Assembly: GCA_964419155.1 (NCBI GenBank) | Contig: CAYQOK010000001.1 | Coordinates: forward strand, 3,623 to 67,622 | From: Candidatus Woesearchaeota archaeon | Lineage (GTDB): Archaea; Nanobdellota; Nanobdellia; Pacearchaeales; GW2011-AR1 | Length of the DNA stretch: 64,000 bases | Reading direction: 5' to 3' | Shown here: in pieces, positions 1 to 64,000 of the stretch | Position numbering within the stretch: position 1 is the stretch's first letter | Layout of the letters: every line of letters begins with the position of its first letter | Notes under the pieces: model-generated | Seen by the model: only the letters and a program-made list of their open reading frames with translations | What the model was told of the DNA's origin: nothing | The model's database searches: none | Made by a program: the position numbers and the translations under genes

Positions 1-2343
1 ATTCTAAACCTCAATGAACTAGAAGAAATGAGTTTTAGTGAAGGAGATGAGATTATATTAGAGATATCAGCAACAGACCCTGAATCAGATGAAATATTCT
101 ATTTTATCAATAGTTCTTTATTTAATCAAAATCCTGATAATAAAAAGCAATTTGTTTGGATTCCTAGTTATGAAGATCAAGGGGAATATTTCTTTGAAAT
201 CTCTGTTAGAGATAGTGAATTTGAAACAATAATGATTTCTAAAATAAGTGTAATGAATAAAAATAGGCCTCCTCGAATATATGGGCCCTCAGAGATTTCT
301 TGGGATGAGGATATGGAAATTAAAATAAATTTAATGCAATATTCAAGAGATGAAGACCTAGATGAAGTTAATTTTAAGGTTAATAAGATATCTGATAATT
401 TTATTTATGATTTAGATAGTAAAACTGGTGAATTGATATTAAAAGCAGCTAAAGATTATTCAGGAGAAGGATATTTAGACTTAGAGATTAGTGACTATGA
501 GTTATCTAGTGAACTAAAAAATATAAGATTAATTGTAAATCCAATAAATGATGCTCCTATTTTGCTAAAAGAAATAGATGACATAACCCTTAATGAAGAT
601 ACTTACTTAGAAAATTTTTTAAATTTAAATGAATACTTTTATGACTCAGATAGTTTAATAGATTATGGTTCTGATTTTGCAAGACACATGTCTATAGAAA
701 TAAATAATGGGATTGTAAGCATATACCCACTCAAGGATTGGTATGGTATTGAAAACATTATATTCTATGCTACTGATGATAAGGAGATAGCTTATTCAAA
801 TGAGGTTACTATAATTGTTGAAGAGGTTCAAGAACCACCAAAAATAAAAGAATTAGAGTGTTTAACTGAAATAAATGAGGATGAAGATTATTCTTGTGAG
901 ATTATTGCAGAAGATATTGAAAATGATTTCTTGTATTATTCTATTATTGAAGAGAATAATATGAGTTGTTTTTTTGAAGGAAATGTAATAAGATATAATC
1001 CTTATCCGAATTACTTTGGAAATGCTTATTGTAAATTAAGGGTTGATGATGGAAAGGATTATGATGAAACAATATTAGAAGTAAAGGTCCTTCCAGTTCA
1101 AGATCCACCTTATATAAAATTAAAAAATCCTGATTCAGACCCTAAGATATTAGTTGGAAATGATTTAAAGTTTTCAGTAGATGCAATTGATATAGACGGT
1201 GATGACCTTAGTATAAAATGGTTTATTGAATCAACAGAAGTAGGTTCTGGAGAAAGTTATTTATTTAAACAAGATCTAGGGATATATTCTCTTAAAGCAA
1301 TTATAGAAGATGGAACACATAGTAAAGAAGCTTTGTGGAATGTTTTTGTAGGGGATTATAATTCTTTTAGTTGTAGTGAGGTTGGAGCTTATTTATGTAA
1401 TGAAAATGAGATGTGCACTGGAAAAGAATTAGATACCTTAGGGTTAGATGAAAGATCAATATGTTGCTCAACTAAATGTGTTAAAATGCCACCAAAATTC
1501 AAAGATGCAGATACTTGTAATGCTCTAAATTCTAATATCAGTATTGAAATAAGAAATCCTGAAGAAGATGAATCCCTTGAAATTGGAGAAAGAGTTACAA
1601 TTAAAACAATAATTAAAAATAATTTTGAAGAAGACCTTGATTTTGATGTATATGCTTACCTATATGATATCACTGAAGATGAATCTATACTAGAATTAGA
1701 AGAAAGTTTAGATGTTGATGAAAATAAAAGAGAAACTATAAGATTTGAATTTGATGTTCCAGGAGATATTGATGAAGATAATGAATTTGCTATATTGGTT
1801 GTGGCAGAAGATAATGTTTGTTCTCAGGCTTATCAAAATATAAAAATTGAAAGAAAAAAAGAAGATATTAGAATTATTGATTTTAAAATAAATAATCAGG
1901 AATTATTATGCGGTGATTTTATTGAAGGAGATATAAAGTTAAAAAATCTAGGTAGGAGAGATAGCGATGTTTCTGTTAAATTAATCAATAGTGAATTAGG
2001 AATAGAACATAGACTAGATTCATTTGAACTTGAAAAATATGATGAGGAGGATGAGATTTCAAAAGATTTTTTAATAAAAATTCCAGATAATTCAAAACAG
2101 GGAGTTTATTCTCTTAAAGCAGTTGTTGATTATGGCGAAGAGATTTTTGAAACAAGAACATTTTCATTAGGGGTCTGCGAACTAACAGAAAAAGGAACAG
2201 AAGATATAGTCTCACAAAGGTTAAGTTTAAATAAAAATCCTATCCAAAACAAAGAAAGTAAATTACCCTTAATATTATTAATTTCTTCAATAGTTTTAGC
2301 TGTTATATTGATTATGGTTTTAATTATTATTCTCTTTAGATAA
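1..2343 (+). CDS. Surface protein with cadherin-like repeats, Cys-rich module and C-terminal TM anchor (5' end probably outside window)
   Basis: No stop upstream of the first ATG, so the frame is open to position 1. Repeated blocks carry the cadherin-like motif 'VNPINDAPILL'. Very acidic (D/E-rich). Cys-rich stretch 'CSEVGAYLCNENEMCTGKELD...CCSTKC'. C-terminal hydrophobic segment 'LPLILLISSIVLAVILIMVLIIILFR' ends the protein. Confidence 0.5.
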   Translation: MLNLNELEEMSFSEGDEIILEISATDPESDEIFYFINSSLFNQNPDNKKQFVWIPSYEDQGEYFFEISVRDSEFETIMISKISVMNKNRPPRIYGPSEISWDEDMEIKINLMQYSRDEDLDEVNFKVNKISDNFIYDLDSKTGELILKAAKDYSGEGYLDLEISDYELSSELKNIRLIVNPINDAPILLKEIDDITLNEDTYLENFLNLNEYFYDSDSLIDYGSDFARHMSIEINNGIVSIYPLKDWYGIENIIFYATDDKEIAYSNEVTIIVEEVQEPPKIKELECLTEINEDEDYSCEIIAEDIENDFLYYSIIEENNMSCFFEGNVIRYNPYPNYFGNAYCKLRVDDGKDYDETILEVKVLPVQDPPYIKLKNPDSDPKILVGNDLKFSVDAIDIDGDDLSIKWFIESTEVGSGESYLFKQDLGIYSLKAIIEDGTHSKEALWNVFVGDYNSFSCSEVGAYLCNENEMCTGKELDTLGLDERSICCSTKCVKMPPKFKDADTCNALNSNISIEIRNPEEDESLEIGERVTIKTIIKNNFEEDLDFDVYAYLYDITEDESILELEESLDVDENKRETIRFEFDVPGDIDEDNEFAILVVAEDNVCSQAYQNIKIERKKEDIRIIDFKINNQELLCGDFIEGDIKLKNLGRRDSDVSVKLINSELGIEHRLDSFELEKYDEEDEISKDFLIKIPDNSKQGVYSLKAVVDYGEEIFETRTFSLGVCELTEKGTEDIVSQRLSLNKNPIQNKESKLPLILLISSIVLAVILIMVLIIILFR

Positions 2344-2712
2344 GGTTTCTTTATTTTCTAATACATTTTTGTTTTGAGAATTATTTTTTTTAATATAATG
2401 TATTACTAAAATAAATGAAAAAATAGATCCTAAAATAAAAATTATTGAATAAGAGAGATAAATAATATATGATTCTTGTTTATTCATATTTATAAAAAAA
2501 TAAAAAGAGAAAAACAAAGAAATAACTGAAATAAAAGAAAATAAAAATAATTTGAGTCTTATGTATTTTTCAATAGGTTTTGTTTCAGATTCTTGTTTTT
2601 TAAATTCTGTCAAATCATTAAATAATGGAGTTTGTCTTGAATTAGAAATAGAAGTATCTAAATCATTTAATGAATCCATATTTTGATTAAATAGATTTTC
2701 TTCAGGAACCAT
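2320..2712 (-). CDS. Small hypothetical membrane protein
   Basis: 130 aa. Central hydrophobic helices 'LFLFSFISVISLFFSFYFF' and 'IIFILGSIFSFILVIHYI'. No recognisable motif. Lies downstream of ftsZ on the same strand. Confidence 0.3.
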   Translation of the reverse strand: MVPEENLFNQNMDSLNDLDTSISNSRQTPLFNDLTEFKKQESETKPIEKYIRLKLFLFSFISVISLFFSFYFFINMNKQESYIIYLSYSIIFILGSIFSFILVIHYIKKNNSQNKNVLENKETLSKENNN

Positions 2713-2749
2713 AATTAATTCAGGGTATTTTGTTTATTAAATATTTCTA

Positions 2750-3202
2750 TTAATAAATATCTTCTTCTGTTAAAAAATCTTTTGCATAATGCGGATCTGG
2801 ATTTATGAAATCAAAATTAAAAAATCTTAAATACTCTAATAAGATTCTCTTATCCACATCAAGCTTTTTTAATAAATTAAATACAAATTCTGTAAAACAA
2901 TATGGGCAAATTGCTGCTTTTTTATTTCTACAGGAAACACAAGTAGTTAAATTTTGAAAAGCATCTTCTTTAAAATGAATTTCATTAAGATATTCCTGAA
3001 TCTTGGGCATAACTCTTTTACTTAAATCAGAATAGGTACTTAACCATACTTTTAATTGTTCTGATAAACAATCAGGGCAAATAGGATTTATTATAGGTTC
3101 CTGACAAACTATACAGTCATTGAAATTCCCTTGACCTTGAAAAAAAGTTTTTTTAATCATTTTGATTATGCAAAAATCCGAGGGGTAATCGAATTTCAGC
3201 AC
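2750..3202 (-). CDS. Cys-rich double zinc-ribbon-like protein
   Basis: Four CxxC pairs: 'CIVCQEPIINPICPDC' and 'CVSCRNKKAAICPYC'. 150 aa. Same strand as ftsZ and immediately downstream of it. Confidence 0.35.
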   Translation of the reverse strand: MLKFDYPSDFCIIKMIKKTFFQGQGNFNDCIVCQEPIINPICPDCLSEQLKVWLSTYSDLSKRVMPKIQEYLNEIHFKEDAFQNLTTCVSCRNKKAAICPYCFTEFVFNLLKKLDVDKRILLEYLRFFNFDFINPDPHYAKDFLTEEDIY

Positions 3203-3352
3203 TTAAATTTAATCACCAGAAAACAATAAGCACTGCTAAAAAAAGATATTTTAGAATTTCTTGTATGCATATCTAATTTAGACGTTGTACTCATAATAAA
3301 TTATAGTTAAACATCTATTTAAAGTTTTTGTTTGTTTAATAGATTATAAAAA

Positions 3353-4519
3353 TTATTCTAAGAATTCAATACCTAACTCTTCTGAAATTTCTCTTTTTTT
3401 TCTATCTTCAATAGGTTCATTTGAACCTCCGATTTGCTCACTTTTAACCCCTGTAACAATAAGCATTACCCTTATGGATTTATCCATATCTTCACTTATT
3501 TGAGCACCCCATATTAATTTAGCATCTTCAGATAATTTTTCTCCTACTGTAGCTATAATTGTTTTTGCTTCTTCTAAACTCATATCCATTCCTCCAATAA
3601 TATTAACAAGTGCTCCTGTTGAATTTGAAATATCTACATCCAATAATGGATTTACAATTGCTTTTTCAACTGCATCTAATGCTCTTTGTTGAGAATCACT
3701 TTCTCCCATCCCAATTAATGAAACTCCCCCATTAGACATAACTGCTTTAACATCTGCAAAATCTAGATTAACTAAACCTGATTTTGTTACTAATTCAGTT
3801 ATTCCTTTAACAGAGTTAGTAAGTATCTCATCTGCAACCTTAAATGCAGTATGTAGGGGCAATTCTGGGGCTAATTCAAGCAATTTATCATTAGGGATAA
3901 CAATTAATGTATCTACAACAGATTCCATTCTCTCAAGCCCGTATTGGGCATTTTCAAGCCTTTTTTTACCTTCTATTTGAAAAGGTACTGTAACTACACC
4001 AATAACTAATGCTCCTTGTTTTTTTGCAATTTCTGCAATTACTGGGGCTGCACCTGTTCCAGTTCCCCCTCCTAAACCGCAAGTAACAAAAACCATATCA
4101 CTTCCGCCAACTCTTTTTTTAATTTCTTGTTCTGATTCTTTTGCAGCTTCTTCTCCAATTCTTGGATTACTTCCAGCTCCAAGGCCTTGAGTTAATTCTT
4201 TTCCTATAAGTATTTTATGATCTGAGTTTGAATATAATAAATCTTGTGCATCTGTATTTGCTGCAATCATTTCAGCTCCTTTTATTCCTATTTCCCTCAT
4301 TCGAGAAATAGTGTTTCCTCCACCTCCTCCGACTCCAAAAACCTTTACTTTTGCAGATTGTCTTTTTAGAATTTCTTCTAGTTCTTTGTCAATAGCAATC
4401 AATTCTGCATCATTACTTAAGTTATGAGAAAAACCTTTTGCATTATAATAATCTTGTTTTTTAAACTGAGAATTATTTTCTGAATAATTATTACCTCTTT
4501 CATTAAAATTTTGATCCAT
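3353..4519 (-). CDS. ftsZ: Cell division GTPase FtsZ
   Basis: Tubulin/FtsZ signature '[19 protein letters not shown]' plus '[13 protein letters not shown]' and 'NTDAQDL'. Confidence 0.95.
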
Positions 4520-4599
4520 TATTAAAAAAATTGAAATAAGTTTATAAGCATTATGGAAGTATAGAATAATTATCTTATCTTTAATAAAAATAGGTTTTG

Positions 4600-5325
4600 T
4601 TAATTCTCTTGTTTGGTCCCTAAATCTTTTTCTTTTTCTGAATCTGTTTGTATTTCAATATCTAGAATTTCTTTAAATTTAGGTTTTATTGAATTTAAAA
4701 TAAGATCTAATTTTTTTTCATTAAATACAATAAATGTTTTGTCTTTTTCTTTTTTAATTTCAAAATCAAACTCTTTTCCAAGGTAAAATCTTTGTAATGC
4801 ATTTATTCTTTGTTTTAATGTTTCTTCTTTATTTTCTAAAATATTTTTAATGGTAAATTCATATTCTATATCTTTTCCTGCAAGGGGATTATTAAAATCA
4901 ATGGTAACTCTTCCTCCTGATACACTTAAAACTCTTACAAGATGATTATCTAATGCAAGAGTCATTCCTTGTTCTGGTCTAATATTCTTTTCAGTAAATA
5001 CTTTTAAGGGGATTAATTTAATTAATTCAGGATATCTTTTTCCAAAACCTTGTTCAGGGCTTAATTTTAGGTTATAGGTTTTATTTATCTCTTTGTTTTC
5101 AAGTTCTTTATCTAATCCGCTAATAACCATTGCCTGACCAATACATATAACAAGAGGATTAAGAGCTTCTGGATTTAAGTTTAAATTATTTTTTTCAGCA
5201 ATTTCTTTTATATTTGTGTCGAAGATTTCATTATTTGAAAGGTTTTTACCTGAAAAATAAAGCCCTATAAAATCATTTTTTTTAGTTAATTCCACATTAT
5301 TTTTTGAAATACCTGTTTCAACCAT
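4600..5325 (-). CDS. FKBP-type peptidyl-prolyl cis-trans isomerase (archaeal long type with IF/flap insert and C-terminal domain)
   Basis: Matches archaeal FKBP blocks 'GFGKRYPELIKLIPLKVF', 'RVLSVSGGRVTIDFNNPLAGKDIEYEFTI' and 'MVETGISKNN'. Start moved to the internal Met (MVETG) to avoid overlapping aIF5A. Confidence 0.85.
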   Translation of the reverse strand: MVETGISKNNVELTKKNDFIGLYFSGKNLSNNEIFDTNIKEIAEKNNLNLNPEALNPLVICIGQAMVISGLDKELENKEINKTYNLKLSPEQGFGKRYPELIKLIPLKVFTEKNIRPEQGMTLALDNHLVRVLSVSGGRVTIDFNNPLAGKDIEYEFTIKNILENKEETLKQRINALQRFYLGKEFDFEIKKEKDKTFIVFNEKKLDLILNSIKPKFKEILDIEIQTDSEKEKDLGTKQEN

Positions 5326-5375
5326 ATTAATTAAGCACAAGAAAGCTTTATAAATATAATTCTTTTCAAAAAGAT

Positions 5376-5768
5376 ATGGCTTTAAGATTAATAAATGGGA
5401 CAGAAGCAAAAGCAGGTGTTACCATACTCATTGAGGGAAGTGCATATGTTGTTAAAAGTCAGGATATTAGTAAAACTGGAAAACATGGCCATGCTAAATG
5501 TAGAATAGAGGCAATTGGAATTGTTGATGGTAAAAAAAAGGTTTTAGTTGTTCCAGGACATGAAAGATTTGAAGTTCCTATGATTAATAAGAGAAAAGCA
5601 CAAATCTTAAATATAAAAGGAGATAGTGTTGAAGTAATGGATTTAGAAAACTTTGAGACATTTGACCTTCTGATGAATGAAGAAGTAAAGGATGATATTG
5701 CAATCAATGATCAAGTAGAGTATTGGATTATTGATGAAAAAGAAAAAATGTTAAAAAGGAAAATTTAA
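5376..5768 (+). CDS. eif5a: Translation initiation factor 5A (aIF-5A)
   Basis: Hypusine-loop signature 'SKTGKHGHAKCRIEAIGI' and an OB-fold C-terminus. Confidence 0.9.
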   Translation: MALRLINGTEAKAGVTILIEGSAYVVKSQDISKTGKHGHAKCRIEAIGIVDGKKKVLVVPGHERFEVPMINKRKAQILNIKGDSVEVMDLENFETFDLLMNEEVKDDIAINDQVEYWIIDEKEKMLKRKI

Positions 5769-5792
5769 TAAACCTTCAAAAGATAAAATAAA

Positions 5793-5954
5793 ATGACAAA
5801 ACTACCTGCAGCACAAGCAAGATTATCAAAGAATGTTTTTGTATGTAAGAAATGTAAGTTAAAGGTAAGAGCAGAACCATTAAAAATCCTAACAAAAAAA
5901 GTTCAATGTAGGAAGTGTGATGGAAAAGAATTTAGACCTATAAGGAAAAAATAA
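5793..5954 (+). CDS. rpl40e: Ribosomal protein L40e (not in supplied ORF track)
   Basis: Hand translation gives MTKLPAAQARLSKNVFVCKKCKLKVRAEPLKILTKKVQCRKCDGKEFRPIRKK. This is the L40e C4 zinc-ribbon pattern CxxC...CRKCGxxxLRPKK. Confidence 0.8.
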   Translation: MTKLPAAQARLSKNVFVCKKCKLKVRAEPLKILTKKVQCRKCDGKEFRPIRKK

Positions 5955-6003
5955 CTTTTTAGGATTATAGAACATTTAAAAACTGTTTTGATTTGTAATT
6001 AAA

Positions 6004-7407
6004 ATGAACGCATATTATTATGATATTTTTTTTCTAGTAGTATTTAGTATTTCTATAATTTTATTTCTGTATAAAAAAAAGAAGAAATTAACTAAGGATG
6101 GTATTATGTATCTTTATAAAACTCAAATAGGAGTTAAAATAATTGATAAAATTGCTAAAAAAAATAAAAAATTATTAAAAATTACAAGTTATTTTATTTT
6201 AGTTACTGGATATATTTTAATGATTCTAATGGTCTTAATGTTAGCTCAACTTACTTATTTATTTGTCAGCACACCTCAAATTGCGAGAGATATAAAAGTG
6301 CCGCCTCTTATGCCCTTAATACCTTATCTTCCTGAATTATTTAATATTCCATGGCTACCTCCTTTTTATTTTACTTATTGGATAATTGCTATTGCTGTTG
6401 TTGCTATTGTTCATGAAGGGGCTCATGGTGTTTTTTCAAGACTTTATGATATTCCTGTTAAATCAACTGGATTTGGATTTTTAGGCCCTTTCTTAGCATT
6501 TTTTGTTGAACCTGATGAAAAAGAAATGGAAAAATCAAAGATATTTCCTCAACTAAGTATATTAGGGGCAGGAGTTTTTGCAAATGTATTAACAACAATT
6601 ATTTGTTTTTTAGTTATGATATTATTTTTTCATGCAGCTTATTCTCCATCAGGGGTATTATTTAATTCATATAGTTATGAATTAATAGATGGAAAAGATG
6701 TTGTTAATATTACAAATAGTAGTTTAACTATTAATAATGGGCAATCTTTAACTCTTATTAAAATTAAAGCAAACAATAATTACTATTATGTAGAACAATC
6801 TGAACTAGTTAGATTAAATCAAAATGAAATTCAGTCAATTATTGGTTTTAATGATTTTCCTGCAATAAATATTGGTTTAAGAGGGGCAATAACAAAAATT
6901 AATAATCAAAAAGTGACAAATGTAGAAGATTTAAGAGAAGAATTAGATAAATATAATGTTGGAGAAAAAGTTAATTTAACAACTAATTTTGAAGATAAAG
7001 AACTTTTATTTGAAATAGAATTAGAAGAGGACCCAAATCAAGAACAAAAACCAATTTTAGGTGTTGGAGTAATAGGTGCTGAAAAAAAAGGAGTGGGTGG
7101 TTTTGTATATAACCTTATAAATTTATTTAAAGACCCAACAACAGAATATAAACCAAAAGCAAATCCAGAATTAACCTTATTCATATATAATTTATTTTGG
7201 TGGATGGTTTTAATTAATATTAGTGTTGCTCTTGTAAATATGTTGCCTATGGGAATATTTGATGGGGGAAGATTTTTTTATCTGTCAATATTAGCAATAA
7301 CAAAAAAACAAAAATTATCAGAAAGAATATTTAAATTTGCAACCTGGATAATATTATTAATATTTATTATATTAATGTTATATTGGTTTGTTGGATTATT
7401 TATTTAA
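6004..7407 (+). CDS. Site-2 protease family (M50) membrane zinc metalloprotease with PDZ-like insert
   Basis: 'IVHEGAHGVFS' (HExxH) lies in a TM region. Downstream 'LPMGIFDGGRFF' is the LDG motif of M50. Multiple TM helices with a soluble middle domain. Confidence 0.8.
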   Translation: MNAYYYDIFFLVVFSISIILFLYKKKKKLTKDGIMYLYKTQIGVKIIDKIAKKNKKLLKITSYFILVTGYILMILMVLMLAQLTYLFVSTPQIARDIKVPPLMPLIPYLPELFNIPWLPPFYFTYWIIAIAVVAIVHEGAHGVFSRLYDIPVKSTGFGFLGPFLAFFVEPDEKEMEKSKIFPQLSILGAGVFANVLTTIICFLVMILFFHAAYSPSGVLFNSYSYELIDGKDVVNITNSSLTINNGQSLTLIKIKANNNYYYVEQSELVRLNQNEIQSIIGFNDFPAINIGLRGAITKINNQKVTNVEDLREELDKYNVGEKVNLTTNFEDKELLFEIELEEDPNQEQKPILGVGVIGAEKKGVGGFVYNLINLFKDPTTEYKPKANPELTLFIYNLFWWMVLINISVALVNMLPMGIFDGGRFFYLSILAITKKQKLSERIFKFATWIILLIFIILMLYWFVGLFI

Positions 7408-7420
7408 AATTATTTTATAA

Positions 7421-7774
7421 TTAAAGAAAAATTATTCCTTCTTTTGTTAATGCAGTAAATCTAACCCCCACTGGAAGACTTAGTAATGCAGAGATTATGG
7501 CCATATGCTCTTTTCCGTCTCCTGATGCAATACTTAATGCAACTTCAGTTCCTTTTATTTTTCCTTTTAGTTTCTTTAAAAGTTCATCTTTAATTTCTGT
7601 TATTCTGCTAGATTTTAATTCAATAAATTCCCATTCAACAGAAGTATTTGGTTCAAATTTTTTTGCAAACTCAGTTCCGATTAATAAAACCTTTTCCCAA
7701 TCACCTTCTTTTAATAGCCCTGCAACTTGACTCCATGTGCCTTTTCCAGAACTAAGTAATGCTACTAATTCCAT
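7421..7774 (-). CDS. Hypothetical small conserved-looking protein
   Basis: 117 aa 'MELVALLSSGKGTWSQVAGLL...'. No motif I can assign. Confidence 0.3.
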   Translation of the reverse strand: MELVALLSSGKGTWSQVAGLLKEGDWEKVLLIGTEFAKKFEPNTSVEWEFIELKSSRITEIKDELLKKLKGKIKGTEVALSIASGDGKEHMAIISALLSLPVGVRFTALTKEGIIFL

Positions 7775-7861
7775 TTAAAACAAAATAAATGTTTATTTAT
7801 AAGGATTTAGGTAATTTGAAAATATAAAAAGGGTTATAAACAATAAATATATTATAAATAA

Positions 7862-8107
7862 ATGAAACCAAAGGTTTTAGAAGAGATTTCTGAAAATATG
7901 GGTGAAGTAGAGGGATTAGAAATAAAGCAGTATTCTGGATTTATTGAAGATCCATTTATATTAAAGAGAAGCCCTGTAAAATGGTGTTGTTATAGGCCTA
8001 TGAAAAGAATTTTGGTTTATAAAAAAGTTAATGAAAAGAAATATGTTAGAGATATAAAATCAACTTTTTATTTATGTGCTCATTGTGGGAATAAAAAAGA
8101 GTATTAA
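7862..8107 (+). CDS. Hypothetical small protein with possible C-terminal zinc ribbon
   Basis: 81 aa with 'WCCYRP...CAHCG'. It sits where L11 would normally precede L1. Confidence 0.25.
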   Translation: MKPKVLEEISENMGEVEGLEIKQYSGFIEDPFILKRSPVKWCCYRPMKRILVYKKVNEKKYVRDIKSTFYLCAHCGNKKEY

Positions 8108-8213
8108 ACCAACAGATTTAAAAACCCCTATTATATTAAAGATACATAGACCAAAGACTACATCACTGAGACTAATAATTTCTTGGTTAAAGTGCATTAT
8201 GTAGGAGGTTAAT

Positions 8214-8849
8214 ATGAATATAGAAGATATAAAGAAAAGTTTTGATAAATTAAAGAAAAATAGTGAAGATTCTAAAAAAAGAAAATTTACTCAAACAGTA
8301 GATGTAATTATAAATTTAAAGGGTGTTGATGTTAAAAGAACTCCTGTAAACATTTTTGTTAATCTTCCTCATAGTATTAAAGAAAAGAAAGTTGCTGGGT
8401 TTTTAGAAAAAAAATCAAAGATTATTGATTCAATAACTCCAGAAGAATTTGATGATTTTAAAGATGTAAAAAGATTAAAAAAATTAGTAAGAAATTATGA
8501 TTTTTTTGTTTCAAATGCAAAACTTATGCCAAAGGTTGCTACAAACTTTGGTAGGGTTTTAGGTCAAGCAGGAAAAATGCCCTCTCCTCAATTAGGGATA
8601 ATAACTTCTGAAGACGAGGAACAAATTAAGGTAATACTAGAAAAAGTAAATAATATTTTAAAAATAAGGGCAAAAGAATCAAGTATTAAATTTGCTGTTG
8701 GGAAAGAAAATCAAAATCCAGATGAAATTTGTGAGAATATTTTAACAGCATATAATGAGGTTGTAAAAAGTCTTCCTAAAAAAATAGAAAATATCAAATC
8801 TGTTTTAATTAAATTTACAATGACTCCTGCAGTTAAGGTTGAAAATTAA
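8214..8849 (+). CDS. rpl1: Ribosomal protein L1
   Basis: 'FTQTVDVIINLKGVDVKRTPVNIFVNLPHSIKEKK' matches the L1 N-terminal block. GGAGG sits 6 nt upstream. Confidence 0.9.
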   Translation: MNIEDIKKSFDKLKKNSEDSKKRKFTQTVDVIINLKGVDVKRTPVNIFVNLPHSIKEKKVAGFLEKKSKIIDSITPEEFDDFKDVKRLKKLVRNYDFFVSNAKLMPKVATNFGRVLGQAGKMPSPQLGIITSEDEEQIKVILEKVNNILKIRAKESSIKFAVGKENQNPDEICENILTAYNEVVKSLPKKIENIKSVLIKFTMTPAVKVEN

Positions 8850-9699
8850 AATGGTAAAATCACAAACTCATGTAAGTAAAGAGAAGATAAAACAAGTTGA
8901 AGAACTTTCAAAAGGATTATCTGAAGCAAAATGTGTTATGTTAGTATCAATAAAAAGTCTACCTTCTGCCCAGTTTCAAAAAATAAAAAAAAGTCTTAGA
9001 GACCGAGCAAAAATAAAGGTTGCTAAAAAGACAGTTATATCAAAAGCTATTGAAAAATCAGGTAAAAAAGAACTTGAAGAATTAAAGAATTATATTAAAG
9101 AAGGTTCTGCTATTCTACTATCTGATCAAGATGGATTTGAATTAGCACTATGGCTTGTTGAAAACAGAAATCCTATTTCTGCTAAAGCAGGACAAATTGC
9201 TGAACAGGATATTTCTGTTGAACCTGGACCTACTGATTTAGTTCCAGGACCAGTTATAAGTGAGTTTGGCGCATTTGGTATTCAAATAGAAGTAAAAGAA
9301 GGTAAAATTGAAATTAAAAGAGAGAAAGTAGTTGTTGCAAAAGGAGAGGCTGTTAAAGAAAATGCTGCATCTCTTCTTCAAAAATTAGATATAAAACCGT
9401 TTATGATTGGATTAAATCCAGAGGTAATATATGAATCAGATTCAAAAAAAATATATGCAAATCTTGAATTTAATAAAGATAAAAACATAAAAGACTTGAT
9501 TCAATCTCAATCAAAATCAATTGGATTTGCTCAAAAAATGTGTTATTATTGTAATGAAACAATAAGTTATCTTATTGGAAAAGCAAGTATAAATGCAAAG
9601 GGTCTTGAAAACTTAAAATCAGAAGAAGTTAAAGAAGAGAAAAAAGAAAATGTTGAAAAAAATAATGTTCAAGAAGATAACAAGGAGGAAAGTGAATAA
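8839..9699 (+). CDS. rplP0: Ribosomal protein L10 / acidic P0
   Basis: Position between L1 and L12. N-terminal P0-like block and acidic K/E C-terminus. Confidence 0.85.
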   Translation: MKIKMVKSQTHVSKEKIKQVEELSKGLSEAKCVMLVSIKSLPSAQFQKIKKSLRDRAKIKVAKKTVISKAIEKSGKKELEELKNYIKEGSAILLSDQDGFELALWLVENRNPISAKAGQIAEQDISVEPGPTDLVPGPVISEFGAFGIQIEVKEGKIEIKREKVVVAKGEAVKENAASLLQKLDIKPFMIGLNPEVIYESDSKKIYANLEFNKDKNIKDLIQSQSKSIGFAQKMCYYCNETISYLIGKASINAKGLENLKSEEVKEEKKENVEKNNVQEDNKEESE

Positions 9700-9995
9700 T
9701 GGAAAACATATATGCAGCTCTTCTTTTACATAAGCTTGAAAAAGAAATTAGTGAAGATAGCTTAAAGAAAGTTATAGAAGCTGCTGGTGGACAAGCAGAT
9801 GAATCAAGGATAAAAACCTTAGTAGCAACTTTGAAGGGAATTGATATTGCTAAAGAACTTGAAAATGCTGCTGTTATGAGCGTTGCTGCACCTAGTGCAG
9901 GAAGTTCTGAGACAAGTGCAAAACCAGCTGAAGAAGTTAAAGAAGAAACAAAAACAGAAGCTGCTGCTGAAGGACTTTCAGCATTATTTGGTTAG
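9699..9995 (+). CDS. rpl12: Ribosomal protein L12 (P1 stalk protein)
   Basis: 'MENIYAALLLHKLEKEISE...AAGG' with an Ala/Glu-rich flexible tail ending 'GLSALFG'. Confidence 0.9.
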   Translation: MENIYAALLLHKLEKEISEDSLKKVIEAAGGQADESRIKTLVATLKGIDIAKELENAAVMSVAAPSAGSSETSAKPAEEVKEETKTEAAAEGLSALFG

Positions 9996-10095
9996 GTAAA
10001 TTTATTTTAGTTTTTTAACCTAACCACTATTAGTTAGCACTTTCTGTAATTTAATTGAATTTTTAAAAAATTTTTCTTAAATAAATATAACTTAT

Positions 10096-10659
10096 TTAGA
10101 TTTTATTACCAATTAATAAAATTACTAAAATCCCCAATGTATGTAGTATATAAGCAAGGGTTATAAATCTCTTTAAAGAGATTTTTTTAATGCTTGCTAT
10201 CATACTAACACCAATTTCTGTTGGAAGGGGAGATGCAATTAAAAAACTAGAAACAAAATAAGTTATGTATTTATGATTAACTCCAAAAAACTTTTTACTT
10301 TGTTTTTCTATTTTTTTAATTGATTTTTCTTTTTTAAGATTATTAATCTCATCCATAAATGAATGTCTAACAAATTTGAATATTAGAACATCACTAATTA
10401 AAGCACCAATACTCCCAATTAAAACAGCTAATATCAAATTATAATCATTTGCAAAAACAAGTAATACTGCTGTTGCAGGTGCAGAAGTAAATCCATAAGA
10501 ATAAAAAAATCCTCCTAAAAAAATTCCAATAAATCCAAATGAAAGGATAAAATCCTGAAATACAAAAGAATTATTTCCTTGATTAAATAAAGCAATTGCA
10601 ATTACAATACTAAGAACAAATAATACTAATTTTGGATATTTTATTTTATAGTCTATCAT
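10096..10659 (-). CDS. Hypothetical polytopic membrane protein
   Basis: 187 aa, several hydrophobic helices, no signature motif. Confidence 0.35.
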   Translation of the reverse strand: MIDYKIKYPKLVLFVLSIVIAIALFNQGNNSFVFQDFILSFGFIGIFLGGFFYSYGFTSAPATAVLLVFANDYNLILAVLIGSIGALISDVLIFKFVRHSFMDEINNLKKEKSIKKIEKQSKKFFGVNHKYITYFVSSFLIASPLPTEIGVSMIASIKKISLKRFITLAYILHTLGILVILLIGNKI

Positions 10660-10766
10660 AAGGTATTAAGTTTTGATAAGTATAAAAGCATTATCCAATA
10701 GAGTTATAATTTATTATTAATTCAAAAGAAGAATGTTTATAAATCATTTAATGTTAGAATAATTAA

Positions 10767-10846
10767 GCCTCCATCGCATAATGGTATTGCACCGGCCTTG
10801 AGAGCCGGGCCCTATGGGCTTCCCGGTTCGATTCCGGGTGGGGGCG
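10767..10846 (+). tRNA. tRNA-Ser (anticodon TGA), class II with long variable arm
   Basis: GC-rich island in AT-rich DNA. Acceptor stem GCCTCCA/TGGGGGC with one G-U pair. Anticodon stem CCGGC/GCCGG with loop CTTGAGA. Variable arm GCCCTATGGGC. T-arm CCGG-TTCGATT-CCGG. No encoded CCA. Folded by hand. Confidence 0.65.
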
Positions 10847-11147
10847 CTTTTTTTATAGTATCTTATATTTTTGAAAAAAGCAATGCTTTTTACTTATCCA
10901 CAGAAATTTTAATATCATTCAAATGCAAGAAAAAATATTCTATAAATTACGCCTAATTCTATTCTGACACAAATAAACTAAATTAACTCCCCTATTACCT
11001 GATTCTTCTTCTAAATAATTTAATAATGAAGTTTCAAAAGAAGGGGTAAATAGAAGTTTTTCTTTTCTCTAGCGGCCCTAAATTTATTCTTTAGATCAGT
11101 ATAGTCTTCTTACAAATCTTTTTAAATATTAGTAGTTAGTTAAAGTT

Positions 11148-14100
11148 ATGAAAAAAAGAGGGAAAAAAGAGAATTTTAAATTAATAGTTATAATCATCTT
11201 ATTATTAATATTAGTATCAAGTATTCTTTTTTTAGTTCTTTCAGATCAACTTAAAACAACTGGAAGAGTAACTGAGATTTCAAAAACTTATAATATTCTT
11301 GCTATTGGGGATTCAAATACTGTTGGAGTTGGAAATCCTGTTGGTTGTTTAACAAATTGCGATGGATATAGAAAAAAACTAATTGAGTTATTAACAAATG
11401 CAGGATATAAAGTTAATTTTGTTGGTTCAAAATCAGATGGAAATTTTCAAGATAAACAACATGAAGGAACAAGTGGTATTGGAATTGCAGGAACAAGACA
11501 AAAAATAAATAATGGAATAATAGAAAAAACAAACCCAGATATTATATTAATAATGATTGGTGCAAATGATATGTGGGTCTCTGTTCAACCGGTTTCAGGT
11601 AGAGGTCCGATATCTAATCAAAAAGCAGAATATTGGGTTTCTGAATTAAGGGGTCTGTTAAATGATATTATTCAAAGAAAACCAAATGCTAAGATTATCA
11701 TTGCAAAACCAACAACACCTAGTAATTCACAAACACCCCTTAAGGTATTTAGAAATGGTATTGAAACAATTACCTCTGAATTAAATTCTCAGGGAAAAGA
11801 CATATCTGTTATTGATTGTTCTGGTGCATCAAATGATGGAGTTCATTTTACTCCTAATGGATATAATACGCTGGCTCAAAGATGGTTTAATGAAATTGAT
11901 AATTTTTTAAAAAAACAAACATCAGATAATGTTCAAATGACCTCGGATTCAAATGATAATCTATTATCAGAAATTACCCAATATCCAATAAAGGCAGATA
12001 CTAACTCTGGAACAATTGGAAATATTTTGTCAAATAGAGAATCAAGTTATTCTTGTTCTAAAACTAATTTTAATGGTGCTTGGAAAAAATCAACTGATAC
12101 ATCCTCTGGAAAAATAATTTTAGAGTTTCAAACACCAGTTTATCCAAAAAAAGCAATTGTTTATGGAATTGATTCTTGGTTTACAAAATTAGAAGCTTGG
12201 AATGGAACTGATTGGGAGATAATTTGGATGGGGGAATCAAGTAATTGCATTACTGAAATGAATGTTAAACAAATAGATTTTAAATCAAATAAATATAGAA
12301 TTACTTCCCCTATTGGAAAATTCGGCGGAATCTATGCTGTAAAAATTATAGGAAATAAAGATGAAGTATATAATTTTCCAAGTTGCAAAAGTACTGGAAC
12401 AAAATGTGAGGTCGGAGAGGTGTGTACTACTTCATGGAAAAATTCAAATGATACTTCTATGTGTTGTGCAGATAGTTGTGAATATAGATTTTATATATTT
12501 ACATTAGACATGTCACCTGGATTTTCTTCTCTTGATGCAGTAAGAGTTGCTAAAGAATTAAACATGAATTATTATAGATTTCTTAATCATAGGTGGTATC
12601 ATTCAGAAACTAATGATGATGCATCAGAATGGCAAGAGGTTATTGATTTTTATGAGAAAACAGAAAACTCAAATATAAATCACTTTTTAGCATTTAATAG
12701 TCGGATGTCTTTTGGACCGCAATACAGGGACAGTCTTCCTTTAATAAACACTTATCAAAATATTAAAGCAACTTATGGCGATGATGCTTCGAACTATGGA
12801 TACCTGGATATTTATAAAAATGTTCTTCCTATATTAAAAGAAGGTTCAGAATTGCTTATTTTTCTAGTAGGGTATAGTAGAAATTTTAATGGATGGGGTA
12901 GTGCATTTAATACTTATTTTGGAGAAAAAAATGAATTAGGAAAATATGTTGTATGGGCAGATTTTGGATATAGTATTCCTTGTGTTGTTAATAATCCAAA
13001 TCTTTGGGAAATAGCAAATTATAATGCTCATAAACCTGCAAATAAAGTTATAATTGGCCTTTATACTTCTTCTTATACTCCTTATTATTGTATTAATTTA
13101 AGGAAAATGACTAGTGGTTGGGATCCTAATGATGTTTCTAAACAAAGAGTATTTTGGAGAGATGGATTAAAGGCAGGGGCAGGTGGAATTTATTTTTGGA
13201 ATCCCTGGATGTTCAGCACTAATGGAAGAAATTTTGATTATTATAATTGGAAAGGACAGGTATGGCCAAAAGTATCTCCTTCTTCTTCAAGAGATTGGAC
13301 ACCCGAGGGTGTTGTAGTTTCAAATACAGTGGATTTAGCTAAAAAAGAAATACCGGATTTGTGCCCTTATTGTTCATTTTGTGGAGAAGATAAAATCTAT
13401 ATGGAAGATGGATTTCATGGTGCAAGTTGTTGTTATGAAAATGAAATTGCATTAGGAAATGATTGTTTTAAAAAAGATGTGAAATATCAATGGGCAAAAA
13501 ACTCAGATAAAAATAATGTTATTGGAACCCCATCAGATAAATTTACTTGTTATGGAAATATTGATCCTCAGAGTATGTGGACCCTGTCCACAACAGCAAA
13601 GATTCCTGAATCAAGTATTGTTTTAGATTATGAAGAAAGTGTTTCTCCTAATGCACTAGTTTTATACGGAAGTTATATGGTTATAGATAAAATTGAAGCT
13701 TGGGATGGAAGTTCATGGAAAGTTTTATGGAATGGGGTAAACAAAGGATATTGTATTTCTACAATAAATTTTACAGAGCAATCATTTGAAACTAATAAAA
13801 TAAGAATTCACATTCCTTCCAAGGATTTAGGAGATATTTACAAGTTCACTAGAAGCGGAATTGATGCTGTTTTGATGATTAGCGATAGTCCTAAGAAAAT
13901 CTGTTCAGGAGAAGATTGGGATTATTCTCTTGGAGAATGTACTAATGGAAATCAATTAAAGACATGGGTAAAAATAAATGAATGTTATCAAGGAGTCGAA
14001 CATCAAGATATTGAAATAGTTTCTTGTTCAGTTACTGCTCCTGAAGTAATATCCGAACCTGATTTAGAGAATGATTCTGATGGGGATGGGGTAGTTAATG

Positions 14101-15011
14101 TTCTAGACCAATGTCCAAATACACCTAGGGGAATGAATGTATCTCAAAGTGGATGTATTATTCCAAATTGGGGAGATTATAGAAAAATATATTCTCAAAC
14201 AAAAATCAATGGCATTGTAGAAAATCTTCAGATATCAAATTCAAATGCTAGTGTATTATTTAAAAATATAGTTAAAGTAGAAAGGGCAGAAGGAAATTTA
14301 GATATTGAAAATAATGTTATTTTAGAAAATAAAAAAGTCACTATAAAAAGTCATGAAATACCTGAATTAAATAAAACAGCAATAATCACTTTTAAAAATA
14401 TAAATTTAAATGAGCCAATAATTTTAATGGATGGAGAAAATTGTAGTGAATGTAAAATAATAAATTATAGAAATAACATATTAGAAGTAGAAGTACCCCA
14501 TTTTACAACTTATGAATTAATTGAAAAAAAAGATTATGAAAATATGACTACTTCAGAACAAACTCCTGAAGCGGAAAATAATGAAAGCTCAGATACAGAT
14601 AATGATGAGAAACCGGAACCTGATGTTTTACTTCCAACAAGTGATTTTATAGAGGATAATATAAAAAATAATCCATTAGAAAAAGATCAGGAGATCATGG
14701 AGTTTAAAGATGATGATAAAGATTCAGGAGATAATAAAAATAATAAATGGATTTATTATATTTTAATAATTGTTTTAATTTTAATTGTTATTGGAATTCT
14801 TATTTGGATTTTCTTAAAAAAGAAAAAAGAAAATTCTGAAAAGAATGGGCAATTAGATAACTCAACTTTTAAACCAGATAATCCTACTCAAAAACAACAA
14901 GTAATGCCTATGCAGAGGAGAGTTTTAAGACCCTTAGACAGAAGAGGATTTGAAAGCAGAAATTTTAGAAGAAACCCTAATTTCCGACCAAGACAAAATT
15001 TTAGGTTATAA
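11148..15011 (+). CDS. Giant type-I membrane-anchored surface protein: N-terminal SGNH/GDSL hydrolase, two beta-sandwich repeats, Cys-rich modules, Ca-binding-like DxDxDG, C-terminal TM and Arg-rich tail
   Basis: Signal/TM 'IIILLLILVSSILFLVL'. SGNH blocks 'ILAIGDSNTVGVG' (I), 'IMIGANDMW' (III) and 'DGVHFTPNGY' (V). Internal repeat around 'IEAWNGTDWEIIW' / 'IEAWDGSSWKVLW'. 'DSDGDGVVNVLDQCPNT'. TM 'WIYYILIIVLILIVIGILIWIFL'. Tail rich in R/N/F. Confidence 0.6.
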   Translation: MKKRGKKENFKLIVIIILLLILVSSILFLVLSDQLKTTGRVTEISKTYNILAIGDSNTVGVGNPVGCLTNCDGYRKKLIELLTNAGYKVNFVGSKSDGNFQDKQHEGTSGIGIAGTRQKINNGIIEKTNPDIILIMIGANDMWVSVQPVSGRGPISNQKAEYWVSELRGLLNDIIQRKPNAKIIIAKPTTPSNSQTPLKVFRNGIETITSELNSQGKDISVIDCSGASNDGVHFTPNGYNTLAQRWFNEIDNFLKKQTSDNVQMTSDSNDNLLSEITQYPIKADTNSGTIGNILSNRESSYSCSKTNFNGAWKKSTDTSSGKIILEFQTPVYPKKAIVYGIDSWFTKLEAWNGTDWEIIWMGESSNCITEMNVKQIDFKSNKYRITSPIGKFGGIYAVKIIGNKDEVYNFPSCKSTGTKCEVGEVCTTSWKNSNDTSMCCADSCEYRFYIFTLDMSPGFSSLDAVRVAKELNMNYYRFLNHRWYHSETNDDASEWQEVIDFYEKTENSNINHFLAFNSRMSFGPQYRDSLPLINTYQNIKATYGDDASNYGYLDIYKNVLPILKEGSELLIFLVGYSRNFNGWGSAFNTYFGEKNELGKYVVWADFGYSIPCVVNNPNLWEIANYNAHKPANKVIIGLYTSSYTPYYCINLRKMTSGWDPNDVSKQRVFWRDGLKAGAGGIYFWNPWMFSTNGRNFDYYNWKGQVWPKVSPSSSRDWTPEGVVVSNTVDLAKKEIPDLCPYCSFCGEDKIYMEDGFHGASCCYENEIALGNDCFKKDVKYQWAKNSDKNNVIGTPSDKFTCYGNIDPQSMWTLSTTAKIPESSIVLDYEESVSPNALVLYGSYMVIDKIEAWDGSSWKVLWNGVNKGYCISTINFTEQSFETNKIRIHIPSKDLGDIYKFTRSGIDAVLMISDSPKKICSGEDWDYSLGECTNGNQLKTWVKINECYQGVEHQDIEIVSCSVTAPEVISEPDLENDSDGDGVVNVLDQCPNTPRGMNVSQSGCIIPNWGDYRKIYSQTKINGIVENLQISNSNASVLFKNIVKVERAEGNLDIENNVILENKKVTIKSHEIPELNKTAIITFKNINLNEPIILMDGENCSECKIINYRNNILEVEVPHFTTYELIEKKDYENMTTSEQTPEAENNESSDTDNDEKPEPDVLLPTSDFIEDNIKNNPLEKDQEIMEFKDDDKDSGDNKNNKWIYYILIIVLILIVIGILIWIFLKKKKENSEKNGQLDNSTFKPDNPTQKQQVMPMQRRVLRPLDRRGFESRNFRRNPNFRPRQNFRL

Positions 15012-15404
15012 TTCAAAAGAATTATCTACTTTTTTAGAAACTTCTAATAATCTATTAAACATTAATTCTGAATCTTTTTTTAATTCTTCAATTGCACCTG
15101 ATAATGACTTTCCCCTTAATGCAATCTTTCTTTTTTCTCTTATGATTATTCCACTTTCCATAAGCCCCCTAACATGGTGATTTATTACATAAGGTTCTAA
15201 TTTTAATGATTTTGAAATAACTTCTGTTGAAACTAAATCTTGTTCTGAGACTAAGTTAAGAAGTTCATATAATACCTTAAAAGAAATGCATTCAGTGTCC
15301 CTTCCATTCATCAATCCAAGACTATTACAGATCCATCTAACATTTTCTTTAAGATTTATTTCTCTAGGTTTATCTAAATTTTTTATAGTTATTCTTTGTC
15401 TCAT
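15006..15404 (-). CDS. Putative winged-helix transcriptional regulator
   Basis: 132 aa. 'ISKSLKLEPYVINHHVRGLMESGIIIREKR' resembles a wHTH recognition helix plus wing. Confidence 0.4.
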   Translation of the reverse strand: MRQRITIKNLDKPREINLKENVRWICNSLGLMNGRDTECISFKVLYELLNLVSEQDLVSTEVISKSLKLEPYVINHHVRGLMESGIIIREKRKIALRGKSLSGAIEELKKDSELMFNRLLEVSKKVDNSFEL

Positions 15405-15768
15405 TTATTTGATAAGGGTATTCTATATTTAAATGTTTTGAATTAAATCGATACAGTTTACCTTTAGTATAAATCATTTCTATTTAAACAAAAGATTTAA
15501 ATACTTATGTTAATTTTAAAAATTATAAAAATTTTGCTTGGGAAAAAAATATAAAATAATATAGCAAAAGAAGATTTTAAAAGAAATAAATTTTATACAG
15601 AAAATAATTTAAAAGAGTATACTTGGTTTTAACCACTCTTTAATTTCCCAATATAGTTAACTGAATAAATTAGGTTGGATTTGTAAATAGAAAAGTATTA
15701 GATTAAAGAATAATAAAAAAGCAAAATTTAAAAAATAAAAAAACAATTAAAATTAAAGGAGAATAAAA

Positions 15769-16194
15769 ATGGGATTTTTTGATGAAGATGATACATTTGA
15801 CAGCATTGTAAGAGAATTTTTTGGAGGATCTCCAGTTAGAAAATCCAGAAGAGAACAATTTATTAAAGGAGAAGATGAAGATAGGATCATTGATTTTATA
15901 GAAGATGAAAGAAAGGTTTATCTTGTATTTGAACTTTATGGATTTAATGAAAAAGATGTTTCTGTTAAGATAACTGGAATGAATCTAGAGATTTCAGCTA
16001 AAAAATCAAATAAAGAAGATATGCAAAATTATTTAAATCAAAAATTAAGGAAAGGAATTTTGATTAAAAAAAGATTACCAAATATAGTTGATATTGAAAG
16101 CATGCAACACTATTTTAATAATGGTGTTTTAGAAATAATACTTAATAAACAAGGAGAAAATAAAAATGGCTCAAGAAAAATTAAAGTTAACTGA
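15769..16194 (+). CDS. Small heat-shock protein Hsp20/alpha-crystallin family
   Basis: ACD blocks 'VYLVFELYGFNEKDVSVKI' and 'NNGVLEIILNK'. GGAG RBS upstream. Confidence 0.8.
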   Translation: MGFFDEDDTFDSIVREFFGGSPVRKSRREQFIKGEDEDRIIDFIEDERKVYLVFELYGFNEKDVSVKITGMNLEISAKKSNKEDMQNYLNQKLRKGILIKKRLPNIVDIESMQHYFNNGVLEIILNKQGENKNGSRKIKVN

Positions 16195-18346
16195 ACTTGA
16201 AGTAACTGAAAGTTTACAGGAAGATATTGATAAAGGAATTGTTAGAATTCCCTCAAATATAATGAACGAGCTTGGATTGCTTTCTGGAATGATAATTGAA
16301 ATAAAAGCAAAAGAATCAACTGTTGTTAAGGCAATGAGATCTATAAAAGATGATTTTAATAAAAAAATCATTAGGCTTGATGGTACAACAAGGTCAAATA
16401 TTGGGGCTTCTATTGGAGATAAAATAGAAATTTTTAAAACAAAAATACAAGAAGCTAAAAAAATAACATTGTCTCCGCTTCAAGAGATTCAATTTTCTGA
16501 TGATCCTACTGAATATTTTCATTCAAAATTATTACATAAACCATTAAAACAGGGACATAAAACAATAATAGATGTTTTTGGAACAAGACTGGGGTATGTT
16601 GTTTCTAAAACTGATCCCAAAGATTATGTAATTGTAACTCCTTTAACAAAAATAATTGTTTCTTCAAATCCCTATGTGGGGGATTTAAAAGCAACTGGAA
16701 TAAGTTATGAAGATATTGGTGGATTGAAAAATGAAATAGAATTAGTTAGAGAGATGGTCGAACTTCCAATGAAACATCCAGAAGTATTTCAAAAATTAGG
16801 TGTTGGTGCACCAAAAGGTGTTCTTTTAACAGGTCCTCCTGGAACTGGTAAAACTCTTTTAGCAAAGGCAGTTGCATCTGAAACAGATTCTTCATTTTTT
16901 TCAATTGCAGGTCCTGAAATTGTTTCTAAATTTTATGGAGAATCTGAAAAACATATAAGAGATATTTTCGAGCAAGCTGAAAAAAATGCTCCTGCAATTA
17001 TTTTTATTGATGAAATTGATTCTATTGCACCTAAAAGAGGTGAGGGAATTGATCAAACCGAAAAAAGAATTGTTGCACAGTTGTTAACACTAATGGATGG
17101 ACTTAAATCAAGAGGGCAAGTTGTTGTTATGGCTGCTACAAATAGGCCAGATGATATTGATGAAGCACTTAGAAGACCGGGAAGGTTTGATAGAGAGCTA
17201 CGGATTAATTCTCCTGATGAAATCGGAAGAAAAGAGATATTACAAATTCATACAAGAGGAATGCCATTAGATAGAGATGTAAATTTTGAAGAGATTGCTT
17301 ATAAAACCATTGGTTTTACAGGTGCAGATATTGAGGTTTTATGCAAAGAATCTGCACTTAAGGCAATTAAACCTTATTTTACACAATTAAAAAACATTGA
17401 AGAAAAAGTTCCTACTCAAATCTTAGATAAAATAAAAGTAAATAGACAACATTTTTTAGATTCCTTAAGATCAATAGAGCCTTCTGCGATGAGAGAGGTA
17501 TTAATTAATCGACCAAATACTACTTGGGAGGATATTGGTGGATTAGAAGAAACAAAAGAAAAATTAAGAGAATTAGTTGAACTTCCCTTGATAAGGCCTG
17601 ATTTATTTGAAAGGGCAGGAATAAGGCCCTCAAAAGGAATTTTATTAAGCGGACCTTCTGGAACTGGTAAAACATTATTAGCAAAGGCAGTTGCAAATGA
17701 ATCAAATGCAAATTTCATATCTGTTAAAGGGCCTGAGTTAATAAGTAAATGGGTTGGTGAGAGTGAAAAACATGTTAGAGAGATTTTTAAAAAAGCAAGA
17801 CAAGTTGCACCTGCAATTATTTTCTTTGATGAATTTGATTCAATATCTAAACAAAGAGGAATTTCATTATCAGATTCAACTGAAAGAGTTGTTAATCAAT
17901 TATTAACAGAATTAGATGGAATAGAAGAATTAGAAAAAGTTATTGTAATTGCTGCTACAAACAGAAAAGACTTAATTGATTCTTCTCTTTTAAGGCCTGG
18001 AAGAATAGATACTATTGTAGAATTAGGTATTCCAGACGAGAAAACAAGAGAGAAAATATTTGAAGTTCATGTAAAAAAAATGCCATTAGATAAAGATGTA
18101 AACATAAAAGATTATGTTAAAAAAACAGAAAATTGGACAGGTGCAGAAATTGAGTCCATATGTAGAAATGCAGGAATTAATGCAATAAAAAGATATTATA
18201 GTAAACAAAAAAAACAAGAAACCCTTACAATATCTAAAGAAGATTTTGAAAAAGCATTAATAGAAGTTTCAAAAAATATAAATAAAGAAATAAAATCATT
18301 GGAAAAAGAAAAAACTATTTCTGATAAAAAAAGCAATCAAAAATAA
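16166..18346 (+). CDS. cdc48: CDC48/VCP-like AAA+ ATPase (two AAA domains plus N-domain)
   Basis: Two Walker A sites '[15 protein letters not shown]' and '[15 protein letters not shown]'. Walker B 'IIFIDEIDS' and 'IIFFDEFDS'. N-domain '[15 protein letters not shown]'. Confidence 0.95.
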
Positions 18347-18405
18347 ACGTAATATATTTTTTACAAAAACAAAACATTTAAATAGTAAGAAATATATTAC
18401 GTTTT

Positions 18406-18807
18406 ATGATAACAAAAAATAAAACAGGGACAGTATGGAGATATGGATTTGCAGTTTTATTAATATTAGCAGGTTTGTTAACTCTTCATTATAATATTGG
18501 AAATGAATTTTTAGGATTTTCTTCAGTTGGAACCTGGCTTATTTATGTTGGTTTTATTATGCTAACAGTAACTACATTGCAATTAGTATCTAAAAAGAAA
18601 AAAATTGTTGATGAAAGAATGCAGTTTATATCTTCTAAAGCATTAGGGATAACTTATCTTTCAGTAATTTTAATAGCTTTTATTGTTATGATTATAGATG
18701 GGATTAAACCAATTACAATTCCCTATTCTTATTTTATGAGTTATTTTGCTTGCGGGATTATATTAATTTATGCTATTTCTTATAAAATCCTTTTGAGGTA
18801 TTATTAA
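18406..18807 (+). CDS. Small membrane protein
   Basis: Four predicted TM helices, 133 aa. Confidence 0.3.
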   Translation: MITKNKTGTVWRYGFAVLLILAGLLTLHYNIGNEFLGFSSVGTWLIYVGFIMLTVTTLQLVSKKKKIVDERMQFISSKALGITYLSVILIAFIVMIIDGIKPITIPYSYFMSYFACGIILIYAISYKILLRYY

Positions 18808-18808
18808 A

Positions 18809-19240
18809 ATGGTTTTTGGAAATCCAAAATGGTTTGGAAGAAGAAAATATGGCGGATGGGGGTTAAGTATTAAATCTTGGAGGGGACTTGTACATATCTT
18901 AATATTAATAATCCCTTTGATGGTATTTCAATTTATTCCGTATTGGTCATTTCAAACAAGATTAATTACAACAGGAATATGGATGTTATTTTTATTAATA
19001 GAAATTGTTGATATTATGAGAAGAATAGATAAAGATGAAAGAGAGAAAATTCATGAAGCTATTGCAGAAAGAAATGCGTTATGGGGTGTAATGACTGTAT
19101 TAGTTTTGGCTATTCTTTACCAAACAATTACAAGTGCATTAAACCAAAATTTATTTGTAAATTGGTGGATTGTTTCTGCTTTATTGGTTGGAGTAATAAT
19201 TAAAGCTGCATCTAATTATTACTTAGATAGAAAAAATTAA
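18809..19240 (+). CDS. Small membrane protein
   Basis: 143 aa, 3-4 TM helices. Separated from the previous gene by 1 nt and followed by an XRE regulator. Confidence 0.3.
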
Positions 19241-19248
19241 GAGAAACT

Positions 19249-19443
19249 ATGAAAATAAAAATAAAAGAATTTAGAAAAAAATTAAAAATGACCCAAGAAG
19301 AATTAGCAAATAATGTAGGAGTAACTAGACAAACAATAAATGCATTAGAACAGGGAAGATATAATCCTTCTCTTGAATTAGCTTATAAAATTAAGAAAGC
19401 ATTAAAAGCAAAAAGTATAGAAGATTTATTTAAATTCAATTAA
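19249..19443 (+). CDS. XRE/Cro-family HTH transcriptional regulator
   Basis: '[35 protein letters not shown]' is a canonical HTH_3 motif. Confidence 0.8.
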
Positions 19444-19501
19444 CTTCAAATCTATTTGAAGTTATCTTATGATTTATAAAGTAATATAAATTATAATTCT
19501 T

Positions 19502-20164
19502 ATGGCTGAAAAAAATATTTTAATATCTTTAGATGATGAAAAACAAATAAAAAGAGTTTCTGAGGCATTAAGTAATAAAACTTGTAAAAAAATTATTGAT
19601 ATATTATCTGAAACAGAGGGGGATAGTGGATTAAGTGCAAGTGATATTGCAAAAAAATTAAATATTGGATTAAATACAATAGATTATAATCTAAAAAAAT
19701 TAATTGATACTGGATTAATTGAAAAAACAAAGGAATTTTTTTGGAGTATAAGGGGAAAAAGAATTTCGTTATACCGGGTATCTAATAAAAAAATAATTAT
19801 AAGTCCTAAAAAATCAATTAGAAGTAAAATAATAAAAATTTTGCCCACTGTATTAATTTCAAGTGTTATTGGTCTTGGATTAAAAGTTTTTGACTCTATT
19901 AAAAATAAGAGCTTAATAGTACAAAAAGACTTTAATGTTTATGATACAGGTCTATTATCTGAAGGCAATAATATTGCAGTTAGGGGCTATTCAGAAGAAG
20001 GTGTATTAATGGCTAAAGATTCTGTTATGCAAGTTAGTGATAATGGGGTAGATTTAATTACAAAAATATTAAATTTAGATATAGGAATTTGGTTTATTAT
20101 AGGGGCTTTTTTCGGATTATTTATTTTTTTAATATTAAATTGGAAAAAATTAAATGATTTATAG
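19502..20164 (+). CDS. Membrane-tethered ArsR-like winged-helix regulator
   Basis: N-terminal wHTH 'LSASDIAKKLNIGLNTIDYNLKKLIDTGLIEK'. C-terminal TM helices 'ILPTVLISSVIGLGL' and 'IGIWFIIGAFFGLFIFLIL'. Confidence 0.5.
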   Translation: MAEKNILISLDDEKQIKRVSEALSNKTCKKIIDILSETEGDSGLSASDIAKKLNIGLNTIDYNLKKLIDTGLIEKTKEFFWSIRGKRISLYRVSNKKIIISPKKSIRSKIIKILPTVLISSVIGLGLKVFDSIKNKSLIVQKDFNVYDTGLLSEGNNIAVRGYSEEGVLMAKDSVMQVSDNGVDLITKILNLDIGIWFIIGAFFGLFIFLILNWKKLNDL

Positions 20165-20185
20165 GATGAAAGGAGGTATTAAAAG

Positions 20186-20923
20186 ATGAAACAAGGAATT
20201 CAAATAACATTAATTATTGCAGCAACTTTATTAATCATAACTTTTTCAGGAGTTTATGCTTTTTTTCAGATGGCTCCTACAAATACAGTAAGTTCAAATG
20301 GTTATGCTGAAATTAGTGTTGATCCGGATATTATAGGAATTCATTTTAATGTAGAAACAAATGGTTCTACTGCTAAAGAAGCTAAGGATGAAAATTCTGA
20401 GATAGTTGAAGAAGTTATTACAGCCTTAATTAAAAAAGGATTAGAAAGAGACGACATTGAAACACAAAACTTTAATGTTTATCAAGACTATATTTGGAAT
20501 AAAGATGGAAGAGAAGATAATGGATTTAGAGCAACACATACTATTAGAATAGAAGTATCCGCAGATAAGTCTGATAAAATTGGAGAATTTATTGATGTTA
20601 GTGTTGATGAGGGTGCATTAGTTTCTTATGTAAGTTTTGAGCTTAGTCCAGAATTACAAAATGAATATAAATCAGATGCATTAAGTGAAGCTGCAAAAGA
20701 TGCAAAACAAAAAGCAGAAGCTATTGCAAAAGGACTTGGAAAAAGAATTGGAAGAATTGTATCAACAAGTAGTTCTGATTTTAATTATAGCCCCTGGATG
20801 GCTTATGAAAGTAAGGATATTGCAATGGATGCAGGATCAGAAGTTCAAAGAGCAGTAACAGACATACAACCTGGAGAAAAACAAATAACAGCAAGAGTTT
20901 CTGTTACCTATAAGATTTATTAA
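20186..20923 (+). CDS. SIMPL/DUF541-family secreted protein (BP26/OMP28-like)
   Basis: Signal peptide. 'ISVDPDIIGIHFNVETNGSTAKEAKDENSEIVEEVITAL' and 'ALSEAAKDAKQKAEAIAKGLGKRIGRIVS' are typical SIMPL blocks. Confidence 0.7.
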   Translation: MKQGIQITLIIAATLLIITFSGVYAFFQMAPTNTVSSNGYAEISVDPDIIGIHFNVETNGSTAKEAKDENSEIVEEVITALIKKGLERDDIETQNFNVYQDYIWNKDGREDNGFRATHTIRIEVSADKSDKIGEFIDVSVDEGALVSYVSFELSPELQNEYKSDALSEAAKDAKQKAEAIAKGLGKRIGRIVSTSSSDFNYSPWMAYESKDIAMDAGSEVQRAVTDIQPGEKQITARVSVTYKIY

Positions 20924-20939
20924 TTTTTTTTATTATTTT

Positions 20940-21221
20940 TTATTTTTTGAAAATTCTTCTGAAAAAACTTTTTTTTTCAGGTTTAATATCTTCTTTTTTT
21001 AATTCTAAATAATTTTCATAAGTAATATTTGGTTTTTCTTTATTTTTTTCAGTTTCAGAATTAGATTGTTTTTTTAAGATAGTTATTGCATGATTAATTG
21101 AGGTTCTACTATATCCCTGTTTCATTAGTGCATAGTATAATCCTTCTACTTTATATCCTTTTTTAATATTTTTTCTAAGATATTCTACTATTTTTTGTGT
21201 TTGTGTATCTGGTTGTTCCAT
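20940..21221 (-). CDS. Hypothetical protein
   Basis: 93 aa, Lys-rich, possible HTH-like N-terminus. No motif. Confidence 0.25.
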   Translation of the reverse strand: MEQPDTQTQKIVEYLRKNIKKGYKVEGLYYALMKQGYSRTSINHAITILKKQSNSETEKNKEKPNITYENYLELKKEDIKPEKKSFFRRIFKK

Positions 21222-21428
21222 TTTAGTCTAATTAAGATATCAAAAATAATTGCAGCGAGTATAAAAGTCTTTCTAAACAAAAATTGTTACTTTGGAGGGT
21301 AAAATAACTTTTAGAGAAAATTCCTAATTTAATTATTTTCTTTATTAAATTAAAAGATTATTTAAAAACCAACAACTTTTTATATTATCTGATTTTTAGA
21401 TAAGTGTAGTAATTAAAAAAAGAGAATA

Positions 21429-23147
21429 ATGATTAATCCATTTATACAATTCGGTACTATAATCTTAGTAGTATTAGGAGTTTCTGTTATAATGAGGATT
21501 CTAAAACAACCCTTGATAATTGGATATATTATATCTGGAATTCTTGTTGGTCCTTCTTTTTTTAATTTAATTGGTAGTGGAGAGATGCTTAATGTTTTTT
21601 CTGAGATGGGGATTGCATTTCTTTTATTTATTGTAGGACTTCATTTATCCCCCAGAGTAATTAAAGAGGTGGGCCCTGTTGCATTAGTTACTGGAATTGG
21701 GCAGATTGTTTTTACTGCTTCAATAGGTTATATTATTGGTTTGTTTTTTGGTTTTAATCCCCTAACTTCTCTTTATATCGCAACTGCACTGACTTTCTCT
21801 TCAACAATTATAATTTTAAAATTAATCTCTGATAAAGATGCATTAGAAAAACTTTATGGAAAAATCTCTGTTGGATTTTTACTTGTTCAAGACTTTGTTG
21901 CAATACTTATTTTAATAGTTGTGTCTTCGGTTAGTTCGGGTAGTGAGGGTAATGCAGGATTATTATTTTTAATGACCTTATTAAAAGGTAGCGTGATTAT
22001 TTTTGTATTTGGTTTAATTAGTTATTATGCATTACCAAAATTAGATAGTTTTTTATCTAAATCTCAGGAATTTTTATTTTTGTTTTCTATTGCATGGGGG
22101 TTTGGATTATCAATAATTTTTCTTTATAATGGTTTTTCAATTGAAGTTGGAGCACTTATTGCAGGAATTTTACTTTCATTTGCACCTTATAGTTATGAAA
22201 TAAGTTCAAAATTAAAACCATTAAGGGATTTTTTTCTTATTTCATTTTTTGTAATTCTAGGAAGTCAAATGGTTTTTTCAGATATTAGTTCTCTTAAGAT
22301 TCCAATAATTGCATTTACATTACTTGTTGTTTTAGGAAACCCTTTTATTGTTATATTTTTAATGGGAAGAATGAAATATTCAAAAAAGACTTCTTTTATG
22401 GCTGGATTAGCTGTTGCCCAAATAGGAGAATTTTCATTGATCTTTGTTGCATTAGGAGTTAAAGTGGGGCATGTTTCACAAGAGATTCTTTCTTTTATAA
22501 CCATAATTAGTTTAATGACAATTTTTGGATGTACTTATTTGATTATGTATTCTGAATTAATTTATAAAAAGATTTCAAGATTCCTTCAGATTTTTGAAAG
22601 AAAGAATATAAAAGAAAAAGATATTCCTGAAAAGAGCTATGAATATATTTTATTAGGATATAACAGGATAGGATTTTCAATAATAAAATCATTTTCAAAA
22701 ATAACAAAAAACTTCCTTGTTATTGATTATGATCCAAAGATAGTTCAAGAATTAAAAGATCAGGGAATTGATGCTGTTTATGGGGATGCGGATGACTCTG
22801 AATTACTTGAAGACATAGGAATACATAAGGCATCTGTTATTGTTTCAACGATTCCTGAAAAAGAAACAAATGGATTAATATTAGATATATTAAAAAGAAA
22901 TAAATCACAAGCACTTGCATTACTTACTTCAAGGCAAATTAAAGATGCTCTTGATCTTTATAAAAAAGGTGCTGATTATGTTATACTCCCTCATTTTTTA
23001 GGTGGAGAATATACTGCTAAATTAATTGAATCCTTTAAAAAAAATAAAATTAAATACAAAAGTGAAAAACAAAAAGAAATTAAATCACTTTATGAAAGGA
23101 TTAAAAGAGGACACAAACACCCAAATGTTGAAAAAGAAAGGAAATAA
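21429..23147 (+). CDS. CPA2-family monovalent cation/H+ antiporter with C-terminal RCK/TrkA-N domain (Kef-like)
   Basis: About 12 TM helices in the N-terminal part. Rossmann 'ILLGYNRIGFSIIKSF...VIDYDPKIVQELKDQGIDAVYGDADDSELLEDIGI'. Confidence 0.75.
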   Translation: MINPFIQFGTIILVVLGVSVIMRILKQPLIIGYIISGILVGPSFFNLIGSGEMLNVFSEMGIAFLLFIVGLHLSPRVIKEVGPVALVTGIGQIVFTASIGYIIGLFFGFNPLTSLYIATALTFSSTIIILKLISDKDALEKLYGKISVGFLLVQDFVAILILIVVSSVSSGSEGNAGLLFLMTLLKGSVIIFVFGLISYYALPKLDSFLSKSQEFLFLFSIAWGFGLSIIFLYNGFSIEVGALIAGILLSFAPYSYEISSKLKPLRDFFLISFFVILGSQMVFSDISSLKIPIIAFTLLVVLGNPFIVIFLMGRMKYSKKTSFMAGLAVAQIGEFSLIFVALGVKVGHVSQEILSFITIISLMTIFGCTYLIMYSELIYKKISRFLQIFERKNIKEKDIPEKSYEYILLGYNRIGFSIIKSFSKITKNFLVIDYDPKIVQELKDQGIDAVYGDADDSELLEDIGIHKASVIVSTIPEKETNGLILDILKRNKSQALALLTSRQIKDALDLYKKGADYVILPHFLGGEYTAKLIESFKKNKIKYKSEKQKEIKSLYERIKRGHKHPNVEKERK

Positions 23148-23616
23148 AAAAAGTAGATATCTTGTAAAGGTTTACAGATCAAGAAGCTCTTATTTTTTTA
23201 TTTATATGATGATTATTACTCTGCTCAGTTCTCTAGGATATAGTTATTATATTGGAAAACATCCTTCAAAAATTGCTTTTATGTTATCAGGCATATTTAC
23301 TATAATTGCAATATACTCTACTGAGATCCATAGAGTAAGAGAATGGTGGGCAATAACAGAAACTTCATTAGTTCATAGTGTTAGTATATTTAATAAAAAT
23401 GTAAGGGAAGTTGATTTTTCTTCAATCTCTGATCTTGATTTAGATCAACCATTTATTAAGAGAATTTTAAATCATGGAACTGTGAATGTTAGACTTTTTT
23501 TAAACGAAACTTCTATAAAGATAATTAACATTGATGAACCAGCAAAGTTTATTGAGTTTTTACAAAAAACAATGGCAAAAAGCAGGATAAAAAAGCATGG
23601 CATACGAAAAATATAA
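23125..23616 (+). CDS. Membrane protein with bacterial-PH (bPH_2/DUF304)-like domain; start uncertain
   Basis: Two TM helices, then 'WWAITETSLVHSVSIFNKNVREVDFSSISDLDLDQPFIKRILNHGTV'. The ORF-track start at 23026 overlaps the antiporter; 23125 or 23200 are alternatives. Confidence 0.35.
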   Translation: MLKKKGNKKSRYLVKVYRSRSSYFFIYMMIITLLSSLGYSYYIGKHPSKIAFMLSGIFTIIAIYSTEIHRVREWWAITETSLVHSVSIFNKNVREVDFSSISDLDLDQPFIKRILNHGTVNVRLFLNETSIKIINIDEPAKFIEFLQKTMAKSRIKKHGIRKI

Positions 23617-24304
23617 TGGTGGTGATTTTTATCATCATGGAAGAAAATCTTCAAAAGTAAAATGGTTTATTTTCTTATGTTTTTTAGGAATCTTAACAGT
23701 CATACTTCTACCCTTGTTTTATGAAGATTTAAAATTAACTGGAAATTCAATAGATAAATTAGACAAAGAAAAAACAATTAAAATAAGCTCCTCTTTAACA
23801 TTTCCTGAAATAATTCTTGATGGATTTTATGAAGAAATAATTTTATCAATAAAACAAGGTTCTTTTGTTAATTTCGATGGTAAAAAAATACTTCTAGATG
23901 AGACTAATAATATTATTATCTTAGAGGGATTTGAAGGTTTTATTGAGTTAAATGAAAACGAAATAAAAAGATTAGATGGGAGGGTCTCTGATGTAAAGAT
24001 AAATAATATGTTTATTGATTCTGAGGATAAATCAAGATCTAAATTTTCAATTTCAAAAGATTCTGAGTATAATCTATTTAAAATTAATAAAGATGTTTAT
24101 TTAAAAGATATACATTTTTTATCTTCTGGTAGTGTTTCATTTAATGGTGATAGTTTAAAAATAAATTCTGAAAAAATAAGATTTTTAAATTATCTAGGAT
24201 CCTTAAGGGCTGAAAAAGGAAGATTATATTTAGAAGGAATAACAGAAGAGATTAGTATTGAAGGAGATTTGAGAAAAATAAAAATTAATTATCCAGAAGG
24301 TTAA
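23597..24304 (+). CDS. Hypothetical N-terminally anchored protein
   Basis: TM 'WFIFLCFLGILTVILLPLF', remainder soluble, no motif. Confidence 0.3.
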   Translation: MAYEKYNGGDFYHHGRKSSKVKWFIFLCFLGILTVILLPLFYEDLKLTGNSIDKLDKEKTIKISSSLTFPEIILDGFYEEIILSIKQGSFVNFDGKKILLDETNNIIILEGFEGFIELNENEIKRLDGRVSDVKINNMFIDSEDKSRSKFSISKDSEYNLFKINKDVYLKDIHFLSSGSVSFNGDSLKINSEKIRFLNYLGSLRAEKGRLYLEGITEEISIEGDLRKIKINYPEG

Positions 24305-25773
24305 TTATAAAAAATAAAGGGATTATTTTTTTCAAAAAAGTTTAATGCTTGATTTAATTTGTTTTTTGATTCTGAATAAAATTTTATTATTGGTTCTGAA
24401 GATTCTAATTTTTGGTTTCTATGTTTAAATAAATATAATCCAGCCCCTTTATCTTCAGGAGCTCCAGCAAGACTGGCAATAAAATTTATTTTTTTATTAT
24501 CTATTGATTTTATCTTACATTTCTTTTTAGAAAAAATTGTCTTTTGAAATTTTCCTAAACTAAACTCCTGAGGGATTTTTCCTTTTTGAGACTTAATTAT
24601 TTTTTTAAATTGTTCAAATGCTTTTCCAGATTCTAAAATTTCTTTTGCTAGTTTAATCCCTTGATTTTTTTTACAGATTCCTGATAGTTCTAAAAGTTCC
24701 CCTGATAATAAAATTGATTTTTGTTTAAGATCTTTCGGAGGGTCTTTGTTTTCTAAAACCCTTAAAATATCTATAATCTCTAAAAGAGGTCCAACTCCAT
24801 TTCCAATTGGTTCTGAACCATCTGTTAAAATACATTTAAGTTTTAGATTAAATGAATTAGATAGTTTTTCAAATTTATATTTTAAGTTAATTGCTTGAGA
24901 TTTACTTACTTTTGCTGAACTTCCATAAGGTATATCAATTAAAATAAATTTACTTCCCACTGCAATTTTTTTAGATAAAACACTTGCTAAAAGTTGGGAT
25001 TCTGGATCAATGTGTAAAATCCTTTCTATTTTAATTAATTTATCATCTGCAGGGGAAAGACCAAGAACCCCATTCCAAACAAGGCAGGCATTTGTTTTTT
25101 TAATAATTTTTTTTAATTGTTTTATTGAAAAATCTATTTTAGATATTGATTCAATAACATCTGCAGTTCCTGCTGCACTTGTAATTGCCCTCGAAGATGT
25201 TTTTGGAATAATCAGTCCTGTTGAAGAACAAATAGAAACAATGATTGGCGTTGTTCTGTTTCCTGCTACACCACCAATACAATGTTTATCTGCTACTTTT
25301 CCTTTAAAATTAAGTTTCTTTCCAGATGAAACCATGGATTTTATAAGATATTCTGTTTCTTTTAGATCCATTCCGCACTTGTAAACTGCAGAGATAAAAT
25401 AAGCTATTTCTACATCAGTAAGTGAACCACTAACAATATCCTTTATTATTAAATCTATTTTTTTTGAGTCCAATCTTTTACAATTTAATTTTTCCTGGAT
25501 ATATAATTTACTTTTAGGATCTTTTGCCATTGATATCTCAACAAAAGAATTTTTTTTAAGTTTTAAAAATTTAAAGATTTTATTGGAAACAATTACTTCT
25601 GATTTTTTAACTAATTTAGAAGAAATATTAACTACAGCAATGTCTTTTCTTGAATTTTTAGAAATCAATACTCTTTCTCCCTCTCTAATGTGGAGCTCTT
25701 TAGCTGAATCTAGATTTAAAATTGCAATAGATTTTCCAATTAATAAATCTGATTTTTTTATTTTAAATTTCAT
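24301..25773 (-). CDS. deoA: AMP phosphorylase / thymidine phosphorylase family (archaeal DeoA-type)
   Basis: 'DKHCIGGVAGNRTTPIIVSI' and 'SSRAITSAAGTADVIESI' match pyrimidine-nucleoside phosphorylase blocks. The length and N-terminal extension fit archaeal AMP phosphorylase. Confidence 0.8.
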   Translation of the reverse strand: MKFKIKKSDLLIGKSIAILNLDSAKELHIREGERVLISKNSRKDIAVVNISSKLVKKSEVIVSNKIFKFLKLKKNSFVEISMAKDPKSKLYIQEKLNCKRLDSKKIDLIIKDIVSGSLTDVEIAYFISAVYKCGMDLKETEYLIKSMVSSGKKLNFKGKVADKHCIGGVAGNRTTPIIVSICSSTGLIIPKTSSRAITSAAGTADVIESISKIDFSIKQLKKIIKKTNACLVWNGVLGLSPADDKLIKIERILHIDPESQLLASVLSKKIAVGSKFILIDIPYGSSAKVSKSQAINLKYKFEKLSNSFNLKLKCILTDGSEPIGNGVGPLLEIIDILRVLENKDPPKDLKQKSILLSGELLELSGICKKNQGIKLAKEILESGKAFEQFKKIIKSQKGKIPQEFSLGKFQKTIFSKKKCKIKSIDNKKINFIASLAGAPEDKGAGLYLFKHRNQKLESSEPIIKFYSESKNKLNQALNFFEKNNPFIFYN

Positions 25774-25794
25774 ATTACCTCTTTAATTAGCAGT

Positions 25795-26808
25795 TTAACT
25801 AAATCTTCCTTCTTTATAGAACTCTATTATTAAAAATAGATATTCTAAAGTTAATGGTCCAATAACAAGACCTACAACTCCAAAAGCATAAAGCCCTCCA
25901 ACCATTCCAATTAATGCGATTGCAGTATGCATTTTAGCCATTTTAGAAACAACTAAAGGTCTTATTAAGTTATCTACAGAACTGATAACCAAAGTTCCAT
26001 ATATTAAAAGACCTACACCACCAAATGTTTTTCCAAGTGCTAATAAATAAAATGCAGCAGGTAACCAAACAATTACAGGGCCAATAACTGGTAAAATACC
26101 CATTAAAGTTGCTAAAATACCCAATAATAATGCTTGATTTAATCCAAATATAAAAAATCCTAATGTTGCTGTTATACCTTGGGCGATTCCAGTAATTACC
26201 TGACCATATATAACTGAATTAGTTACTTGTTTAAAATGATTATAAAACCTCTTTCCTGATTCTTGTGAAAAAGGAGAGATGTTTAAAACGTATTTTTTTA
26301 GTTTCTCTTTATCTCTTAATGCAAAATAAAAAGTAAATAATATAATGGATGTTTGTAAAAAGAAAGAAGGTAAATTTAAAAATAGTTTTTGAAATCCACT
26401 TAAAACAAATTTAGCAAGGTCTGCTGTGAATGTTGTTAAATAAGCATATACTTCGGTAGACATTTCAGGAGAATTTGAAATCATTGGAAAAAATCTGCTT
26501 ATAATTGGATAAGGATCAAATCTTGTTAAAAACAAATAAAAATCAATAACCTGTCTTGAAATAAAAGGTATTAAGAAAAATAAAGGAATAATAATAACCA
26601 TACAAATAACTAAAAATATTAATGAAACAGTGAGATTTGGTTTTTTAATTCTTTTATTCACTAAATCATAAACTGGAGAGAAAATATAAGCTAATAAAAG
26701 ACCTGATACAATTGATAAGATAATTGATTTTAAAATTAAAAATGTTAGGCCTAATAAAATAAAAATTCCTAAAATAGAAATAATTTTTTTTGTTTCTTGT
26801 ATTTCCAT
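25795..26808 (-). CDS. AI-2E/UPF0118 family transporter (PerM-like)
   Basis: About 8 TM helices, 337 aa. 'LGILATLMGILPVIGPVIVWLPAAFYLL' resembles the conserved iPyiGp block. Confidence 0.6.
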   Translation of the reverse strand: MEIQETKKIISILGIFILLGLTFLILKSIILSIVSGLLLAYIFSPVYDLVNKRIKKPNLTVSLIFLVICMVIIIPLFFLIPFISRQVIDFYLFLTRFDPYPIISRFFPMISNSPEMSTEVYAYLTTFTADLAKFVLSGFQKLFLNLPSFFLQTSIILFTFYFALRDKEKLKKYVLNISPFSQESGKRFYNHFKQVTNSVIYGQVITGIAQGITATLGFFIFGLNQALLLGILATLMGILPVIGPVIVWLPAAFYLLALGKTFGGVGLLIYGTLVISSVDNLIRPLVVSKMAKMHTAIALIGMVGGLYAFGVVGLVIGPLTLEYLFLIIEFYKEGRFS

Positions 26809-26934
26809 CTATAAAATAAAGAAAAATTCTTTATAAACTTTGTTAAAGGTTCTTAAAGGATTTGAAAACCTTAATAAAAAACCTTGAAGTTAGTTTAAGA
26901 TAACATTTATAAATATATGATGTAAAAATATTTT

Positions 26935-27639
26935 ATGGATAATTTTATTAAAAAGATATTTGATAAAAAAGAAAGTGATGAATTTATGCATCTTCAATTT
27001 CAGAGATTTAGTAAAGGAAGTTTTAAAAATAGAGCACTAATAAAAGCTTCTTGTACTGCTTCTAATAAATATAAAATTCAAACGACTTTTGAATTTGCTA
27101 ATGAGATTGTTAGATTCTGTGCTGAGGATTTAGAAGATGAAAAAACAAACATAAGAGGTATTGTTGTTTCAACAAGAGATTTAACAGGAGAATTAGAATT
27201 TAAAACAAAAAAACAATATATGGGTGTTAAACAATATGGAATCGATGGTTATATGAGTGGAAAAGAGATTATTGAATTATTAAATAAATATCCTGCTGCT
27301 TTTTTTGCATTTTCATTTAAATCAAAGAATATGGAGATAAAAATAAAGGCAAAACCCCCTAAATCAAAACCAAGCACCAAGGGAGATGGGGATATAAAAG
27401 CAGATTTTTGTACAATTACAACAAATAATAAAGAGATAGCGAGAAATTTTATATTTGAATCAGATAATTTTAAAAAAGTAGAAATTATTCATACATTCAT
27501 AATAGAAGATATAATTTTACCTAAAACTGAAGAAGATATTGCAAAAATAAGAGAGCTTGCAAAAAGAAAAGGAAAAATTATAAGAAACTCAAATATTGAT
27601 GGAATCCAAAAAGAGAGTCAAATAGAATTCTTAGCTTAG
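26935..27639 (+). CDS. Hypothetical protein
   Basis: 234 aa, soluble, no motif. Stop codon abuts the repeat element. Confidence 0.3.
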   Translation: MDNFIKKIFDKKESDEFMHLQFQRFSKGSFKNRALIKASCTASNKYKIQTTFEFANEIVRFCAEDLEDEKTNIRGIVVSTRDLTGELEFKTKKQYMGVKQYGIDGYMSGKEIIELLNKYPAAFFAFSFKSKNMEIKIKAKPPKSKPSTKGDGDIKADFCTITTNNKEIARNFIFESDNFKKVEIIHTFIIEDIILPKTEEDIAKIRELAKRKGKIIRNSNIDGIQKESQIEFLA

Positions 27640-27712
27640 AGGCATCGGCTTTGTTTAATAAGTCCTAATTAGTCCATACTTTTTAAACAGCCACTACTTA
27701 TTAAACAAAGCC
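27638..27712. repeat. 9-bp 'agaggcatc' followed by a perfect 16-bp inverted-repeat hairpin (GGCTTTGTTTAATAAG, 34-nt loop, CTTATTAAACAAAGCC)
   Basis: Read directly: arms at 27647-27662 and 27697-27712 are exact reverse complements. The 9-mer at 27638-27646 recurs at 29314-29322. Confidence 0.7.
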
Positions 27713-27760
27713 GTAATTAATCTACCAAATCTATTTAAATAATAAAAAATCAATATTTTT

Positions 27761-28900
27761 ATGAAAATAATCCATGTATGCCCTTTTTCTTCAGGAGGGT
27801 GCGGGGTTTGGGCAAGAGCAAAACAAGAATCATTAGAATTAATAAAAAAAGGCCATGAAGTTTTTGTTTTTTCATCTAATTTAGATAAAGGGACTAATGA
27901 AATTGTCTCAGATTATGAAAATTTAAAAGGAATATTTATTTATCGATTTCCTGCAAAAAAATTAGGTGGCGAAAGCTTTATGGATTGGCTTTCAAAAACC
28001 GCAGAAGAAAAAATAATGCAAATTTCTCCAGATATAATAATTACCCATAATTATAGGCATATTCATACAACCAAGTCCTTAAAAATAAGAGATAAATTAA
28101 CAAAAAAAATTAAAAAATGTAAAATATTTTTAGTAACTCATGCCCCCTTCCCAGAAAAAAATATAACTAGAAGTTTTTTGCAAAAAATAATTGTTTATTG
28201 TTATGATAAATTTATTGGTCCAAGAACGCTAAATAAATTTGATAAAATTTTAGCAATCTCTAATTGGGAAATTCCATTTTTAATAAAATGTGGAGCAAGA
28301 AAAGAAAAAATTATTTACATTCCCAATGGAATTCCTAATGAGTTTTTTAAATTAAAAAAACAAGTAAAAACAGAAAATAAGATAATATTTTTAGGAAGAG
28401 TTGCACCAAAAAAGAAAATAGAAACAATTCTTAGATCTTTTAAATATCTCCAAGATAAAGAAATATTTTTAGAAGTAATCGGGCCCGTTGAAGATAAATA
28501 TTCAAATTATCTTCAGAATCTAATTAAAAAATTAAAAATAGAAAAAAGGGTGAAATTTACTGAGGCGATTTACGATTTAAAAAAGAAAATAGAAAAATTA
28601 GATTCTGGAAAAATTTATATTTTAGCATCAATGGTAGAGGGAATGCCCCAAGGATTAATTGAAGCTATGTCTCGGGAAATGATAGTTATTGGAAGTGATA
28701 GTTTAGCTATTCGGGATATAATCACAAATCATGAAAATGGTTATTTATTTCAATTTGATAACCCTCAAGATTTAGCAAAAAAAATAGATTTAGCATTAAA
28801 AGAAAATAAAATAAATAATCAGATAAAAATAAATGCAAAAAATTTTGTAGAAAAATTCAATTGGGGAAAAATAATAAACTCTATAAATAGATTATTTTAA
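27761..28900 (+). CDS. Glycosyltransferase family 4 (GT-B)
   Basis: C-terminal 'ASMVEGMPQGLIEAMSREMIVIGSD' is the GT4 E-x7-E region. 'FLGRVAPKKK'. Confidence 0.75.
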   Translation: MKIIHVCPFSSGGCGVWARAKQESLELIKKGHEVFVFSSNLDKGTNEIVSDYENLKGIFIYRFPAKKLGGESFMDWLSKTAEEKIMQISPDIIITHNYRHIHTTKSLKIRDKLTKKIKKCKIFLVTHAPFPEKNITRSFLQKIIVYCYDKFIGPRTLNKFDKILAISNWEIPFLIKCGARKEKIIYIPNGIPNEFFKLKKQVKTENKIIFLGRVAPKKKIETILRSFKYLQDKEIFLEVIGPVEDKYSNYLQNLIKKLKIEKRVKFTEAIYDLKKKIEKLDSGKIYILASMVEGMPQGLIEAMSREMIVIGSDSLAIRDIITNHENGYLFQFDNPQDLAKKIDLALKENKINNQIKINAKNFVEKFNWGKIINSINRLF

Positions 28901-28901
28901 A

Positions 28902-29160
28902 ATGATTTCAATAATTATAACTTCGTATAAAGAACCTAATAAAATTGAACTAGATAAAACAGCAGTTGCTAAAGATTTAAGTCTTGAACCCTTAAATGGC
29001 TTTCTTGTTTGCTAAAGACAGAAATTCAGCATTAGAAAGAATAAGAAAACTCGCTAAGGAAGATAGATATTATCGTTGTAAGTCTGTTCGTCTTAATAAA
29101 AAACAAGTTCCGCACAGTTCTGGGTGGAAAACTTGGAAGATTGTAAAGCAAAAATCTTGT
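28902..29160 (+). pseudogene. Remnant of a GT2 glycosyltransferase gene (N-terminal 37 codons, then out-of-frame C-terminal-like piece)
   Basis: 'MISIIITSYKEPNKIE' closely resembles the N-terminus 'MKISIIITSFKESHLIS' of the GT2 at 62615-63529, then hits a stop. A second short frame follows. Confidence 0.35.
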
Positions 29161-29279
29161 TAATACCATTTTCTAAAAATAATAAATGATTTTTAAGTTC
29201 GGAGCAGTTAATAATTTTTTTTTAAAAAATAATATTTTATTTAAACAAAAGAAATTTTTATCCCAAAACTTCTTTACGA

Positions 29280-29322
29280 CTTATTAAACAGAAAGGAATT
29301 ATTAAACAAAGCCAGAGGCATC
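29280..29322. repeat. Partial tandem copies of the right inverted-repeat arm (CTTATTAAACAG / TTATTAAACAAAGCC) followed by 'agaggcatc'
   Basis: Read directly. Mirrors the element at 27638-27712, so the two sites bracket the GT4 gene and GT2 remnant. Confidence 0.6.
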
Positions 29323-29455
29323 AAAAGCTTTATAAATACCTTATTTCTTTGAATATTATAAGTTTCTGATAGCAGTCACTTGTGGACAGGCTCAGGAACA
29401 TGTCTTAACTAGAATTGTTAAGAGTGTTTTCTATCAGAAATAATAAGATATTAAA

Positions 29456-30445
29456 ATGACAAACAGAAATTCTCCTAGAAGAGGAAGTTTGCAGTTTTGG
29501 CCAAGAAAAAGGGCAAATAAACTTGTTCCTAGAGTGAACTGGGTTAATGTTATATCAAGATTAGATCTGCAAGAAAATAAAAGTTCTTGTAATTTTTTAG
29601 GTTTTATTGGGTATAAGGTTGGAATGAAATCAGCATATGTTAAAGATTCTACTCCTCATTCAATGACTAAAAATAAAAGAATTGTCATTCCAATTACAAT
29701 CATTGAATGCCCTCCAATGAAAATTTTTTCAATAAGATTATATAAGGATAATAAAGTCCTTACAGAGATTATTAATTCTAATTTAGATAAGGAATTAAAG
29801 AGAAAATTAAAGTTACCAAAAAGTTATAATACTAAAAAGAAATTAGAAGAATTAGATTCTAAGACAGATATTTATGATGATTTAAAGGTTATTGTTTATT
29901 CAGTATCTAAAAAAACTTCTATAAAAAAAACTCCTGATTTAATTGAAATTGCATTAAATGGATCAAAACAAGAAAAATTAGAAATAATAAAACAAAACCT
30001 AACCAAGGAAATTTCTAGTTCCGATATATTACAAAAAGGATTAGTAGACATAAGGGGGATAACAAAAGGATTTGGAACTCAGGGCCCTGTTAAAAGATTT
30101 GGTGTAAAACTAAGAAACCATAAGTCAGAAAAAGGAAGAAGAGGTCCTGGGAGTATTGGTCCATGGCATCCTTCAAGAGTTAGTTTTAGAATTCCAATGG
30201 CTGGTCAAACAGGTTATTTTACTAGGGTTTGTTTTAATGGTCATATTTTAGAATCAAAGAAAATATCTGAAAAAGATATTAATCCCAAAGAAGGTTTTAA
30301 AAATTATGGAAAAATAAAAACAGAATATATTTTATTAAATGGTAGTGTTCAAGGACCTTCAAAAAGGCAATTAGTTCTTACAAAGGCATATAGGCCAACA
30401 AAAAAACAATTAAAAAAGCAATATGAGGTTATAGAGATAAGATGA
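29456..30445 (+). CDS. rpl3: Ribosomal protein L3
   Basis: 'SPRRGSLQFWPRKRA' N-terminus and 'FTRVCFNGH'. Confidence 0.9.
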   Translation: MTNRNSPRRGSLQFWPRKRANKLVPRVNWVNVISRLDLQENKSSCNFLGFIGYKVGMKSAYVKDSTPHSMTKNKRIVIPITIIECPPMKIFSIRLYKDNKVLTEIINSNLDKELKRKLKLPKSYNTKKKLEELDSKTDIYDDLKVIVYSVSKKTSIKKTPDLIEIALNGSKQEKLEIIKQNLTKEISSSDILQKGLVDIRGITKGFGTQGPVKRFGVKLRNHKSEKGRRGPGSIGPWHPSRVSFRIPMAGQTGYFTRVCFNGHILESKKISEKDINPKEGFKNYGKIKTEYILLNGSVQGPSKRQLVLTKAYRPTKKQLKKQYEVIEIR

Positions 30446-31263
30446 AAATACAGATTTTAACAAGTGATGAAAAAAAATCAAAGGAAATTAATACAAAGAT
30501 ATTTGAATCAAAGATAAGAGATGATATTGTTCAAAAAGTAGTTGAATCTGAAAAATATTGGCAAGAATATGCTCCTGGTTATGATTCTGGAAATAAATAT
30601 TCTGCGAGTGGAAAAATAAAACATAGAAGACATGTTTGGAAATCTCATTATGGAAGAGGAATGTCAAGAATTCCAAGAAAAAGTATGTCTGTAAGAGGAA
30701 ATAGATATAATTGGGTTGGGGCCACTATTCCAAGTACAAGGGGTGGAAGAAGAGCACACCCTCCAAAAGTAGTTGAGAGAATTCTTAAAATTAATAAAAA
30801 AGAACAAAAAATAGCTTTTAAATCAGCACTTTCAATGATTGCAAAAATAGATTTAGTTAAAATGAAATATAAAAAACTGGAAAATAAAAAAATAGAGGAA
30901 AAAAATTTTCCATTTGTTTTAGATTCAAAAGTCCTTGATAAAAAGACAAAAGATTTCTTATTATTTTTAAATAATATTTTAGGAGAATTTAAGGTAGTTA
31001 GTTTTCAAGAAAAAAGTATTAGAGCTGGAAAAGGAAAATTAAGAAATAGAAGATATAAAAAGAATTCAGGTTTATTATTGGTCTTAGGAAACAATGAAAA
31101 AAAGAAAGTGAATACCATTGAAATAAAAAATGCAAAAGATTTAACTGTTAGTGATATTGCATCAAATGGTGCTAGATTAACTTTATTTACTGAAGAAGCA
31201 ATAAGAGATATTGAAGAAAGACTTGAAGGGGTCAATAAAAAACAAAAGGAAAAAGAAAAATGA
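30442..31263 (+). CDS. rpl4: Ribosomal protein L4 (L1e)
   Basis: Position and 'GRGMSRIPRK...WVGATIPSTRGGRRAHPPK'. Confidence 0.85.
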   Translation: MKIQILTSDEKKSKEINTKIFESKIRDDIVQKVVESEKYWQEYAPGYDSGNKYSASGKIKHRRHVWKSHYGRGMSRIPRKSMSVRGNRYNWVGATIPSTRGGRRAHPPKVVERILKINKKEQKIAFKSALSMIAKIDLVKMKYKKLENKKIEEKNFPFVLDSKVLDKKTKDFLLFLNNILGEFKVVSFQEKSIRAGKGKLRNRRYKKNSGLLLVLGNNEKKKVNTIEIKNAKDLTVSDIASNGARLTLFTEEAIRDIEERLEGVNKKQKEKEK

Positions 31264-31496
31264 AACCAATTGTATCAGAAAAAGCTGTTAGATTAATAGA
31301 ATCAAATAATTCATTAGTAATTGAAGTTCCAAGAAGAATGAATAAAGAAGAAATAAAAAAAGAATTTGAAGAAATTTTTAAAGGAGCTGTAGAAAAGATT
31401 AATATAAATATTAGAAAAAACAAAAAATATGCTTACATAAAATTAAAACAAAAAACTCCTGCAATTGATATTGCAACGAAGTTTGGATTAATATAA
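31260..31496 (+). CDS. rpl23: Ribosomal protein L23
   Basis: 'IVSEKAVRLIESNNSLVIEV' and operon position. Confidence 0.85.
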   Translation: MKPIVSEKAVRLIESNNSLVIEVPRRMNKEEIKKEFEEIFKGAVEKININIRKNKKYAYIKLKQKTPAIDIATKFGLI

Positions 31497-31497
31497 A

Positions 31498-32202
31498 ATG
31501 GGTAAAAGAATAATACAACAAGCAAGAGGAAAAGGAAGTTTTACTTATAGAGTAAGAAGAAAGGCATTTAAATATAGATTAAAATATCCTTTAAGAGAAG
31601 AACAAGGAAATGCAATAGTTTCAAAATTAATAAACTCTCCAGCACATACTGCGCCTATTGCATTAATAAATTTAAATGGAAAAGTGTTTTATAATCCTGC
31701 AAATCAAGGATTATATGAAGGGCAAGAAATAATTATTGGTGGTGAAGAAATAAAACAGGGAAATATATTAAAATTAAAAGATATTCCTATTGGAACAAGA
31801 GTTTTTAATGTTGAGTTAAAACCAGGAGATGGAGGGAAGATAATAAGGGCAGGTGGATTAAGTGCATTAATCACTAAAAAAGCAAAAGGAGAAGTAATAT
31901 TGATGTCCTCGAATAAAAGAGAAATAAAATTAAATGAGGATTGTAGAGCGACTATTGGAATTATTGCAGGACAAGGAAGAAAAATTAAACCAATAGTTAA
32001 GGCTGGCAAAAAAGGGTATATGATGAAAGCAAAGAATAGATTATGGCCCAGAACATCTGCAGTAAAGTTTAATGCAGTAGATCACCCATTTGGTGGTGGA
32101 AGAGGAAAGAGAATTAAGAGTAAAATTGCAAAAAGAAATTCTCCGCCAGGTAAGAAAGTAGGAACATTGAGTCCAAGGAGAACTGGAAGAAAGAAAAAAT
32201 AA
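31498..32202 (+). CDS. rpl2: Ribosomal protein L2
   Basis: 'GKRIIQQARGKGSFTYR' and 'VDHPFGGGRGK'. Confidence 0.9.
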   Translation: MGKRIIQQARGKGSFTYRVRRKAFKYRLKYPLREEQGNAIVSKLINSPAHTAPIALINLNGKVFYNPANQGLYEGQEIIIGGEEIKQGNILKLKDIPIGTRVFNVELKPGDGGKIIRAGGLSALITKKAKGEVILMSSNKREIKLNEDCRATIGIIAGQGRKIKPIVKAGKKGYMMKAKNRLWPRTSAVKFNAVDHPFGGGRGKRIKSKIAKRNSPPGKKVGTLSPRRTGRKKK

Positions 32203-32203
32203 A

Positions 32204-32593
32204 ATGGCAAAAGAATTTACATATCGTGGAAAAACATTGGAAGAATTAAAAAATATGGATACTCGTGAGTTTGCAAAACTTGTGCGTTCAAGAGAAAAAA
32301 TAACTATATTGAAGAATTTTGAAGAAATAGAAGATTTTGTAAAAAAATGCAAAATAAAAACTGAGAAAAATAAATCAATAAGAACCCATAAAAGGGATTT
32401 GGTTATTGTTCCAAAAATGATTGGTTATAAAGTATCAATTTATAATGGAAAGCAGTTTGTTCCTGTAGACATAATCCCAGAAATGTTAGGACATAGATTT
32501 GGAGAATTTTCACTTTCAAGAAATAAAATAAAACATGGTTCTGCAGGATTAGGCGCTACAAAATCAGGATCATCAAAATCAGTGAAAAAATAA
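32204..32593 (+). CDS. rps19: Ribosomal protein S19
   Basis: 'GHRFGEFSLSRNKIKHGSAG' and operon position. Confidence 0.9.
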   Translation: MAKEFTYRGKTLEELKNMDTREFAKLVRSREKITILKNFEEIEDFVKKCKIKTEKNKSIRTHKRDLVIVPKMIGYKVSIYNGKQFVPVDIIPEMLGHRFGEFSLSRNKIKHGSAGLGATKSGSSKSVKK

Positions 32594-32594
32594 G

Positions 32595-33140
32595 ATGACA
32601 GAAGAGAAAAAACAGATAAAATCAGAAGTAAATGAAAAAAAGATAGTTGAAAACTTAGAAAAAACAAATAAAGAAAATGAATCAGTAAAAGAAGATACAC
32701 CTGAAAAAAAGAAAAAGAAGATTGTAGAAAAACAAAATCCAAGAGAGTTTATATTAGTAAAAGGATTAAACCTGAGAATTTCTACAAAAAATTCAATTGC
32801 AGTTTGTAATATGATTAGAAACAGAAGCATAAAAAAAGCTCTTCAAATGTTAGAAGAAGTTTTAGAATATAAAAGAGTAGTTAAAATGAATAACAGAGAA
32901 GTAGGACATAAAAGGGGTAAAGGAGTTATGGCTGGAAGATATCCTCAAAATGTTGTTAAAGAGTTCATAAGATTAGTAAAACAACTTGAAGCTAATGCAA
33001 ATAACCATGGATTTGAGACCCAGAATACAATAATTTGGTGTAAGGCAGATCAAGCAAGCAGGCCTTATAGGGGAGGAGGAACTAGGTTTAAAAGAACCCA
33101 TGTTACACTTAAATTAATTAAAAATATAAAGAAAAAATAA
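32595..33140 (+). CDS. rpl22: Ribosomal protein L22 with Lys/Glu-rich N-terminal extension
   Basis: 'SRPYRGGGTRFKRTHVTLKL' C-terminal block. About 55-aa K/E-rich N-extension. Confidence 0.85.
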   Translation: MTEEKKQIKSEVNEKKIVENLEKTNKENESVKEDTPEKKKKKIVEKQNPREFILVKGLNLRISTKNSIAVCNMIRNRSIKKALQMLEEVLEYKRVVKMNNREVGHKRGKGVMAGRYPQNVVKEFIRLVKQLEANANNHGFETQNTIIWCKADQASRPYRGGGTRFKRTHVTLKLIKNIKKK

Positions 33141-33141
33141 A

Positions 33142-33819
33142 ATGGATGAAAAAAAATTTGTTGAATTTAAAAAAGAAGAATTATCTATGAAGAGATATAT
33201 TCATTCTTCTTTAGGTAAGGGAAAAATAAGTTCAGTAAGGGTAGAATATACTCCAATAGGAGAAAAGATAATTATCTCTACTGATAGGCCTGGAATAATT
33301 ATTGGTTCAAGAGGAGAAAGAATCAATGAACTTACAAGTGTTTTAAAAACAAGATTTAAACTTGAAAATCCTCATATTGAAATAGAAGAAATAAGAAATC
33401 CTTATTTAGATGCAAGATTAGTTGCTGATAGAATTGCTCTTGAAATAGAGAGGTTTGGTAATCTTAGATTTAAAAAAATAGCTTATAAGGAACTTACAAA
33501 AATAAGAAAAGCTGGAGCACTTGGTGCTGAAATAAGATTGGGTGGAAAATTACCTAGCGATAGAGCAAAGGTATGGAGATTTTCAGAAGGTTATTTAAAG
33601 AAAGTTGGAGAAAGTTCAAAAATTGTTGAAAAAGCAAATTCTGTTGCACTAACTAAGTTAGGAATAACAGGAATAAAAGTAAGTATATTACCTCCGGGTG
33701 CATTTTTATATGATAAAATTGAAATAACAGATGAAGTTAAACAAAGAATAAAACAAGGAATACCGGAAGAAATTGTAAAAAACAAAAAAACAAAAAAATT
33801 AGATAAGGAGAAAAAATAA
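33142..33819 (+). CDS. rps3: Ribosomal protein S3
   Basis: KH-domain 'IIIGSRGERINELTSVLKTRF'. Confidence 0.9.
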   Translation: MDEKKFVEFKKEELSMKRYIHSSLGKGKISSVRVEYTPIGEKIIISTDRPGIIIGSRGERINELTSVLKTRFKLENPHIEIEEIRNPYLDARLVADRIALEIERFGNLRFKKIAYKELTKIRKAGALGAEIRLGGKLPSDRAKVWRFSEGYLKKVGESSKIVEKANSVALTKLGITGIKVSILPPGAFLYDKIEITDEVKQRIKQGIPEEIVKNKKTKKLDKEKK

Positions 33820-33820
33820 A

Positions 33821-34060
33821 ATGGCTGTATTAAAAAACAAAGATGTTAAAAAAATGAATATTCAAGATACAGATCAAAAATTAAAAGAATTAAAAATAGA
33901 ATTGATTAAATCAAAAGTTAATAGTCAAAAATCTAGTAAGATAAGACCAAAAGAAATTAAAAGGGCAATTGCTAGAGTATTGACACAGAAAAATCTCCTA
34001 AATAAAGGAGATAAAACAAAAAACAAACATGGAGATAGATCCGAGATCAGGACTACCTAA
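33821..34060 (+). CDS. rpl29: Ribosomal protein L29
   Basis: 'DQKLKELKIELIKSKVNSQ...KEIKRAIARVLT'. Confidence 0.8.
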   Translation: MAVLKNKDVKKMNIQDTDQKLKELKIELIKSKVNSQKSSKIRPKEIKRAIARVLTQKNLLNKGDKTKNKHGDRSEIRTT

Positions 34061-34325
34061 AGAAATAGGAGTCTTTGAAGAAATAGAAAAAACCCAACAG
34101 CAGATAAAAATAGAAACTGTTAAGAGAAGATATGGAAAAATAACCACTCTTGTTTCAGGGTTTAGTAATATCGATATAAAAGATATTGCTAAAGAACTAA
34201 AACAAAGGCTTGCATGTGGTGGGACAGTGAAAAATAATGTGATAGAACTTCAGGGCGAACACAAGGGAAAAGTGAAAGAAGCCTTGATTAAGATGGGTTT
34301 TGACAAAGACTCAATAGAAGAATAA
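34029..34325 (+). CDS. sui1: Translation initiation factor SUI1 (aIF1)
   Basis: 'KITTLVSGFSNIDIKDIAKELKQRLACGGTVKNNVIELQG'. Confidence 0.85.
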   Translation: MEIDPRSGLPKEIGVFEEIEKTQQQIKIETVKRRYGKITTLVSGFSNIDIKDIAKELKQRLACGGTVKNNVIELQGEHKGKVKEALIKMGFDKDSIEE

Positions 34326-34346
34326 ATAAATAGGTGCAAAGAAAAA

Positions 34347-34679
34347 ATGAAAAAAACAGCCGAGCCTTTAGAAAATAAAGAAAAAAATAAAGATAGTTGT
34401 AAAGATAGAGATTGCCCTGTTCATGGAAATCTTAAAACTAGGGGACGATCTTTTAAAGGAAAAGTAATTAGAAAATTTCCAAGAAGGATTACAATAGAAT
34501 TTGAAAGAACATTGTATATTAGAAAATATGAAAGATATGCAAAAAAAAGAACAAGGATTCATGCAAGACTACCTGATTGTTTAAAAGATGAAATTAATAT
34601 TGGAGACTATATTGAAGTTACTGAATGTAGGCCCTTAAGTAAGATAATTCATTTTGTAGTTGTTAGGAGGATATCATGA
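34347..34679 (+). CDS. rps17: Ribosomal protein S17
   Basis: 'GKVIRKFPRRITIEFERTLYIRKYERY' and 'IGDYIEVTECRPLSK'. Confidence 0.9.
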   Translation: MKKTAEPLENKEKNKDSCKDRDCPVHGNLKTRGRSFKGKVIRKFPRRITIEFERTLYIRKYERYAKKRTRIHARLPDCLKDEINIGDYIEVTECRPLSKIIHFVVVRRIS

Positions 34680-35077
34680 AAGCAGTAAGTGCAAAAACAA
34701 CAAAAGGATTGAATATAGGGACAATAGCAGAAGTTGCAGATAATAGTGGAGCCTTAAAAGCAAAAATTGTAAGTGTTAAAGGAGGAAAAGTAAGAAGAAA
34801 AACACAACAGTATGCAAAAATTGCTGATAGAGTAAAGGTATCTATAAAAAAAGGAGTTCCTGATATGAAAGGTAAAGTTTTTGATGCAGTTATTGTAAGA
34901 CAAAAAAAATATTATAGAAGATTAACTGGAGAAAGAGTTGCTTTTGTAGATAATGCAGTTGCCATACTCAAGGATGAGAAGGGCAACCCAAAAGGAACTC
35001 AGATAAAGGGTCCTGTTTCAAGAGAAGTTGCTGAAAGGTGGCCTGCTGTCTCTAAGATAGCTAAATTTGTATTATAA
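34676..35077 (+). CDS. rpl14: Ribosomal protein L14
   Basis: 'LNIGTIAEVADNSGA' and operon position. GGAGG upstream. Confidence 0.9.
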   Translation: MKAVSAKTTKGLNIGTIAEVADNSGALKAKIVSVKGGKVRRKTQQYAKIADRVKVSIKKGVPDMKGKVFDAVIVRQKKYYRRLTGERVAFVDNAVAILKDEKGNPKGTQIKGPVSREVAERWPAVSKIAKFVL

Positions 35078-35078
35078 A

Positions 35079-35480
35079 ATGAAAAAAGAATTTTCAACCA
35101 AATGGAAGTCAAGTAAGCAGACAAGAAAACAAAGAAAATATTTAGCTAATGCTCCTCTTCATTTAAGAAAAAGAATAATCTCTTCACAATTATCAGGTGA
35201 TTTAAAGAAGAAGTATAATAGGAGAAGTATTCCATTAAGGAAAGGGGATAAAGTAACAATAACCACTGGAAACTTTAAGGGAAAATCAGGTAAAATAGAG
35301 TTAATTAATCTTAAAACAGGCAAGGTCATAATAGAGGGTATACAAAGAAGTAAAAGAGATGGTTCAAAAGTAAATGTAAGAATTGAATCTTCGAACCTAA
35401 AGGTCCTTGAGTTAAATCTCGAGGATAAAAAAAGGGTAAGCAGATTAGAAAATAAAAAAACAATTAAGGAGAAAAAATAA
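35079..35480 (+). CDS. rpl24: Ribosomal protein L24 (KOW)
   Basis: KOW motif 'KGDKVTITTGNFKGKSGKI'. Start moved to MKKEF after the L14 stop. Confidence 0.85.
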   Translation: MKKEFSTKWKSSKQTRKQRKYLANAPLHLRKRIISSQLSGDLKKKYNRRSIPLRKGDKVTITTGNFKGKSGKIELINLKTGKVIIEGIQRSKRDGSKVNVRIESSNLKVLELNLEDKKRVSRLENKKTIKEKK

Positions 35481-35481
35481 A

Positions 35482-36147
35482 ATGCATATTAAAAGAAAAT
35501 CAGCACCAGTAATCTGGGGAGTTCCTAGGAAAGGAACAAAATACTTAGTTAGATCCTCGCATGAAGTTTACAATGGTATTCCACTGATTATTGTTTTAAG
35601 AGATTTATTAAAGCAAGTTGAAAATACTAAAGAAGCTAAAAAGGTTATTGCAGATAAAAAAATACAGATTAATAGTAAGGAAATTAGGGACTTAAAATAT
35701 CCTGTGATGATATTTGATTCATTAAGTTTTCCACAATCAAATAAACATTTTAGGGCTGTAATCAAAAATAAAAGGGTATCTTTTATAGAGATAAATGAAT
35801 CTCAAAGTAAGAAGAGAGTATATAGGATATTGAATAAAAAAGTGTTAAAAAATAAAAAGATACAATTAAACCTAGACAATGGAAAAAACATACTTGTAGA
35901 TAAAAAATTTGATGTTGGGGATTTTGTAATATTTGACAATAAAGCAAATAAAATATTAGAAGCAATAAAAGTAAAAGTGGGTTTAGAAATGGTTGCAGTT
36001 GAAGGTAAGCACCTGGGAAAAACTGGATTTATTCAGTCAATAGAAGAATCAGGGGAGAAAAAAATATTAAATTTAAAAAATAAAAAAACTGGAGAAGAGT
36101 TCCAAGTAGATCTTGATAATGGATACTTAATTTATAGAGATGAATAA
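35482..36147 (+). CDS. rps4e: Ribosomal protein S4e
   Basis: 'MHIKRKSAPVIWGVPRKGTKYL'. Confidence 0.9.
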   Translation: MHIKRKSAPVIWGVPRKGTKYLVRSSHEVYNGIPLIIVLRDLLKQVENTKEAKKVIADKKIQINSKEIRDLKYPVMIFDSLSFPQSNKHFRAVIKNKRVSFIEINESQSKKRVYRILNKKVLKNKKIQLNLDNGKNILVDKKFDVGDFVIFDNKANKILEAIKVKVGLEMVAVEGKHLGKTGFIQSIEESGEKKILNLKNKKTGEEFQVDLDNGYLIYRDE

Positions 36148-36646
36148 AGAAAATATTATGAGAAATATTGAAATAGAAAAAGTAGTTCTTAATTGTGGTG
36201 CTACAGACGATAAACTTGAAAGATCTGAAAAACTATTAAAATTATTAACTGGAAGAAAAATAAAGAAAAGTTCTTCTACAAAAAGAATTCCTTCTTTTGG
36301 AGTAAGGCCTGGACTTAAAACTGGTTGTATGGTAACAATTAGGGGTAATGAAAAAGAAAAGTTATTAAAAAGATTATTAGGATCAATTGGTAATCAGATT
36401 AGAAAAAAACAAATTGTGGAGAATCAGTTTTCATTTGGAATAAAAGAATATTTAGAAATTCCTGATATGGAATATCAAAGGGATATTGGAATGTTGGGAT
36501 TAGATGTTTGTGTTGTTTTTAAAAGAAAGGGCAAAAGAGTTGGACTTAAAAAAATAAAGAGGGGAAAGGTTCCAAGTTCACAGAATGTTACAAAAGAAGA
36601 GATTTTTATGTATGTTCAAGATAAATTAGGAATAGAGGTAAAATAA
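36140..36646 (+). CDS. rpl5: Ribosomal protein L5
   Basis: 'IEKVVLNCGATDDKLERSEKLLKLLTGRK' and 'GMLGLDVCV'. Confidence 0.9.
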   Translation: MNKENIMRNIEIEKVVLNCGATDDKLERSEKLLKLLTGRKIKKSSSTKRIPSFGVRPGLKTGCMVTIRGNEKEKLLKRLLGSIGNQIRKKQIVENQFSFGIKEYLEIPDMEYQRDIGMLGLDVCVVFKRKGKRVGLKKIKRGKVPSSQNVTKEEIFMYVQDKLGIEVK

Positions 36647-36647
36647 A

Positions 36648-36878
36648 ATGACAGCAAGTGATTGGAAAAAAGCATTAAAACAATTGAAAAGAAAACCAGC
36701 TGTAAAAGCAAAATACATTAAACATTGCAAACCAAAAGAAAGAAAATTTGGGATTGCGGTAAAAAAATGTGAAAATTGTGGAAGATTTGGAGCAATGATA
36801 AATAAATACAACCTAAACCTTTGCAGACATTGTTTTAGAGAAATGGCTGTAGATTTGGGATTTAAAAAATATAGTTAG
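36648..36878 (+). CDS. rps14: Ribosomal protein S14 (zinc type)
   Basis: 'CENCGRFGAMINKYNLNLCRHCFRE'. Confidence 0.85.
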   Translation: MTASDWKKALKQLKRKPAVKAKYIKHCKPKERKFGIAVKKCENCGRFGAMINKYNLNLCRHCFREMAVDLGFKKYS

Positions 36879-36886
36879 GAGTTAAA

Positions 36887-37258
36887 ATGAGTACAGATAT
36901 AATAGCAGATACAATGAATCAAATAATGAATGCTAGAAGGGCAAATAAGAAAACAATTAGAACAACCAGATTTTCAAAATTATTGTTAAATGTTCTCGAG
37001 ATAATGAAAAAGCAAGAATATATTGACTATAGGGTTGAGGGTAATCATCTTATTATTAATATAATAAGTGTTACTGAATGCAAAGCAATAAAACCTCGTT
37101 ATAGTGTAAATATGAAGAACATAGACAAGTATATAAGAAGATTTTTACCTTCTAGAAATTTTGGATATGTTGTTGTTTCAACAAACAAAGGTTTAATGTT
37201 GCATCCAGAAGCATTGGAAAATAAAATAGGAGGAAGCCTTATAGCATTTTTTTATTAA
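36887..37258 (+). CDS. rps8: Ribosomal protein S8
   Basis: 'DIIADTMNQIMNARRANKKT' and operon position. Confidence 0.85.
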   Translation: MSTDIIADTMNQIMNARRANKKTIRTTRFSKLLLNVLEIMKKQEYIDYRVEGNHLIINIISVTECKAIKPRYSVNMKNIDKYIRRFLPSRNFGYVVVSTNKGLMLHPEALENKIGGSLIAFFY

Positions 37259-37830
37259 TGGAACAAAAAAAATCAAGTGTTAAAAGTAAGGGTATTAAAA
37301 AAACAATAAAAATACCTGAGGGAATAATTGTAACATTAGAAGAAAATAAGATTATAATGGAGAAGGATGGAAAAAAAATAGAAAGAATTGTTAATCCCTT
37401 AATTAAAGTTAAAAAAGAGAACGCAGATGTTATTATTGAAACAAAGGGTTCAAAAAGAATTGAGAGAAAAAATATTGGAACAATTCAAAGTCATATCTAT
37501 AATATGATTATAGGATTAGATAAGGATTATATTTATAGATTACAATTTTGTGCTGTTCATTTTCCAATGACTGTTAGCTTTGATGGGTCTAAAAATGAAT
37601 TTGTAATAAAAAACTTTTTAGGAGAGAAAAAAGAAAGAATTGTTAAAGTAGATAAAAATATATCTGTTAAAATAGAAAAAGATATTATAACCATATCTTC
37701 TTATGATATTGAAGCAGCAGGACAATCAGCAGTTAAACTTGAAAATAAAATAAAACCAACAAAGAGAGATAGAAGAATATTTCAAGATGGAATTTATATC
37801 ATAGAAAAACCAAACAAAATTTATTTATAA
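37258..37830 (+). CDS. rpl6: Ribosomal protein L6
   Basis: Operon position, two-domain 190 aa, 'IPEGIIVTLEENKIIMEKDGKK'. Confidence 0.85.
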   Translation: MEQKKSSVKSKGIKKTIKIPEGIIVTLEENKIIMEKDGKKIERIVNPLIKVKKENADVIIETKGSKRIERKNIGTIQSHIYNMIIGLDKDYIYRLQFCAVHFPMTVSFDGSKNEFVIKNFLGEKKERIVKVDKNISVKIEKDIITISSYDIEAAGQSAVKLENKIKPTKRDRRIFQDGIYIIEKPNKIYL

Positions 37831-37831
37831 A

Positions 37832-38329
37832 ATGGCAAAATTTCAAAGAACCAAATTTAGAGCATATGTGAAATTAGGAAAAGGACAAAAAAGTAAACAA
37901 AGTTATAGAAAAGCTACTGGAAGACATAATAAGATAAGAGAAAAACAAAAAGGAAGACCTCCAAGAGTAGAAATTGGATATAAAAATGAAACAGGGGGTA
38001 GGGGATTGATTAATAATAAATTACCTGTATTAGTTAATTGTTTAAAAGACCTTGAAAAAGTAAAAAAAGAAAATATTATAATTATTGGTAAAATTGGAGA
38101 TAAAAATAAAGAAAAAATTGCTAAGGAAATTCAAAAAAAAGGATTTGATGTGGATAATTTAAACATAAAAAAATTCCTTAAAAAAATTGAAAAAACAAGA
38201 GCTTATAAGTTAAAGAAAAAACAAGAAAAATCAAAAAATAATTCAGAAAAGAAAAAACAAGAAAAAGTTAAAGAAGAAAAAAAAATAGAAGAGAAAAATA
38301 AAGATGAAACAAAAGGAGAATCAAAATGA
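37832..38329 (+). CDS. rpl32e: Ribosomal protein L32e with long K/E-rich C-terminal tail
   Basis: 'FQRTKFRAYVKLGKGQKSKQSYRKATGRHNKIR'. About 60-aa tail 'KKQEKSKNNSEKKKQEKVKEEKKIEEK'. Confidence 0.85.
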   Translation: MAKFQRTKFRAYVKLGKGQKSKQSYRKATGRHNKIREKQKGRPPRVEIGYKNETGGRGLINNKLPVLVNCLKDLEKVKKENIIIIGKIGDKNKEKIAKEIQKKGFDVDNLNIKKFLKKIEKTRAYKLKKKQEKSKNNSEKKKQEKVKEEKKIEEKNKDETKGESK

Positions 38330-38733
38330 AAGGATTAGATAAAAGAAAAAATATAGCAGCAAAGGTACTTAATGTAGGAAAAAATAGATTATATTTTGAT
38401 CCAGAATCACTATCTGAAATAAAAGAAGCTATAACAAAACAAGATATTAGAGAACTTCATTCACAGGGAATAATTAAAGTAAAAGAGAAAAAAGGTAGAA
38501 AAAAGGTAGAAAAAAGAAAAACTAAAAGAGGGCCTGGAAAGATAAAGAAAAAAGTTAATAATAGAAAACAAGAATATGTTAAAAGAGTAAGAAAACAAAG
38601 AGAATATATTAAAAACCTACTTAAGTTAAATAAAATTGAAAAAGAAACCTATAGGGACTTAAGAAAACAAATAAAGGCAAATTCATTTAAAAGCCTTAAC
38701 AACTTAAGAGCATATTTAAGGGAGAATAAATAA
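38326..38733 (+). CDS. rpl19e: Ribosomal protein L19e
   Basis: 'KRKNIAAKVLNVGKNRLYFDPE' and 'KRGPGKIKKK'. Confidence 0.85.
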   Translation: MKGLDKRKNIAAKVLNVGKNRLYFDPESLSEIKEAITKQDIRELHSQGIIKVKEKKGRKKVEKRKTKRGPGKIKKKVNNRKQEYVKRVRKQREYIKNLLKLNKIEKETYRDLRKQIKANSFKSLNNLRAYLRENK

Positions 38734-38734
38734 A

Positions 38735-39211
38735 ATGAGAACAATTAAGAAAAGAAGATTAGAAAGAAAAACAAATTATTTAAGAAGAAGAAGAATCCTT
38801 GAAACAGAAAGGCCTAGAATAGTTATTAGAAAAACAAATAGATATATCATCATCCAGTATGTCAAAAGTGAGGGGGCTAAAGATAGTATACCCTATTCAT
38901 TTACTTCAAAAGAATTATTAAAAAAAGGATGGCCTAAAGAAAAAGCAGGATCATTGAAATCAATTAGTGGTGCATATTCTGCAGGATTTGTTTTTGGAAA
39001 GAAAATATTAAAAGAAAAAGAAAAAGCTACATTAGATATTGGTTTAATAAGAAGCACCAAAGGTTCAAGAGTTTATGCAGCATTAAAAGGAATTGTTGAT
39101 TCAGGAGCAAATGTTTATTATAATGATGTTAATTTTCCTGATGAAAAAAAGATATTTAATGAGAAATTTAAGGATATTATCAATAAAATAAAAAAATCAG
39201 AGGAAAAATAA
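38735..39211 (+). CDS. rpl18: Ribosomal protein L18 (L5e)
   Basis: 'RRLERKTNYLRRRRILETERPRIVIRKTNRYI'. Confidence 0.85.
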   Translation: MRTIKKRRLERKTNYLRRRRILETERPRIVIRKTNRYIIIQYVKSEGAKDSIPYSFTSKELLKKGWPKEKAGSLKSISGAYSAGFVFGKKILKEKEKATLDIGLIRSTKGSRVYAALKGIVDSGANVYYNDVNFPDEKKIFNEKFKDIINKIKKSEEK

Positions 39212-39212
39212 A

Positions 39213-39917
39213 ATGGCAGGAGAAACAAAAAAACAGATTATGGGAAAGGAAAGAGAAGTATTAGAAAAAGAACAAAGAATAAGTGATTGGATTCCAAAAA
39301 CAGAATTGGGAAAATTAGTAAAAGAAAAAAAAATAAAAAATATTGATGAGATTATTGGAAAAAAGATCCTAGAGGATCAAATAATTGATGTTCTTATGAT
39401 TGAGCAAGAATCAGATTTACTTTTAATAGGCCAAGCAAAAGGTAAATTTGGTGGTGGAAAAAGAAGAGCTTGGAGACAAACACAGAAAAAAACAATGGAA
39501 GAAAATATTCCATCTTTTGCAGCAATGGTTGTAATTGGAGATAAAAATGGACATGTTGGTCTTGGGTTTGGAAAAGCAAAAGAAACACTTCCAGCAAGAG
39601 CTAAGGCAGTTAGAAAGGCAAAACTTAATATGATAAAAGTTAAAAGAGGGTGTGGAAGTTTTGATTGTGTTTGTAAAGAAAATCATAGTGTTCCGTTTAT
39701 TGTTAAAGGAAAATGCGGAAGTTGTGAGATTACACTTTATCCGGCACCACAAGGAACCGGTTTGGTCATTGGAGATGAATGTAAAAAAATATTAAAACTT
39801 GCAGGAATAAAGGATGTTTATAGTAGAACCTTTGGTAAAACAAGAACAACATTTAATTTAGCAAAGGCTTGTATAAATGCGCTTGAAAAAACAAATAAGG
39901 AGAAAAAAGAAAATTAA
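39213..39917 (+). CDS. rps5: Ribosomal protein S5
   Basis: 'VVIGDKNGHVGLGFGKAKETLPARAKAVRKA'. Confidence 0.9.
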   Translation: MAGETKKQIMGKEREVLEKEQRISDWIPKTELGKLVKEKKIKNIDEIIGKKILEDQIIDVLMIEQESDLLLIGQAKGKFGGGKRRAWRQTQKKTMEENIPSFAAMVVIGDKNGHVGLGFGKAKETLPARAKAVRKAKLNMIKVKRGCGSFDCVCKENHSVPFIVKGKCGSCEITLYPAPQGTGLVIGDECKKILKLAGIKDVYSRTFGKTRTTFNLAKACINALEKTNKEKKEN

Positions 39918-39918
39918 A

Positions 39919-40344
39919 ATGATTGCAATAATAAGGATTTCGGGATTAGTGAATGTTAGTAAAGAAGTTCAGGAAACACTCTATAGAATGAGACTTAGAA
40001 GAAAATATGCTTGTGTTTTAGCTTCAGAAACTCCTGAAGAAATTAAAAAATTAAAAAAAATAAGAAGTTTTGTTGCTTATGGAAAAATTAATGAGGAAAC
40101 TATTGAAAAATTAATAAAATTTAGAGGAAAAGCAATTGATAAGAAAAAAGCAGGGGCATTATTAGATACAAAAAAAACAACTGAAAAAATCATTAAAGGA
40201 GAGTCATTTGAAAGTTTAGGAATAAAACCATTTTTTAGATTACATCCTCCAAGAAAGGGAATAAACAGCAAAATCCATTATCCAAAAGGAGTTTTGGGGG
40301 ATAATAAAGAGGATATAAACAAATTAATAGAGAGGATGTTATAA
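39919..40344 (+). CDS. rpl30: Ribosomal protein L30
   Basis: 'MIAIIRISGLVNVSKEVQETLYRMRLRR'. Start placed at the ATG right after the S5 stop. Confidence 0.85.
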   Translation: MIAIIRISGLVNVSKEVQETLYRMRLRRKYACVLASETPEEIKKLKKIRSFVAYGKINEETIEKLIKFRGKAIDKKKAGALLDTKKTTEKIIKGESFESLGIKPFFRLHPPRKGINSKIHYPKGVLGDNKEDINKLIERML

Positions 40345-40345
40345 A

Positions 40346-40786
40346 ATGAATTTGAAAAAAAGGAAAAAATCAGATAGAAGACATGGAAAAACTACTTCAG
40401 GTCATGGTGCTAGAAAAAAAGCAAAAGGAAGTGGAAATAGGGGCGGATTTGGTATGGCTGGTAGTGGAAAAAGAGCAGATCATAAAAAAAGTTTAATAAT
40501 CAAACTTTATGGAACTAAATATTTTGGTAAACAAGGAATTGTTGGAAAAAGTTCAGAAAGAAAAAAGAGAAAGGAAGTTAATATAAGAGATTTAGAAAAC
40601 TTCAAAGTAAATGAAAAAGGAATTATAGATATTTCAAATTATAAATTAATTGGAAATGGGAATATTAATAAGAAAGTAAAAGTTATTGTTAAAGAAGCTA
40701 CTAAATCAGCAATTGAAAAAGTTGAGGGTGTTGGTGGAAAAGTCATTTTAAAAAAAGAGTTAGAAGAAAAAAATGTCACTAACTAA
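40346..40786 (+). CDS. rpl15: Ribosomal protein L15
   Basis: 'RRHGKTTSGHGARKKAKGSGNRGGFG'. Confidence 0.85.
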   Translation: MNLKKRKKSDRRHGKTTSGHGARKKAKGSGNRGGFGMAGSGKRADHKKSLIIKLYGTKYFGKQGIVGKSSERKKRKEVNIRDLENFKVNEKGIIDISNYKLIGNGNINKKVKVIVKEATKSAIEKVEGVGGKVILKKELEEKNVTN

Positions 40787-42161
40787 TATCATCCATAACC
40801 TTCCTGAAGTAAAGGGTCCGACTGAAAAAAGATTAAGTTTTAATGTTAAGCTTAAGTGGACCTTAATTGTTTTAATTTCATTTTTTGTTTTAGCAAATAT
40901 TAGTATCTATGGCGGAACCCCTGAAGGATTAAAGAGATTTGAATATCTTGCAGTTATCCTTGGAACTGATTTTGGATCAATAATCTCTCTTGGAATTGGT
41001 CCAATTGTTATGTCTTCTATAATACTTCAGTTATTAGTTGGTGCAGGAATATTAAATATTGATACTTCAACAAAAGAAGGAAAAAGGTTTTTTCAAGCAA
41101 TTCAAAAATTAGGGGTATTTTTCTTTATAATTTTTGAAGCTATTGTTTATGTTCTAATGGGAGGTATTGAAGCATTACCTGGTTTTGAATTAATTGTTAT
41201 AACACAATTGATTCTTGGAGGAATCTTAATATTATTTATGGATGAGGTTTGTCAAAAGTGGGGATTTGGATCTGGAGTTAGTTTGTTTATTATGGCTGGT
41301 GTAGGGTGGAGATTATTTACTGGATTATTTGGATTTATTGGTCCCGAGGGTTCAATACAAGCAATTGGAAGTGTTCTTGTTTTAATTCAAGGTCTGGCAT
41401 TAGGTGATGCAAGCGGTATGCAGACTGCACTTGGTGCTGGAATAACAATTTTATCTACTGCAATAATTTTTCTTATTGTTGTTTGGGCTCAATCCCTTAA
41501 AATAGAAATACCTCTTTCTTATGATAGGGTAAGGGGTTATGGTGTTAAATGGCCTCTTTCATTTTTTTATGCAAGTGTTATTCCAGTGATCTTAACTGGA
41601 GCATTAGTTGCAAATCTTCAGTTATTTGGTGGATTAATTCAAGATAAAGTTGGACATCCTACAATTTTGGGAAATTTTGTAAATGGTCAAGCAGTTTGTC
41701 AAAGTGATGGTTGTGGACTTGCTTTTTGGTTATCTTCAACTCAATTAGTAAATCTTATTGTAACTTCCAGTCAAATAAAAATTATTTATTTATGGCAAAC
41801 AATTACACATATTCTATTTTATGTATTTTTCTCTGTTTTATTTTCATTGTTTTGGATAAAAACAAGCGGAACTGATGCTCAGGGGCAAGCAAAAAATATT
41901 ATATCTTCAGGATTACAGTTACCTGGATTTAGAAAAGATCCAAGAATTTTAGAAGCTGTTTTAAATAGATATATTATACCCCTAACTGTGATGGGCGGTA
42001 TGGCCATTGGATTACTTGCAGCAGTATCTAATGTTCTTGGTGCGATTACTGGGGGAACATCTATATTATTGGGAATAATGATTACATTTCAATTTTATCA
42101 AAACATATCACAACAACATGCAATGGATATGCATCCTGTATTAAAGAAGTTTATGAGTTAA
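40773..42161 (+). CDS. secY: Preprotein translocase subunit SecY
   Basis: 10 TM helices, 'GIGPIVMSSIILQLL', position after L15. Confidence 0.95.
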   Translation: MSLTNIIHNLPEVKGPTEKRLSFNVKLKWTLIVLISFFVLANISIYGGTPEGLKRFEYLAVILGTDFGSIISLGIGPIVMSSIILQLLVGAGILNIDTSTKEGKRFFQAIQKLGVFFFIIFEAIVYVLMGGIEALPGFELIVITQLILGGILILFMDEVCQKWGFGSGVSLFIMAGVGWRLFTGLFGFIGPEGSIQAIGSVLVLIQGLALGDASGMQTALGAGITILSTAIIFLIVVWAQSLKIEIPLSYDRVRGYGVKWPLSFFYASVIPVILTGALVANLQLFGGLIQDKVGHPTILGNFVNGQAVCQSDGCGLAFWLSSTQLVNLIVTSSQIKIIYLWQTITHILFYVFFSVLFSLFWIKTSGTDAQGQAKNIISSGLQLPGFRKDPRILEAVLNRYIIPLTVMGGMAIGLLAAVSNVLGAITGGTSILLGIMITFQFYQNISQQHAMDMHPVLKKFMS

Positions 42162-42173
42162 TGAGGTTAATAA

Positions 42174-42689
42174 ATGAATAAAAAAGAGATTTGGATTTTA
42201 ATTATTATAATGAGCATTTCTTTGTATATTGCTCAGAATTGGGATAGTTTACCTGTTATTAAAGATAATGTTGAAAAAGTATTAAATCCTAGTTTAGGAT
42301 ATCTTCTTGAAAAAAATATTTATATTGGATTTATAATCATAATTGGAATAATATCTTTTTTATTAACTCTTTCTCAGAAATATTTCTCAGACCAAAAAGC
42401 ATTAAAAGAACTAAAAGAAGAACAAAAAATACTTCAAGAAGAAATGAAAAAATATAGGGATCATCCAGAAAAACTTATTGAACTTCAAAAAAAACAACTT
42501 GAGTTTCTTCCAAAAACAATGAATCTTACATTAAAACCAATGATGGTGACTTCAATACCTATAATACTTTTATTTAGATGGTTTTCTTCATACCTTCTTC
42601 CTGTTTTTGGAAATTGGTGGATATTTTTTTATTTAATAGGGAGTATGATTTTTTCAAGTATTTTCAGAAAATGGTTAAATGTAGTTTAA
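42174..42689 (+). CDS. DUF106 / archaeal Oxa1-YidC-like membrane protein
   Basis: TM1, then a coiled-coil hairpin 'KALKELKEEQKILQEEMKKYRDHPEKLIELQKKQ', then TM2 and TM3. Canonical position after secY. Confidence 0.55.
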   Translation: MNKKEIWILIIIMSISLYIAQNWDSLPVIKDNVEKVLNPSLGYLLEKNIYIGFIIIIGIISFLLTLSQKYFSDQKALKELKEEQKILQEEMKKYRDHPEKLIELQKKQLEFLPKTMNLTLKPMMVTSIPIILLFRWFSSYLLPVFGNWWIFFYLIGSMIFSSIFRKWLNVV

Positions 42690-42728
42690 AAATAATAAGT
42701 TTTTAAATGCAAGGTTCTAATTAAAATA

Positions 42729-43112
42729 ATGGTAAAATATAATCAAGAAGAAATGATAGAACTTCAGATGATTCAACAGGAAGCAGAGCATATTGAAGAA
42801 CGAATTCAGGTAATAAATCAACAGATTCAAGAATTAATAGAAGTTAAAAGATCTTTAAATGAAATTAATTTGAAAAATACTCCTGTTAAAAATCTTTTTA
42901 ATATAGGGAAGGGAATTTTTATTGAATCAGAAACAGTTTCAAAACAAGTTTTTGTTAACATTGGTGCAGGAGTTATTGTTAAAAGAGATATTATGGAAGC
43001 AATCTTAATTATAGATAATCAAATTAAAAAATTAAATCAAGGAAAAGATTATTTTTTTCAAAAAATACTTGAAATACAAGAAGAGGCTGAAAAAATATTA
43101 AAAGATAAATAG
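42729..43112 (+). CDS. pfdA: Prefoldin alpha-like subunit
   Basis: Coiled coil, then beta-hairpin 'IGKGIFIESETVSKQVFVNIGAGVIVKRDIMEAI', then coiled coil. Confidence 0.55.
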   Translation: MVKYNQEEMIELQMIQQEAEHIEERIQVINQQIQELIEVKRSLNEINLKNTPVKNLFNIGKGIFIESETVSKQVFVNIGAGVIVKRDIMEAILIIDNQIKKLNQGKDYFFQKILEIQEEAEKILKDK

Positions 43113-43113
43113 A

Positions 43114-43512
43114 TTATTTAATAATCTTCCAATTTTTTATTTTAACTTCAATGCTTTGTGAATCTTCTCTTGTTAAGTGAACATTAAAGCAACCTGAACA
43201 ATCTCCTAGTTCTATATTCACAATTGTTAATCCTTTTGAAGATCCAATATGTTCAACAGACATTTTTGCTGCAATAGACTTATTAAATGGTTTTAATTCC
43301 CAGTTTCTTACACAAGCACCAACTGACTCATTCCAAGAATATCCTGCACTACTAATACAAAGATTTTCATCTTTTCCATTAATATCTGATTCATTATCTC
43401 GATAAACAAATAAAATTATTAAAAAAAGTAGAATGGTGATAATAATTATCCAGATATAAGAAGAATTTTCTTTTTTAAGTTTTAAGTCATTAGATTCTGT
43501 TTGATTTAACAA
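43114..43512 (-). CDS. Hypothetical small secreted/anchored Cys-containing protein
   Basis: N-terminal TM 'IWIIIITILLFLIILFV', 4 Cys, no motif. Confidence 0.3.
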   Translation of the reverse strand: MLNQTESNDLKLKKENSSYIWIIIITILLFLIILFVYRDNESDINGKDENLCISSAGYSWNESVGACVRNWELKPFNKSIAAKMSVEHIGSSKGLTIVNIELGDCSGCFNVHLTREDSQSIEVKIKNWKIIK

Positions 43513-44350
43513 TTTTCTGTTTTTCTACTATTTTAATAAACTTATTAAATTCTAAAGTCCCTAAATCTGAAATAATTCCAGAGATATTTTTAGGTTCTAT
43601 TTTTTCAAATGCAGGATTTAAAATATTATGTTTATTTTTTAATTTAATTTTCCATGCTTCAAAATAACTCCTTTTCTCAATTTCTATTTTTTTAGTAAAC
43701 TTCCAAGAATCTGCTAAAATATAGACTGGAATTTTAAGATGTTTTGCCATATTTGCAAACAAATCTGACCCTACTTTGTTTACAATAAAATTAGGTGTTA
43801 TTGCATCTGCTCCAAAAAGGACAATATCTACTTTTTTTGTTCCCTGTTTTTTATTTAATGCAATTCCTGCTGCAGAATCAATGAATGTTGTGACTTTTAT
43901 TTTTGAGTCTCTAAGTTTTTTTGCTGTTTTTCTTCCCTGAAATAATGGCCTTGTTTCAGTATGATAAACTTCAAAATTAATCCCTTTTTGTTTACAGTAT
44001 ATTAAGGCATTAACAACAGATGATGAATGACAATGAGTAAAAATAACTTTTTTATTTTTAATTATCTTAAATAACTCTTTGTTTATCTTTTCTTGAGTCT
44101 TTTTTAAATGTTCTTCAAATTCATTTAATTTCAGATTATTTTTTTCAGCGAAATTAATTGCATTTTTTAAAAGTGGTTCTGTTTTTCTTAATGATAGTAA
44201 TTTTTTCTTAGATTTTTTAGAAGGCAATAAAAGATATGCAGTTAAACCTTGTCTTGCAATATTAGTAGCTCCTTGTATCTTAATGGATTTGATATCTCTA
44301 CAGATTTTTTTAAATTTTGATTTTTTTATTTTATCTTCTTTATTTAGCAT
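43490..44350 (-). CDS. eIF-2B alpha/beta/delta family protein; candidate ribose-1,5-bisphosphate isomerase
   Basis: 'THCHSSSVVNALIYCKQKGINFEVYHTETRP' and 'VLFGADAITPNFIVNKVGS' match e2b2/MtnA-like blocks. AMP phosphorylase lies upstream in the same window. Confidence 0.65.
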   Translation of the reverse strand: MLNKEDKIKKSKFKKICRDIKSIKIQGATNIARQGLTAYLLLPSKKSKKKLLSLRKTEPLLKNAINFAEKNNLKLNEFEEHLKKTQEKINKELFKIIKNKKVIFTHCHSSSVVNALIYCKQKGINFEVYHTETRPLFQGRKTAKKLRDSKIKVTTFIDSAAGIALNKKQGTKKVDIVLFGADAITPNFIVNKVGSDLFANMAKHLKIPVYILADSWKFTKKIEIEKRSYFEAWKIKLKNKHNILNPAFEKIEPKNISGIISDLGTLEFNKFIKIVEKQKIVKSNRI

Positions 44351-44489
44351 AGTTCACCTCTTTTAAAATAAATATTAAGTTATTTATAAGTTTATAGGAT
44401 TAGTGTATATATAAAAATAAATTATTGAGACATATAGGTTTAAAAATGATAAGAGCCACATAAACTTATTAAAAAAAGAGAAAGATAAA

Positions 44490-45350
44490 ATGTTAGAGAT
44501 GTTTATAAATCCAAAAAGAGCTCAAAGAAGGCCTTGGGAAATGTTTTTTATAGGGCTTATTTATGCAACATTATCAATTTTTATTGCAAACTGGATTTTT
44601 ATGGGAGATCCGGTTCTTAACAAACATATGGGTATCTGGATTGTGACTTTTTGTGTAATGTTCTCTGTTCCATTTGTTTATTACACTTTAAAAATGGAAG
44701 AAGAAAAAGATATATTATATAGTGGGGGACTAAGATTATTAAGAGAACATAGTAAAGCTATTTTTGTTTTAATGTGGTTGTTTATTGGATTTATAATTGC
44801 TTTTTCATTTTGGTATATTGTTCTTCCAACAGGACCTCATAATTTCTATACCCAAATAGAGGTTTTTTGTCAGATAAATAATCCTTCAGATATTCAAGGT
44901 TGTGTGGATCAATTCTTAGAAAAACAAAGTAATGTAGTTACAGGGGCTGTAACTGCAGGAGATAGAATGGTGGCTATTTTTGTTAATAATATCTATGTTT
45001 TAGTGTTTACATTAATATTTTCTATAATATTTGGTGCTGGTGCTGTATTTGTTTTAGCATGGAATGCAAGTGTTATTTCAGCTGCAATTGGTTTATTTTC
45101 AGAATCGAGTATACATAGGCTTCCAACTGGATTTTTTAGATATATGATTCATGGTTTTCCAGAAATAAGTGCTTATTTTGTTGGTGCATTAGCAGGAGGA
45201 ATTTTAAGTGTTGCTGTTATAAAACATGATATACATAATGAAAGATTTTGGGCAATTTTACAAGATTCTCTTAATTTAATATTAATTGCTATTGGAATTT
45301 TGTTTTTTTCTGCATTAATTGAGGTTTTTATAACACCTGCATTATTTTAA
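44490..45350 (+). CDS. SpoIIM/DUF95-like polytopic membrane protein
   Basis: 6 TM helices. 'MIHGFPEISAYFVGALAGGIL' resembles the PHGifElpA block of DUF95. Confidence 0.4.
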   Translation: MLEMFINPKRAQRRPWEMFFIGLIYATLSIFIANWIFMGDPVLNKHMGIWIVTFCVMFSVPFVYYTLKMEEEKDILYSGGLRLLREHSKAIFVLMWLFIGFIIAFSFWYIVLPTGPHNFYTQIEVFCQINNPSDIQGCVDQFLEKQSNVVTGAVTAGDRMVAIFVNNIYVLVFTLIFSIIFGAGAVFVLAWNASVISAAIGLFSESSIHRLPTGFFRYMIHGFPEISAYFVGALAGGILSVAVIKHDIHNERFWAILQDSLNLILIAIGILFFSALIEVFITPALF

Positions 45351-45397
45351 GAAATGAAAAACTTAAAAACCTTGTTTTAATTTAATATAAATAAAAA

Positions 45398-45550
45398 ATG
45401 ACTAAATTTATATGTACAAGTTGTAATTTTAGGTTTGAATCAGAAAAAATGATATGTTGTCCTTATTGTAATAGCAATAATATTGAAAGAGATAAAAATG
45501 CTAAAGAAATAATAGATGAAGTTACAAAAATTCTTGAGGAAAAGGATTAA
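45398..45550 (+). CDS. Small zinc-ribbon protein (not in ORF track)
   Basis: Hand translation gives MTKFICTSCNFRFESEKMICCPYCNSNNIERDKNAKEIIDEVTKILEEKD. It has a CxxC...CxxC pair. Confidence 0.35.
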   Translation: MTKFICTSCNFRFESEKMICCPYCNSNNIERDKNAKEIIDEVTKILEEKD

Positions 45551-45603
45551 ATATGGATAAATGATTTAAGTTTTTAAATAATACTAAATTATAATAAATA
45601 ATA

Positions 45604-48360
45604 ATGGAAGAAGAAAAAATAATTGAACAAAGAAGAAAAAATTTTATTAGTTCATTAAAGAAAAATACTTTTTTAATAACAATTATATTTTTATTAATTG
45701 CCCTAGTTCTCGGAGTTTATATTAGGAGTCTTCCTATGAAGAGTCATGGAGATAATCCTGGTTTGTGGGATATTTCCACTGATTCGTGGACCTTGGGCCC
45801 TGATTTAGATCCTTTTTTGTTTCTAAGATATGCAGAGTTAATTGTAGAACAAGGAAAAATTCCTGAGATAGATACTCTAAGATATGTTCCATTGGGATTT
45901 GAAACTTCAAGAGAAACACAGTTATTACCTTATCTTATTGCATACACTTATAAGTTTTTAAATTTGTTTATGAATCCAACTATTGCTTTTGCAGGAGTTA
46001 TTCTTCCTGTAATTATGTTTGGATTAACTGTGATTGCTTTCTTTTTATTTGTAAGAGAGTTATTTATTGATTTTGAGTTTTTTGAAAAATCAAGGAGGAA
46101 AATAATTGCAAATTCTATTTCACTAATATCTACTTTCTTAATGATTGTTGCACCATCATTTTTATCAAGAACAATTGCTGGAATTCCTGAAAAAGAATCT
46201 GTTAGTTTCTTTTTTATGTTTCTCTGTTTTTATTTATTTTTAAAAGCATGGAAATCTGAAAATAAGAAAAGATTAGTTATTTTTAGTGTTCTTGCTGGTT
46301 TATCAACTGCTGCAATGGGTCTTGTATGGGGTGGTGTTATTTATGTTTTTGTTACAATTTCAGTTTCTTTTTTAATAGGTTTTATATTAAATAAAACAAA
46401 AGAAAAAGAAATATTAGTATATGGAATTTGGTTTTTGGTTTCATTAGCAGGAATATTCTTTTTTACAGATAAATTTTCTTTAAAAGAATTTATTTCATCA
46501 CTTGATACTGGTTTAGCTTTTGTAGTATTTTTTATTTCAATAGTTCATATTATAGTATTAAAAACAAGATTATTAGAAAAAGAAAGTGTTAAGAAAAAAT
46601 TAAAACATCACATGCCTGAAAATTTTGTTTCTTTGGGTATTGCAATATTAATAGGTATTTTAGGTGTTTTGATTTTTTTTGGTCCTGGATTTTTTATTGA
46701 AAAAATAAGTGATTTAAATAGAATTTTATTTAAACCTGTTGAAGGAAGGTGGAATATTACTGTTGCGGAAAACAGACAACCTTATTTTACAGAATGGGTA
46801 GCAAATTTTGGCCCTAATATTAGAAACATTCCATTAATGTTCTGGTTGTTTTTTATTGGATCTGTAGTACTGTTTAATGATACTATTAAAAAATTAGATA
46901 AGAAAGATAAGGCTATATTGATAATACTCTATATATTATTCTTTTTTGGTTTAGTTTTTTCAAGATATTCTGAAGCAAGTTTATTAAATGGGGAAAATCT
47001 CATTAGTAAATTGTTTTATTATGGGACCTCTATATTATTTGGGGTATACTTAGCTTATTCTTATTTTAAATATTCAAAAAAGCAAGAAAATCCATTTGAA
47101 AAAATAAATTATGAAATAATCTTTTTATTTGTTTTATTTGTTTTAACTCTTTTTACAGCAAGGAGTGCTATAAGGCTTATTATGGTTCTTGGGCCAATAT
47201 CTCCTATATTTCCAAGTTATTTAATAGTTTCAAGCATATTTAAACTAAAAAACATTAAAGATGAAACAACAAGAGCTGTTGGATTATTTATTGTTGTTGT
47301 GTTATTATTTTTAATAGCATATATGTTTTTTGTTAATTTTCAAATTATTAAAGCTCAAGCCTCTGTATTTATTCCATCCTCTTATACAAATCAATGGCAA
47401 TTAGCAATGGAATGGGTTAGAGAAAATACTCAAGAAGATGATGTTTTTGCACATTGGTGGGATTATGGATACTGGATTCAATCAATGGCAAAAAGACCAA
47501 CAGTCACGGATGGGGGCAATGCAATAAGCTATTGGAATTATTTAGTTGGAAGATATGTTTTAACCGGAGATAATCAAAAACAAGCACTTGAATTTTTGCA
47601 TACCCATAATGCAGATTATATTTTAATAGATTCTAGTGATATTGGAAAATATACTGCTTTTTCAAGTATTGGAAGCAATAAAGACTATGATAGATTTTCT
47701 TGGGTTCCTATAATGGTATCTTCAAAACAAAAAAATATAGAGACCAGAAATGGAACTACAAGAATATATGAGGGCGGTTCTATTATTGATGAAGATATTT
47801 TATATGGTGAAAATGAAACTAAGATATTTTTACCGCAAGAAAGTTCTGCTATTATTGGGGTCATTATAGAGGTAGAAGAAAATAATGAAAGTATCAAACT
47901 TAAACAACCAAATGGAGTTTATTATTCTAATGGTAAGCAAGAAATTATCCCTTTAAGATATATTTACTATAATAATCAAATTTTTGATTTTAAAAAAGGA
48001 TTAAATGCAACTGCATTTGTTATCCAATTAGCTCAAAGTAATGGAAATCAATTGTTTTTAGATAATCAGGGTGCATTAATGTATTTATCTCCTAGGATGA
48101 TGAAAGGATTATTTGCTCAGTTATATTTACTAAATGATCCTTTTGATAACTTTGATGCATTTAAGTTAGTACATTCAGAAGATAGTATTTTAATTAATTC
48201 AGTAAATAAGCAAGGTGCTGATTTAAATGAATTTGTTTATTATGGTGGTGGTATTCAGGGGCCAATAAAAATATGGGAAGTTAATTATAAAGGTGATGAA
48301 GTAGTAAATCCTGATTGGCTTTTAACAACACAACCTAATTATATTGATTGGAAATTTTAA
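45604..48360 (+). CDS. aglB: Oligosaccharyltransferase AglB/STT3
   Basis: 'HWWDYGYWIQ' (WWDYG motif). 13 N-terminal TM helices plus a soluble C-terminal domain. Confidence 0.9.
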   Translation: MEEEKIIEQRRKNFISSLKKNTFLITIIFLLIALVLGVYIRSLPMKSHGDNPGLWDISTDSWTLGPDLDPFLFLRYAELIVEQGKIPEIDTLRYVPLGFETSRETQLLPYLIAYTYKFLNLFMNPTIAFAGVILPVIMFGLTVIAFFLFVRELFIDFEFFEKSRRKIIANSISLISTFLMIVAPSFLSRTIAGIPEKESVSFFFMFLCFYLFLKAWKSENKKRLVIFSVLAGLSTAAMGLVWGGVIYVFVTISVSFLIGFILNKTKEKEILVYGIWFLVSLAGIFFFTDKFSLKEFISSLDTGLAFVVFFISIVHIIVLKTRLLEKESVKKKLKHHMPENFVSLGIAILIGILGVLIFFGPGFFIEKISDLNRILFKPVEGRWNITVAENRQPYFTEWVANFGPNIRNIPLMFWLFFIGSVVLFNDTIKKLDKKDKAILIILYILFFFGLVFSRYSEASLLNGENLISKLFYYGTSILFGVYLAYSYFKYSKKQENPFEKINYEIIFLFVLFVLTLFTARSAIRLIMVLGPISPIFPSYLIVSSIFKLKNIKDETTRAVGLFIVVVLLFLIAYMFFVNFQIIKAQASVFIPSSYTNQWQLAMEWVRENTQEDDVFAHWWDYGYWIQSMAKRPTVTDGGNAISYWNYLVGRYVLTGDNQKQALEFLHTHNADYILIDSSDIGKYTAFSSIGSNKDYDRFSWVPIMVSSKQKNIETRNGTTRIYEGGSIIDEDILYGENETKIFLPQESSAIIGVIIEVEENNESIKLKQPNGVYYSNGKQEIIPLRYIYYNNQIFDFKKGLNATAFVIQLAQSNGNQLFLDNQGALMYLSPRMMKGLFAQLYLLNDPFDNFDAFKLVHSEDSILINSVNKQGADLNEFVYYGGGIQGPIKIWEVNYKGDEVVNPDWLLTTQPNYIDWKF

Positions 48361-48397
48361 ATGTAAAATTTAAAAGTATTGAATTCTAAATAAATTA

Positions 48398-49426
48398 ATG
48401 GATTATAATTTGATAATTTCATTAATCATAAGTCTTTGTTTGGTTTTAATTGTAATGCCTAGATGGATTAGAAAAACAAAAGAAATAAATTTTATCTGGA
48501 AAGATATGAATAAACCACATAATAATGATTTAGAAACAAAATGGGTTTCAGGTTCAGGGGGTATTGTGGTTTGTTTTTCTTTTATTATTGGGGTCTTATC
48601 TTATATTGCAATTAGAACTTTTTTAATTCAAACTCAGGAAAATACAATTGAAATTTTTGCATTACTAACTACTATATTAATTACCTTATTAGTTGGTTTT
48701 ATTGATGATGTTTTTGGATGGGAAAGAAAAGGATTGGCTATGAGAGTTAGAATTCTTTTAGTAATGGTTGCAGCAATCCCCTTAATGGTTATAAATGCGG
48801 GAGTTTCTTTTATTAATATTCCATTAATAGGTTTAATTGATGTTGGAATCCTTTATGCTATTTTTTTAATACCCTTAGGTGTTGTTGGTGCAGCTACCAC
48901 TTATAATTTTTTAGCTGGTTTTAATGGACTTGAAGCTGGACAAGGAATTATTATTTTAAGTTTTTTATCAATGGTAGCATATTTAACAGATTCAAGTTGG
49001 TTAGCGGTTATTGGTCTTTGTATGGTTTCGAGTTTAATTGGTTTTTATTATTTTAATAAAGTTCCAGCAAAAGTATTTCCAGGAGATGTATTAACATACT
49101 CTATTGGTGCATTAATTGCAGGAATGGCAATATTAGGAAATTTTGAAAAAATAGCTGTGTTTGTATTTATTCCTTATATTTTTGAAGTAATATTTAAGGT
49201 TAGGGGTAAATTAAAAAAACATTCTTTTGGAAAAGTTTTAGAAGATGGAAGTTTAGAAATGCCTTATGATAAAATCTATGGTTTAGAACATTTTTCAATT
49301 TATTTTTTAAAGAATTTTATAAAAAAGAAGAAAGTATATGAAAAAGATGTTGTTTATTTTATTTTTTCAATACAAATATTAATTTGTATATTTGCTGTTT
49401 TTATTTTTAAAGGGGCATTAGTTTAA
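48398..49426 (+). CDS. Polyprenyl-phosphate HexNAc-1-phosphate transferase (MraY/WecA/GPT family, AglH-like)
   Basis: 'LVGFIDDVFGW', 'NFLAGFNGLEAG' and 'VFPGDVLTYSIGALIAG' correspond to the three conserved cytoplasmic-loop motifs of the family. Confidence 0.8.
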   Translation: MDYNLIISLIISLCLVLIVMPRWIRKTKEINFIWKDMNKPHNNDLETKWVSGSGGIVVCFSFIIGVLSYIAIRTFLIQTQENTIEIFALLTTILITLLVGFIDDVFGWERKGLAMRVRILLVMVAAIPLMVINAGVSFINIPLIGLIDVGILYAIFLIPLGVVGAATTYNFLAGFNGLEAGQGIIILSFLSMVAYLTDSSWLAVIGLCMVSSLIGFYYFNKVPAKVFPGDVLTYSIGALIAGMAILGNFEKIAVFVFIPYIFEVIFKVRGKLKKHSFGKVLEDGSLEMPYDKIYGLEHFSIYFLKNFIKKKKVYEKDVVYFIFSIQILICIFAVFIFKGALV

Positions 49427-49427
49427 A

Positions 49428-50660
49428 ATGAATTATATTCAAAGATTTTTAAAAAGTGATGTTGGAAAAGGGAGCCTTATTCTTTTTATTTTAATTAATA
49501 TTTATAATGTTATTAATTATTTATTTCATTTTTCAATGGCAAGGTTACTTAGTCCAGGCAATTATGCTATAATTGCTTCTATGTCTTCTCTTATCTACAT
49601 TTACACAGCTCCTGTTGAAGCTATACAAGGAATACTTTCAAATTATTCCACTCAGTTTAGTTCTGAGCTTGGAAAAATAAAAAATCTTTGGAAAAAAAGC
49701 ACAAAAAAAGGACTAATATATTCTATTAGTATCTTTATATTACTTTTTCCATTTTGTTTTTTTTTATCTAATTACCTCAATATTCCTTTTTGGGCATTAG
49801 TTTTAACAAATTTTACATTTGTTTTAATTGTTTTAGTTTCAATTAATAGGGGAATCTTACAAGGGAAAAAGCGATTTTATGGTTTGGGTATTAGTCTTAT
49901 AACAGAATCTTTAATTAAACTTGTTTTTGCTTGTGCTCTTGTTTTAATTGGTTTTAGTTATTTTGGAGCCTTAACTGGAATTTTAATTGGATTACTTCTT
50001 GGATTTGTTTTTTCATTTTATTTTTTAAAAGATATTCTAATCTCAAAAGAAGAAGAATCAAAAACACCTAATATCAAAGAGTATAGTTTTTCATTTACCG
50101 GAGCAATGATTGTAGTTGTTTTAATGTATAGTTTAGATATTTTATTAGCAAAAAGATTTTTTTCACCTGAAATTGCTGGAAAATTTGCTGTTTTATCAAT
50201 GCTTGGGAAAATGATTTTTTTTGGAACAATTCCAATTAGTAAAGCCATGTTTCCGATTTGTTCTGAAAGATATTATAAAAAACAAAAAACAAAAACAGTA
50301 TTTATTAAATCATTTTTAGGAATAGCAACATTATGTATTTTAGCAAGTACTTGTTTTTTAATTATACCTTCTCTTATAATTAAAATATTATTTGGTAATC
50401 AGTATTTAGATGTAGCAGATTCTCTTTTTTATGTTGGTATGGCTTATTCATTTCTTGCATTATCTAATAATGTTTTGTTTTATGGGCTTTCGATTAATAA
50501 ATTTAAAAAACCTTATTATTTATCAATTTTTTTAATAATGCAAATTGTTTTGTTATATTTATTTAACTCAACCATAATGCAGTTTTCATTAGCATTAATG
50601 AGCTCAAATGCAATAATGTTTTTATGTTTACTCTTATTAATATTATTTAAAAGAAAATGA
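49428..50660 (+). CDS. Wzx/AglR-like polysaccharide flippase
   Basis: 410 aa, about 12 TM helices, no soluble domains. Located between the GPT and a Dol-P-sugar synthase. Confidence 0.5.
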   Translation: MNYIQRFLKSDVGKGSLILFILINIYNVINYLFHFSMARLLSPGNYAIIASMSSLIYIYTAPVEAIQGILSNYSTQFSSELGKIKNLWKKSTKKGLIYSISIFILLFPFCFFLSNYLNIPFWALVLTNFTFVLIVLVSINRGILQGKKRFYGLGISLITESLIKLVFACALVLIGFSYFGALTGILIGLLLGFVFSFYFLKDILISKEEESKTPNIKEYSFSFTGAMIVVVLMYSLDILLAKRFFSPEIAGKFAVLSMLGKMIFFGTIPISKAMFPICSERYYKKQKTKTVFIKSFLGIATLCILASTCFLIIPSLIIKILFGNQYLDVADSLFYVGMAYSFLALSNNVLFYGLSINKFKKPYYLSIFLIMQIVLLYLFNSTIMQFSLALMSSNAIMFLCLLLLILFKRK

Positions 50661-51457
50661 AAAAAATAGCTATAATTATTCCTGCTTATAATGAAGAAAA
50701 AAGAATTAGAAAAACACTTAATGAATATTGTAGATATTTTGAAAAAAGTAAATTTTCTAAAACAGATGTTAAGATAATTGTTGTTGCAAATAATTGTAAT
50801 GATAAAACAGTTAAAATACTTGAAGAATTAAAAAAGAAATTTGAGAACTTAGAATATCTTGATTTAGAAAAGGGTGGAAAAGGTTTTGCAATTACAGAGG
50901 GATATGTTTATGCACTAAAAAAAGATTATGATTTTATTGGTTTTGTTGATGCTGATTTAGCTACTTCTCCAAAAGAATTTAATAAATTGATAAACAGCTT
51001 AGTTCAATCTAGTTTTGATGGGGTTATAGCAGACAGATATATTAAAGGATCTAAAGTCTATCCTTCTTTTGGTTTTAGGAGAATTGTTGTTAGTAGAATT
51101 TTTAATTTTATCGTAAGAGCCTTGTTTTTATTTTCTTATAGAGATACACAATGTGGTGCAAAACTATTTAAAAAAGATGTTATTAAAAAGGTCATTAAAG
51201 AAATAACAATTAGTCAATGGGCTTATGATATTGGATTCTTATATGCTTGTAAAAAAAATGGTTTTAAAATAAGGTCTATTCCAACTGTTTGGTATGAAAT
51301 GCCTGATAGTAAATTGAATATCAGTAAAGCTTCTGTTGAAATGTTCTTTGCAGTAATTCAATTAAAAATTCTTGTATCAAGATTTAAAAGGCTATTGACC
51401 CCAATAAAACCATTGATTTCAATAATTTATAAATATCTTAAAAACAGAAATAATTAA
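50657..51457 (+). CDS. GT2 dolichyl/polyprenyl-phosphate sugar synthase (DPM1-like)
   Basis: 'IAIIIPAYNEEKRI', 'GFVDADLATSPKEF' (DxD) and 'TQCGAKLFKKDV' match the DPM1 family QCGFK block. Confidence 0.75.
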   Translation: MKKIAIIIPAYNEEKRIRKTLNEYCRYFEKSKFSKTDVKIIVVANNCNDKTVKILEELKKKFENLEYLDLEKGGKGFAITEGYVYALKKDYDFIGFVDADLATSPKEFNKLINSLVQSSFDGVIADRYIKGSKVYPSFGFRRIVVSRIFNFIVRALFLFSYRDTQCGAKLFKKDVIKKVIKEITISQWAYDIGFLYACKKNGFKIRSIPTVWYEMPDSKLNISKASVEMFFAVIQLKILVSRFKRLLTPIKPLISIIYKYLKNRNN

Positions 51458-51464
51458 AGATATA

Positions 51465-52577
51465 ATGGAAAATAAAAAAACATTTTTAATTTTAGGGAGT
51501 TTGCAGGCCCCTTTAACAGGTTCTAAGATTAGAAGTAGGTCAATTGCAAAATATTTAGCAAAAAGAGGCCATAAGGTAATTTATTTAGAACCTACTGATC
51601 CTAATTCAAAGGAAAATCTTAAAATTAAAGGGGTAAAAATAATAAAAACCAAATTTCCAAATTTGATTTTTAGTTTAGGAATGATTATTGCAAGTATTGA
51701 TAATCTTTTAAAAGTAAAAAAAGTAAAAAAAGTAGATTATGTTATTGCAACAAAACCCCTTCCTAGTTCTTGTTTAGCTGCATTAAAATTAAGAAATAAA
51801 GATACTAAAATAATTTTAGATATTGATGATTTAGAATATGCTTATTGGTTAAACAACAAACCCATTGCTTATCTTTTAAAAATATTTGAAAAATGGGTTA
51901 TAAAAAGATTTGATTATATCACAGTCCATAATAATTCATTAAGAAGATATGTTGAAAAAAGCCTTAAAATCCCATCTGAAAAAATATTATTCTTATCTCA
52001 GGGATTGGATCTAGACCATTACACTGTTAGGACTAAGAATAATTTTAAGAATAAAAACCAGATATTAATTGTTTATACTGCTTTTTTAGGTATTGCCTCA
52101 GATTTAATTCCTATATTAGAGGTATATAAAAACGCAAAAAAACAATTTAATAATATTAAACTAATTGTGGTTGGGGGCGGCCCTAAATTAAAAGAGTATA
52201 AGAGGTATTGTAAAAGAAACCACGTCCCTGTTTTATTTTTAGGTTATAAAGACCATAATGAGACTTTAAAAATTTTAAAATTTGCGGATATTACATTAAA
52301 TTATAATAAAAAAAATTTTGCAAATAAATTCAGATCCCCTATAAAATTAAGGGAATACATTCTCTTAGGTAAAGAGGTTGTAACAACAGATATAGGAGAT
52401 ACTGCATTATTTAAAAGATATATTTATATATCCAAGAATAATTTAAATGATTATCTTCTATGTCTTAAAAAGGCAATTAAAGTTAAAAAAAATATCAATG
52501 GGCCAGACTATATAAAAAAAGAGTGTGATTGGGATAAAATAATTAATAAATTTTTAAAAGATTTAAATGAAAAATAA
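51465..52577 (+). CDS. GT-B glycosyltransferase (GT4-like)
   Basis: 'LIVVGGGPKLKEYKRY' and 'LREYILLGKEVVTTDIGDTA' resemble the GT4 C-terminal half. Confidence 0.5.
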   Translation: MENKKTFLILGSLQAPLTGSKIRSRSIAKYLAKRGHKVIYLEPTDPNSKENLKIKGVKIIKTKFPNLIFSLGMIIASIDNLLKVKKVKKVDYVIATKPLPSSCLAALKLRNKDTKIILDIDDLEYAYWLNNKPIAYLLKIFEKWVIKRFDYITVHNNSLRRYVEKSLKIPSEKILFLSQGLDLDHYTVRTKNNFKNKNQILIVYTAFLGIASDLIPILEVYKNAKKQFNNIKLIVVGGGPKLKEYKRYCKRNHVPVLFLGYKDHNETLKILKFADITLNYNKKNFANKFRSPIKLREYILLGKEVVTTDIGDTALFKRYIYISKNNLNDYLLCLKKAIKVKKNINGPDYIKKECDWDKIINKFLKDLNEK

Positions 52578-54015
52578 AAAAATTTTGGTTATAAATCCTC
52601 CAAGGGTGGATCAAAGACCGGTAGTAAGAGAAGAAAGATTTGAACATAAGGATTTTGAAGTTATTTATCCCCCTTTAACTCTACTTTATTGTGCTGGACA
52701 AATAAAGAAGAACGTAAGTAATGTAGAAGTATCTTTTATTGATGCAATGGGATATAATCTTAATTTAGATCAAATAAAAGAAAAGTTTAAGATTATAAAT
52801 CCTGATATTGTTATAAGCAGGTTTGCTTTTGATACTTTTCATGAAGATCTTAGTTTTTTAGAAGAAATTAAAAAATGGAAAAAAGATATTATAGTTCTAA
52901 CTAGGAATAAAATTGTAGGAGATGTTAATGATTTAATTGAAAAATATCTCAAAAAATATCCTAAAATTGATTATTTTATCACTTCTGAACAAGATATTGT
53001 GATCCATAAAATAATAAAAGATATTTTAAATAAAAAAATTCCTGGCTCTTGCGCGTATATTAAAAAAAATAAATTATTCTTTTCAGAAAAGTATAAAGAA
53101 GATGAAAGTTTAGATGAAATGGCTTTTCCAGCATATGAATTATTACCTAAATCTCCTTGGCCTTATAAAAGTTCATTATTTCCAAAGGACTTTACATTAG
53201 TTATGAGTAGTAGAGGGTGTCCAAATCAATGTACTTTTTGTGCATATAGAAATCAAAAATGGAGGCCTAGAAGTCCTGAAAATGTAGTTGAAGAATTAAA
53301 GATGTTAAGAAAAAAATATAATATTAAAAATTTTGTTTATTTTGATGACACTATTTCTATAAATAAAGAAAGGTGTTTAAAAATTTGCGAATTAATGAAA
53401 GAAAATGGATTAACCGATATGAAATATGCTATTTGTACAAGAGTGAATGCAATTGATGTAGAGTTATTAAAAGCCTGGAAAGAAACAGGCTTAGAAGAGA
53501 TCTCATTTGGAGTAGAATCTGGATCTGAAAAAATATTAAAAATGACTCGCAAGGGTATAACTAAAAAACAAATCCTAAATGCTTTTGATTTGTGTAAGAA
53601 AATGAAAATAAAGGCCATTACATTAGTTATTTTAGGACTTCCTGGGGAAACCTTGAACACTATAAATGAAACAAAAGGGCTAATTAAAAAAATAAATCCT
53701 TTTTATTTACAATACTCTTTGTGTATTCCTTTTCCAAATACTCCTGCATATGATTATTATAAACAGAATAATCTTTTAATTCATGAGGATTATTCAAAAT
53801 ATAATCCCTTAACCCTGGATCCTGTTATGAGGACAAAAGATTTAAGTGCAGAACAATTAATAAAAGAAAAAGAAAAAGCATATAAGGAATTCATATTAAA
53901 CCCTAGATTTTTTTTAAATAAGATCTCCTTAACTGATTGGGCCTGGAATATTAGGGGATTAAAAATGTTCTTAGATAGGGTTAAAGGAATAATAAAAGAA
54001 AAGTATGTTAGATAA
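52567..54015 (+). CDS. B12-binding-domain radical SAM enzyme (class-B-like), paralog 1
   Basis: N-terminal Rossmann-like 'KILVINPP...YPPLTLLYCAG', then 'SSRGCPNQCTFCAY' (CxxxCxxC). 482 aa. Confidence 0.8.
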   Translation: MKNKKILVINPPRVDQRPVVREERFEHKDFEVIYPPLTLLYCAGQIKKNVSNVEVSFIDAMGYNLNLDQIKEKFKIINPDIVISRFAFDTFHEDLSFLEEIKKWKKDIIVLTRNKIVGDVNDLIEKYLKKYPKIDYFITSEQDIVIHKIIKDILNKKIPGSCAYIKKNKLFFSEKYKEDESLDEMAFPAYELLPKSPWPYKSSLFPKDFTLVMSSRGCPNQCTFCAYRNQKWRPRSPENVVEELKMLRKKYNIKNFVYFDDTISINKERCLKICELMKENGLTDMKYAICTRVNAIDVELLKAWKETGLEEISFGVESGSEKILKMTRKGITKKQILNAFDLCKKMKIKAITLVILGLPGETLNTINETKGLIKKINPFYLQYSLCIPFPNTPAYDYYKQNNLLIHEDYSKYNPLTLDPVMRTKDLSAEQLIKEKEKAYKEFILNPRFFLNKISLTDWAWNIRGLKMFLDRVKGIIKEKYVR

Positions 54016-55048
54016 AATGACAGATCAAACAAAAATTAAATATAGCATTATTATTCCAGTTTATAATTCTCAGGGAACAATTTTAGAATTATTAAATGCA
54101 TTAGAAAATCAAACAAAAAAAGATTTTGAGGTAATTATTGTTGATGATGGTTCTAAAGATAATTCACTTGAGTTAATCAGGGCGCATAAAAAAAATAAAA
54201 AAATTAATTATCCTATTAAATTAATCAAACAAGAAAATGCAGGACCTGCTAAAGCAAGAAATGTTGGAGCAAAACATGCTGCAGGAGATATTATTATTTT
54301 TATTGATTCTGATTGTGTTCCTACTAATGATTTTATCGAGAAAATAACCCTTCCAATTGAGTTACATAAAAATATATCTGGAGTTCAAGGGGAGTATTTA
54401 ACAAAAAATAAAGAATATTTAATTGCAAGATATGTTGGCTATGAAATTTATTATAGGCATGAGAGAATGAAGGGAAAAAATATTGATCATATTGCAACTT
54501 ATGCTTGCTTGTATAAAAAAGAAGATTTTGGAGAAGGATTTTTAGAAAAATTTTCTAGTGCAGATATGGAAGACACTGAATTCTCTTATAGAATCTCAAA
54601 AAGTGGAAAGAGATTAATTTTTGAGCCAAATGCAGTGGTTTTCCATCCCCATCCCCATAATTTAAAGAAATTTATTAAACAACAATTTAAAAGAGGTTAT
54701 TGGAGAGCTTTTGGATATGGAGGTCATCAAGAAAAAATCTTTAAGGATTCTTATATGGGAAGCTCTGTTGTTATTCAGGGAAGTTTAAGTCTTTTATTTT
54801 TTATTAGTTTATTTATTTCTGTATTAGAACTATTTTTAAAGATTAATAACTTTTTTTTATTCATTCCTCTGATTTTATTAGCTATGATTTATATCACAAA
54901 TCTAGGTTTTGGATTTTACTGTTATAGGTATGAAAAAAATATGATTTTTATTGCACCTTTAATTGCATCAATAAGATCTTTAGCTGGAACCGCTGGTTTT
55001 ATTAAGGGTGTTTGCTCTAAAATTTTAAGGAAATATAAAATTAGGTGA
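54005..55048 (+). CDS. GT2 glycosyltransferase with C-terminal TM helices
   Basis: 'YSIIIPVYNSQGTI', 'VIIVDDGSKDNS' and 'IIFIDSDCVP' (DxD). Two to three C-terminal TM segments. Confidence 0.7.
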   Translation: MLDKMTDQTKIKYSIIIPVYNSQGTILELLNALENQTKKDFEVIIVDDGSKDNSLELIRAHKKNKKINYPIKLIKQENAGPAKARNVGAKHAAGDIIIFIDSDCVPTNDFIEKITLPIELHKNISGVQGEYLTKNKEYLIARYVGYEIYYRHERMKGKNIDHIATYACLYKKEDFGEGFLEKFSSADMEDTEFSYRISKSGKRLIFEPNAVVFHPHPHNLKKFIKQQFKRGYWRAFGYGGHQEKIFKDSYMGSSVVIQGSLSLLFFISLFISVLELFLKINNFFLFIPLILLAMIYITNLGFGFYCYRYEKNMIFIAPLIASIRSLAGTAGFIKGVCSKILRKYKIR

Positions 55049-55055
55049 AGTTAAA

Positions 55056-56513
55056 ATGAAAGTTTTTTATTTGATTCCACAATATGTAAAAGGGTTTAGT
55101 AAATCATCTAGATGGCAAACTATCAGTAGAGGATATACATTAAGACATCCTGATTTTCAACTACAATCTGTTGCTGTTTTAGAAGAATCTGGTCATAAGG
55201 TTAAATTTTGTGATGCAACTGCTGAAAAAATTGAAAAAAAATTGGTTTTTGAAAAAATAAAAAAATTTAATCCAGATATGTTAGTAGTGTATTGTACAAC
55301 CCCTAGTATTTATGATGATCTATCTTATATTCAGGAGTTTAAAAAAAAATATCCTAATGCAATTAGTGTAGTTATTGGAGCTCATGTTTCAGTTGAGTGG
55401 GAGGATACATTAAAAATTGCTGGACCTAGTTTAGATGTAGTAGTTATAGGAGAATATGATTATAGTTTAAGAGATCTTGCTAATAAAGTTTCATTAGAAA
55501 AATGTAAGGGTATTGTTTATCAAAAAAATAAAAAAATAAAAATAAATGCTCCAAGACCTCCAGTACCTATTAATGAACTTCCTTTTCCTGCATGGTATCA
55601 TATTAAACCAGAAGATTATCCAGATCCTGGTAAATTAAATCCTTTTATTACTATTATTGGTAGTAGGGGGTGTGTTGGAAGATGTGCTTTTTGTTTAATG
55701 ACTAATACGCTTTATAAAACATTAAGATTAAAAGATCCAAAAAAGATTTGTGATGAAATTGAATATGATCTTAAATTATTCCCTTATTTAAAAGAAATTA
55801 TGTTTGAAGACGATACCTTAGGTGCAATATCTAAACATACTAATGAAGTTTGTGATGAAATAATTAAAAGAAAATTAAATAAAAAAGTTTCATTTGCATG
55901 TAATCTAAGAGTAGACACAAAAAAAGAATTAATCAAAAAATTAAAACAAGCAGGATTTAGATGGGCTTGTGTTGGATTTGAGTTTGGAACTAATAAATCT
56001 CTAAAGGCTGTTAGAAAAACAACAACAATTGAACAAGCTAAAGAATTTGCAAAAGAAACTGCAAAACAAGGTCTAAAGATTCATGGATGTTTTATGTTTG
56101 GGGCTCCGGGTGAAACAAAAGAAGATTGTAGAAAGACTATTGATTTTGCTAAATCATTGCCATTAGATACTGTTCAGTTTTCAGGTATTGCTGTTTATCC
56201 TGGAACTCCTTTATATGACTGGGCTAAACAAAATAATTATCTTGTTCCAAAAAACTGGAGGAACTGGGTTACTGAAGATTATAAACAAGCAGGTTTACTA
56301 GATTACCCTCAACTTTCAACAGAAGATATAAATAAATTTATTGATATTGGATTAAAAGAATGGTATGGTAGGCCTAAACAAATTTTGAGATTAGGATTTA
56401 AGGTTTTGAAGAATAAAGGAGAACGAAAAAGAATAATACATGGATTTAAAAGTTGGATAAAACTTTATTCTCCAAGCCCGAAAATTTACAAAGTTGGAGG
56501 CTACAATGAATAA
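55056..56513 (+). CDS. B12-binding-domain radical SAM enzyme (class-B-like), paralog 2
   Basis: 'GSRGCVGRCAFCLM' (CxxxCxxC) preceded by a Rossmann-like N-domain. 485 aa. Same architecture as 52567-54015 but clearly diverged. Confidence 0.8.
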   Translation: MKVFYLIPQYVKGFSKSSRWQTISRGYTLRHPDFQLQSVAVLEESGHKVKFCDATAEKIEKKLVFEKIKKFNPDMLVVYCTTPSIYDDLSYIQEFKKKYPNAISVVIGAHVSVEWEDTLKIAGPSLDVVVIGEYDYSLRDLANKVSLEKCKGIVYQKNKKIKINAPRPPVPINELPFPAWYHIKPEDYPDPGKLNPFITIIGSRGCVGRCAFCLMTNTLYKTLRLKDPKKICDEIEYDLKLFPYLKEIMFEDDTLGAISKHTNEVCDEIIKRKLNKKVSFACNLRVDTKKELIKKLKQAGFRWACVGFEFGTNKSLKAVRKTTTIEQAKEFAKETAKQGLKIHGCFMFGAPGETKEDCRKTIDFAKSLPLDTVQFSGIAVYPGTPLYDWAKQNNYLVPKNWRNWVTEDYKQAGLLDYPQLSTEDINKFIDIGLKEWYGRPKQILRLGFKVLKNKGERKRIIHGFKSWIKLYSPSPKIYKVGGYNE

Positions 56514-58452
56514 GAGATCAGACAAAATCATTGATAGTTTTATGGATTTATTTTATTCAAAAAACAAAACAAAACTTTGTGTTTTAATGTTAGCATTAAT
56601 TGGATTTATACTAAGGATTATCTCTGCTAGAAATATAGGAATAAGTGCAGATGATGCAGTACATGCTATTAGGCCAATTGGAATAATTGAAAGTGGTAAA
56701 ATGGTAGAATTAGGACAATCTTCGGCAATGTGGTATTATATTCAAGAAATTTTTTATAAGATATTTGGAGCTACTCAAATTGGTTCTAGATTTGCATCCG
56801 CATTGTTTGGTGCGGCGTTAATTATTTTAATTTACTTGTTTGTTAAACAAATATTTAAATCAGAAAAAATAGGTTTAATTGCATCTGCTTTGATTACATT
56901 TTCACCTTTTTTAATTAAAATGACCTTACCTGAGATGGATATTGTTGTGATGTTCTTTGTTATATTTTCAGGATTGTTTATCTTTAGATTTAATGAGTCT
57001 TACAAAAATAAAGATTTGTTTTTTGCAGGTTTTTTAATGGGAATTGCTGTTTTAATTAAGGTCTACTCATTATTTTTTGTAGGAACATACTGTATCTTTT
57101 TAATTTATAAGGGGGTTAAGAAAAAAAAGATTAATAAAAGGTTCATTAAAGGCATTTTGATTTTTGGGTTTACAATCTTTATTTTTACAGTTCCTACCTT
57201 AACTCATAATTATTTATTATACAAAGATAAAGGTTTTATGGATTTAATTTTTACAAATGTGTTTAAATTAGGTCTTGAAAAAGCAGAAGAACTTTATTCT
57301 TGGGGTGCAGGATGGATGCCTCATACAGATTATAAAGGATTTTTTTTAGGAAATCAAGTTAATTTTCAGGAAAATCCAGAAACCATATACAGACTTCCTG
57401 GATTTATTGTTCTTCTTTATTTAAGTTTTATGGAAGACCCAATTTTAATATTATTTGGATTATTAGGATTTATTTATTTGATATTAAAAAAACATGAAAA
57501 TTATCTTAGTTTTTTTATAATTACTTTTTTTGTACCTTTTATTTATCTTGGATCTCATATTCCAATGTTAAAACATTTTACATTTATCTTTGTTTTACTA
57601 GTTCCAATATCTTCTTATTTTATTTATAATCTAGGAACTGATATTATTAAAAAAAATAAAAAAATAAAATGGAAATATCTTCTTATTTTATTAATTTTAA
57701 TTAATTTATTATGGCTTGGAAAAGGAGTTGATGGATTAAATAGTCATTTTTATAGTGAAAGTGGTGAAGGTCAATTAATTAATTATAAAAATCAAGTGAT
57801 CACAGAAGATTCTTTAGTAGTAGTAGACAGTAGAATTTTCAGAGGTTTTATTGGTTGGTTATTTAATGATAGATTTTACTTAGAATCAAATTATTTTGGT
57901 GCTGCTTTAGAACAAAGTGCTCAATATGGAGATCCTGTTCCACTTGAAGTTTACTATGTTGAATGTGCAAAAGATGATTGTGGATGGGGAACAATAAAAA
58001 ATCAACCAGAGTTTAATAAAACAATGGAAGAATTAACTACTTGGTTTAGTAATAATTCAGAGTTAATAAAAGAAATAAAAGCAGTTAATAGATATGAATA
58101 TTATTTTCCTTTTATTACTTCAAATAAAGAAGAACCTATTTATAGGGTATATAGGTCTACATTAATGGTAAATCCATCTATTCTTTTAATTGCAAAATCA
58201 ACTCATAATGTTTTAATGTATCCAATTGGATATGATGAGACCATAGGCCCTGTTTTTGATGAGTATCAGGTTTATTCTGCTTTTGATGGTTTATTAGATA
58301 AAACAGCACACATTATTTTAAAAACAGGCTGGATCTTTTCTTTTATAAGTTTAGGGTTTTTGATTTATTTGTTTATTAAAGAAGATGATGAAGACATTAA
58401 AGAAATTAAAGAATCAAAAAATGAAGTTAACCATAGTAATTCCAGTTTATAA
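56494..58452 (+). CDS. GT-C fold membrane glycosyltransferase (PMT/ArnT, GT39/83-like)
   Basis: About 11 TM helices. First-loop acidic motif 'ISADDAVHAIRP'. Large soluble C-terminal domain. Confidence 0.55.
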   Translation: MEATMNKRSDKIIDSFMDLFYSKNKTKLCVLMLALIGFILRIISARNIGISADDAVHAIRPIGIIESGKMVELGQSSAMWYYIQEIFYKIFGATQIGSRFASALFGAALIILIYLFVKQIFKSEKIGLIASALITFSPFLIKMTLPEMDIVVMFFVIFSGLFIFRFNESYKNKDLFFAGFLMGIAVLIKVYSLFFVGTYCIFLIYKGVKKKKINKRFIKGILIFGFTIFIFTVPTLTHNYLLYKDKGFMDLIFTNVFKLGLEKAEELYSWGAGWMPHTDYKGFFLGNQVNFQENPETIYRLPGFIVLLYLSFMEDPILILFGLLGFIYLILKKHENYLSFFIITFFVPFIYLGSHIPMLKHFTFIFVLLVPISSYFIYNLGTDIIKKNKKIKWKYLLILLILINLLWLGKGVDGLNSHFYSESGEGQLINYKNQVITEDSLVVVDSRIFRGFIGWLFNDRFYLESNYFGAALEQSAQYGDPVPLEVYYVECAKDDCGWGTIKNQPEFNKTMEELTTWFSNNSELIKEIKAVNRYEYYFPFITSNKEEPIYRVYRSTLMVNPSILLIAKSTHNVLMYPIGYDETIGPVFDEYQVYSAFDGLLDKTAHIILKTGWIFSFISLGFLIYLFIKEDDEDIKEIKESKNEVNHSNSSL

Positions 58453-59101
58453 TGAAGAAAAAACAATTCTAGAAGTTATTCAAAGAGTTAAAGATTTAAA
58501 ATTAGGAATAGAAAAAGAGATAATTGTGGTTGATGATGGTTCTAAAGATAATAGTTATAAGCTTGCTAAAACTATGAATGGCATAATTTTGTTAAAACAT
58601 AAAAAAAATCTTGGAAAGGGCGCAGGTTTTAAAACTGCATTAAAACAATCAACGGGAGAGATTATTATAATCCAAGATGCAGATATGGAACTAGATCCTA
58701 TAGAAATATCTAAGGTTATAAAACCAATATTAGATGGAAAAAGTGAAGTAGTTTATGGATCAAGAAATCTGCATAATCCTGGAAAAGATAGAAGTCCTTT
58801 ATTTTATTTTGGAGGTTATTTTCTAACAAAAATAGTTAACTTTCTTTATGGGACTAAATTAACTGATGAACCTTGTGGGTATAAGGCATTTAAAACTAAA
58901 ACAATAAAACAAATTAAAATTAAAGCAAATCGTTTTGAATGGGAACCTGAAGTAACAGCAAAATTATCTAAAAAAAATATTAAGATCATTGAAGTTCCAG
59001 TTTCTTCAGTTTCAAGATCTATAAAAGAGGGTAAAAAATTAAGAAGAAGAGATGGAGTAATTGCCCTTTTAACTTTAATGAGATATAGATTTAAAGATTG
59101 A
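58421..59101 (+). CDS. GT2 polyprenyl-phosphate sugar synthase (DPM1/GtrB-like)
   Basis: 'LTIVIPVYNEEKTI', 'IIVVDDGSKDNS', 'IIIQDADMELDP' and 'EPCGYKAFKTK'. Start placed at the internal ATG at 58421. Confidence 0.75.
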   Translation: MKLTIVIPVYNEEKTILEVIQRVKDLKLGIEKEIIVVDDGSKDNSYKLAKTMNGIILLKHKKNLGKGAGFKTALKQSTGEIIIIQDADMELDPIEISKVIKPILDGKSEVVYGSRNLHNPGKDRSPLFYFGGYFLTKIVNFLYGTKLTDEPCGYKAFKTKTIKQIKIKANRFEWEPEVTAKLSKKNIKIIEVPVSSVSRSIKEGKKLRRRDGVIALLTLMRYRFKD

Positions 59102-59132
59102 TTTCTAGAATAATAATATTTAATAGTCTAAG

Positions 59133-60260
59133 ATGGGAGATATTACTATGAATATTTTAATTATTAATTGGAGAGATATTAAAAATAATGTTTTAGGAGG
59201 TTCTGAAATTTATTTTTATGAAATTGCTAAAAGATTTGCTGAAAATGGCCATAAAGTAACTTGGTTAACTTCTAGAAATAAAAATAAGAAAATTGAGTAT
59301 TATGAAGGTTTAAAAATTATAAGAATTGGCAATAAATGGACTACTTATTTTTTAATTCCATTAAAATATTTATTTTCATTAAAACATAATTTTGATGTTA
59401 TTGTTGATGTAGAAAATGGAATTCCTTTTTTTTCACCTTTTTATAAAAAAAATAAAAATACAAAAGTTATTTTACATATTCACCATATTCATAAAGAAGT
59501 TTGGTTTAGAGAGCTTCCATTAATACTTGCAAAAATTGGTTGGTTTTTAGAAGGAAGGATTATGTCAAAAGTTTATAAAAATTCAGGTATAATTACTTTA
59601 TCAGAAAGTTCTAAAAAAGAGATTTTAAAAAATAAAATAAAAATAAAATCAGAAGAAGTATTTGTTGTAAATCCTGGTATTAAAAAATATAAATTAAAAA
59701 ATATAAAAAAAACAAAAGAACCTAGTATTTTATTTTTAAATAGAATTAAAAAATATAAAGGGGTAAAAACTTTTTTAAGAGCAGTAAAATCATTACAGGA
59801 CCAGGATATTAAATTTAATACTTTAGTAGCAGGCACTGGAGATGATTTAAATGAAATGAAAGATTATGCAAAAAAACTTAAAATAAAAAATATTAAATTT
59901 TTAGGAAGAGTAAGTGAACAAGAAAAAATAAAGATTATGCAAGAATCCTGGGTTTTTATTAATCCTAGTATGAAAGAAGGATGGGGGATTGTAAATATAG
60001 AAGCAAATTATTGTGGAACTCCAGTTATAGGTTCAAATGTAGCAGGAATTAAAGATTCTGTTTTAGAAAATAAATCTGGTTTGCTTTTTGAATATAATAA
60101 TGTAGGTGATCTTGCTAATAAAATCAAAGAGATTATTAAGAATAAAAAGCTTAGGGATAATTTAAGTAAGGAATCAAAAAAATGGGCTAATAAATTTTCA
60201 TGGGAAAAATCTTTTAAAGATTATGAATCAGCTATAAATAAAATATTAAAAATAAATTAA
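59133..60260 (+). CDS. Glycosyltransferase family 4 (GT-B)
   Basis: 'PSMKEGWGIVNIEANYCGTPVIGSNVAGIKDSV' is the canonical GT4 E-x7-E block. Confidence 0.8.
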   Translation: MGDITMNILIINWRDIKNNVLGGSEIYFYEIAKRFAENGHKVTWLTSRNKNKKIEYYEGLKIIRIGNKWTTYFLIPLKYLFSLKHNFDVIVDVENGIPFFSPFYKKNKNTKVILHIHHIHKEVWFRELPLILAKIGWFLEGRIMSKVYKNSGIITLSESSKKEILKNKIKIKSEEVFVVNPGIKKYKLKNIKKTKEPSILFLNRIKKYKGVKTFLRAVKSLQDQDIKFNTLVAGTGDDLNEMKDYAKKLKIKNIKFLGRVSEQEKIKIMQESWVFINPSMKEGWGIVNIEANYCGTPVIGSNVAGIKDSVLENKSGLLFEYNNVGDLANKIKEIIKNKKLRDNLSKESKKWANKFSWEKSFKDYESAINKILKIN

Positions 60261-60266
60261 TGAGGC

Positions 60267-61796
60267 TTAAGAATTCTTTGCGTAGATAACTAAAGTAGGT
60301 GCATTATTTATATTAATAGCTTTTACAGGGGTATAATTAAATTCTGAAAGCCCTTGTTGAGAATAAGCCCATTCAGGATGTTTTTCAAATATAGAGATTA
60401 TAATATATTTAGGATTTAGTTCTGATATATTCTTAATTAAATCTTCTTTAGTATCTGAAAAAGCATAACTATGTCTTTCTGAATAATAAGTGTTTTGAGT
60501 TCTACTCTGTGTTAAAATAATATCTCCTGGTTTTGAATTTTGTTTAATCCATAATGCAGCATCTTTTACAGGGCCATAAGAAGAAATACTTCTTTTTATA
60601 ATATTATCTGAAGAAACTAATAGTTGATAACTTCCAGTAATTAAAATAAATATAATAAATATCATTGGAAGTTTTTTATGAATTTTTTTAAGATATTCAG
60701 AAATTTTTATAATTGAATAACTGATTATATAAAACATTGCAGGGAAAATCATAAAAATATATCTATCTTCATAGTGGCTTACTCCAAAACCAAAGTAAAG
60801 GAGAGGAATCATAATCCAAATTAAAATTAAAAATTTTGAATTTAAAAATTTGTTTTTATTTTTAAAAACAAGGTCTAATCCTAAAAATACATCTAAGAAA
60901 AATAAAATTCCTATGAAGAGAATTATTAAAAGTAAATTGTTTAAATAATATGGAAAGGAGTTTATATATTGCATAAATATACTCAATCCTGATGAAAATG
61001 TAATTCCTTCAAGAGCACCTGAACCTGCATGAATAATAGGATAAAGGGGGTGGCCTAATTTTAATTGATTCCAAATTAAATATGGGCTTACAATAATTAA
61101 TGAGATTATTCCAGATATCCAATAATCTTTATTTTTTAGAGCATTTAATCTTTCAGTAGATAATATATAAAGAATTAATATAACAAAAAATAAAAAAGTC
61201 GGAAATCTAATTAAGGTCCCTATTGCAATTAGTGGAAAAACAAGCCATGTTGCTTTTTGTTTTTTTAATAAAAACAAATAATAAGCTGATAATCCAAGAG
61301 TTATGTGCAAAACATCGACCATAATTCTCATTGAGTAAAAAAGATTAACATAAACAATGGAGTAAAAAAAAGAAGATAAAAGAGCAATATTTTTATTAAA
61401 TAATTTTTCGCCAACTAAATAAACTAAAAATACTGTAAAAACAGAGATTAAAATTAAAAAAAATCTAATAGATAGTTCTCCCATACCAATAAAATAAAAG
61501 AAAGATAATAAAATGGAAAATAAAATTGGTCTTCCTTCCCAAAAACCTGTTTCAGGTGTGTTTAATGCAATATTTTTTGCTTTTAATAAATACTCTGCCT
61601 CATCCCACCAAACAGCCTGATCTTTTGTTAAAGAAAAATAATAAACACGAACAAGGAAAGAAAATAGCAAAATTAGTATCAAGAATACCAATGGTTTATT
61701 TTTAAAAAAATTAATTATATTTTTTTTAGTTTCTTTTTTCTTTTTTTCAAGTTCTTTTGAATCTTCTAAAGCATTTTCTTTTAGATCTTCACCCAT
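60267..61796 (-). CDS. GT-C fold membrane glycosyltransferase (ArnT/PMT-like)
   Basis: More than 10 TM helices. First-loop 'VWWDEAEYLLKAK' resembles the ArnT/PMT DE motif. Short soluble C-terminus. Confidence 0.5.
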   Translation of the reverse strand: MGEDLKENALEDSKELEKKKKETKKNIINFFKNKPLVFLILILLFSFLVRVYYFSLTKDQAVWWDEAEYLLKAKNIALNTPETGFWEGRPILFSILLSFFYFIGMGELSIRFFLILISVFTVFLVYLVGEKLFNKNIALLSSFFYSIVYVNLFYSMRIMVDVLHITLGLSAYYLFLLKKQKATWLVFPLIAIGTLIRFPTFLFFVILILYILSTERLNALKNKDYWISGIISLIIVSPYLIWNQLKLGHPLYPIIHAGSGALEGITFSSGLSIFMQYINSFPYYLNNLLLIILFIGILFFLDVFLGLDLVFKNKNKFLNSKFLILIWIMIPLLYFGFGVSHYEDRYIFMIFPAMFYIISYSIIKISEYLKKIHKKLPMIFIIFILITGSYQLLVSSDNIIKRSISSYGPVKDAALWIKQNSKPGDIILTQSRTQNTYYSERHSYAFSDTKEDLIKNISELNPKYIIISIFEKHPEWAYSQQGLSEFNYTPVKAININNAPTLVIYAKNS

Positions 61797-61885
61797 AAAT
61801 TAATTATATAATTAAGGTTTTTAATGTTTTGTGCTTGATAGATTATAAAGAAAAGGATTAAAAAGAAAGTTTATTAATAAAGAAG

Positions 61886-62613
61886 ATGAAAAAGCATCTT
61901 TATAACTCAAAATTATCAAAGTTTAAATGGTTTGTTAAAAGGTTTGGTTTAAAAGAGGTTTTTAAAAAACCGATAAGAGTATTGTTTTCAAAACAGATTA
62001 TAAAAAGGAAGAAAGATTCTTATTTTTTCTTAAATAATAAAAAATATGCTCTTTTTTATAATGAATATAATACAACATGGGATAATGAACGATGTGTTGA
62101 AGTTCCAGTTATTAATAATATAATAAATGAATTTTTAAAAAATAAAAATAAAAAGATTCTTGAAATAGGTAATGTGTTATCTAATTACTTTAAAAAACAA
62201 TGGGATATATTAGACAAATATGAAAAAGGATTTGGGGTAATTAACAAAGATATTCTTAATTTTAATCCTAATGTTAAATATGATTTAATTGTTTCTATTT
62301 CAACATTAGAGCATATTGGATTTGATGATTTTCCATTTGATTCGGGAGAAAAGATTTTAAAATCTATTGAGTATATAAGAAAATCCCTATTAAATAGGGG
62401 GGGTTGTTTGTGTTTACGATTCCAATTAACTATAACCCCTACTTAGATAAATTAATATCTAATAAGAAAATAAAGATGACGAAAACCTATTTTTTAAAAA
62501 GAATTAAAAAAGACATTTGGAAGCAGGTTGATTTAAATGAAGAATTAAAAAGTAAATATGGAAAGCCATTTGCTTATGATAATTGTGTGATGATAGGAGA
62601 AATTGAAAATTAA
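61886..62613 (+). pseudogene. Class I SAM-dependent methyltransferase split by a frameshift at a 7-G homopolymer
   Basis: Frame 1 has 'ILEIGNVLSNY' and 'YDLIVSISTLEHIGFDD' and stops 16 codons after the G7 at 62397-62403. The +1 frame continues 'GGLFVFTIPINYNPY...', which is the expected post-motif-III sequence. One extra G would fuse both frames into about 242 aa. Confidence 0.6.
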
Positions 62614-62614
62614 T

Positions 62615-63529
62615 CTAATGTTTTGTGCTTTTTACCCTTAACCAAGTTTTATTAAAACTTCTTTTCCAAAGTCTTTTATCAAAAATAACTCTAAACCAAA
62701 TGTAAAATCTCAGGATAATTAAAAGAAAAAACCAAAAAATTCTTTTAAAGGATTTTAAATTTAAAAGAGATTTAATGCCCACTGATATTTCCTCAAATAA
62801 TGAACTAGTTTTAGAAAATTTAAAATAATTATTTAATTGATAATATCTAGCAGCTGTTCTTTTTTTTTGTTTAATCCAATCCACAAGATTATCTGGATAT
62901 AATACAAAAACTTTTGCACGAGGTTCATAAATTGTCTTGTGAGACTTTTTGTTTAGCATTAAAGATATAAATGCATCATCTGCTAATGCGTCCTCTGGAA
63001 TTTTTTTAATAATATTTGATTTTATTGCATAAAGATAACCTGAACAGATAATATTTTTATTTAATCTTGTTTGTTTTAATCTTAGTTTATGAAATCCATT
63101 TGTTAATAAAAATGCCCAAAAACCAAACATTTTTTTTAAGTCATTAGTTGAAACAACTCTTGCGCTAACACCTCCTAAATCTATTTTATTTTCTTTAAAG
63201 TGTTTTATTAAATATTTTAGAGAAATATTAGAAACATAAACATCTCCGTCTGTTAAGATTAATAAATCTCCTTTTGCTTTTGAGAATCCTATATTTAATG
63301 CAGTTGGCTTACCTTTTCCAGGATCTTTAATAGATCTTATTCTTGGATTTTTCCTTGAAAAATCTTTTACAACTTCAAGTGTTTCTTTATCTGGTGCAAG
63401 AACAATTATTTCATAATCTATTTTATTTTTTTTATAATTTTTTAATAAATCTTGTTTTAAAAAAGAATTTATAGATCTTGAAATTAAATGAGATTCTTTA
63501 AAAGAAGTTATTATTATTGAGATCTTCAT
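62615..63529 (-). CDS. GT2 glycosyltransferase with C-terminal TM
   Basis: 'MKISIIITSFKESHLI', 'EIIVLAPDKETLE' and 'LILTDGDVYV' (DxD). C-terminal hydrophobic 'IFWFFLLIILRFYIWF'. Confidence 0.7.
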   Translation of the reverse strand: MKISIIITSFKESHLISRSINSFLKQDLLKNYKKNKIDYEIIVLAPDKETLEVVKDFSRKNPRIRSIKDPGKGKPTALNIGFSKAKGDLLILTDGDVYVSNISLKYLIKHFKENKIDLGGVSARVVSTNDLKKMFGFWAFLLTNGFHKLRLKQTRLNKNIICSGYLYAIKSNIIKKIPEDALADDAFISLMLNKKSHKTIYEPRAKVFVLYPDNLVDWIKQKKRTAARYYQLNNYFKFSKTSSLFEEISVGIKSLLNLKSFKRIFWFFLLIILRFYIWFRVIFDKRLWKRSFNKTWLRVKSTKH

Positions 63530-63549
63530 GGGGTTATTTGTTTTAATTT

Positions 63550-64000
63550 TTAATTGAAAAATCTAATTATTTCTTCTAAAACTTCATTAGAAGATATGCT
63601 TTTAACAAGATTTTCATTGTACTGGTCCATTTTTTCAGGAAAAAATTCATTAAGTTTTGGAGAAATTTTTTTAGATAATAAGTTGTAACCCTCAATTTCA
63701 TGAGGACTTGTACAAAAAAATAATCCAACAACTCTTTTTTTTAATGCTAAAGCAACATGTAAACAAAAACTATCTCCGCAAACAACTCCATCACAAATAT
63801 TAACTAAAGAAATAAATTCTCTTATTGTATTATTTGGGTTGTTTTGAATAACATTGATCCCTATATCTTTAAGTTCTTTTGTTATTAAATCTTGTTCTTT
63901 AACTTCATTAGTTCCACCAAATAAGATAATAGAATAACCTAATTCTTGTGATTTTTTAATAAAATCTTTAACATTATCTTTATGCCATTTTTTAGAAGGC
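63550..64000 (-). CDS. GT9 (ADP-heptose:LPS heptosyltransferase-like) glycosyltransferase, 5' end outside window
   Basis: Hand translation of the minus strand gives '...LVNICDGVVCGDSFCLHVALALKKRVVGLFFCTSPHE...'. This matches the GT9 C-terminal nDSGpmHlAaAlg...T.P block. Confidence 0.55.
   Translation of the reverse strand, partial: PSKKWHKDNVKDFIKKSQELGYSIILFGGTNEVKEQDLITKELKDIGINVIQNNPNNTIREFISLVNICDGVVCGDSFCLHVALALKKRVVGLFFCTSPHEIEGYNLLSKKISPKLNEFFPEKMDQYNENLVKSISSNEVLEEIIRFFN

Follow-up and report, generated by a model that had tools for sequence, protein, structure and literature searches.

Gene, domain organisation and topology

The window, a stretch of 64,000 nucleotides from a Candidatus Woesearchaeota archaeon analysed here as a whole, carries a complete gene for a large multidomain protein of secreted type. 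The features of this gene are as follows.

11121-11128, + strand: TATA-box-like TTTAAATA, read from the sequence
11148-15011, + strand: complete ORF with ATG start, 1287 aa plus stop
11148-11258, + strand: N-terminal export signal or signal-anchor, aa 1-37, predicted from hydropathy
11280-11909, + strand: SGNH/GDSL hydrolase domain of the CE3-like acetyl-esterase type, aa 45-254 (Pfam, PDB profile)
11967-12362, + strand: galactose-binding-like (discoidin/CBM32-like) beta-sandwich module A, aa 274-405, predicted
12363-12479, + strand: Cys-rich knot 1, aa 406-444, 6 Cys including a CC doublet
12480-13352, + strand: sequence-orphan domain, aa 445-735 (~290 aa)
13353-13484, + strand: Cys-rich knot 2, aa 736-779, 6 Cys, CPYCSFC...CC...C
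13485-13892, + strand: galactose-binding-like (CBM32-like) beta-sandwich module B, aa 780-915, paralog of A, predicted
13893-14033, + strand: small 4-Cys 'DW' beta module, aa 916-962, C919/C931/C946/C960 (pLDDT ~90)
14061-14165, + strand: thrombospondin type 3 (TSP3)-like Ca-binding loop, aa 972-1006, by motif (DxDxDGxxxxxDxCP...GC)
14166-14528, + strand: homolog of the Nup98/Nup145 autoproteolytic domain (peptidase S59, PF04096), aa 1007-1127
14499-14507, + strand: predicted autocleavage tripeptide H1118-F1119|T1120, aligned with the Nup98 H-F-S(A) site
14529-14738, + strand: acidic low-complexity linker, aa 1128-1197 (D/E 24 of 70 residues)
14748-14816, + strand: transmembrane (TM) helix, aa 1201-1223, then KKKK, from hydropathy
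14829-15008, + strand: basic, Arg/Pro-rich cytoplasmic tail, aa 1228-1287, ending NFRPRQNFRL

The ORF has the same sequence as cluster member P0154, found on a 71-kb NCBI contig, and the opposite strand holds no rival ORF of at least 80 aa, save for a 6-nt convergent overlap at the stop codon. The element TTTAAATA, which ends 20 nt 5' of the ATG, is a putative archaeal promoter that would give a leaderless mRNA; a sigma-70 scan was uninformative. Near the start of the window, where a cadherin-like giant surface protein had been proposed, ORF 28-2343 has matches to Big_9, cadherin-like and PKD-like families.

Exactly two hydrophobic segments are seen in the hydropathy profile, at aa 5-37 and aa 1197-1227. 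The N-terminal 37 residues contain seven K/R, followed by a hydrophobic core of 20 residues (aa 12-31), and the tail contains 14 K/R (11 of them R) and 6 P among 60 residues, with similar tail ends found in archaeal relatives. This combination of an N-terminal export-type segment with a single C-terminal TM helix and a positive-inside flank is that of a type I (bitopic) membrane protein. The preliminary description had proposed a membrane-anchored protein with an export signal, two repeated beta-sandwich-like modules, Cys-rich modules, a DxDxDG Ca-binding-like motif, an acidic linker, a TM helix and an Arg-rich tail, and all of these were recovered.

The SGNH esterase head

The head matches Pfam Lipase_GDSL_2 (PF13472), as anticipated, over aa 52-239 (E 2.9e-12; 47.9 bits, cut-off 32.9), and also scores above the cut-off of PF00657 (37.1 against 23.6 bits). 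The four SGNH blocks are found at G54-D-S56, H105-E-G107, G138-A-N140-D141 and D230-G-V-H233, and their residues are invariant except for D55 in a four-sequence alignment (A5). The complete SGNH head proposed earlier thus stands, with its Ser, His and Asp conserved. The catalytic residues are S56, D230 and H233, with oxyanion residues in H105-E-G107-T-S-G110 plus N140; S56, G107/G110, N140, D230 and H233 align with equivalent residues of PDB entry 2vpt.

2vpt, CtCes3-1 of Clostridium thermocellum, matches over the whole domain, at E 1e-13 for the single sequence and at E 1.4e-46 for the profile; it aligns end to end over aa 45-254 and shares the motifs YR..L...L...G...FVGS and HEGxSG. The PDB profile matches next in rank are 5b5s/5b5l, a Talaromyces acetyl esterase (~1e-24), and then acetyl-xylan esterases (~1e-9); the best 10 are all acetyl or acetyl-xylan esterases. 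Both CtCes3-1 and the Talaromyces enzyme have the same SGNH fold family and four catalytic blocks as the head. We take 2vpt and 5b5l/5b5s to be members of carbohydrate esterase family 3 (CE3), and the similarity of the head to them is significant and full-length, as membership of that family demands. They are small soluble or cellulosomal modules of bacteria and fungi, in contrast to the SGNH domain of the window, which forms the N-terminal head of an archaeal protein that is 1287 aa long and anchored in the membrane.

Judged by these matches, the closest kin of the head are carbohydrate acetyl-esterases, and its most likely activity is the O-deacetylation of a glycan. An esterase or deacetylase acting on glycans or lipids had been suggested: the activity is strengthened by this kinship, and of the two targets a glycan is the likelier, because the repeated modules have the F5/8-type-C/CBM32 fold. 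A lipase or lysophospholipase directed at host or environmental membrane lipids would have in its favour the promiscuity of SGNH hydrolases, the name 'lysophospholipase L1-like esterase' given to relatives in the sources, and the presence of PAF acetylhydrolases and lipolytic enzymes lower in the PDB list. However, the best ten are all acetyl or acetyl-xylan esterases, the E-value gap to the lipolytic entries exceeds 30 orders of magnitude, and the head belongs to a protein that also has the two CBM32-like modules and a glycosidase-like barrel; this reading is quite improbable. On its own, the acetyl-esterase head is ordinary.

Sugar-binding-like modules, cysteine knots and an orphan domain

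Modules A and B share 35% identity between aa ~321-395 and ~825-900 (E 5e-15), and both are modelled as beta-sandwiches with the fold of the galactose-binding/discoidin/CBM32 type. The CBM32/discoidin modules to which they compare are those of NanJ (2v72) and AlyQ (7d2a) and the chitosan-binding DD1 (4zxe), at 9-16% sequence identity. Pfam F5_F8_type_C, which the preliminary description had named, gives no match to either module at E <= 1. The two modules probably bind sugars. The protein has 29 Cys in total, clustered at aa 413-444 (6), 739-773 (6) and 919-960 (4). All six Cys of knot 1 are invariant among five relatives, in a region where the model is of low confidence; knot 2 is kept in P0002, P0006 and P0007, and the 4-Cys 'DW' module is also repeated in P0003, P0005, P0013 and others.

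Between the two knots lies a domain that escaped the preliminary description (aa 445-735). It has no Pfam match at E <= 10, its profile has no match in the PDB, and hhalign comparisons with Spherulin4 and other heads are insignificant. The model, built on a five-sequence alignment, is of low confidence (pLDDT ~50-60), and from it the domain is probably a (beta/alpha)8 barrel. In this low-confidence model the invariant residues N474, Y475, Y476, D545, D546, Y576, Y639 and W687 are concentrated at the C-terminal strand ends, among them D545-D546, the pair where predicted strand 4 ends. The best Foldseek matches of the model of module A plus barrel combine a CBM with a TIM glycosidase (GH98, GH20, GH10, GH89), and the structural neighbours of aa 445-735 in the same low-confidence model are glycosidases, with GH84 first. 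An adjacent Asp-Asp pair on strand 4 is a feature of GH84.

The core of CBM32-like module, Cys knot, barrel, Cys knot and CBM32-like module is found in only ~5 clusters among 1.84 billion representative proteins. Among relatives with this conserved core the head is Laminin_G_3, of some other kind or missing altogether, and by this comparison the SGNH head is an accessory that can be exchanged. The near-unique core may be an undescribed glycan-active family. The orphan domain could also be non-catalytic, a binding or scaffolding barrel or no barrel at all, which would leave the esterase as the sole enzyme; we rate this a serious possibility, a little short of even. It would fit the lack of a sequence link to any hydrolase family, the insignificant hhalign results, the low confidence of the model, and the fact that no pair of invariant Glu residues as in clan GH-A was found in aa 445-735. 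However, the invariant polar and aromatic residues cluster on the canonical active-site face of the model, the neighbours are glycosidases led by GH84 with its strand-4 Asp-Asp pair, and the core is kept where the esterase head is absent or swapped, all of which tell against a non-catalytic domain.

A Nup98-type domain next to the membrane

The TSP3-like loop is a single repeat, D976-S-D-G-D-G-V-V-N-V-L-D987-Q-C989-P, with the expected DxDxDG motif at D976-G981. D976, D978, D980, D987, C989, G1002, C1003 and P1006 are invariant among 26 relatives. The TSP3 assignment holds at the level of the motif and of a Pfam TSP_3 (PF02412) match at E 8.3e-4, with a score below the cut-off (19.4 against 25 bits).

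The domain that follows, overlooked in the preliminary description, matches PF04096 over profile positions 23-147 of 148 (E 0.0011), at 19.6 bits and so below the cut-off of 28.4. Relatives in the same alignment score above it (31.7-34.7 bits), and 24 of 25 match PF04096 and essentially no other family. The modelled domain has the fold of the Nup98 C-terminal domain, and Nup116-type domains are also among its structural matches. Nup116 is a non-cleaving nucleoporin paralog with the same fold as the Nup98 domain. On the family alignment and the model together, aa 1007-1127 is a homolog of the Nup98/Nup145 autoproteolytic domain. Unlike Nup98, the prokaryotic domain follows a TSP3 Ca loop and has a conserved CxxC pair inside; Nup98/Nup145N is a nucleoporin precursor, nucleoplasmic or cytoplasmic, whereas the domain in the window is predicted to be extracellular and lies next to the membrane in prokaryotic surface proteins.

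At the predicted cleavage site the nucleophile would be Thr, in place of the Ser of HF|S in Nup98, and the strand on the C-terminal side of the site, TYELIE, is modelled within the same sheet. Across the S59-like family, +1 is [ST] and -1 is F with hardly an exception, and the -2 His is replaced by G or S in 27 of 45 domains (GFS 22, SFS 5), so that cleavage may not be universal. Cleavage needs the -2 His and a Ser/Thr/Cys nucleophile, yet SF|S is still competent in NLRP1/CARD8 (PMC9162469). The domain could instead stay uncut, a beta-sandwich serving in the stalk as a rigid spacer or for docking, and the protein would then be an ordinary type I surface enzyme with a covalent anchor. The frequent loss of the -2 His, the Nup116-type structural matches and the sub-threshold PF04096 score of the window's domain all accord with a spacer; it is nevertheless rather unlikely, as the full H-F-T tripeptide is kept at the aligned site, SF|S can be cleaved elsewhere, and the near-invariance of [ST] and F would be hard to explain. 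A domain predicted to cleave itself is the reading followed below.

Proposed mechanism

On balance, the protein is probably a surface glycan O-deacetylase and glycan binder on a predicted self-cleaving, non-covalent breakaway stalk. It would be exported by its N-terminal signal or anchor, and the C-terminal TM helix, KKKK and Arg-rich tail would fix the chain with the positive side inside. The CE3-type serine esterase would be the outermost domain, removing O-acetyl groups from the glycan, and the two CBM32-like sandwiches flanking the orphan barrel would bind its sugars. With its Asp-Asp pair and aromatics on the usual active-site face, the barrel may act on the same glycan, either binding or cutting it. 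The disulfide-rich, Ca-binding stalk would run into the S59-type domain, which would cut its own chain at F1119|T1120 via an N-to-O acyl shift. The ectodomain of ~120 kDa would then be held only non-covalently, by the beta-strand T1120-E1126, on a stub that comprises the acidic linker, the TM helix and the tail. If the N-terminal segment is kept as an anchor, cutting the stalk would still leave the ectodomain tethered. We infer here a carbohydrate substrate, catalysis by the barrel, self-cleavage and any role in host contact.

SEA and GAIN domains undergo an N-to-O acyl shift that cuts before Ser/Thr, and a shared beta-sheet keeps the fragments together. The proposed stalk would follow the same logic of cleaving and staying attached as these domains and Nup98-Nup96. 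SEA domains of mucins and GAIN domains of adhesion GPCRs also lie directly outside the membrane anchor, at the base of a large ectodomain with an adhesive or enzymatic function. Their folds are unrelated to that of the S59-like domain, and no SEA or GAIN match to the protein was seen by Pfam or structure comparison, making the likeness one of analogy and not of membership (for GAIN and the HFS context, see PMC9539791 and PMC9162469). If it cleaves, the S59 stalk would be a prokaryotic counterpart of SEA- and GAIN-type stalks.

Distribution of the anchor cassette and possible roles

The cassette, made up of TSP3 loop, S59-like domain, linker and anchor, was seen repeatedly, in at least 46 representative proteins. 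The S59-like domain always lies directly before the envelope anchor, a TM helix with basic tail in archaea and a PG_binding_1 domain in bacteria. The heads vary and are mostly carbohydrate-active (esterase plus Spherulin4, GH5-like, beta-helix/GH141-like, FGE-sulfatase, LamG). The Nup98/Nup145 autopeptidase is usually regarded as a hallmark of the eukaryotic nuclear pore, and no paper on a prokaryotic Nup98-type surface module was found in the literature searched. We suggest tentatively, as something possible rather than probable, that the prokaryotic S59 branch is a widespread 'breakaway' module of surface proteins, placed next to the anchor, that the eukaryotic nucleoporin domain descends from such a module, and that it would make the glycan-deacetylating and glycan-binding ectodomain of an episymbiotic archaeon sheddable under load. 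The module is a concrete prokaryotic candidate for the source of a nucleoporin domain.

The preliminary description had proposed a host-interaction factor in a reduced archaeon, to be checked for restriction to episymbiotic DPANN lineages. At the level that gene context resolves, the window and P0002, P0007, P0017 and P0025 are archaeal, and the anchor cassette is also found in a bacterial context. The related contigs are small, AT-rich and from uncultured archaea; they carry pilus-like T2SSE/F genes and encode numerous giant surface proteins. Related archaea carry differing enzyme heads on the same cassette at one conserved locus. Such head swapping is expected of surface molecules under diversifying selection, for example host-contact factors. 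Rather than attaching it to a host, the protein might serve its own cell by scavenging or remodelling glycans of environmental polysaccharide, its own envelope or EPS, and this comes fairly close to an even prospect: sister proteins with the cassette carry ordinary CAZyme-type heads, the bacterial branch lies in a non-archaeal context with SecG, an M48 peptidase and an ABC binding protein, and no feature of the window connects the gene with a locus for host interaction. Against this, the small AT-rich contigs, T2SSE/F and giant surface proteins are compatible with episymbiosis, and the extreme rarity of the full-length family, with heads swapped at one locus, suggests diversifying selection.

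P0025, from a JGI/ENA metagenome (archaeal contig L009), combines a BD-FAE esterase and a Spherulin4 barrel with the same anchor cassette, and repeats the design of the window's protein: signal, esterase, TIM-like glycan-active barrel, 4-Cys module, TSP3 loop, S59-like domain, TM helix and basic tail. However, its esterase is an alpha/beta-hydrolase and not an SGNH enzyme, its barrel is of a recognised Pfam family with insignificant profile likeness to the window's barrel (hhalign probability 2.6%), and its tripeptide is GFS where that of the window's protein is HFT.

An S59-type domain precedes the membrane anchor

The surface protein encoded at 11148-15011 carries an S59-like domain (aa 1007-1127) homologous to the autoproteolytic domain of Nup98/Nup145. 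A structure prediction of aa 780-1130 from a 26-sequence alignment (model 2) has a mean pLDDT of 84.8, rising to 96-98 over the last 120 residues. When a profile of 25 S59-like domains was searched against all PDB sequences, the best 17 matches were nucleoporin autoproteolytic domains (best E 1.4e-4). Scanned one by one against Pfam, 24 of the 25 match PF04096 (Nup98-96 autopeptidase S59, best E 2.8e-10), and no other family is matched by more than two of them. The domain of the window protein itself covers profile positions 23-147 of 148, with E 0.0011 and 19.6 bits, and goes unannotated because this score lies below the 28.4-bit cut-off. In fold and motif it nevertheless agrees with S59. The motifs F-x-I-G...G-x-I-x-F and LN[KR]xA are common to the S59-like domain and the nucleoporins. 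ZU5 was considered as an alternative and rejected, as none of the 25 members has a ZU5 match.

The domain ends in V-P-H1118-F1119-T1120-T-Y, which aligns with V-S-H-F-S(A)-K-Y of Nup98. The tripeptide His-Phe-Ser is the autocleavage site in Nup98 and PIDD1, where an N-to-O acyl shift breaks the Phe-Ser bond after attack by the hydroxyl of the Ser; the nucleophile in such systems can be Ser, Thr or Cys, and NLRP1 and CARD8 are cleaved despite a Ser at -2 (PMC9162469). Across 45 domains the tripeptide reads GFS in 22, HFT in 11, HFS in seven and SFS in five. The Nup96 N-terminus remains bound to Nup98 and, similarly, TYELIE on the C-terminal side of the predicted cleavage site is modelled as a strand of the domain's own sheet (model 2). 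Self-cleavage of the domain is somewhat favoured. It may instead be a non-cleaving spacer, as the -2 His is missing in many family members and nucleoporin paralogs without cleavage exist.

Distribution of the anchor cassette

Relatives were collected by an exhaustive HMMER search with aa 260-1130 as query against 1.84 billion representatives. The S59-like domain forms a C-terminal cassette with a four-Cys "DW" module (aa 916-962) and a thrombospondin type 3 (TSP3) loop (aa 972-1006), and this cassette is far more widespread than the core of the protein, being found in 46 of the best 153 representatives. In an archaeal context the cassette is followed by a TM helix and a basic C-terminal tail. 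A second group ends in PG_binding_1, and its genes lie among bacterial ones such as SecG; in several of these proteins the PF04096 score exceeds the cut-off (31.7-34.7 bits). The S59-like domain always lies immediately before the envelope anchor, whichever anchor that is, and this is the main contextual argument for a junction module. Most of the heads borne by the cassette are of carbohydrate-active or lectin-like types (BD-FAE esterase + Spherulin4, GH5-like, beta-helix/GH141-like, FGE-sulfatase and LamG).

Taken singly, the parts are familiar (an SGNH/CE3-like esterase, a CBM32-like fold, a TSP3 loop and an S59 fold). What is new is their combination and context, with an S59-type autoproteolytic domain serving as a module next to the anchor in surface proteins of prokaryotes. 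No description of a Nup98/S59-type domain in archaeal or bacterial surface proteins was found in open-access and preprint full texts, although one may exist elsewhere. The signal had nevertheless been open to view, since precomputed Pfam annotations already flag PF04096 in some bacterial members.

On one bacterial-type contig (L008 2257-8348), adjacent genes of 1265 and 765 aa both encode a TSP3 loop, an S59-like domain (GFS) and PG_binding_1, without a TM helix. Against PF04096 they score 34.7 bits, which exceeds the Pfam cut-off, and 26.5 bits, which narrowly misses it; SecG, LemA and an M48 peptidase are encoded alongside. Three archaeal contigs (L007 8776-17203, L009 2550-9670 and L011 8776-17497) have a cassette gene in the same slot, with Archease and RtcB adjacent and a pilus-like T2SSE/T2SSF cluster upstream. 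The heads in this slot differ, being GH5-like (P0017), BD-FAE + Spherulin4 (P0025) or LamG with the core of the window protein (P0007), which suggests that heads are exchanged at a conserved locus for surface proteins. Neither Archease, RtcB nor T2SSE/F was found in the 64-kb window. One of these contigs, from a metagenome-assembled genome (L007 1-17203, GCA_964948905.1), has three S59-like cassette genes within 22 kb; the window has one in 64 kb, with no second S59-like domain anywhere in it.

The SGNH head is exchangeable on a conserved core

The preliminary description placed an SGNH esterase at the head of the protein. PF13472 matches aa 52-239 with 47.9 bits (cut-off 32.9), and the catalytic set is complete as described (S56, H105-E-G107, G138-A-N140-D141 and D230-x-x-H233). 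These residues are invariant with three relatives and line up with the same residues in PDB 2vpt, so that membership in SGNH is secure. The head is very likely an active esterase and, with less assurance, one that acts on a glycan. A lipolytic head is unlikely, given that the best 10 matches of the PDB profile search are all acetyl or acetyl-xylan esterases (2vpt, E 1.4e-46) and that the protein has a carbohydrate-binding module context.

The core of the protein, consisting of a beta-sandwich (module A, aa 274-405) and a central domain (aa 445-735) flanked by two Cys-rich knots (aa 406-444 and 736-779), was found in five clusters (P0001, P0006, P0002, P0007 and P0014) among the matches listed, which are dominated by TSP3 repeats and could hide weak relatives of the central domain. 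P0001 contains the window protein, and P0014 is a fragment with module A and the first knot only. In place of the SGNH head, P0007 has a Laminin_G_3 domain and P0006 a region without assignment, and P0002 has no head; conversely, a head 54-57% identical to that of the window protein is found on the different stalk of P0003. Thus, the core is the conserved unit and the SGNH head an exchangeable accessory that moves between surface scaffolds.

P0003 (L002 4152-6299) has a stalk of about eight repeated Cys-containing "DW"/TSP1-like modules and a TM helix, lacks an S59-like domain, and is encoded beside MMPL/SecDF-like genes and one for a PadR regulator. P0006, the closest full-length relative of the window protein, carries a thrombospondin type 1 domain (TSP1_ADAMTS, aa 863-918, E 2.3e-8) instead of the four-Cys "DW" module. 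This domain, too, is an extracellular module typical of eukaryotes. P0002, the closest head-less relative, stops within its own S59-like domain. The remainder is encoded separately, in a different frame, by an 83-aa gene that has N-S-N-S-S at the HF[ST] position and no TM helix, and the same split is found in two independent assemblies (L001 2700-3077 and L005 10276-10578). Either the anchor has decayed or this form is a derivative that is secreted.

The central domain is a probable barrel

About 1000 residues of the protein have no Pfam assignment. The central domain has no Pfam match at E <= 10 and no match in the PDB profile search. A structure prediction of aa 274-780 from a five-sequence alignment (model 1) is confident for module A alone (pLDDT 70-93), and models aa 445-735, at a pLDDT of only about 50-60, as eight regularly alternating strand/helix units. 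The top Foldseek ranks for model 1 are two-domain CBM + TIM glycosidases (GH98, GH20 sulfo-GlcNAcase, GH10 + CBM22 and GH89). The active sites of TIM barrels lie on the face at the C-terminal strand ends. In a four-sequence alignment, the predicted strands carry invariant residues at their C-terminal ends (N474-Y475-Y476, strand 2; D545-D546-A-S, strand 4; Y576, strand 5; F606-G607, strand 6; Y639, strand 7), with W687 after strand 8. The domain, an orphan at the sequence level, is therefore probably a (beta/alpha)8 barrel and possibly catalytic. The barrel may well be non-catalytic, and its membership in a glycoside hydrolase family is unproven. The local resemblance of GxYxDDAS to GIFFDE of Spherulin4 was discounted as evidence, as hhalign probabilities were an insignificant 0.1-7% in comparisons with P0025, which has a Spherulin4 domain, and with the P0012 and P0015 heads.

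Stalk, topology and proposed mechanism

The remaining architecture agrees with the preliminary description. The two repeated modules (A, and B at aa 780-915) are 35% identical across 75 residues (E 5e-15); B matches CBM32s in model 2, and both modules are CBM32-like at the level of fold only. The protein has 29 cysteines, grouped in three clusters, with 24 acidic residues among the 70 of the linker, and 11 Arg among the 60 residues of the tail. The DxDxDG loop was borne out, DSDGDG falling inside a sub-threshold Pfam match to TSP type 3 with Asp and Cys positions invariant in 26 relatives. Hydropathy gives only two hydrophobic segments (aa 5-37 and 1197-1227), as expected from the signal/TM and C-terminal TM segments described.

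Building on the demonstrated domain identities, motifs and topology elements, the chain would be exported and then held by the C-terminal helix with its positive side inside. The CE3-like head would strip O-acetyl groups off a glycan, the two CBM32-like modules would direct the protein to sugars, and the barrel would bind or cleave the same glycan, perhaps by way of D545/D546. A cut made by the S59-like domain between F1119 and T1120 would leave an ectodomain of about 120 kDa hanging non-covalently on a stub that comprises the strand, the acidic linker, the TM helix and the Arg-rich tail. Such a self-cleaving stalk would be functionally like SEA and GAIN modules, with no fold relationship to them. 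Should the N-terminal segment stay in place as an anchor, a cut at the S59 site would not free the ectodomain. The role in host interaction suggested by the preliminary description is tentative at best, and the protein may instead serve in nutrient scavenging or remodelling of the cell's own envelope.

The tails of archaeal TM-anchored members (window 14829-15008, P0006, P0012, P0013, P0017, P0021 and P0025) share Arg/Pro-rich endings (NFRPRQNFRL, PSFRFRQGR, LPRPRQPRL, PGSNFR and RPPVFRR), possibly a conserved motif for sorting or binding in the cytoplasm.

Gene and genomic context

The features in and around the gene are as follows.

28-2343, cadherin-like protein, partial
10767-10847, tRNA-Ser(TGA), 300 nt upstream of the surface protein gene
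11121-11128, TATA-like TTTAAATA, read from the sequence, ending 20 nt 5' of the ATG
11148-15011, + strand, surface protein gene, 1287 aa, ATG start
15006-15404, - strand, convergent 132-aa ORF

The reading frame is as first described, and cannot be due to chance given its length in such AT-rich DNA (G+C about 24-31% throughout the window). On the opposite strand there is no ORF of at least 80 aa, except for a 6-nt overlap with the convergent gene. The placement of TTTAAATA suggests a leaderless transcript. A promoter/terminator scan, which is not applicable to archaea, gave fewer promoter-like sites than in shuffled sequences, and the upstream tRNA is the sole match in an Rfam scan. The neighbours are unrelated housekeeping genes (a VTT/DedA-type membrane protein, a small unassigned protein, HSP20 and CDC48), and archaeal ribosomal proteins P0 and P1 are encoded just upstream; the gene therefore looks monocistronic and resident in an archaeal genome.

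The cadherin-like protein reported at the start of the window does have Big_9, cadherin-like and PKD-like matches; it runs off the window start, and its visible part lacks an S59-like domain. The convergent 132-aa ORF, which overlaps the last 6 nt of the surface protein gene, gave no match in Pfam and also lies 3' of the surface protein gene in a Logan contig (L006).

Follow-up and report, generated by a model that had tools for sequence, protein, structure and literature searches.

A probable mobile insertion cassette with IS903-like ends beside the ribosomal protein L3 operon of a DPANN archaeon

Introduction

Insertion sequences of the IS5 family are among the closest described systems to the element reported here. 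IS903, found on enterobacterial plasmids, spans 1,057 bp (positions 1201-2257 of L045), has one gene and no cargo, and duplicates 9 bp of its target. MIC231 of Bacillus cereus, which the IS231A transposase mobilises in trans, and the 'mic' elements of qnrD and qnrS2 are known mobile insertion cassettes. Prokaryotic miniature elements (MITEs) can form composites, as do the Tn3-derived elements that make up TIME composites. Tn7-like transposons carry cargo and spread defence genes (Benler et al. 2021, PMC8649781), and a 2019 survey stated that no transposons with passenger genes had been detected in archaea (PMC6563490). The DPANN archaea have tiny genomes, and gene exchange among them is poorly understood.

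In the 64-kb stretch of archaeal DNA analysed here (the window), we identify positions 27647-29313, 1,667 bp in length, as a non-autonomous DNA transposon of the kind called a mobile insertion cassette, belonging to a family of IS903-like transposons of the IS5 family that is abundant in DPANN archaea; we put the probability of this reading at nearly nine in ten. The locus provides a clean polymorphic case in which a transposon moved one gene for surface glycosylation into a core region of the chromosome.

Like the known mobile insertion cassettes, the window element has the inverted repeats of an insertion sequence family, a target duplication, an empty site, no transposase, and a passenger gene that, judged from its sequence, looks functional. 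It differs from MIC231 in its parent family (IS5/IS903-like rather than IS4/IS231) and its archaeal host, and from mobile insertion cassettes generally in possessing an additional inner right end, complete in itself, so that one of its sides is a whole 66-nt miniature element. That 66-nt unit has transposon ends and is non-coding, its other copies show a 9-bp duplication, and the cargo lies between it and another end of the family, an arrangement reminiscent of MITE and TIME composites. The second boundary, however, is a solo end and not a second miniature element, and the fixed length of the 66-nt unit is a further difference. Unlike a composite transposon, the cargo has no insertion sequence copy on either side, only ends. 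Integron cassettes differ as well, since in the family described here the flanking 9-mers vary between insertions and the enzyme that goes with the ends belongs to the DDE transposases.

Results and Discussion

Ends of the window element

The sequence-only reading had reported 9-bp direct repeats and 16-bp inverted repeats at this locus, and these are confirmed base for base. The left site consists of AGAGGCATC (27638-27646), GGCTTTGTTTAATAAG (27647-27662), a 34-nt spacer and CTTATTAAACAAAGCC (27697-27712); the right site consists of CTTATTAAACAG (29280-29291), AAAGGAA (29292-29298), TTATTAAACAAAGCC (29299-29313) and a second exact copy of the 9-mer (29314-29322). The 9-mer occurs nowhere else in the window, while the 16-mer is found exactly only at the two left arms, with a one-mismatch copy at 29298-29313. 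From base composition, some 9e-5 occurrences of the 16-mer and 0.05 of the 9-mer would be expected per window, and a chance origin of the repeats is therefore excluded.

Comparison with family members assigns 27647-27686 on the plus strand as a left end, IRL, of the downstream type, meaning the type that lies on the 3' side of the transposase gene in full-length family members. It is laid out as a terminal motif GGCTTTGTTTAATAAGT, 14 nt, and an inverted inner motif ACTTTTTAA, and it is identical to the downstream ends of L087 and L048 at 38 and 37 of 40 positions, respectively. The inner right end, IRR1 (27678-27712, minus strand), is of the upstream type and matches the upstream ends of L087 and L012 at 35 of 35 positions; inward from 27712 it reads GGCTTTGTTTAATAAGT AGTGGC TGTTTAAAAAGT. 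A second, outer right end of the upstream type, IRR2 (29279-29313, minus strand), is recognised by its complementarity to IRL and its identity to IRR1 and to the L069 transposon, with whose upstream end it shows 90% identity over 41 nt. Inward from 29313 it reads GGCTTTGTTTAATAAT TCCTTT CTGTTTAATAAGT, and the right site as a whole (29279-29313) repeats 27678-27712 in direct orientation at 83% identity. The outer pair, 27647-27666 with 29294-29313, is complementary at 19 of 20 positions and exceeds the inner 16-bp pair in length. IRL and IRR2 are the pair used for the window insertion, with the duplication flanking tips 27647 and 29313. The two arms of the 16-bp palindrome are not that pair.

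By its sequence, the palindrome is a 66-nt MITE (27647-27712), in which IRL and IRR1, a left-type and a right-type end, overlap and are fused through the common subterminal motif ACTTTTTAA; fusion at a common inner motif accounts for the fixed length. What looks like a hairpin is a miniature transposon and no attachment site. Versions of exactly 66 nt were found at fourteen metagenome loci, twelve of which have their own 9-bp duplication with no more than one mismatch (perfect at ten loci), and these miniature elements are mobile on their own. The copy in L128, which has a duplication, differs from the window unit at just three of 66 positions. The window unit has no duplication of its own, being flanked by AGAGGCATC and GTAATTAAT. 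The 1,667-bp element as a whole is protein-coding and so is not itself a MITE. Searches of the palindrome and of the L3 leader against Rfam returned one sub-threshold chance match and nothing else. As a minimal substrate, the 66-nt element should be handy for transposase biochemistry.

A family of cargo-carrying transposons

A search for the end core GGCTTTGTTTAATAA, allowing up to three mismatches, returned inverted pairs of ends in one viral contig and in 26 of the 80 reference-genome loci retrieved. Each of these 27 pairs encloses one transposase gene and has a perfect 9-bp direct repeat immediately outside. Copies of the motif elsewhere, a check proposed along with the original observation, are thus common, and they occur as transposon ends with 9-bp duplications. 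The 27 complete elements range from 3,020 to 9,041 bp, occur in archaeal, bacterial and viral contigs, and carry two to seven passenger ORFs in 1.7-7.8 kb of passenger genes. Their end architecture is conserved and asymmetric; the full-length layout, represented by L042, is downstream end, transposase, cargo, upstream end. At 35 other insertions of these ends, the flanking 9-mer is different every time. The family is abundant in DPANN archaea and is large: its transposase has over 6,000 homologues, and reference genomes contain more than 500 loci.

Most of the cargo consists of restriction-modification genes, with other defence genes in addition. None of the 103 cargo ORFs in the 27 members is GT4-like. 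These findings speak against the second proposal of the sequence-only reading, that hairpin attachment sites shuffle glycosyltransferase genes. In carrying mainly restriction-modification and other defence genes, the full-length members resemble Tn7-like transposons, from which they differ in relying on a single-protein IS5-family DDE transposase and in being much smaller, at 3-9 kb. No TnsABC-type machinery or fixed attachment site was found in the family elements examined.

The family transposase, about 415 residues long, has an N-terminal SWIM-like zinc finger of the form CxC...CxH followed by a DDE domain; Pfam identifies DDE_Tnp_1 with an E-value of 1.6e-24, and the match to SWIM is weak. 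For both this protein and the IS903 transposase the best NCBIfam model is NF033579, and the alignment covers nearly the full IS903 protein. The L042 transposase scores 153.4 bits (cut-off 140) across profile positions 2-288 of 289, and the IS903 transposase 353 bits. Two other family transposases, at 137.9 and 108.4 bits, fall under the cut-off, with NF033579 still their best model. By BLASTP, a family transposase and the IS903 transposase share 26% identity over 312 aligned columns (E = 1e-14). The terminal inverted repeats agree with this relationship, as those of the family begin GGC, as in the IS903 group of the IS5 family, and 16 of 18 positions are identical between the IS903 repeat GGCTTTGTTGAATAAATC and the family end GGCTTTGTTTAATAAGTC, the IS903 repeat being taken from K. 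pneumoniae plasmid NZ_CP031809. Differences from IS903 are substantial nonetheless. The family transposase is some 100 residues longer, with the SWIM-like zinc finger added at its N-terminus; the ends are asymmetric and have a second, subterminal motif; members run to 3.0-9.0 kb with passengers, in contrast to an insertion sequence of about 1 kb with one gene; and the window element lacks any transposase.

The sequence-only reading had suggested looking elsewhere for a cognate recombinase; the cognate enzyme does exist in relatives, and it belongs to the DDE transposases of the IS5 family and IS903 type, not to the recombinases. The absence of a transposase from the locus itself, noted from the start, is borne out: tblastn with the family transposase found no match in the whole 64-kb window, and Pfam scans found no transposase or recombinase among the ORFs of the element or 35 ORFs of the window. 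Nor is there an autonomous family copy within the 64 kb.

A full-text literature search returned no description of this IS903-like, cargo-carrying family, and it bore out the concept of the mobile insertion cassette. We tentatively entertain the broader idea, which we would not yet favour, that the window element is the visible tip of an undescribed and very abundant 'SWIM-DDE' family that routinely carries restriction-modification and other defence genes, and now and then genes for surface glycans, between DPANN, other archaea and bacteria. The family makes the spread of defence and cell-surface genes directly testable, possibly across archaea, bacteria and their viruses. Some family copies reside on contigs called viral; extra scans of viral sequences with two end patterns added almost nothing.

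Cargo

Behind the 66-nt element at the left of the cassette come a GT4 gene and its putative promoter, then 13 codons of a GT2 gene, a 331-nt segment and finally the second right end. The gene at 27761-28900 (plus strand) is an intact ORF for a 379-residue GT4-type glycosyltransferase, matching Pfam models PF00534 (Glycos_transf_1, 8.5e-32) and PF13439 (Glyco_transf_4, 1.6e-12). Homologues match over its full length, although the top one, P0121, is just 74% identical. Homology to the orthologous locus L006 (79% nucleotide identity over 1154 nt) begins at 27726, 35 nt 5' of the start codon, and so extends into the upstream region at 27713-27760 (plus strand), where TATTTAAATA (27731-27740), a TATA-like box some 26 nt ahead of the ATG, marks a putative promoter for the gene.

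Downstream, 28903-28947 (plus strand) is the 5' stump of a GT2 gene, identified by blastn and tblastx to positions 7158-7206 of L007. Some 13 codons (28903-28941) match the start of the GT2 gene in L007 (MISIIITSYKEPN against MISIIITAYKEPK), and there homology stops; in L007, the gene that follows the orthologous GT4 is a GT2 (PF00535, 6.3e-18). The initial description of the cargo as a GT4 gene plus a decayed GT2 fragment is therefore accurate, the GT2 part being tiny. The next 331 nt (28948-29278), of unassigned origin, contain a 55-aa ORF (28996-29163) without detectable relatives. This segment had no match in Pfam or NCBIfam and no blastn or tblastx homologue in the fetched loci or the rest of the window.

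The GT4 gene lies within glycosyltransferase clusters in relatives, and the cargo originates from such a cluster. It is a foreign, one-gene slice, because the GT4 protein has its best relative at 74% identity where the neighbouring gene has one at 99%, and because cluster homology spans from 35 nt upstream of GT4 to codon 13 of the next gene. The homologue search revealed no second copy of this GT4 cassette.

Empty site and proposed origin

The left flanking gene (26935-27639, plus strand) encodes a 234-aa conserved DPANN protein of unassigned function, with no Pfam or NCBIfam match and 431 homologues at E <= 0.001, the top one (P0001) being 99% identical. Its stop codon, TAG (27637-27639), shares two bases with the start of the target-site duplication. 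The gene adjoins the L3 operon in all five loci L001-L005. To the right, 29323-29455 (plus strand) holds the L3-operon promoter region and a structured 5' leader. AAAAGC TTTATAAATA (29323-29338) is a putative archaeal-type promoter from its sequence, a hairpin at 29362-29441 has a fold energy of -24.5 kcal/mol (z = -3.0), and L3 itself starts at 29456 (Pfam Ribosomal_L3, 8.9e-62).

Four Logan contigs from four SRA runs (L001-L004) lack 27647-29313. They encode the 99%-identical flanking protein and have flanks 98.4-99.7% identical to those of the window, to which they align up to 27638 and again from 29320. As the earlier reading had suggested looking for in relatives, the 234-aa gene in these contigs goes straight into the L3 leader, the distance between the gene and L3 being 141 nt as against 1,817 nt in the window. 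The promoter and leader of L3 are the same in the empty-site contigs but for one SNP at 29386, and the insertion has left them undamaged. Together with the family ends and the cognate DDE transposase, the empty site supports the first of the two original interpretations, a non-autonomous transposon with target-site duplication.

We propose that a family transposase encoded elsewhere would have bound the left tip at 27647 and the outer right tip at 29313, and that the whole segment would then have been inserted where the target, between the TAG of the 234-aa gene and the promoter of the L3 operon, had been cut with a 9-bp stagger; gap repair would account for the AGAGGCATC duplication. Mobilisation in trans, and the steps that placed the cargo between the two right ends and a complete IRR1 beside the left end, we infer. 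Since the sole tRNA in the window is at 10767-10847, the insertion is not tRNA-targeted.

One alternative to arrival as a ready-made cassette is that a full-length autonomous transposon inserted, made the duplication, and was later stripped of its transposase in place, perhaps when its own left end recombined with the left end of a nested miniature element. The L042 layout equals that of the window element except that the window element lacks the transposase, and nested or abutting family ends are known in L127/L133, L076 and L113. Decay in place nevertheless calls for two extra events, a nested insertion and then a deletion; tblastn detects no transposase remnant, and the empty site in relatives about 99% identical leaves little time. 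We regard this route as unlikely. The present nature of the element is the same by either route.

The window evidently derives from a metagenome, and close relatives exist for the flanks and none for the cargo, as might be seen if a glycosyltransferase contig had been joined into the ribosomal-protein region during assembly. Such a chimera would not place a perfect 9-bp duplication exactly outside genuine transposon tips, collinearity with the empty-site contigs resumes to the base, and nine bases are too few to mislead an assembler; an artifact of this kind is very improbable. Little credence can be given to a site-specific recombination cassette, with the hairpins as attC-like sites or att sites of a tyrosine or serine recombinase and the 9-mer as crossover core. 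The 66-nt palindrome does stand directly 3' of an ORF and folds as a hairpin, and identical direct repeats do surround the insert. The repeats, however, vary at all 35 other insertions, behaving as target duplications rather than a fixed core; the ends always accompany a DDE transposase and never, here, an integrase; the motif is missing from the empty site; and the scanned window ORFs include no recombinase. Finally, a perfect 16-bp stem immediately 3' of a stop codon might suggest a palindrome arisen by chance, or a hairpin serving the 234-aa gene as terminator or stabiliser, with the repeats around it unrelated. This reading is refuted by the empty site and the family of copies: the stem is missing at the same position in relatives with 98.4-99.7% identical flanks, has an expected chance occurrence of about 1e-4, and recurs within the 66-nt unit in unrelated contexts with 9-bp duplications.

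The target 9-mer

One feature of the empty sites qualifies the comparison with mobile insertion cassettes. In place of the duplicated AGAGGCATC they have AATGATATC, different at four of nine positions, and a simple insertion into an allele of the L001 type therefore fails to give the observed duplication. Apart from these, the closest differences lie at distances of 281 nt and 64 nt. L005, the next relative (62% amino acid identity), could not be used to polarise the difference, its spacer not being alignable. Exact look-ups of the 234-aa protein, GT4 and L3 gave no match, the contigs having come via P0001 (99%) only, and a degenerate junction pattern for filled and empty alleles had no match in JGI metagenomes; the source species seems to be absent from that collection. 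Possibly the palindromic AATGATATC of the "empty" allele is a footprint left by excision, which would be a natural sign of cut-and-paste activity. A simple preference for the GC-rich AGAGGCATC over AATGATATC as target was also considered and rejected: at the 35 other insertions, the GC content of the duplications matches that of the flanks (0.38 versus 0.36, Wilcoxon p = 0.95).

Ends of the element and their relatives

At the left site in the window (26.8% G+C), the 9-bp direct repeat AGAGGCATC (27638-27646) is followed by the left arm of a 16-bp inverted repeat, GGCTTTGTTTAATAAG (27647-27662), a 34-nt spacer and the right arm, CTTATTAAACAAAGCC (27697-27712); the right site consists of an inner motif, CTTATTAAACAG (29280-29291), AAAGGAA, an outer motif, TTATTAAACAAAGCC (29299-29313), and the second AGAGGCATC (29314-29322). 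All of these motifs are placed as the sequence-only reading had them, and no further copy of the 16-mer or the exact 9-mer occurs in the 64-kb window, where chance would supply about 9e-5 and 0.05 copies, respectively. Two relationships are absent from that reading: the outer pair, 27647-27666 and 29294-29313, is complementary at 19 of 20 positions, and 27678-27712 is copied in direct orientation (83%) at 29279-29313. The element therefore has one left end (IRL, 27647-27686) and two right ends, inner (IRR1, 27678-27712) and outer (IRR2, 29279-29313). The open reading frame between the ends encodes a GT4-type glycosyltransferase (27761-28900).

The 16-mer resembles the IS903 inverted repeat, as sequence comparison confirmed. 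The IS903 sequence used has 100% matches in thousands of plasmids, annotated "IS5-like element IS903 family transposase", and its repeat, GGCTTTGTTGAATAAATC, is identical to GGCTTTGTTTAATAAGTC at 16 of 18 positions. When viral contigs were scanned with the 17-mer, most matches were due to chance, but four were true relatives. One of these is a complete 3.9-kb element with 9-bp duplication TACAGAAAG (L042, 128-4052), whose genes encode an HNH nuclease and a C5 DNA methylase besides a 419-residue DDE_Tnp_1 protein. This transposase scores above the cutoff of the NCBIfam IS5 model NF033579, the best model for IS903 too, and aligns to the IS903 transposase with E = 1e-14. It has more than 6,000 homologs, named mostly for Nanoarchaeota, Pacearchaeota and Woesearchaeota, and an N-terminal CxC...CxH (SWIM-like) motif is invariant in the family. 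The sequence-only reading proposed looking elsewhere for a cognate recombinase; a cognate enzyme does exist elsewhere, but it is a DDE transposase and not a recombinase. No transposase was found in the element or in the whole window. Contigs classed as viral that carry family members are L042 (IMGVR_UViG_3300022860_000148), L012, L031 and L144; either viruses may carry the transposons from host to host, or the viral label may be wrong and the DNA cellular.

Occupied and empty sites

A relative (P0001) of the 234-residue protein encoded at 26935-27639, 99% identical to it, is found on four Logan contigs, L001-L004, which stem from four sequencing runs. In all four the L3 gene, which starts at 29456 in the window, begins 141 nt past the 234-residue gene. 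Here the gene runs directly into the L3 region, the empty site expected of a mobile insertion. Identity to the window is 98.4-99.7% up to 27638 and resumes at 29320, so the 1,676 surplus bases of the window are the 1,667-bp element (27647-29313) plus one 9-bp repeat. The insertion is polymorphic, ends in tips of the family and is flanked by a 9-bp duplication; empty site, family ends and duplication together bear out the original proposal of a non-autonomous transposon-like insertion. It lies between the stop codon of the 234-residue gene and the BRE/TATA-like AAAAGCTTTATAAATA of the L3 operon, whose original upstream bases are preserved by the duplication.

The sequence at each of the four empty sites is AATGATATC; in the window, both copies are AGAGGCATC. 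These four differences fall within 5 nt; left of the junction 80 of 80 nt are identical and the next SNP is 281 nt off, and the lone difference on the right is 64 nt away. Gap repair could not have altered both copies alike, so the sequence into which the element inserted was AGAGGCATC. No outgroup was alignable for polarizing the 9-mer difference. A perfect 8-bp palindrome, TGATATCA, occupies the position of the duplication in the empty allele (L001, 1219-1227) and might, speculatively, be a footprint that snap-back repair left when an element was excised here. The idea that GC-rich targets are preferred was tested and found no support.

Complete elements and their passengers

Scanning one genome per species yielded more than 507 family loci. 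In 26 of the best 80, the transposase gene lies between an inverted pair of terminal motifs, which is flanked in turn by a perfect 9-bp direct repeat; these elements span 3,020-9,041 bp. With L042 there are 27 complete elements, every one carrying passenger genes; their recorded hosts are DPANN archaea, Methanomicrobia, Acidobacteriota, Chloroflexota and Alphaproteobacteria, labels of metagenome-assembled genomes in which binning errors are possible. Restriction-modification and other defense genes predominate by Pfam among the 103 passenger ORFs: N6_Mtase (11 ORFs), Eco57I (8), MmeI_Mtase (5), HSDR_N_2 (4), C5 DNA methylase, Methylase_S and ResIII (3 each), and MunI, GmrSD_N and AEP-TOTE (1 each). 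No GT4-like gene was found among the 103.

In five full-length elements a large type IIG restriction-modification gene (N6_Mtase + Eco57I) opens 1-4 nt ahead of the transposase stop (L053, 9215; L058, 4505; L071, 9242; L072, 9239; L073, 9206), an overlap that suggests translational coupling of the two enzymes. At L076 (3984/3994) and again at L113 (10392/10402), the tips of two adjoining family elements are separated by exactly 9 bp, as if one 9-bp target had been used twice. Such pairs show that reuse of a target is possible, a point relevant to the speculative excision footprint at the empty site. At L072 (14296/14305) a partial second tip, GCTTTGTTAAGTT, directly follows the 9-bp repeat.

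End architecture and the 66-nt miniature element

Read inward from the tip, family ends are asymmetric. On the 5' side of the transposase gene the end has GGCTTTGTxxAAxAAGT, about 6 nt, and (C/T)TGTxxAAAAAGT as a direct repeat; on the 3' side of the gene it has the same tip, about 14 nt, and an inverted ACTTTTTAA. Viewed along the entire element, the inner motifs of both ends are direct repeats, and a deletion between these motifs would leave one of them between the two tips, 66 nt in all. Window positions 27647-27712 have exactly this build, IRL and IRR1 sharing ACTTTTTAA. The "perfect 16-bp inverted repeat with 34-nt loop" of the sequence-only reading is real as sequence, but its identity is that of a miniature transposon, and one without a duplication of its own: the duplication pairs IRL with IRR2, a complete upstream-type end with 90% identity over 41 nt to an end at L069.

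A metagenome scan found such units at 18 loci (L126-L143). Fourteen are exactly 66 nt and span sub-families with co-varying termini (GTTT, GTGT, GTTA, GTAA); 12 of the 14 are flanked by a 9-bp duplication whose copies differ at no more than one position. The unit at L128 differs from that of the window at 3 of 66 positions. The 66-nt length seems to be a fixed minimal architecture that is maintained. Degenerate end arrays at L127 (7217-7391) and L133 (5937-6111), with one left tip and then three right tips in 175 nt and no clean duplication, recall the one-left, two-right layout of the window.

Cargo and proposed assembly of the cassette

Between 27726 and about 28947 the window is homologous to glycosyltransferase clusters on other contigs of Pacearchaeota-like type, with nucleotide identities of 79% to L006 and 71% to L007. 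This stretch takes in a TATA-like box, the entire GT4 gene and the first 13 codons of the next gene (GT2 in L007). The 331 nt after 28947 have no relative among the fetched loci or in the rest of the window. The top GT4 homolog is 74% identical, as against the 99% relative of the adjacent chromosomal gene, which fits a cargo drawn from another lineage, with unsampled relatives as an alternative. At 45604-63529 the window carries the host's own protein N-glycosylation cluster, encoding AglB/STT3, Glycos_transf_4 (PF00953), a flippase-like Polysacc_synt protein, two PMT_2 proteins, a GT4 with a GT4-conflict match and a GT2. The cluster GT4 is a paralog with 33% identity to the mobile GT4; with this cluster present, machinery that the mobile enzyme could feed into is already there.

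IS903 inserts through a staggered cut of 9 bp. In the same way, a family transposase acting in trans would have synapsed IRL with IRR2 and inserted the segment. Because the inner IRR1 is present, we infer that the cassette was built from a miniature element and a further right end. The miniature element and another element could have flanked a piece of glycosyltransferase cluster in the donor; alternatively, a miniature element could have nested in a cargo-bearing element, with recombination between the two left ends deleting the transposase.

The window element agrees in all sequence-level features with the mobile insertion cassettes (MICs) defined in work that also describes trans-mobilization of MIC231 by IS231A (PMC3913671). 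It adds a new archaeal case to the MICs, and its build, in which a second right end accompanies a miniature element, is unusual. IS903-like though its ends and duplication are, the family differs from a simple IS903-type insertion sequence in the extra zinc-finger domain of its transposase, its asymmetric bipartite ends and the cargo in every complete element; it appears to be a variant of the IS903 group that carries cargo and is undescribed. According to a 2019 survey, passenger-gene transposons were undetected in archaea (PMC6563490), and a 2026 census of archaeal insertion sequences makes no mention of IS903, SWIM or passenger genes. The full-text literature searched contains no description of the family, which is an absence of evidence within that literature.

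Genes and leader around the insertion

The 234-residue protein has more than 430 homologs in DPANN archaea, matches no Pfam or NCBIfam family, and is named hypoxanthine-guanine phosphoribosyltransferase in one JGI record; its gene directly precedes the L3 operon not only in the window but also in L001-L004 and L005. A long hairpin, GTTTCTGATAG...CTATCAGAAA (-24.5 kcal/mol, z = -3.0), forms in the 5' leader of that operon (29362-29441) and has no Rfam match. Relatives with the empty site conserve it, and it could serve as an autoregulatory leader for ribosomal proteins.

Follow-up and report, generated by a model that had tools for sequence, protein, structure and literature searches.

The 64,000-nt window analysed here contains an 18.4-kb island at 45604-64000, in which the ORF listing and Pfam and NCBIfam scans placed 15 genes in a row. 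Their products are AglB, a priming phosphotransferase, a flippase, two GT4, two GT-C and two radical-SAM enzymes, a methyltransferase-like protein and a partial GT9. The island also holds four to five GT2 genes, of which four were itemised by coordinates (two short, two with C-terminal transmembrane (TM) segments). The 11 plus-strand genes from AglB through GT4b show operon-like packing, with intergenic gaps of -68 to +37 nt. The cluster runs past the window end, with the N-terminus of GT9 and an NDT-like gene lying beyond 64000. The features are listed below.

44490-45350, plus strand: SpoIIM-like membrane protein (PF01944, E 3.8e-15), conserved left neighbour of AglB
45604-48360, plus strand: AglB/STT3 oligosaccharyltransferase, 918 aa (PF02516, 62 bits; PF21436; TIGR04154)
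48398-49426, plus strand: polyprenyl-phosphate HexNAc-1-phosphate transferase, AglH/WecA/MraY superfamily (PF00953, 110 bits)
49428-50660, plus strand: MOP-family (Wzx/AglR-like) flippase (PF13440, 56.6 bits), at least 9 TM segments
50657-51457, plus strand: short GT2 (GT2a), candidate dolichyl-phosphate-sugar synthase (PF00535, 82.8 bits), ending the left block
51465-52577, plus strand: GT4 (GT-B) glycosyltransferase (PF13439 and PF00534), opening the variable central cassette
52567-54015, plus strand: rSAM1, radical-SAM enzyme with B12-rSAM-type architecture (PF04055, 97 bits)
54005-55048, plus strand: GT2m1, GT2 with C-terminal membrane segments (PF00535, 120.8 bits), conserved partner of rSAM2
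55056-56513, plus strand: rSAM2, HpnJ-like B12-binding radical-SAM enzyme (PF02310 and PF04055), CVGRCAFC at residue 206
56494-58452, plus strand: GTC1, GT-C (PMT_2) membrane glycosyltransferase (PF13231, 74 bits; PF02366), about 13 TM segments
58385-59101, plus strand: GT2b, short soluble GT2, AglJ/DPM1/ArnC-like (PF00535, 112 bits)
59133-60260, plus strand: GT4b glycosyltransferase (PF00534, 146.6 bits), closing the variable cassette
60260-60400, no strand: recombination breakpoint where the variable cassette meets the conserved right block, from nucleotide identity to L091 and L092
60267-61796, minus strand: GTC2, GT-C (PMT_2) membrane glycosyltransferase (PF13231, 60.5 bits), conserved partner of GT9
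61886-62607, plus strand: methyltransferase-like gene, conserved, 242 aa; a G7 run at 62397-62403 shifts the frame here, and the ORF as called stops at 62446
62615-63529, minus strand: GT2m2, GT2 with a C-terminal TM segment (PF00535, 68.6 bits; PF13641), directly downstream of GT9
63553-64000, minus strand: GT9 (heptosyltransferase-family), C-terminal 149 aa, truncated where the window ends, with its stop codon at 63550-63552

An earlier note had described a dense surface-glycosylation island of about 18 kb, which the ORF listing and domain scans confirmed. The AglB, AglH-like phosphotransferase and flippase that it named are all present (PF02516, PF00953 and PF13440), as are its two DPM1-like GT2s (the short ones) and its two membrane GT2s, all four with PF00535. 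Its count of fifteen genes agrees with the 15 consecutive genes found; its itemised list adds up to 16, and only two of its three GT4-like genes lie in the island, the third being located at 27761-28900. Both of its B12-radical-SAM enzymes are radical-SAM proteins with a CxxxCxxC motif. The B12-binding domain PF02310 was detected in rSAM2 only; rSAM1 carries CPNQCTFC at residue 218 and aligns full-length with the HpnJ (167 bits) and BchE (153 bits) models. The two GT-C genes, presented as ArnT/PMT-like and typical of LPS pathways, do belong to the PMT_2 family, but neither matched an ArnT model in the NCBIfam and Pfam scans. The LPS reading was overstated, as the PMT_2 matches are generic and not LPS-specific.

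The region consists of a conserved left block, a central cassette (~51.4-60.3 kb) that varies among strains and a conserved right block. The left block comprises the SpoIIM-like gene, AglB, the priming HexNAc-1-P transferase, the MOP flippase and a short GT2. The order of the cassette is GT4, radical-SAM, GT2, HpnJ-like B12-radical-SAM, GT-C, short GT2 and GT4. The right block holds a GT-C, the 242-aa methyltransferase-like gene, a GT2 and GT9, then the NDT-like gene outside the window. AglB carries WWDYG at residue 618, DLD at 67 and DIGK at 679, and has about 13 TM segments. The SpoIIM-like homologue (55-66% identical) adjoins AglB or the priming transferase in L026, L046 and L065; AglB was undetected in the L026 locus, where the neighbour is the priming transferase. 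GT2a gave weak NCBIfam matches to PgfS, AglJ and PpgS.

The GT9 fragment matches PF01075 (59.5 bits, cut-off of 22), contains a GDSFCLH nucleotide-sugar motif and includes exactly the motif VVCGDSFCLHVALALKKRVVGLFFCTSPHE quoted in the earlier note for a heptosyltransferase-like gene at the window end. The full protein is 344 aa in the 99.2%-identical L093, with an N-terminal LGALGDVVRTLP motif. Neither the fragment nor the fused full-length relative P0130 reached any NCBIfam heptosyltransferase equivalog cut-off. Relatives of GT9 were found as at least 92 matches in species genomes of Pacearchaeota, Woesearchaeota and Nanoarchaeota; 80 loci were fetched, nearly all labelled DPANN, with identities of 44-60%.

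The description of GT9 as bacterial-type was borne out by related archaeal loci, in which GT9 is fused to or juxtaposed with GmhA, HldE/HldC or GmhB. At least one ADP-heptose pathway gene was present in 23 of 81 related loci. P0130 is a fusion of GT9 with rfaE_dom_II (182.1 bits, cut-off of 181.5), and a NUDIX-GT9 fusion occurs in seven loci (NUDIX fused or adjacent in 12 altogether). In L031 and L028, GT9 is followed by a bifunctional HldE, and L049 has one nearby. L064 and L049 carry GmhA, and L031 carries GmhB. No heptose-pathway genes were found within the 64-kb window, and the seven loci with its GT9-then-GT2m2 arrangement have no adjacent HldC gene.

The neighbours of GT9 relatives are usually the same GT-C and GT2 genes as here, and AglB, the priming transferase, the flippase and GT2 often lie no more than 10 kb away. 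Among the 80 GT9 loci, in counts bounded by a 10-kb flank limit, GT2m2-like genes were found in 71, GTC2-like genes in 61 (mostly adjoining or near GT9), GT2a-like genes in 40 (43-53% identical where within the AglB-side block), the flippase in 24, the priming transferase in 20 (49-66% identity, some matches incomplete at locus ends) and AglB in 15 (37-57% identity, part of the matches covering the protein incompletely). Orthologues of GT2m2 (48-58% identity) occupy the equivalent position in L022, L023, L027, L053, L057, L061 and L066. L081 is colinear with the island genes from AglB to GT9, with tblastn matches of 30-72% identity, except that neither the frameshifted 242-aa gene nor the GT2 at 62615-63529 had a match there. 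Identities to L081 include 72% for rSAM1, 55% for GT2m1, 51% for GTC1 (54% in L027) and 48% for the GT4 at 51465-52577, an orthologue of which is absent from L001-L080. The synteny check proposed by the earlier note thus returned archaeal orthologues in conserved order, the two L081 gaps aside. Counts of Pfam families over 135 ORFs in seven related loci (GT2 23, radical-SAM 11, GT4 10, epimerase/dehydratase 10, methyltransferase 8, GT9 8, PMT_2 8) showed that this island type is the norm.

The called ORF at 61886-62446, designated a methyltransferase previously, is frameshifted and had no Pfam or NCBIfam match. With the L027 orthologue as the tblastn query, the match across 61886-62607 carries on in another frame, and in L093 the run is G8 instead of G7 and the 242-aa ORF is intact. 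Comparison of the 242-aa gene with the class I methyltransferase core (hhalign, 91.5% over 52 columns), together with PF13489 in some 42-48%-identical homologues, only suggests a methyltransferase-like fold. The chances are even that the frameshift is a homopolymer error of the assembly and that the gene is intact in vivo. The lone difference from the L093 contig is one G within an 8-nt run, and sequencing often miscounts homopolymers. However, this is the sole G/C run of >5 nt in the window (26% GC) and lies inside a surface-glycan gene, a classic setting for slipped-strand phase variation, and the NCBI record itself calls the truncated 186-aa product.

Taken together, we consider the island likely to be a resident supercluster for surface glycans (AglB-dependent N-glycosylation) of a DPANN archaeon that, going by the closest relatives of the window, is of Pacearchaeota/Woesearchaeota type. 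We infer the following reaction order, sugar identities and radical-SAM chemistry. The PF00953 enzyme would prime the pathway by placing HexNAc-1-P on dolichyl phosphate, and the lipid-linked glycan would be extended by the cytoplasmic GT4, GT2 and GT9 enzymes, GT9 probably adding heptose from ADP-heptose. The MOP flippase would transfer the glycan outward, where AglB would attach it to Asn residues of surface proteins. Alongside this route, the short GT2s may synthesise dolichyl-phosphate-monosaccharides, used outside the membrane by the GT-C enzymes to decorate the glycan or proteins; GT2b (116.5 bits to TIGR04182 AglJ, under the cut-off of 325) is a candidate lipid-phosphate-sugar synthase supplying GTC1. 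GT2 and GT-C pairs represent a universal lipid-phosphate-sugar mechanism, and the division of labour proposed here resembles AglD/AglS, GacI/GacL and ArnC/ArnT. Experimental precedent for it is provided by GacI/GacJ/GacL (bioRxiv 10.1101/180810). The two radical-SAM enzymes could modify a sugar that is lipid-linked or still nascent, through C-methylation or by rearranging its ring; for rSAM2, which matches TIGR03471 HpnJ full-length (304 bits, below the cut-off of 577.6), it may be methylation or rearrangement, with neither favoured. The sugar identities are guesses, because to our knowledge neither a glycan structure nor an enzyme assay is available from any DPANN archaeon.

It is plausible, at a little under an even chance, that an ancestor of the Pacearchaeales/Woesearchaeales lineage acquired the GT9/heptose module from Bacteria in the distant past and that the module was then passed on vertically. 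The bifunctional HldE of the archaeal loci is bacterial-type (426-460 bits against the enterobacterial model), their GmhA and GmhB score near the equivalog cut-offs, and GT9 forms a compact clade specific to DPANN within a wider bacterial family. Against this, the nearest GT9 outgroup clusters at ~80 bits are further Nanoarchaeota paralogues mixed with bacteria. In addition, NDP-heptose enzymes are reported from all three domains of life and from viruses (Tang et al. 2024, via PMC11461863), which leaves room for an archaeal origin. An ancient entry is fully compatible with a resident supercluster.

Some island genes could serve another glycoconjugate (protein O-glycans, glycolipids) instead of the N-glycan. 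The stronger proposal, that the GT2 and GT-C pairs, GT9 and the radical-SAM enzymes make a separate product with AglB, the priming transferase and the flippase merely alongside, is rather unlikely. Candidates for such a product are a protein O-glycan, a glycolipid/lipoglycan and an S-layer-anchoring polysaccharide. The PMT_2 family takes in protein O-mannosyltransferases, and the named enzymes closest in chemistry, HpnJ and Cds, work on lipid-linked sugars (PMC13459092). The rSAM2 and GT2 module, common to many bacterial phyla (~50% and ~40% identity, respectively; rSAM2 reaches ~50% in Altiarchaeota also), occurs in bacterial cell-wall/exopolysaccharide-type clusters without an oligosaccharyltransferase. 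It was found in glycan clusters of Elusimicrobia, Woesebacteria, Sedimentisphaerales, Thermodesulfobacteriota, Nitrospirae and Altiarchaeota, accompanied by a short GT2 (with or without DUF2304), GT-C and GT4, and a GT2m1 homologue (37-42% identical) shares a cluster with the rSAM2 homologue in six of the seven non-DPANN lineages examined. However, the one-strand, operon-like packing from AglB through GT4b and the AglB-GT9 linkage within 10 kb, recurrent in many species, argue against a separate product. The GT2 and GT-C families fit N-glycosylation, because in Haloferax a Dol-P-sugar synthase paired with a GT-C enzyme (AglD/AglS) adds the last sugar of the N-glycan.

The recent capture of GT9, and perhaps the GT-C genes, from the LPS pathway of a neighbouring bacterium is already disfavoured and highly improbable; the earlier note had suggested a horizontal acquisition of GT9, possibly from a bacterial neighbour. 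The GT9 family is overwhelmingly bacterial, the best relatives with solved structures come from bacteria (3TOV, WaaF 1PSW and WaaC), the next-best GT9 clusters outside the DPANN clade include Oligoflexia and Omnitrophota proteins, and the heptose pathway that accompanies GT9 in related loci has the bacterial HldE form. However, a profile search of 1.84 billion representatives returned a compact GT9 clade, with Nanoarchaeota still at ~109 bits and the rest at ≤95, and the right-hand block is unchanged in strains 99-100% identical. The composition check showed the island to be uniform with the rest of the window (GC3 0.138 vs. 0.144; RSCU distance 0.69±0.18 vs. 0.65±0.15; 4-mer r ~0.98). GT9 itself is native in composition (GC3 0.107, RSCU distance inside the range of short native genes), and no tRNA, integrase or flanking repeat was found at the island. 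Uniform composition and archaeal orthologues in conserved synteny are essentially the outcome that the earlier note had named as speaking against its own reading. Given this uniformity, the lack of insertion marks and the DPANN-wide GT9 synteny with archaeal orthologues, recent bacterial capture of GT9 is unsupported, and the island is a lineage-wide cluster and no foreign insert.

The demonstrable horizontal exchange in the island concerns the central cassette, not GT9. At the nucleotide level, L091 and L092 match the window at 99-100% over 60400-62118 but at only 70-81% over 59400-60400, a drop that takes ~150 nt; at ~60.3 kb the identity goes down to 70-78%. Left of ~58400 neither is homologous any longer, and a methyltransferase gene replaces the window genes. 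Horizontal exchange also shows in rSAM2 and its GT2 partner, which are common to many bacterial phyla. At the protein level, GT4b is 68% identical in L091 and the neighbouring GTC2 98%, and GT2b reaches only 51% in this otherwise near-identical strain. The island centre thus behaves as a strain-variable cassette, replaced at the strain level.

Fifteen consecutive genes were found at 45604-64000 by ORF listing with Pfam and NCBIfam scans, in agreement with the dense glycosylation island described in the earlier note. The gaps between 11 plus-strand genes ranged from -68 to +37 nt, which indicates operon-like packing, and the glycan cluster extends past the window end. The genes are listed below with the short names used in the text.

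Genes of the glycosylation island
45604-48360, plus strand, AglB/STT3 (WWDYG at residue 618, DLD at 67, DIGK at 679)
48398-49426, plus strand, polyprenyl-phosphate HexNAc-1-P transferase (GPT; PF00953)
49428-50660, plus strand, MOP flippase (Pfam)
50657-51457, plus strand, short GT2 (GT2a; Pfam/NCBIfam)
51465-52577, plus strand, GT4 (GT4a; Pfam)
52567-54015, plus strand, radical-SAM enzyme (rSAM1; Pfam/NCBIfam)
54005-55048, plus strand, GT2 with C-terminal membrane segments (GT2m1; Pfam)
55056-56513, plus strand, B12-binding radical-SAM enzyme (rSAM2; PF04055 and PF02310)
56494-58452, plus strand, PMT_2 GT-C (GTC1; Pfam)
58385-59101, plus strand, short AglJ/DPM1-like GT2 (GT2b; Pfam/NCBIfam)
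59133-60260, plus strand, GT4 (GT4b; Pfam)
60267-61796, minus strand, second PMT_2 GT-C (GTC2; Pfam)
61886-62446, plus strand, ORF without a family match (no Pfam or NCBIfam model)
62615-63529, minus strand, GT2 (GT2m2; Pfam)
63553-64000, minus strand, C-terminal 149 aa of a GT9 (PF01075, 59.5 bits against a cut-off of 22)

The AglB protein matched PF02516 at 62.1 bits (gathering score 24.5) and PF21436 at 29.4 bits (gathering score 23). The catalytic-type motifs were all present, namely WWDYG, an acidic DxD (DLD) and a DK-type motif after WWDYG (DIGK), and the match to the archaeosortase-associated STT3 model (84.6 bits) was far under its cut-off of 450. AglB is a predicted oligosaccharyltransferase, which would transfer a lipid-linked glycan to Asn in N-X-S/T. 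The GT9 motif quoted previously was matched exactly in the window. Three GT4 genes had been counted in the island; two lie inside it and a third lies outside, at 27761-28900. This last GT4 is located 17 kb upstream of the island, adjoins the r-protein operon, and may be the gene that was meant.

The part of the window outside the island is archaeal, with an r-protein operon including SecY, an L10P with the archaeal insert, CDC48 and FtsZ. An AMP-phosphorylase-like gene (Glycos_transf_3 and PYNP_C) was identified at 24301-25773; such a gene is expected from the archaeal nucleotide-salvage pathway, which is common in DPANN archaea. The GC content was 0.23-0.29 throughout the window (about 26% overall), and the GC3 values inside and outside the island were 0.138 and 0.144. 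Relative to a reference of pooled non-island, non-ribosomal genes, island genes of 700 nt or more had an RSCU distance of 0.69 ± 0.18, and comparable native genes one of 0.65 ± 0.15. Similarly, chunks of the island gave 4-mer correlations of 0.979-0.982, and those from the rest of the window 0.962-0.990. A tRNA scan of the window returned a sole tRNA at 10767-10847 and none at the island border, the scan of the island for flanking repeats returned no meaningful direct repeats, and by Pfam the island genes contain neither an integrase nor a transposase domain. The uniform composition and the lack of a tRNA, an integrase or flanking repeats argue that the island is not foreign.

To place the island among related genomes, a profile of the GT9 fragment was scanned against one genome per species (GTDB), which yielded 92 relatives, of which 80 loci were fetched. 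The GT9 relatives in these 80 loci shared 44-60% identity and were labelled almost entirely as DPANN archaea, and the island genes were closest to those of MAGs labelled Nanoarchaeota, Pacearchaeota or Woesearchaeota. From these relatives, the source is taken to be a DPANN archaeon of the Pacearchaeota/Woesearchaeota type. The island proteins were compared with the 80 loci by tblastn within a 10-kb flank limit. GT9 was matched in 80/80 loci, the flippase in 24/80, the priming transferase (GPT) in 20/80 and AglB in 15/80; the counts for GT2m2-type GT2 (71/80), GTC2-like GT-C (61/80) and GT2a-like genes (40/80) include paralogues at other positions. True GT2m2 orthologues (48-58%) lay directly after GT9 in seven loci. 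Matches to the left block (AglB, GPT, flippase, and those GT2a matches that are 43-53% identical) kept the order and orientation of the window. One NCBI assembly (L081) kept the gene order of the window all the way from AglB to GT9, with amino-acid identities of 30-72%, and has one radical-SAM gene, two methyltransferases and one sugar kinase in addition to the genes of the window. The kinase (L081:15244-16128) is a 294-aa GHMP-type protein within the island, has no counterpart in the window, and matched a fucokinase model at 72 bits and the HddA heptose-7-P kinase model at 49 bits. The Pfam make-up of seven related loci (135 ORFs) resembled that of the window's island, with 23 GT2, 11 radical-SAM, 10 GT4, 10 epimerase/dehydratase, eight methyltransferase, eight GT9 and eight PMT_2 matches. 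A small nucleoside 2-deoxyribosyltransferase-like gene (PF05014) was close to GT9 in 73/81 loci, usually upstream and divergent and often followed by QueC; examples are L093:1-123 (beyond the window end) and L081:20359-20778.

Overall, the flanks of the island were kept in dozens of species, and its centre was swapped in near-identical strains. The island is a real, lineage-typical archaeal glycosylation cluster, conserved across the lineage and not a one-off import. A recent horizontal acquisition from a bacterial neighbour, which the earlier note had raised, is not supported by the native composition or by the archaeal orthologues in conserved synteny; the two checks, of composition and of gene order, gave essentially the result expected of a resident cluster. 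For genome scanning, 'bacterial-type' families within a DPANN glycan cluster are therefore not evidence of recent transfer. The points of interest that are left are the link between GT9 and heptose, the cross-domain radical-SAM/GT2 module, and the strain-level variation through cassette swap and a G tract.

The GT9 assignment was extended with two longer sequences. In L093, a contig from another sample that is 99.2% identical to the window, the full-length GT9 is 344 aa; the full-length L081 orthologue matched PF01075 at 79.1 bits. GT9 enzymes are marked by an N-terminal GD (catalytic Asp) and a C-terminal D(S/T)GxxH nucleotide-sugar motif. Both signatures were present, as N-terminal LGALGDVVRTLP (GD; in L093, beyond the window end) and C-terminal GDSFCLH (in the window). 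The full-length protein aligned with the solved GT9 structure 3TOV over residues 2-282; its alignments to WaaF and WaaC were weaker. Against the NCBIfam heptosyltransferase equivalogs, the window fragment scored 45.7 bits for II (cut-off 134.6), 30.2 for I (185.3) and 18.3 for III (170.2), and a fused full-length relative (P0130) scored about 64 bits, below every cut-off; by NCBIfam, neither reached WaaC, WaaF or WaaQ equivalog status. Of 1.84 billion cluster representatives searched with a profile, 1905 matched at E ≤ 1e-3 and only 20 at E ≤ 1e-30; a word-index search returned six matches only. The clusters were still Nanoarchaeota down to about 109 bits; below about 95 bits, further Nanoarchaeota paralogues were mixed with bacteria (Oligoflexia, Omnitrophota), and the clusters named at about 80 bits were a mixture of Nanoarchaeota and bacteria. 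By this gap in profile scores, the window GT9 is assigned to a compact, DPANN-wide clade, and recent capture is very improbable. Two loci carry bacterial labels, L051 ('bacterium', GC 0.30) and L068 ('Candidatus Paceibacterota bacterium', GC 0.26). They were considered as bacterial carriers of the clade and rejected; their DPANN-type gene order (GT2-NDT-GT9-GT-C) and low GC make it probable that they are archaeal MAGs under a wrong label. For GT9 together with the heptose module, an ancient origin in bacteria is plausible. Literature searches on GT9 or heptosyltransferases in DPANN archaea, and on LPS-like genes in Pacearchaeota or Woesearchaeota, found nothing relevant.

The relatives of this GT9 were repeatedly associated with ADP-heptose genes. 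The rfaE_dom_II model describes the D-glycero-β-D-manno-heptose-1-phosphate adenylyltransferase. In P0130, the GT9 carries a C-terminal rfaE_dom_II (182.1 bits, cut-off 181.5), and in other relatives a stand-alone rfaE_dom_II/HldC or a bifunctional HldE adjoins GT9. The adenylyltransferase of L029 scored 198.3 bits and the HldE of L028 460 bits (186.7 for its domain II), so that three relatives (P0130, L029 and L028) reach the rfaE_dom_II cut-off; GmhA was additionally found in L064 and L049, and GmhB in L031. By tblastn across 81 GT9 loci, HldC was detected in 17, the kinase HldA in 13, GmhB in seven and GmhA in three. At least one pathway gene lay beside GT9 in 23/81 loci, and three or more in 5/81. 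A NUDIX domain was fused to GT9 in seven genes and adjacent in five further loci. Fusions of the GT9-NUDIX, GT9-HldC, RpiB-HldC and HldC plus GSU2086-family protein kinds (L013:9455-10846, L031:9446-10837, P0130, L035:10329-11207 and L064:12408-13949) point to a predicted coupling of ADP-heptose metabolism with GT9. None of GmhA, HldE, HldA, HldC or GmhB was found within the 64-kb window, and HldC was absent next to GT9 in the sub-group that shares the window's arrangement of GT9 followed by GT2m2. The fusions and neighbourhoods in relatives make ADP-heptose the donor that this GT9 clade most likely uses. A 2024 report described functional NDP-heptose enzymes in archaea and left open what they are used for (PMC11461863). 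The association of GT9, ADP-heptose genes and AglB in relatives offers a concrete, testable use for such enzymes.

Both genes previously described as B12 radical-SAM enzymes encode radical-SAM proteins, but the Pfam B12 domain was detected only in the second, rSAM2. This protein matched PF04055 and PF02310 (50 bits against 32.1) and has the core motif CVGRCAFC; a CxxxCxxC motif with a B12-binding domain, the mark of the cobalamin-dependent (class B) enzymes, is thus present. The rSAM1 protein has the core CPNQCTFC, aligned full-length with the B12 radical-SAM models HpnJ and BchE, and gave no PF02310 match by Pfam. The best-scoring model for rSAM2 was HpnJ (TIGR03471; 304 bits over the full length, cut-off 577.6), followed by BchE (122 bits). 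It is not HpnJ proper, since the score is below the cut-off and no hpn genes lie in its glycan-cluster context. About 15 relatives of rSAM2 shared 64-98% identity and more than 100 others about 50%, the named ones among the latter coming from Sedimentisphaerales, Woesebacteria, Nitrospirota, Elusimicrobia, Thermodesulfobacteriota, Bacteroidota and Altiarchaeota. A glycan cluster surrounded the rSAM2 homologue in every context examined, usually together with a GT4, a GT-C, additional radical-SAM genes and a short GT2, the last in some cases with DUF2304. In 6/7 non-DPANN lineages, it was accompanied by a GT2m1 homologue (37-42% identity). The rSAM2/GT2m1 pair is conserved at about 50% and 40%, respectively, across many bacterial phyla, Altiarchaeota and DPANN archaea (L082-L090), and the family appears to be uncharacterised. 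In a crude, paralogue-rooted neighbour-joining tree, 16 DPANN-like rSAM2 sequences were sister to 104 bacterial and Altiarchaeota sequences.

The pairing of rSAM2 with a membrane GT2 resembles that of HpnJ with HpnI in the HpnI/HpnK/HpnJ system (bacteriohopanetetrol cyclitol ether). An HpnI-like identity for GT2m1 was rejected, as the protein had no match to the HpnI model. Unlike that system, the island lies in hosts that make no hopanoids and has no HpnK-type deacetylase. The best solved relative of rSAM2 is AprD4, a sugar-modifying radical-SAM enzyme. Most B12 radical-SAM enzymes C-methylate, and the rSAM2 reaction could be a C-methylation. The contraction of lipid-linked sugars is known for HpnJ and for the archaeal calditol synthase Cds (PMC13459092).

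The centre of the island was compared with L091 and L092, two independent contigs from metagenomes that are 99-100% identical to the window over 60,400-62,118. Within about 150 nt (window ~60260-60400), at the convergent GT4b/GTC2 junction, the identity fell to 70-81%. The amino-acid identity to the L091 genes was 68% for GT4b and 51% for GT2b, and left of about 58,400 there was no homology to L091 or L092, with a class I methyltransferase gene in that position in L091. Similarly, GT4a, rSAM1 and rSAM2 had no orthologues in the 80 species loci by tblastn within 10-kb flanks. On this alignment, the segment ~60260-60400 is taken as a recombination breakpoint that bounds a strain-variable cassette, and the abrupt loss of identity in near-identical strains indicates that the island centre acts as an exchangeable cassette with conserved blocks on either side. 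Horizontal exchange in the island shows at the cassette (strain level) and at the rSAM2/GT2m1 pair (cross-domain). The Haloferax agl clusters are also strain-variable in part (PMC11407970), and O-antigen and capsule loci likewise have conserved flanks around a centre that is replaced between near-identical strains.

A gene is present at 61886-62446, where a methyltransferase had been proposed, but this identity could not be verified by family models. The ORF is the front part of a conserved 242-aa gene (61886-62607), with a frame shift at a G7 run (62397-62403); no other run of G or C in the 64 kb exceeds 5 nt. The one indel between L093 and the window falls here, and with G8 the 242-aa ORF of L093 is intact. 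The difference may be a phase-variation switch, with slipped-strand on/off control, or a homopolymer assembly error. It resembles the phase-variable tracts of Campylobacter, Haemophilus and Neisseria, in which a one-G difference in a poly-G run switches the frame. Unlike those bacterial loci, the host is an archaeon and a single tract with two alleles was seen, for which an assembly error is possible. The ORF had no match in Pfam or NCBIfam and no significant pairwise BLAST match to the neighbouring methyltransferases. The 242-aa family has 733 homologues at E ≤ 0.001, in Nanoarchaeota, Pacearchaeota and also Verrucomicrobia, some of which carry Methyltransf_23 matches. Profile-profile comparison (hhalign) gave a partial match to the class I methyltransferase core at 91.5% probability, in which the glycine-rich SAM loop was not evident.

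The two GT-C genes had been described as ArnT/PMT-like, and ArnT-like enzymes as typical of LPS pathways. Both gave generic PMT_2/PMT Pfam matches and weak NCBIfam matches to LA_3751, Agl23 and Pmt, and neither matched an ArnT-specific model at E 1e-3 or better. A short GT2 (lipid-phosphate-sugar synthase) that feeds an external GT-C is a universal mechanism (AglD/AglS, ArnC/ArnT, GacI/GacJ/GacL), so the GT-C genes are no evidence of an LPS origin and the description was not upheld. The mechanism was shown experimentally for GacI/GacJ/GacL (bioRxiv 10.1101/180810). As in Streptococcus pyogenes GacI/GacJ/GacL, ArnC/ArnT, GtrB/GtrC and PpgS/Rv3779, a short GT2 (GT2b) adjoins a GT-C (GTC1) in the island, and the bacterial relatives of the rSAM2 module show a GacJ-type parallel, with GT2, DUF2304 (GacJ family) and GT-C. 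Unlike the GacI/J/L system, the window has no DUF2304 gene, the GTC1/GT2b pair is immediately preceded by a B12 radical-SAM gene, and the carrier is presumably dolichyl phosphate, in contrast to undecaprenyl phosphate in GacI/J/L-type systems.

A pathway can be set beside the observed family assignments, packing, native composition, conserved flanks, variable centre and heptose linkage in relatives. The PF00953 enzyme would prime dolichyl phosphate, and on the cytoplasmic side of the membrane the GT4, GT2 and GT9 enzymes would lengthen the glycan, GT9 by a heptose. The radical-SAM enzymes would tailor a lipid-linked sugar. The flippase would then export the glycan and AglB would transfer it to Asn, while the short GT2s would synthesise Dol-P-sugars for use by both GT-C enzymes outside the membrane. 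Some island genes may serve O-glycans or glycolipids instead. The Haloferax volcanii agl cluster (AglB, AglJ/G/I/E, AglD, AglR, AglS) and other archaeal agl clusters resemble the island in combining AglB with GT2 and GT4 enzymes, a MOP-type flippase, and a Dol-P-sugar synthase with a GT-C that adds a sugar outside the membrane. The island, known from genes alone, differs in its GT9 gene, its two B12-type radical-SAM genes and its two GT-C genes, and in priming, which would use a PF00953 phosphotransferase in place of AglJ-type Dol-P hexosylation. With the LPS enzymes WaaC, WaaF and WaaQ (CAZy GT9), the window GT9 shares PF01075, the N-terminal GD and the C-terminal D(S/T)xxxH, and the GmhA-HldE-GmhB link is mirrored in related archaea by GT9 orthologues fused or adjacent to HldC/HldE, GmhA and GmhB. 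Unlike in LPS synthesis, archaea have no lipid A/Kdo acceptor, GT9 lies within an AglB cluster beside a GT-C gene, and NUDIX fusions are frequent.

A fuller interpretation, which we consider improbable at present, is that DPANN archaea of the Pacearchaeota/Woesearchaeota type build a heptose-containing, AglB-dependent surface glycan, tailored by radical-SAM enzymes and varied by cassette replacement and a poly-G switch. GT9, supplied by a GmhA-HldE-GmhB ADP-heptose pathway, would add heptose to the AglB-dependent glycan. The HpnJ-like rSAM2/GT2 pair, common to CPR and other bacteria, would make a C-modified or carbocyclic sugar on the lipid carrier, and the coat would vary between strains through cassette replacement and poly-G on/off switching. 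If true, the variation of LPS core and O-antigen in bacteria would have its counterpart in archaea, with relevance to host attachment by episymbionts, and the archaeal use of NDP-heptoses would be explained. More generally, the variable centre, the cross-domain radical-SAM/GT2 module and the possible poly-G switch suggest that the surface is diversified much like bacterial O-antigens. To our knowledge, a glycan pathway has yet to be characterised in any DPANN archaeon. Because a life attached to other cells is assumed for these archaea, their surface glycans are likely to be central to host recognition. Two large probable surface proteins are encoded elsewhere in the window, one of 771 aa with Big_9/cadherin-like repeats (28-2343) and one of 1287 aa with an N-terminal GDSL lipase/acylhydrolase domain (11148-15011), and are plausible glycosylation substrates or host-interaction factors.
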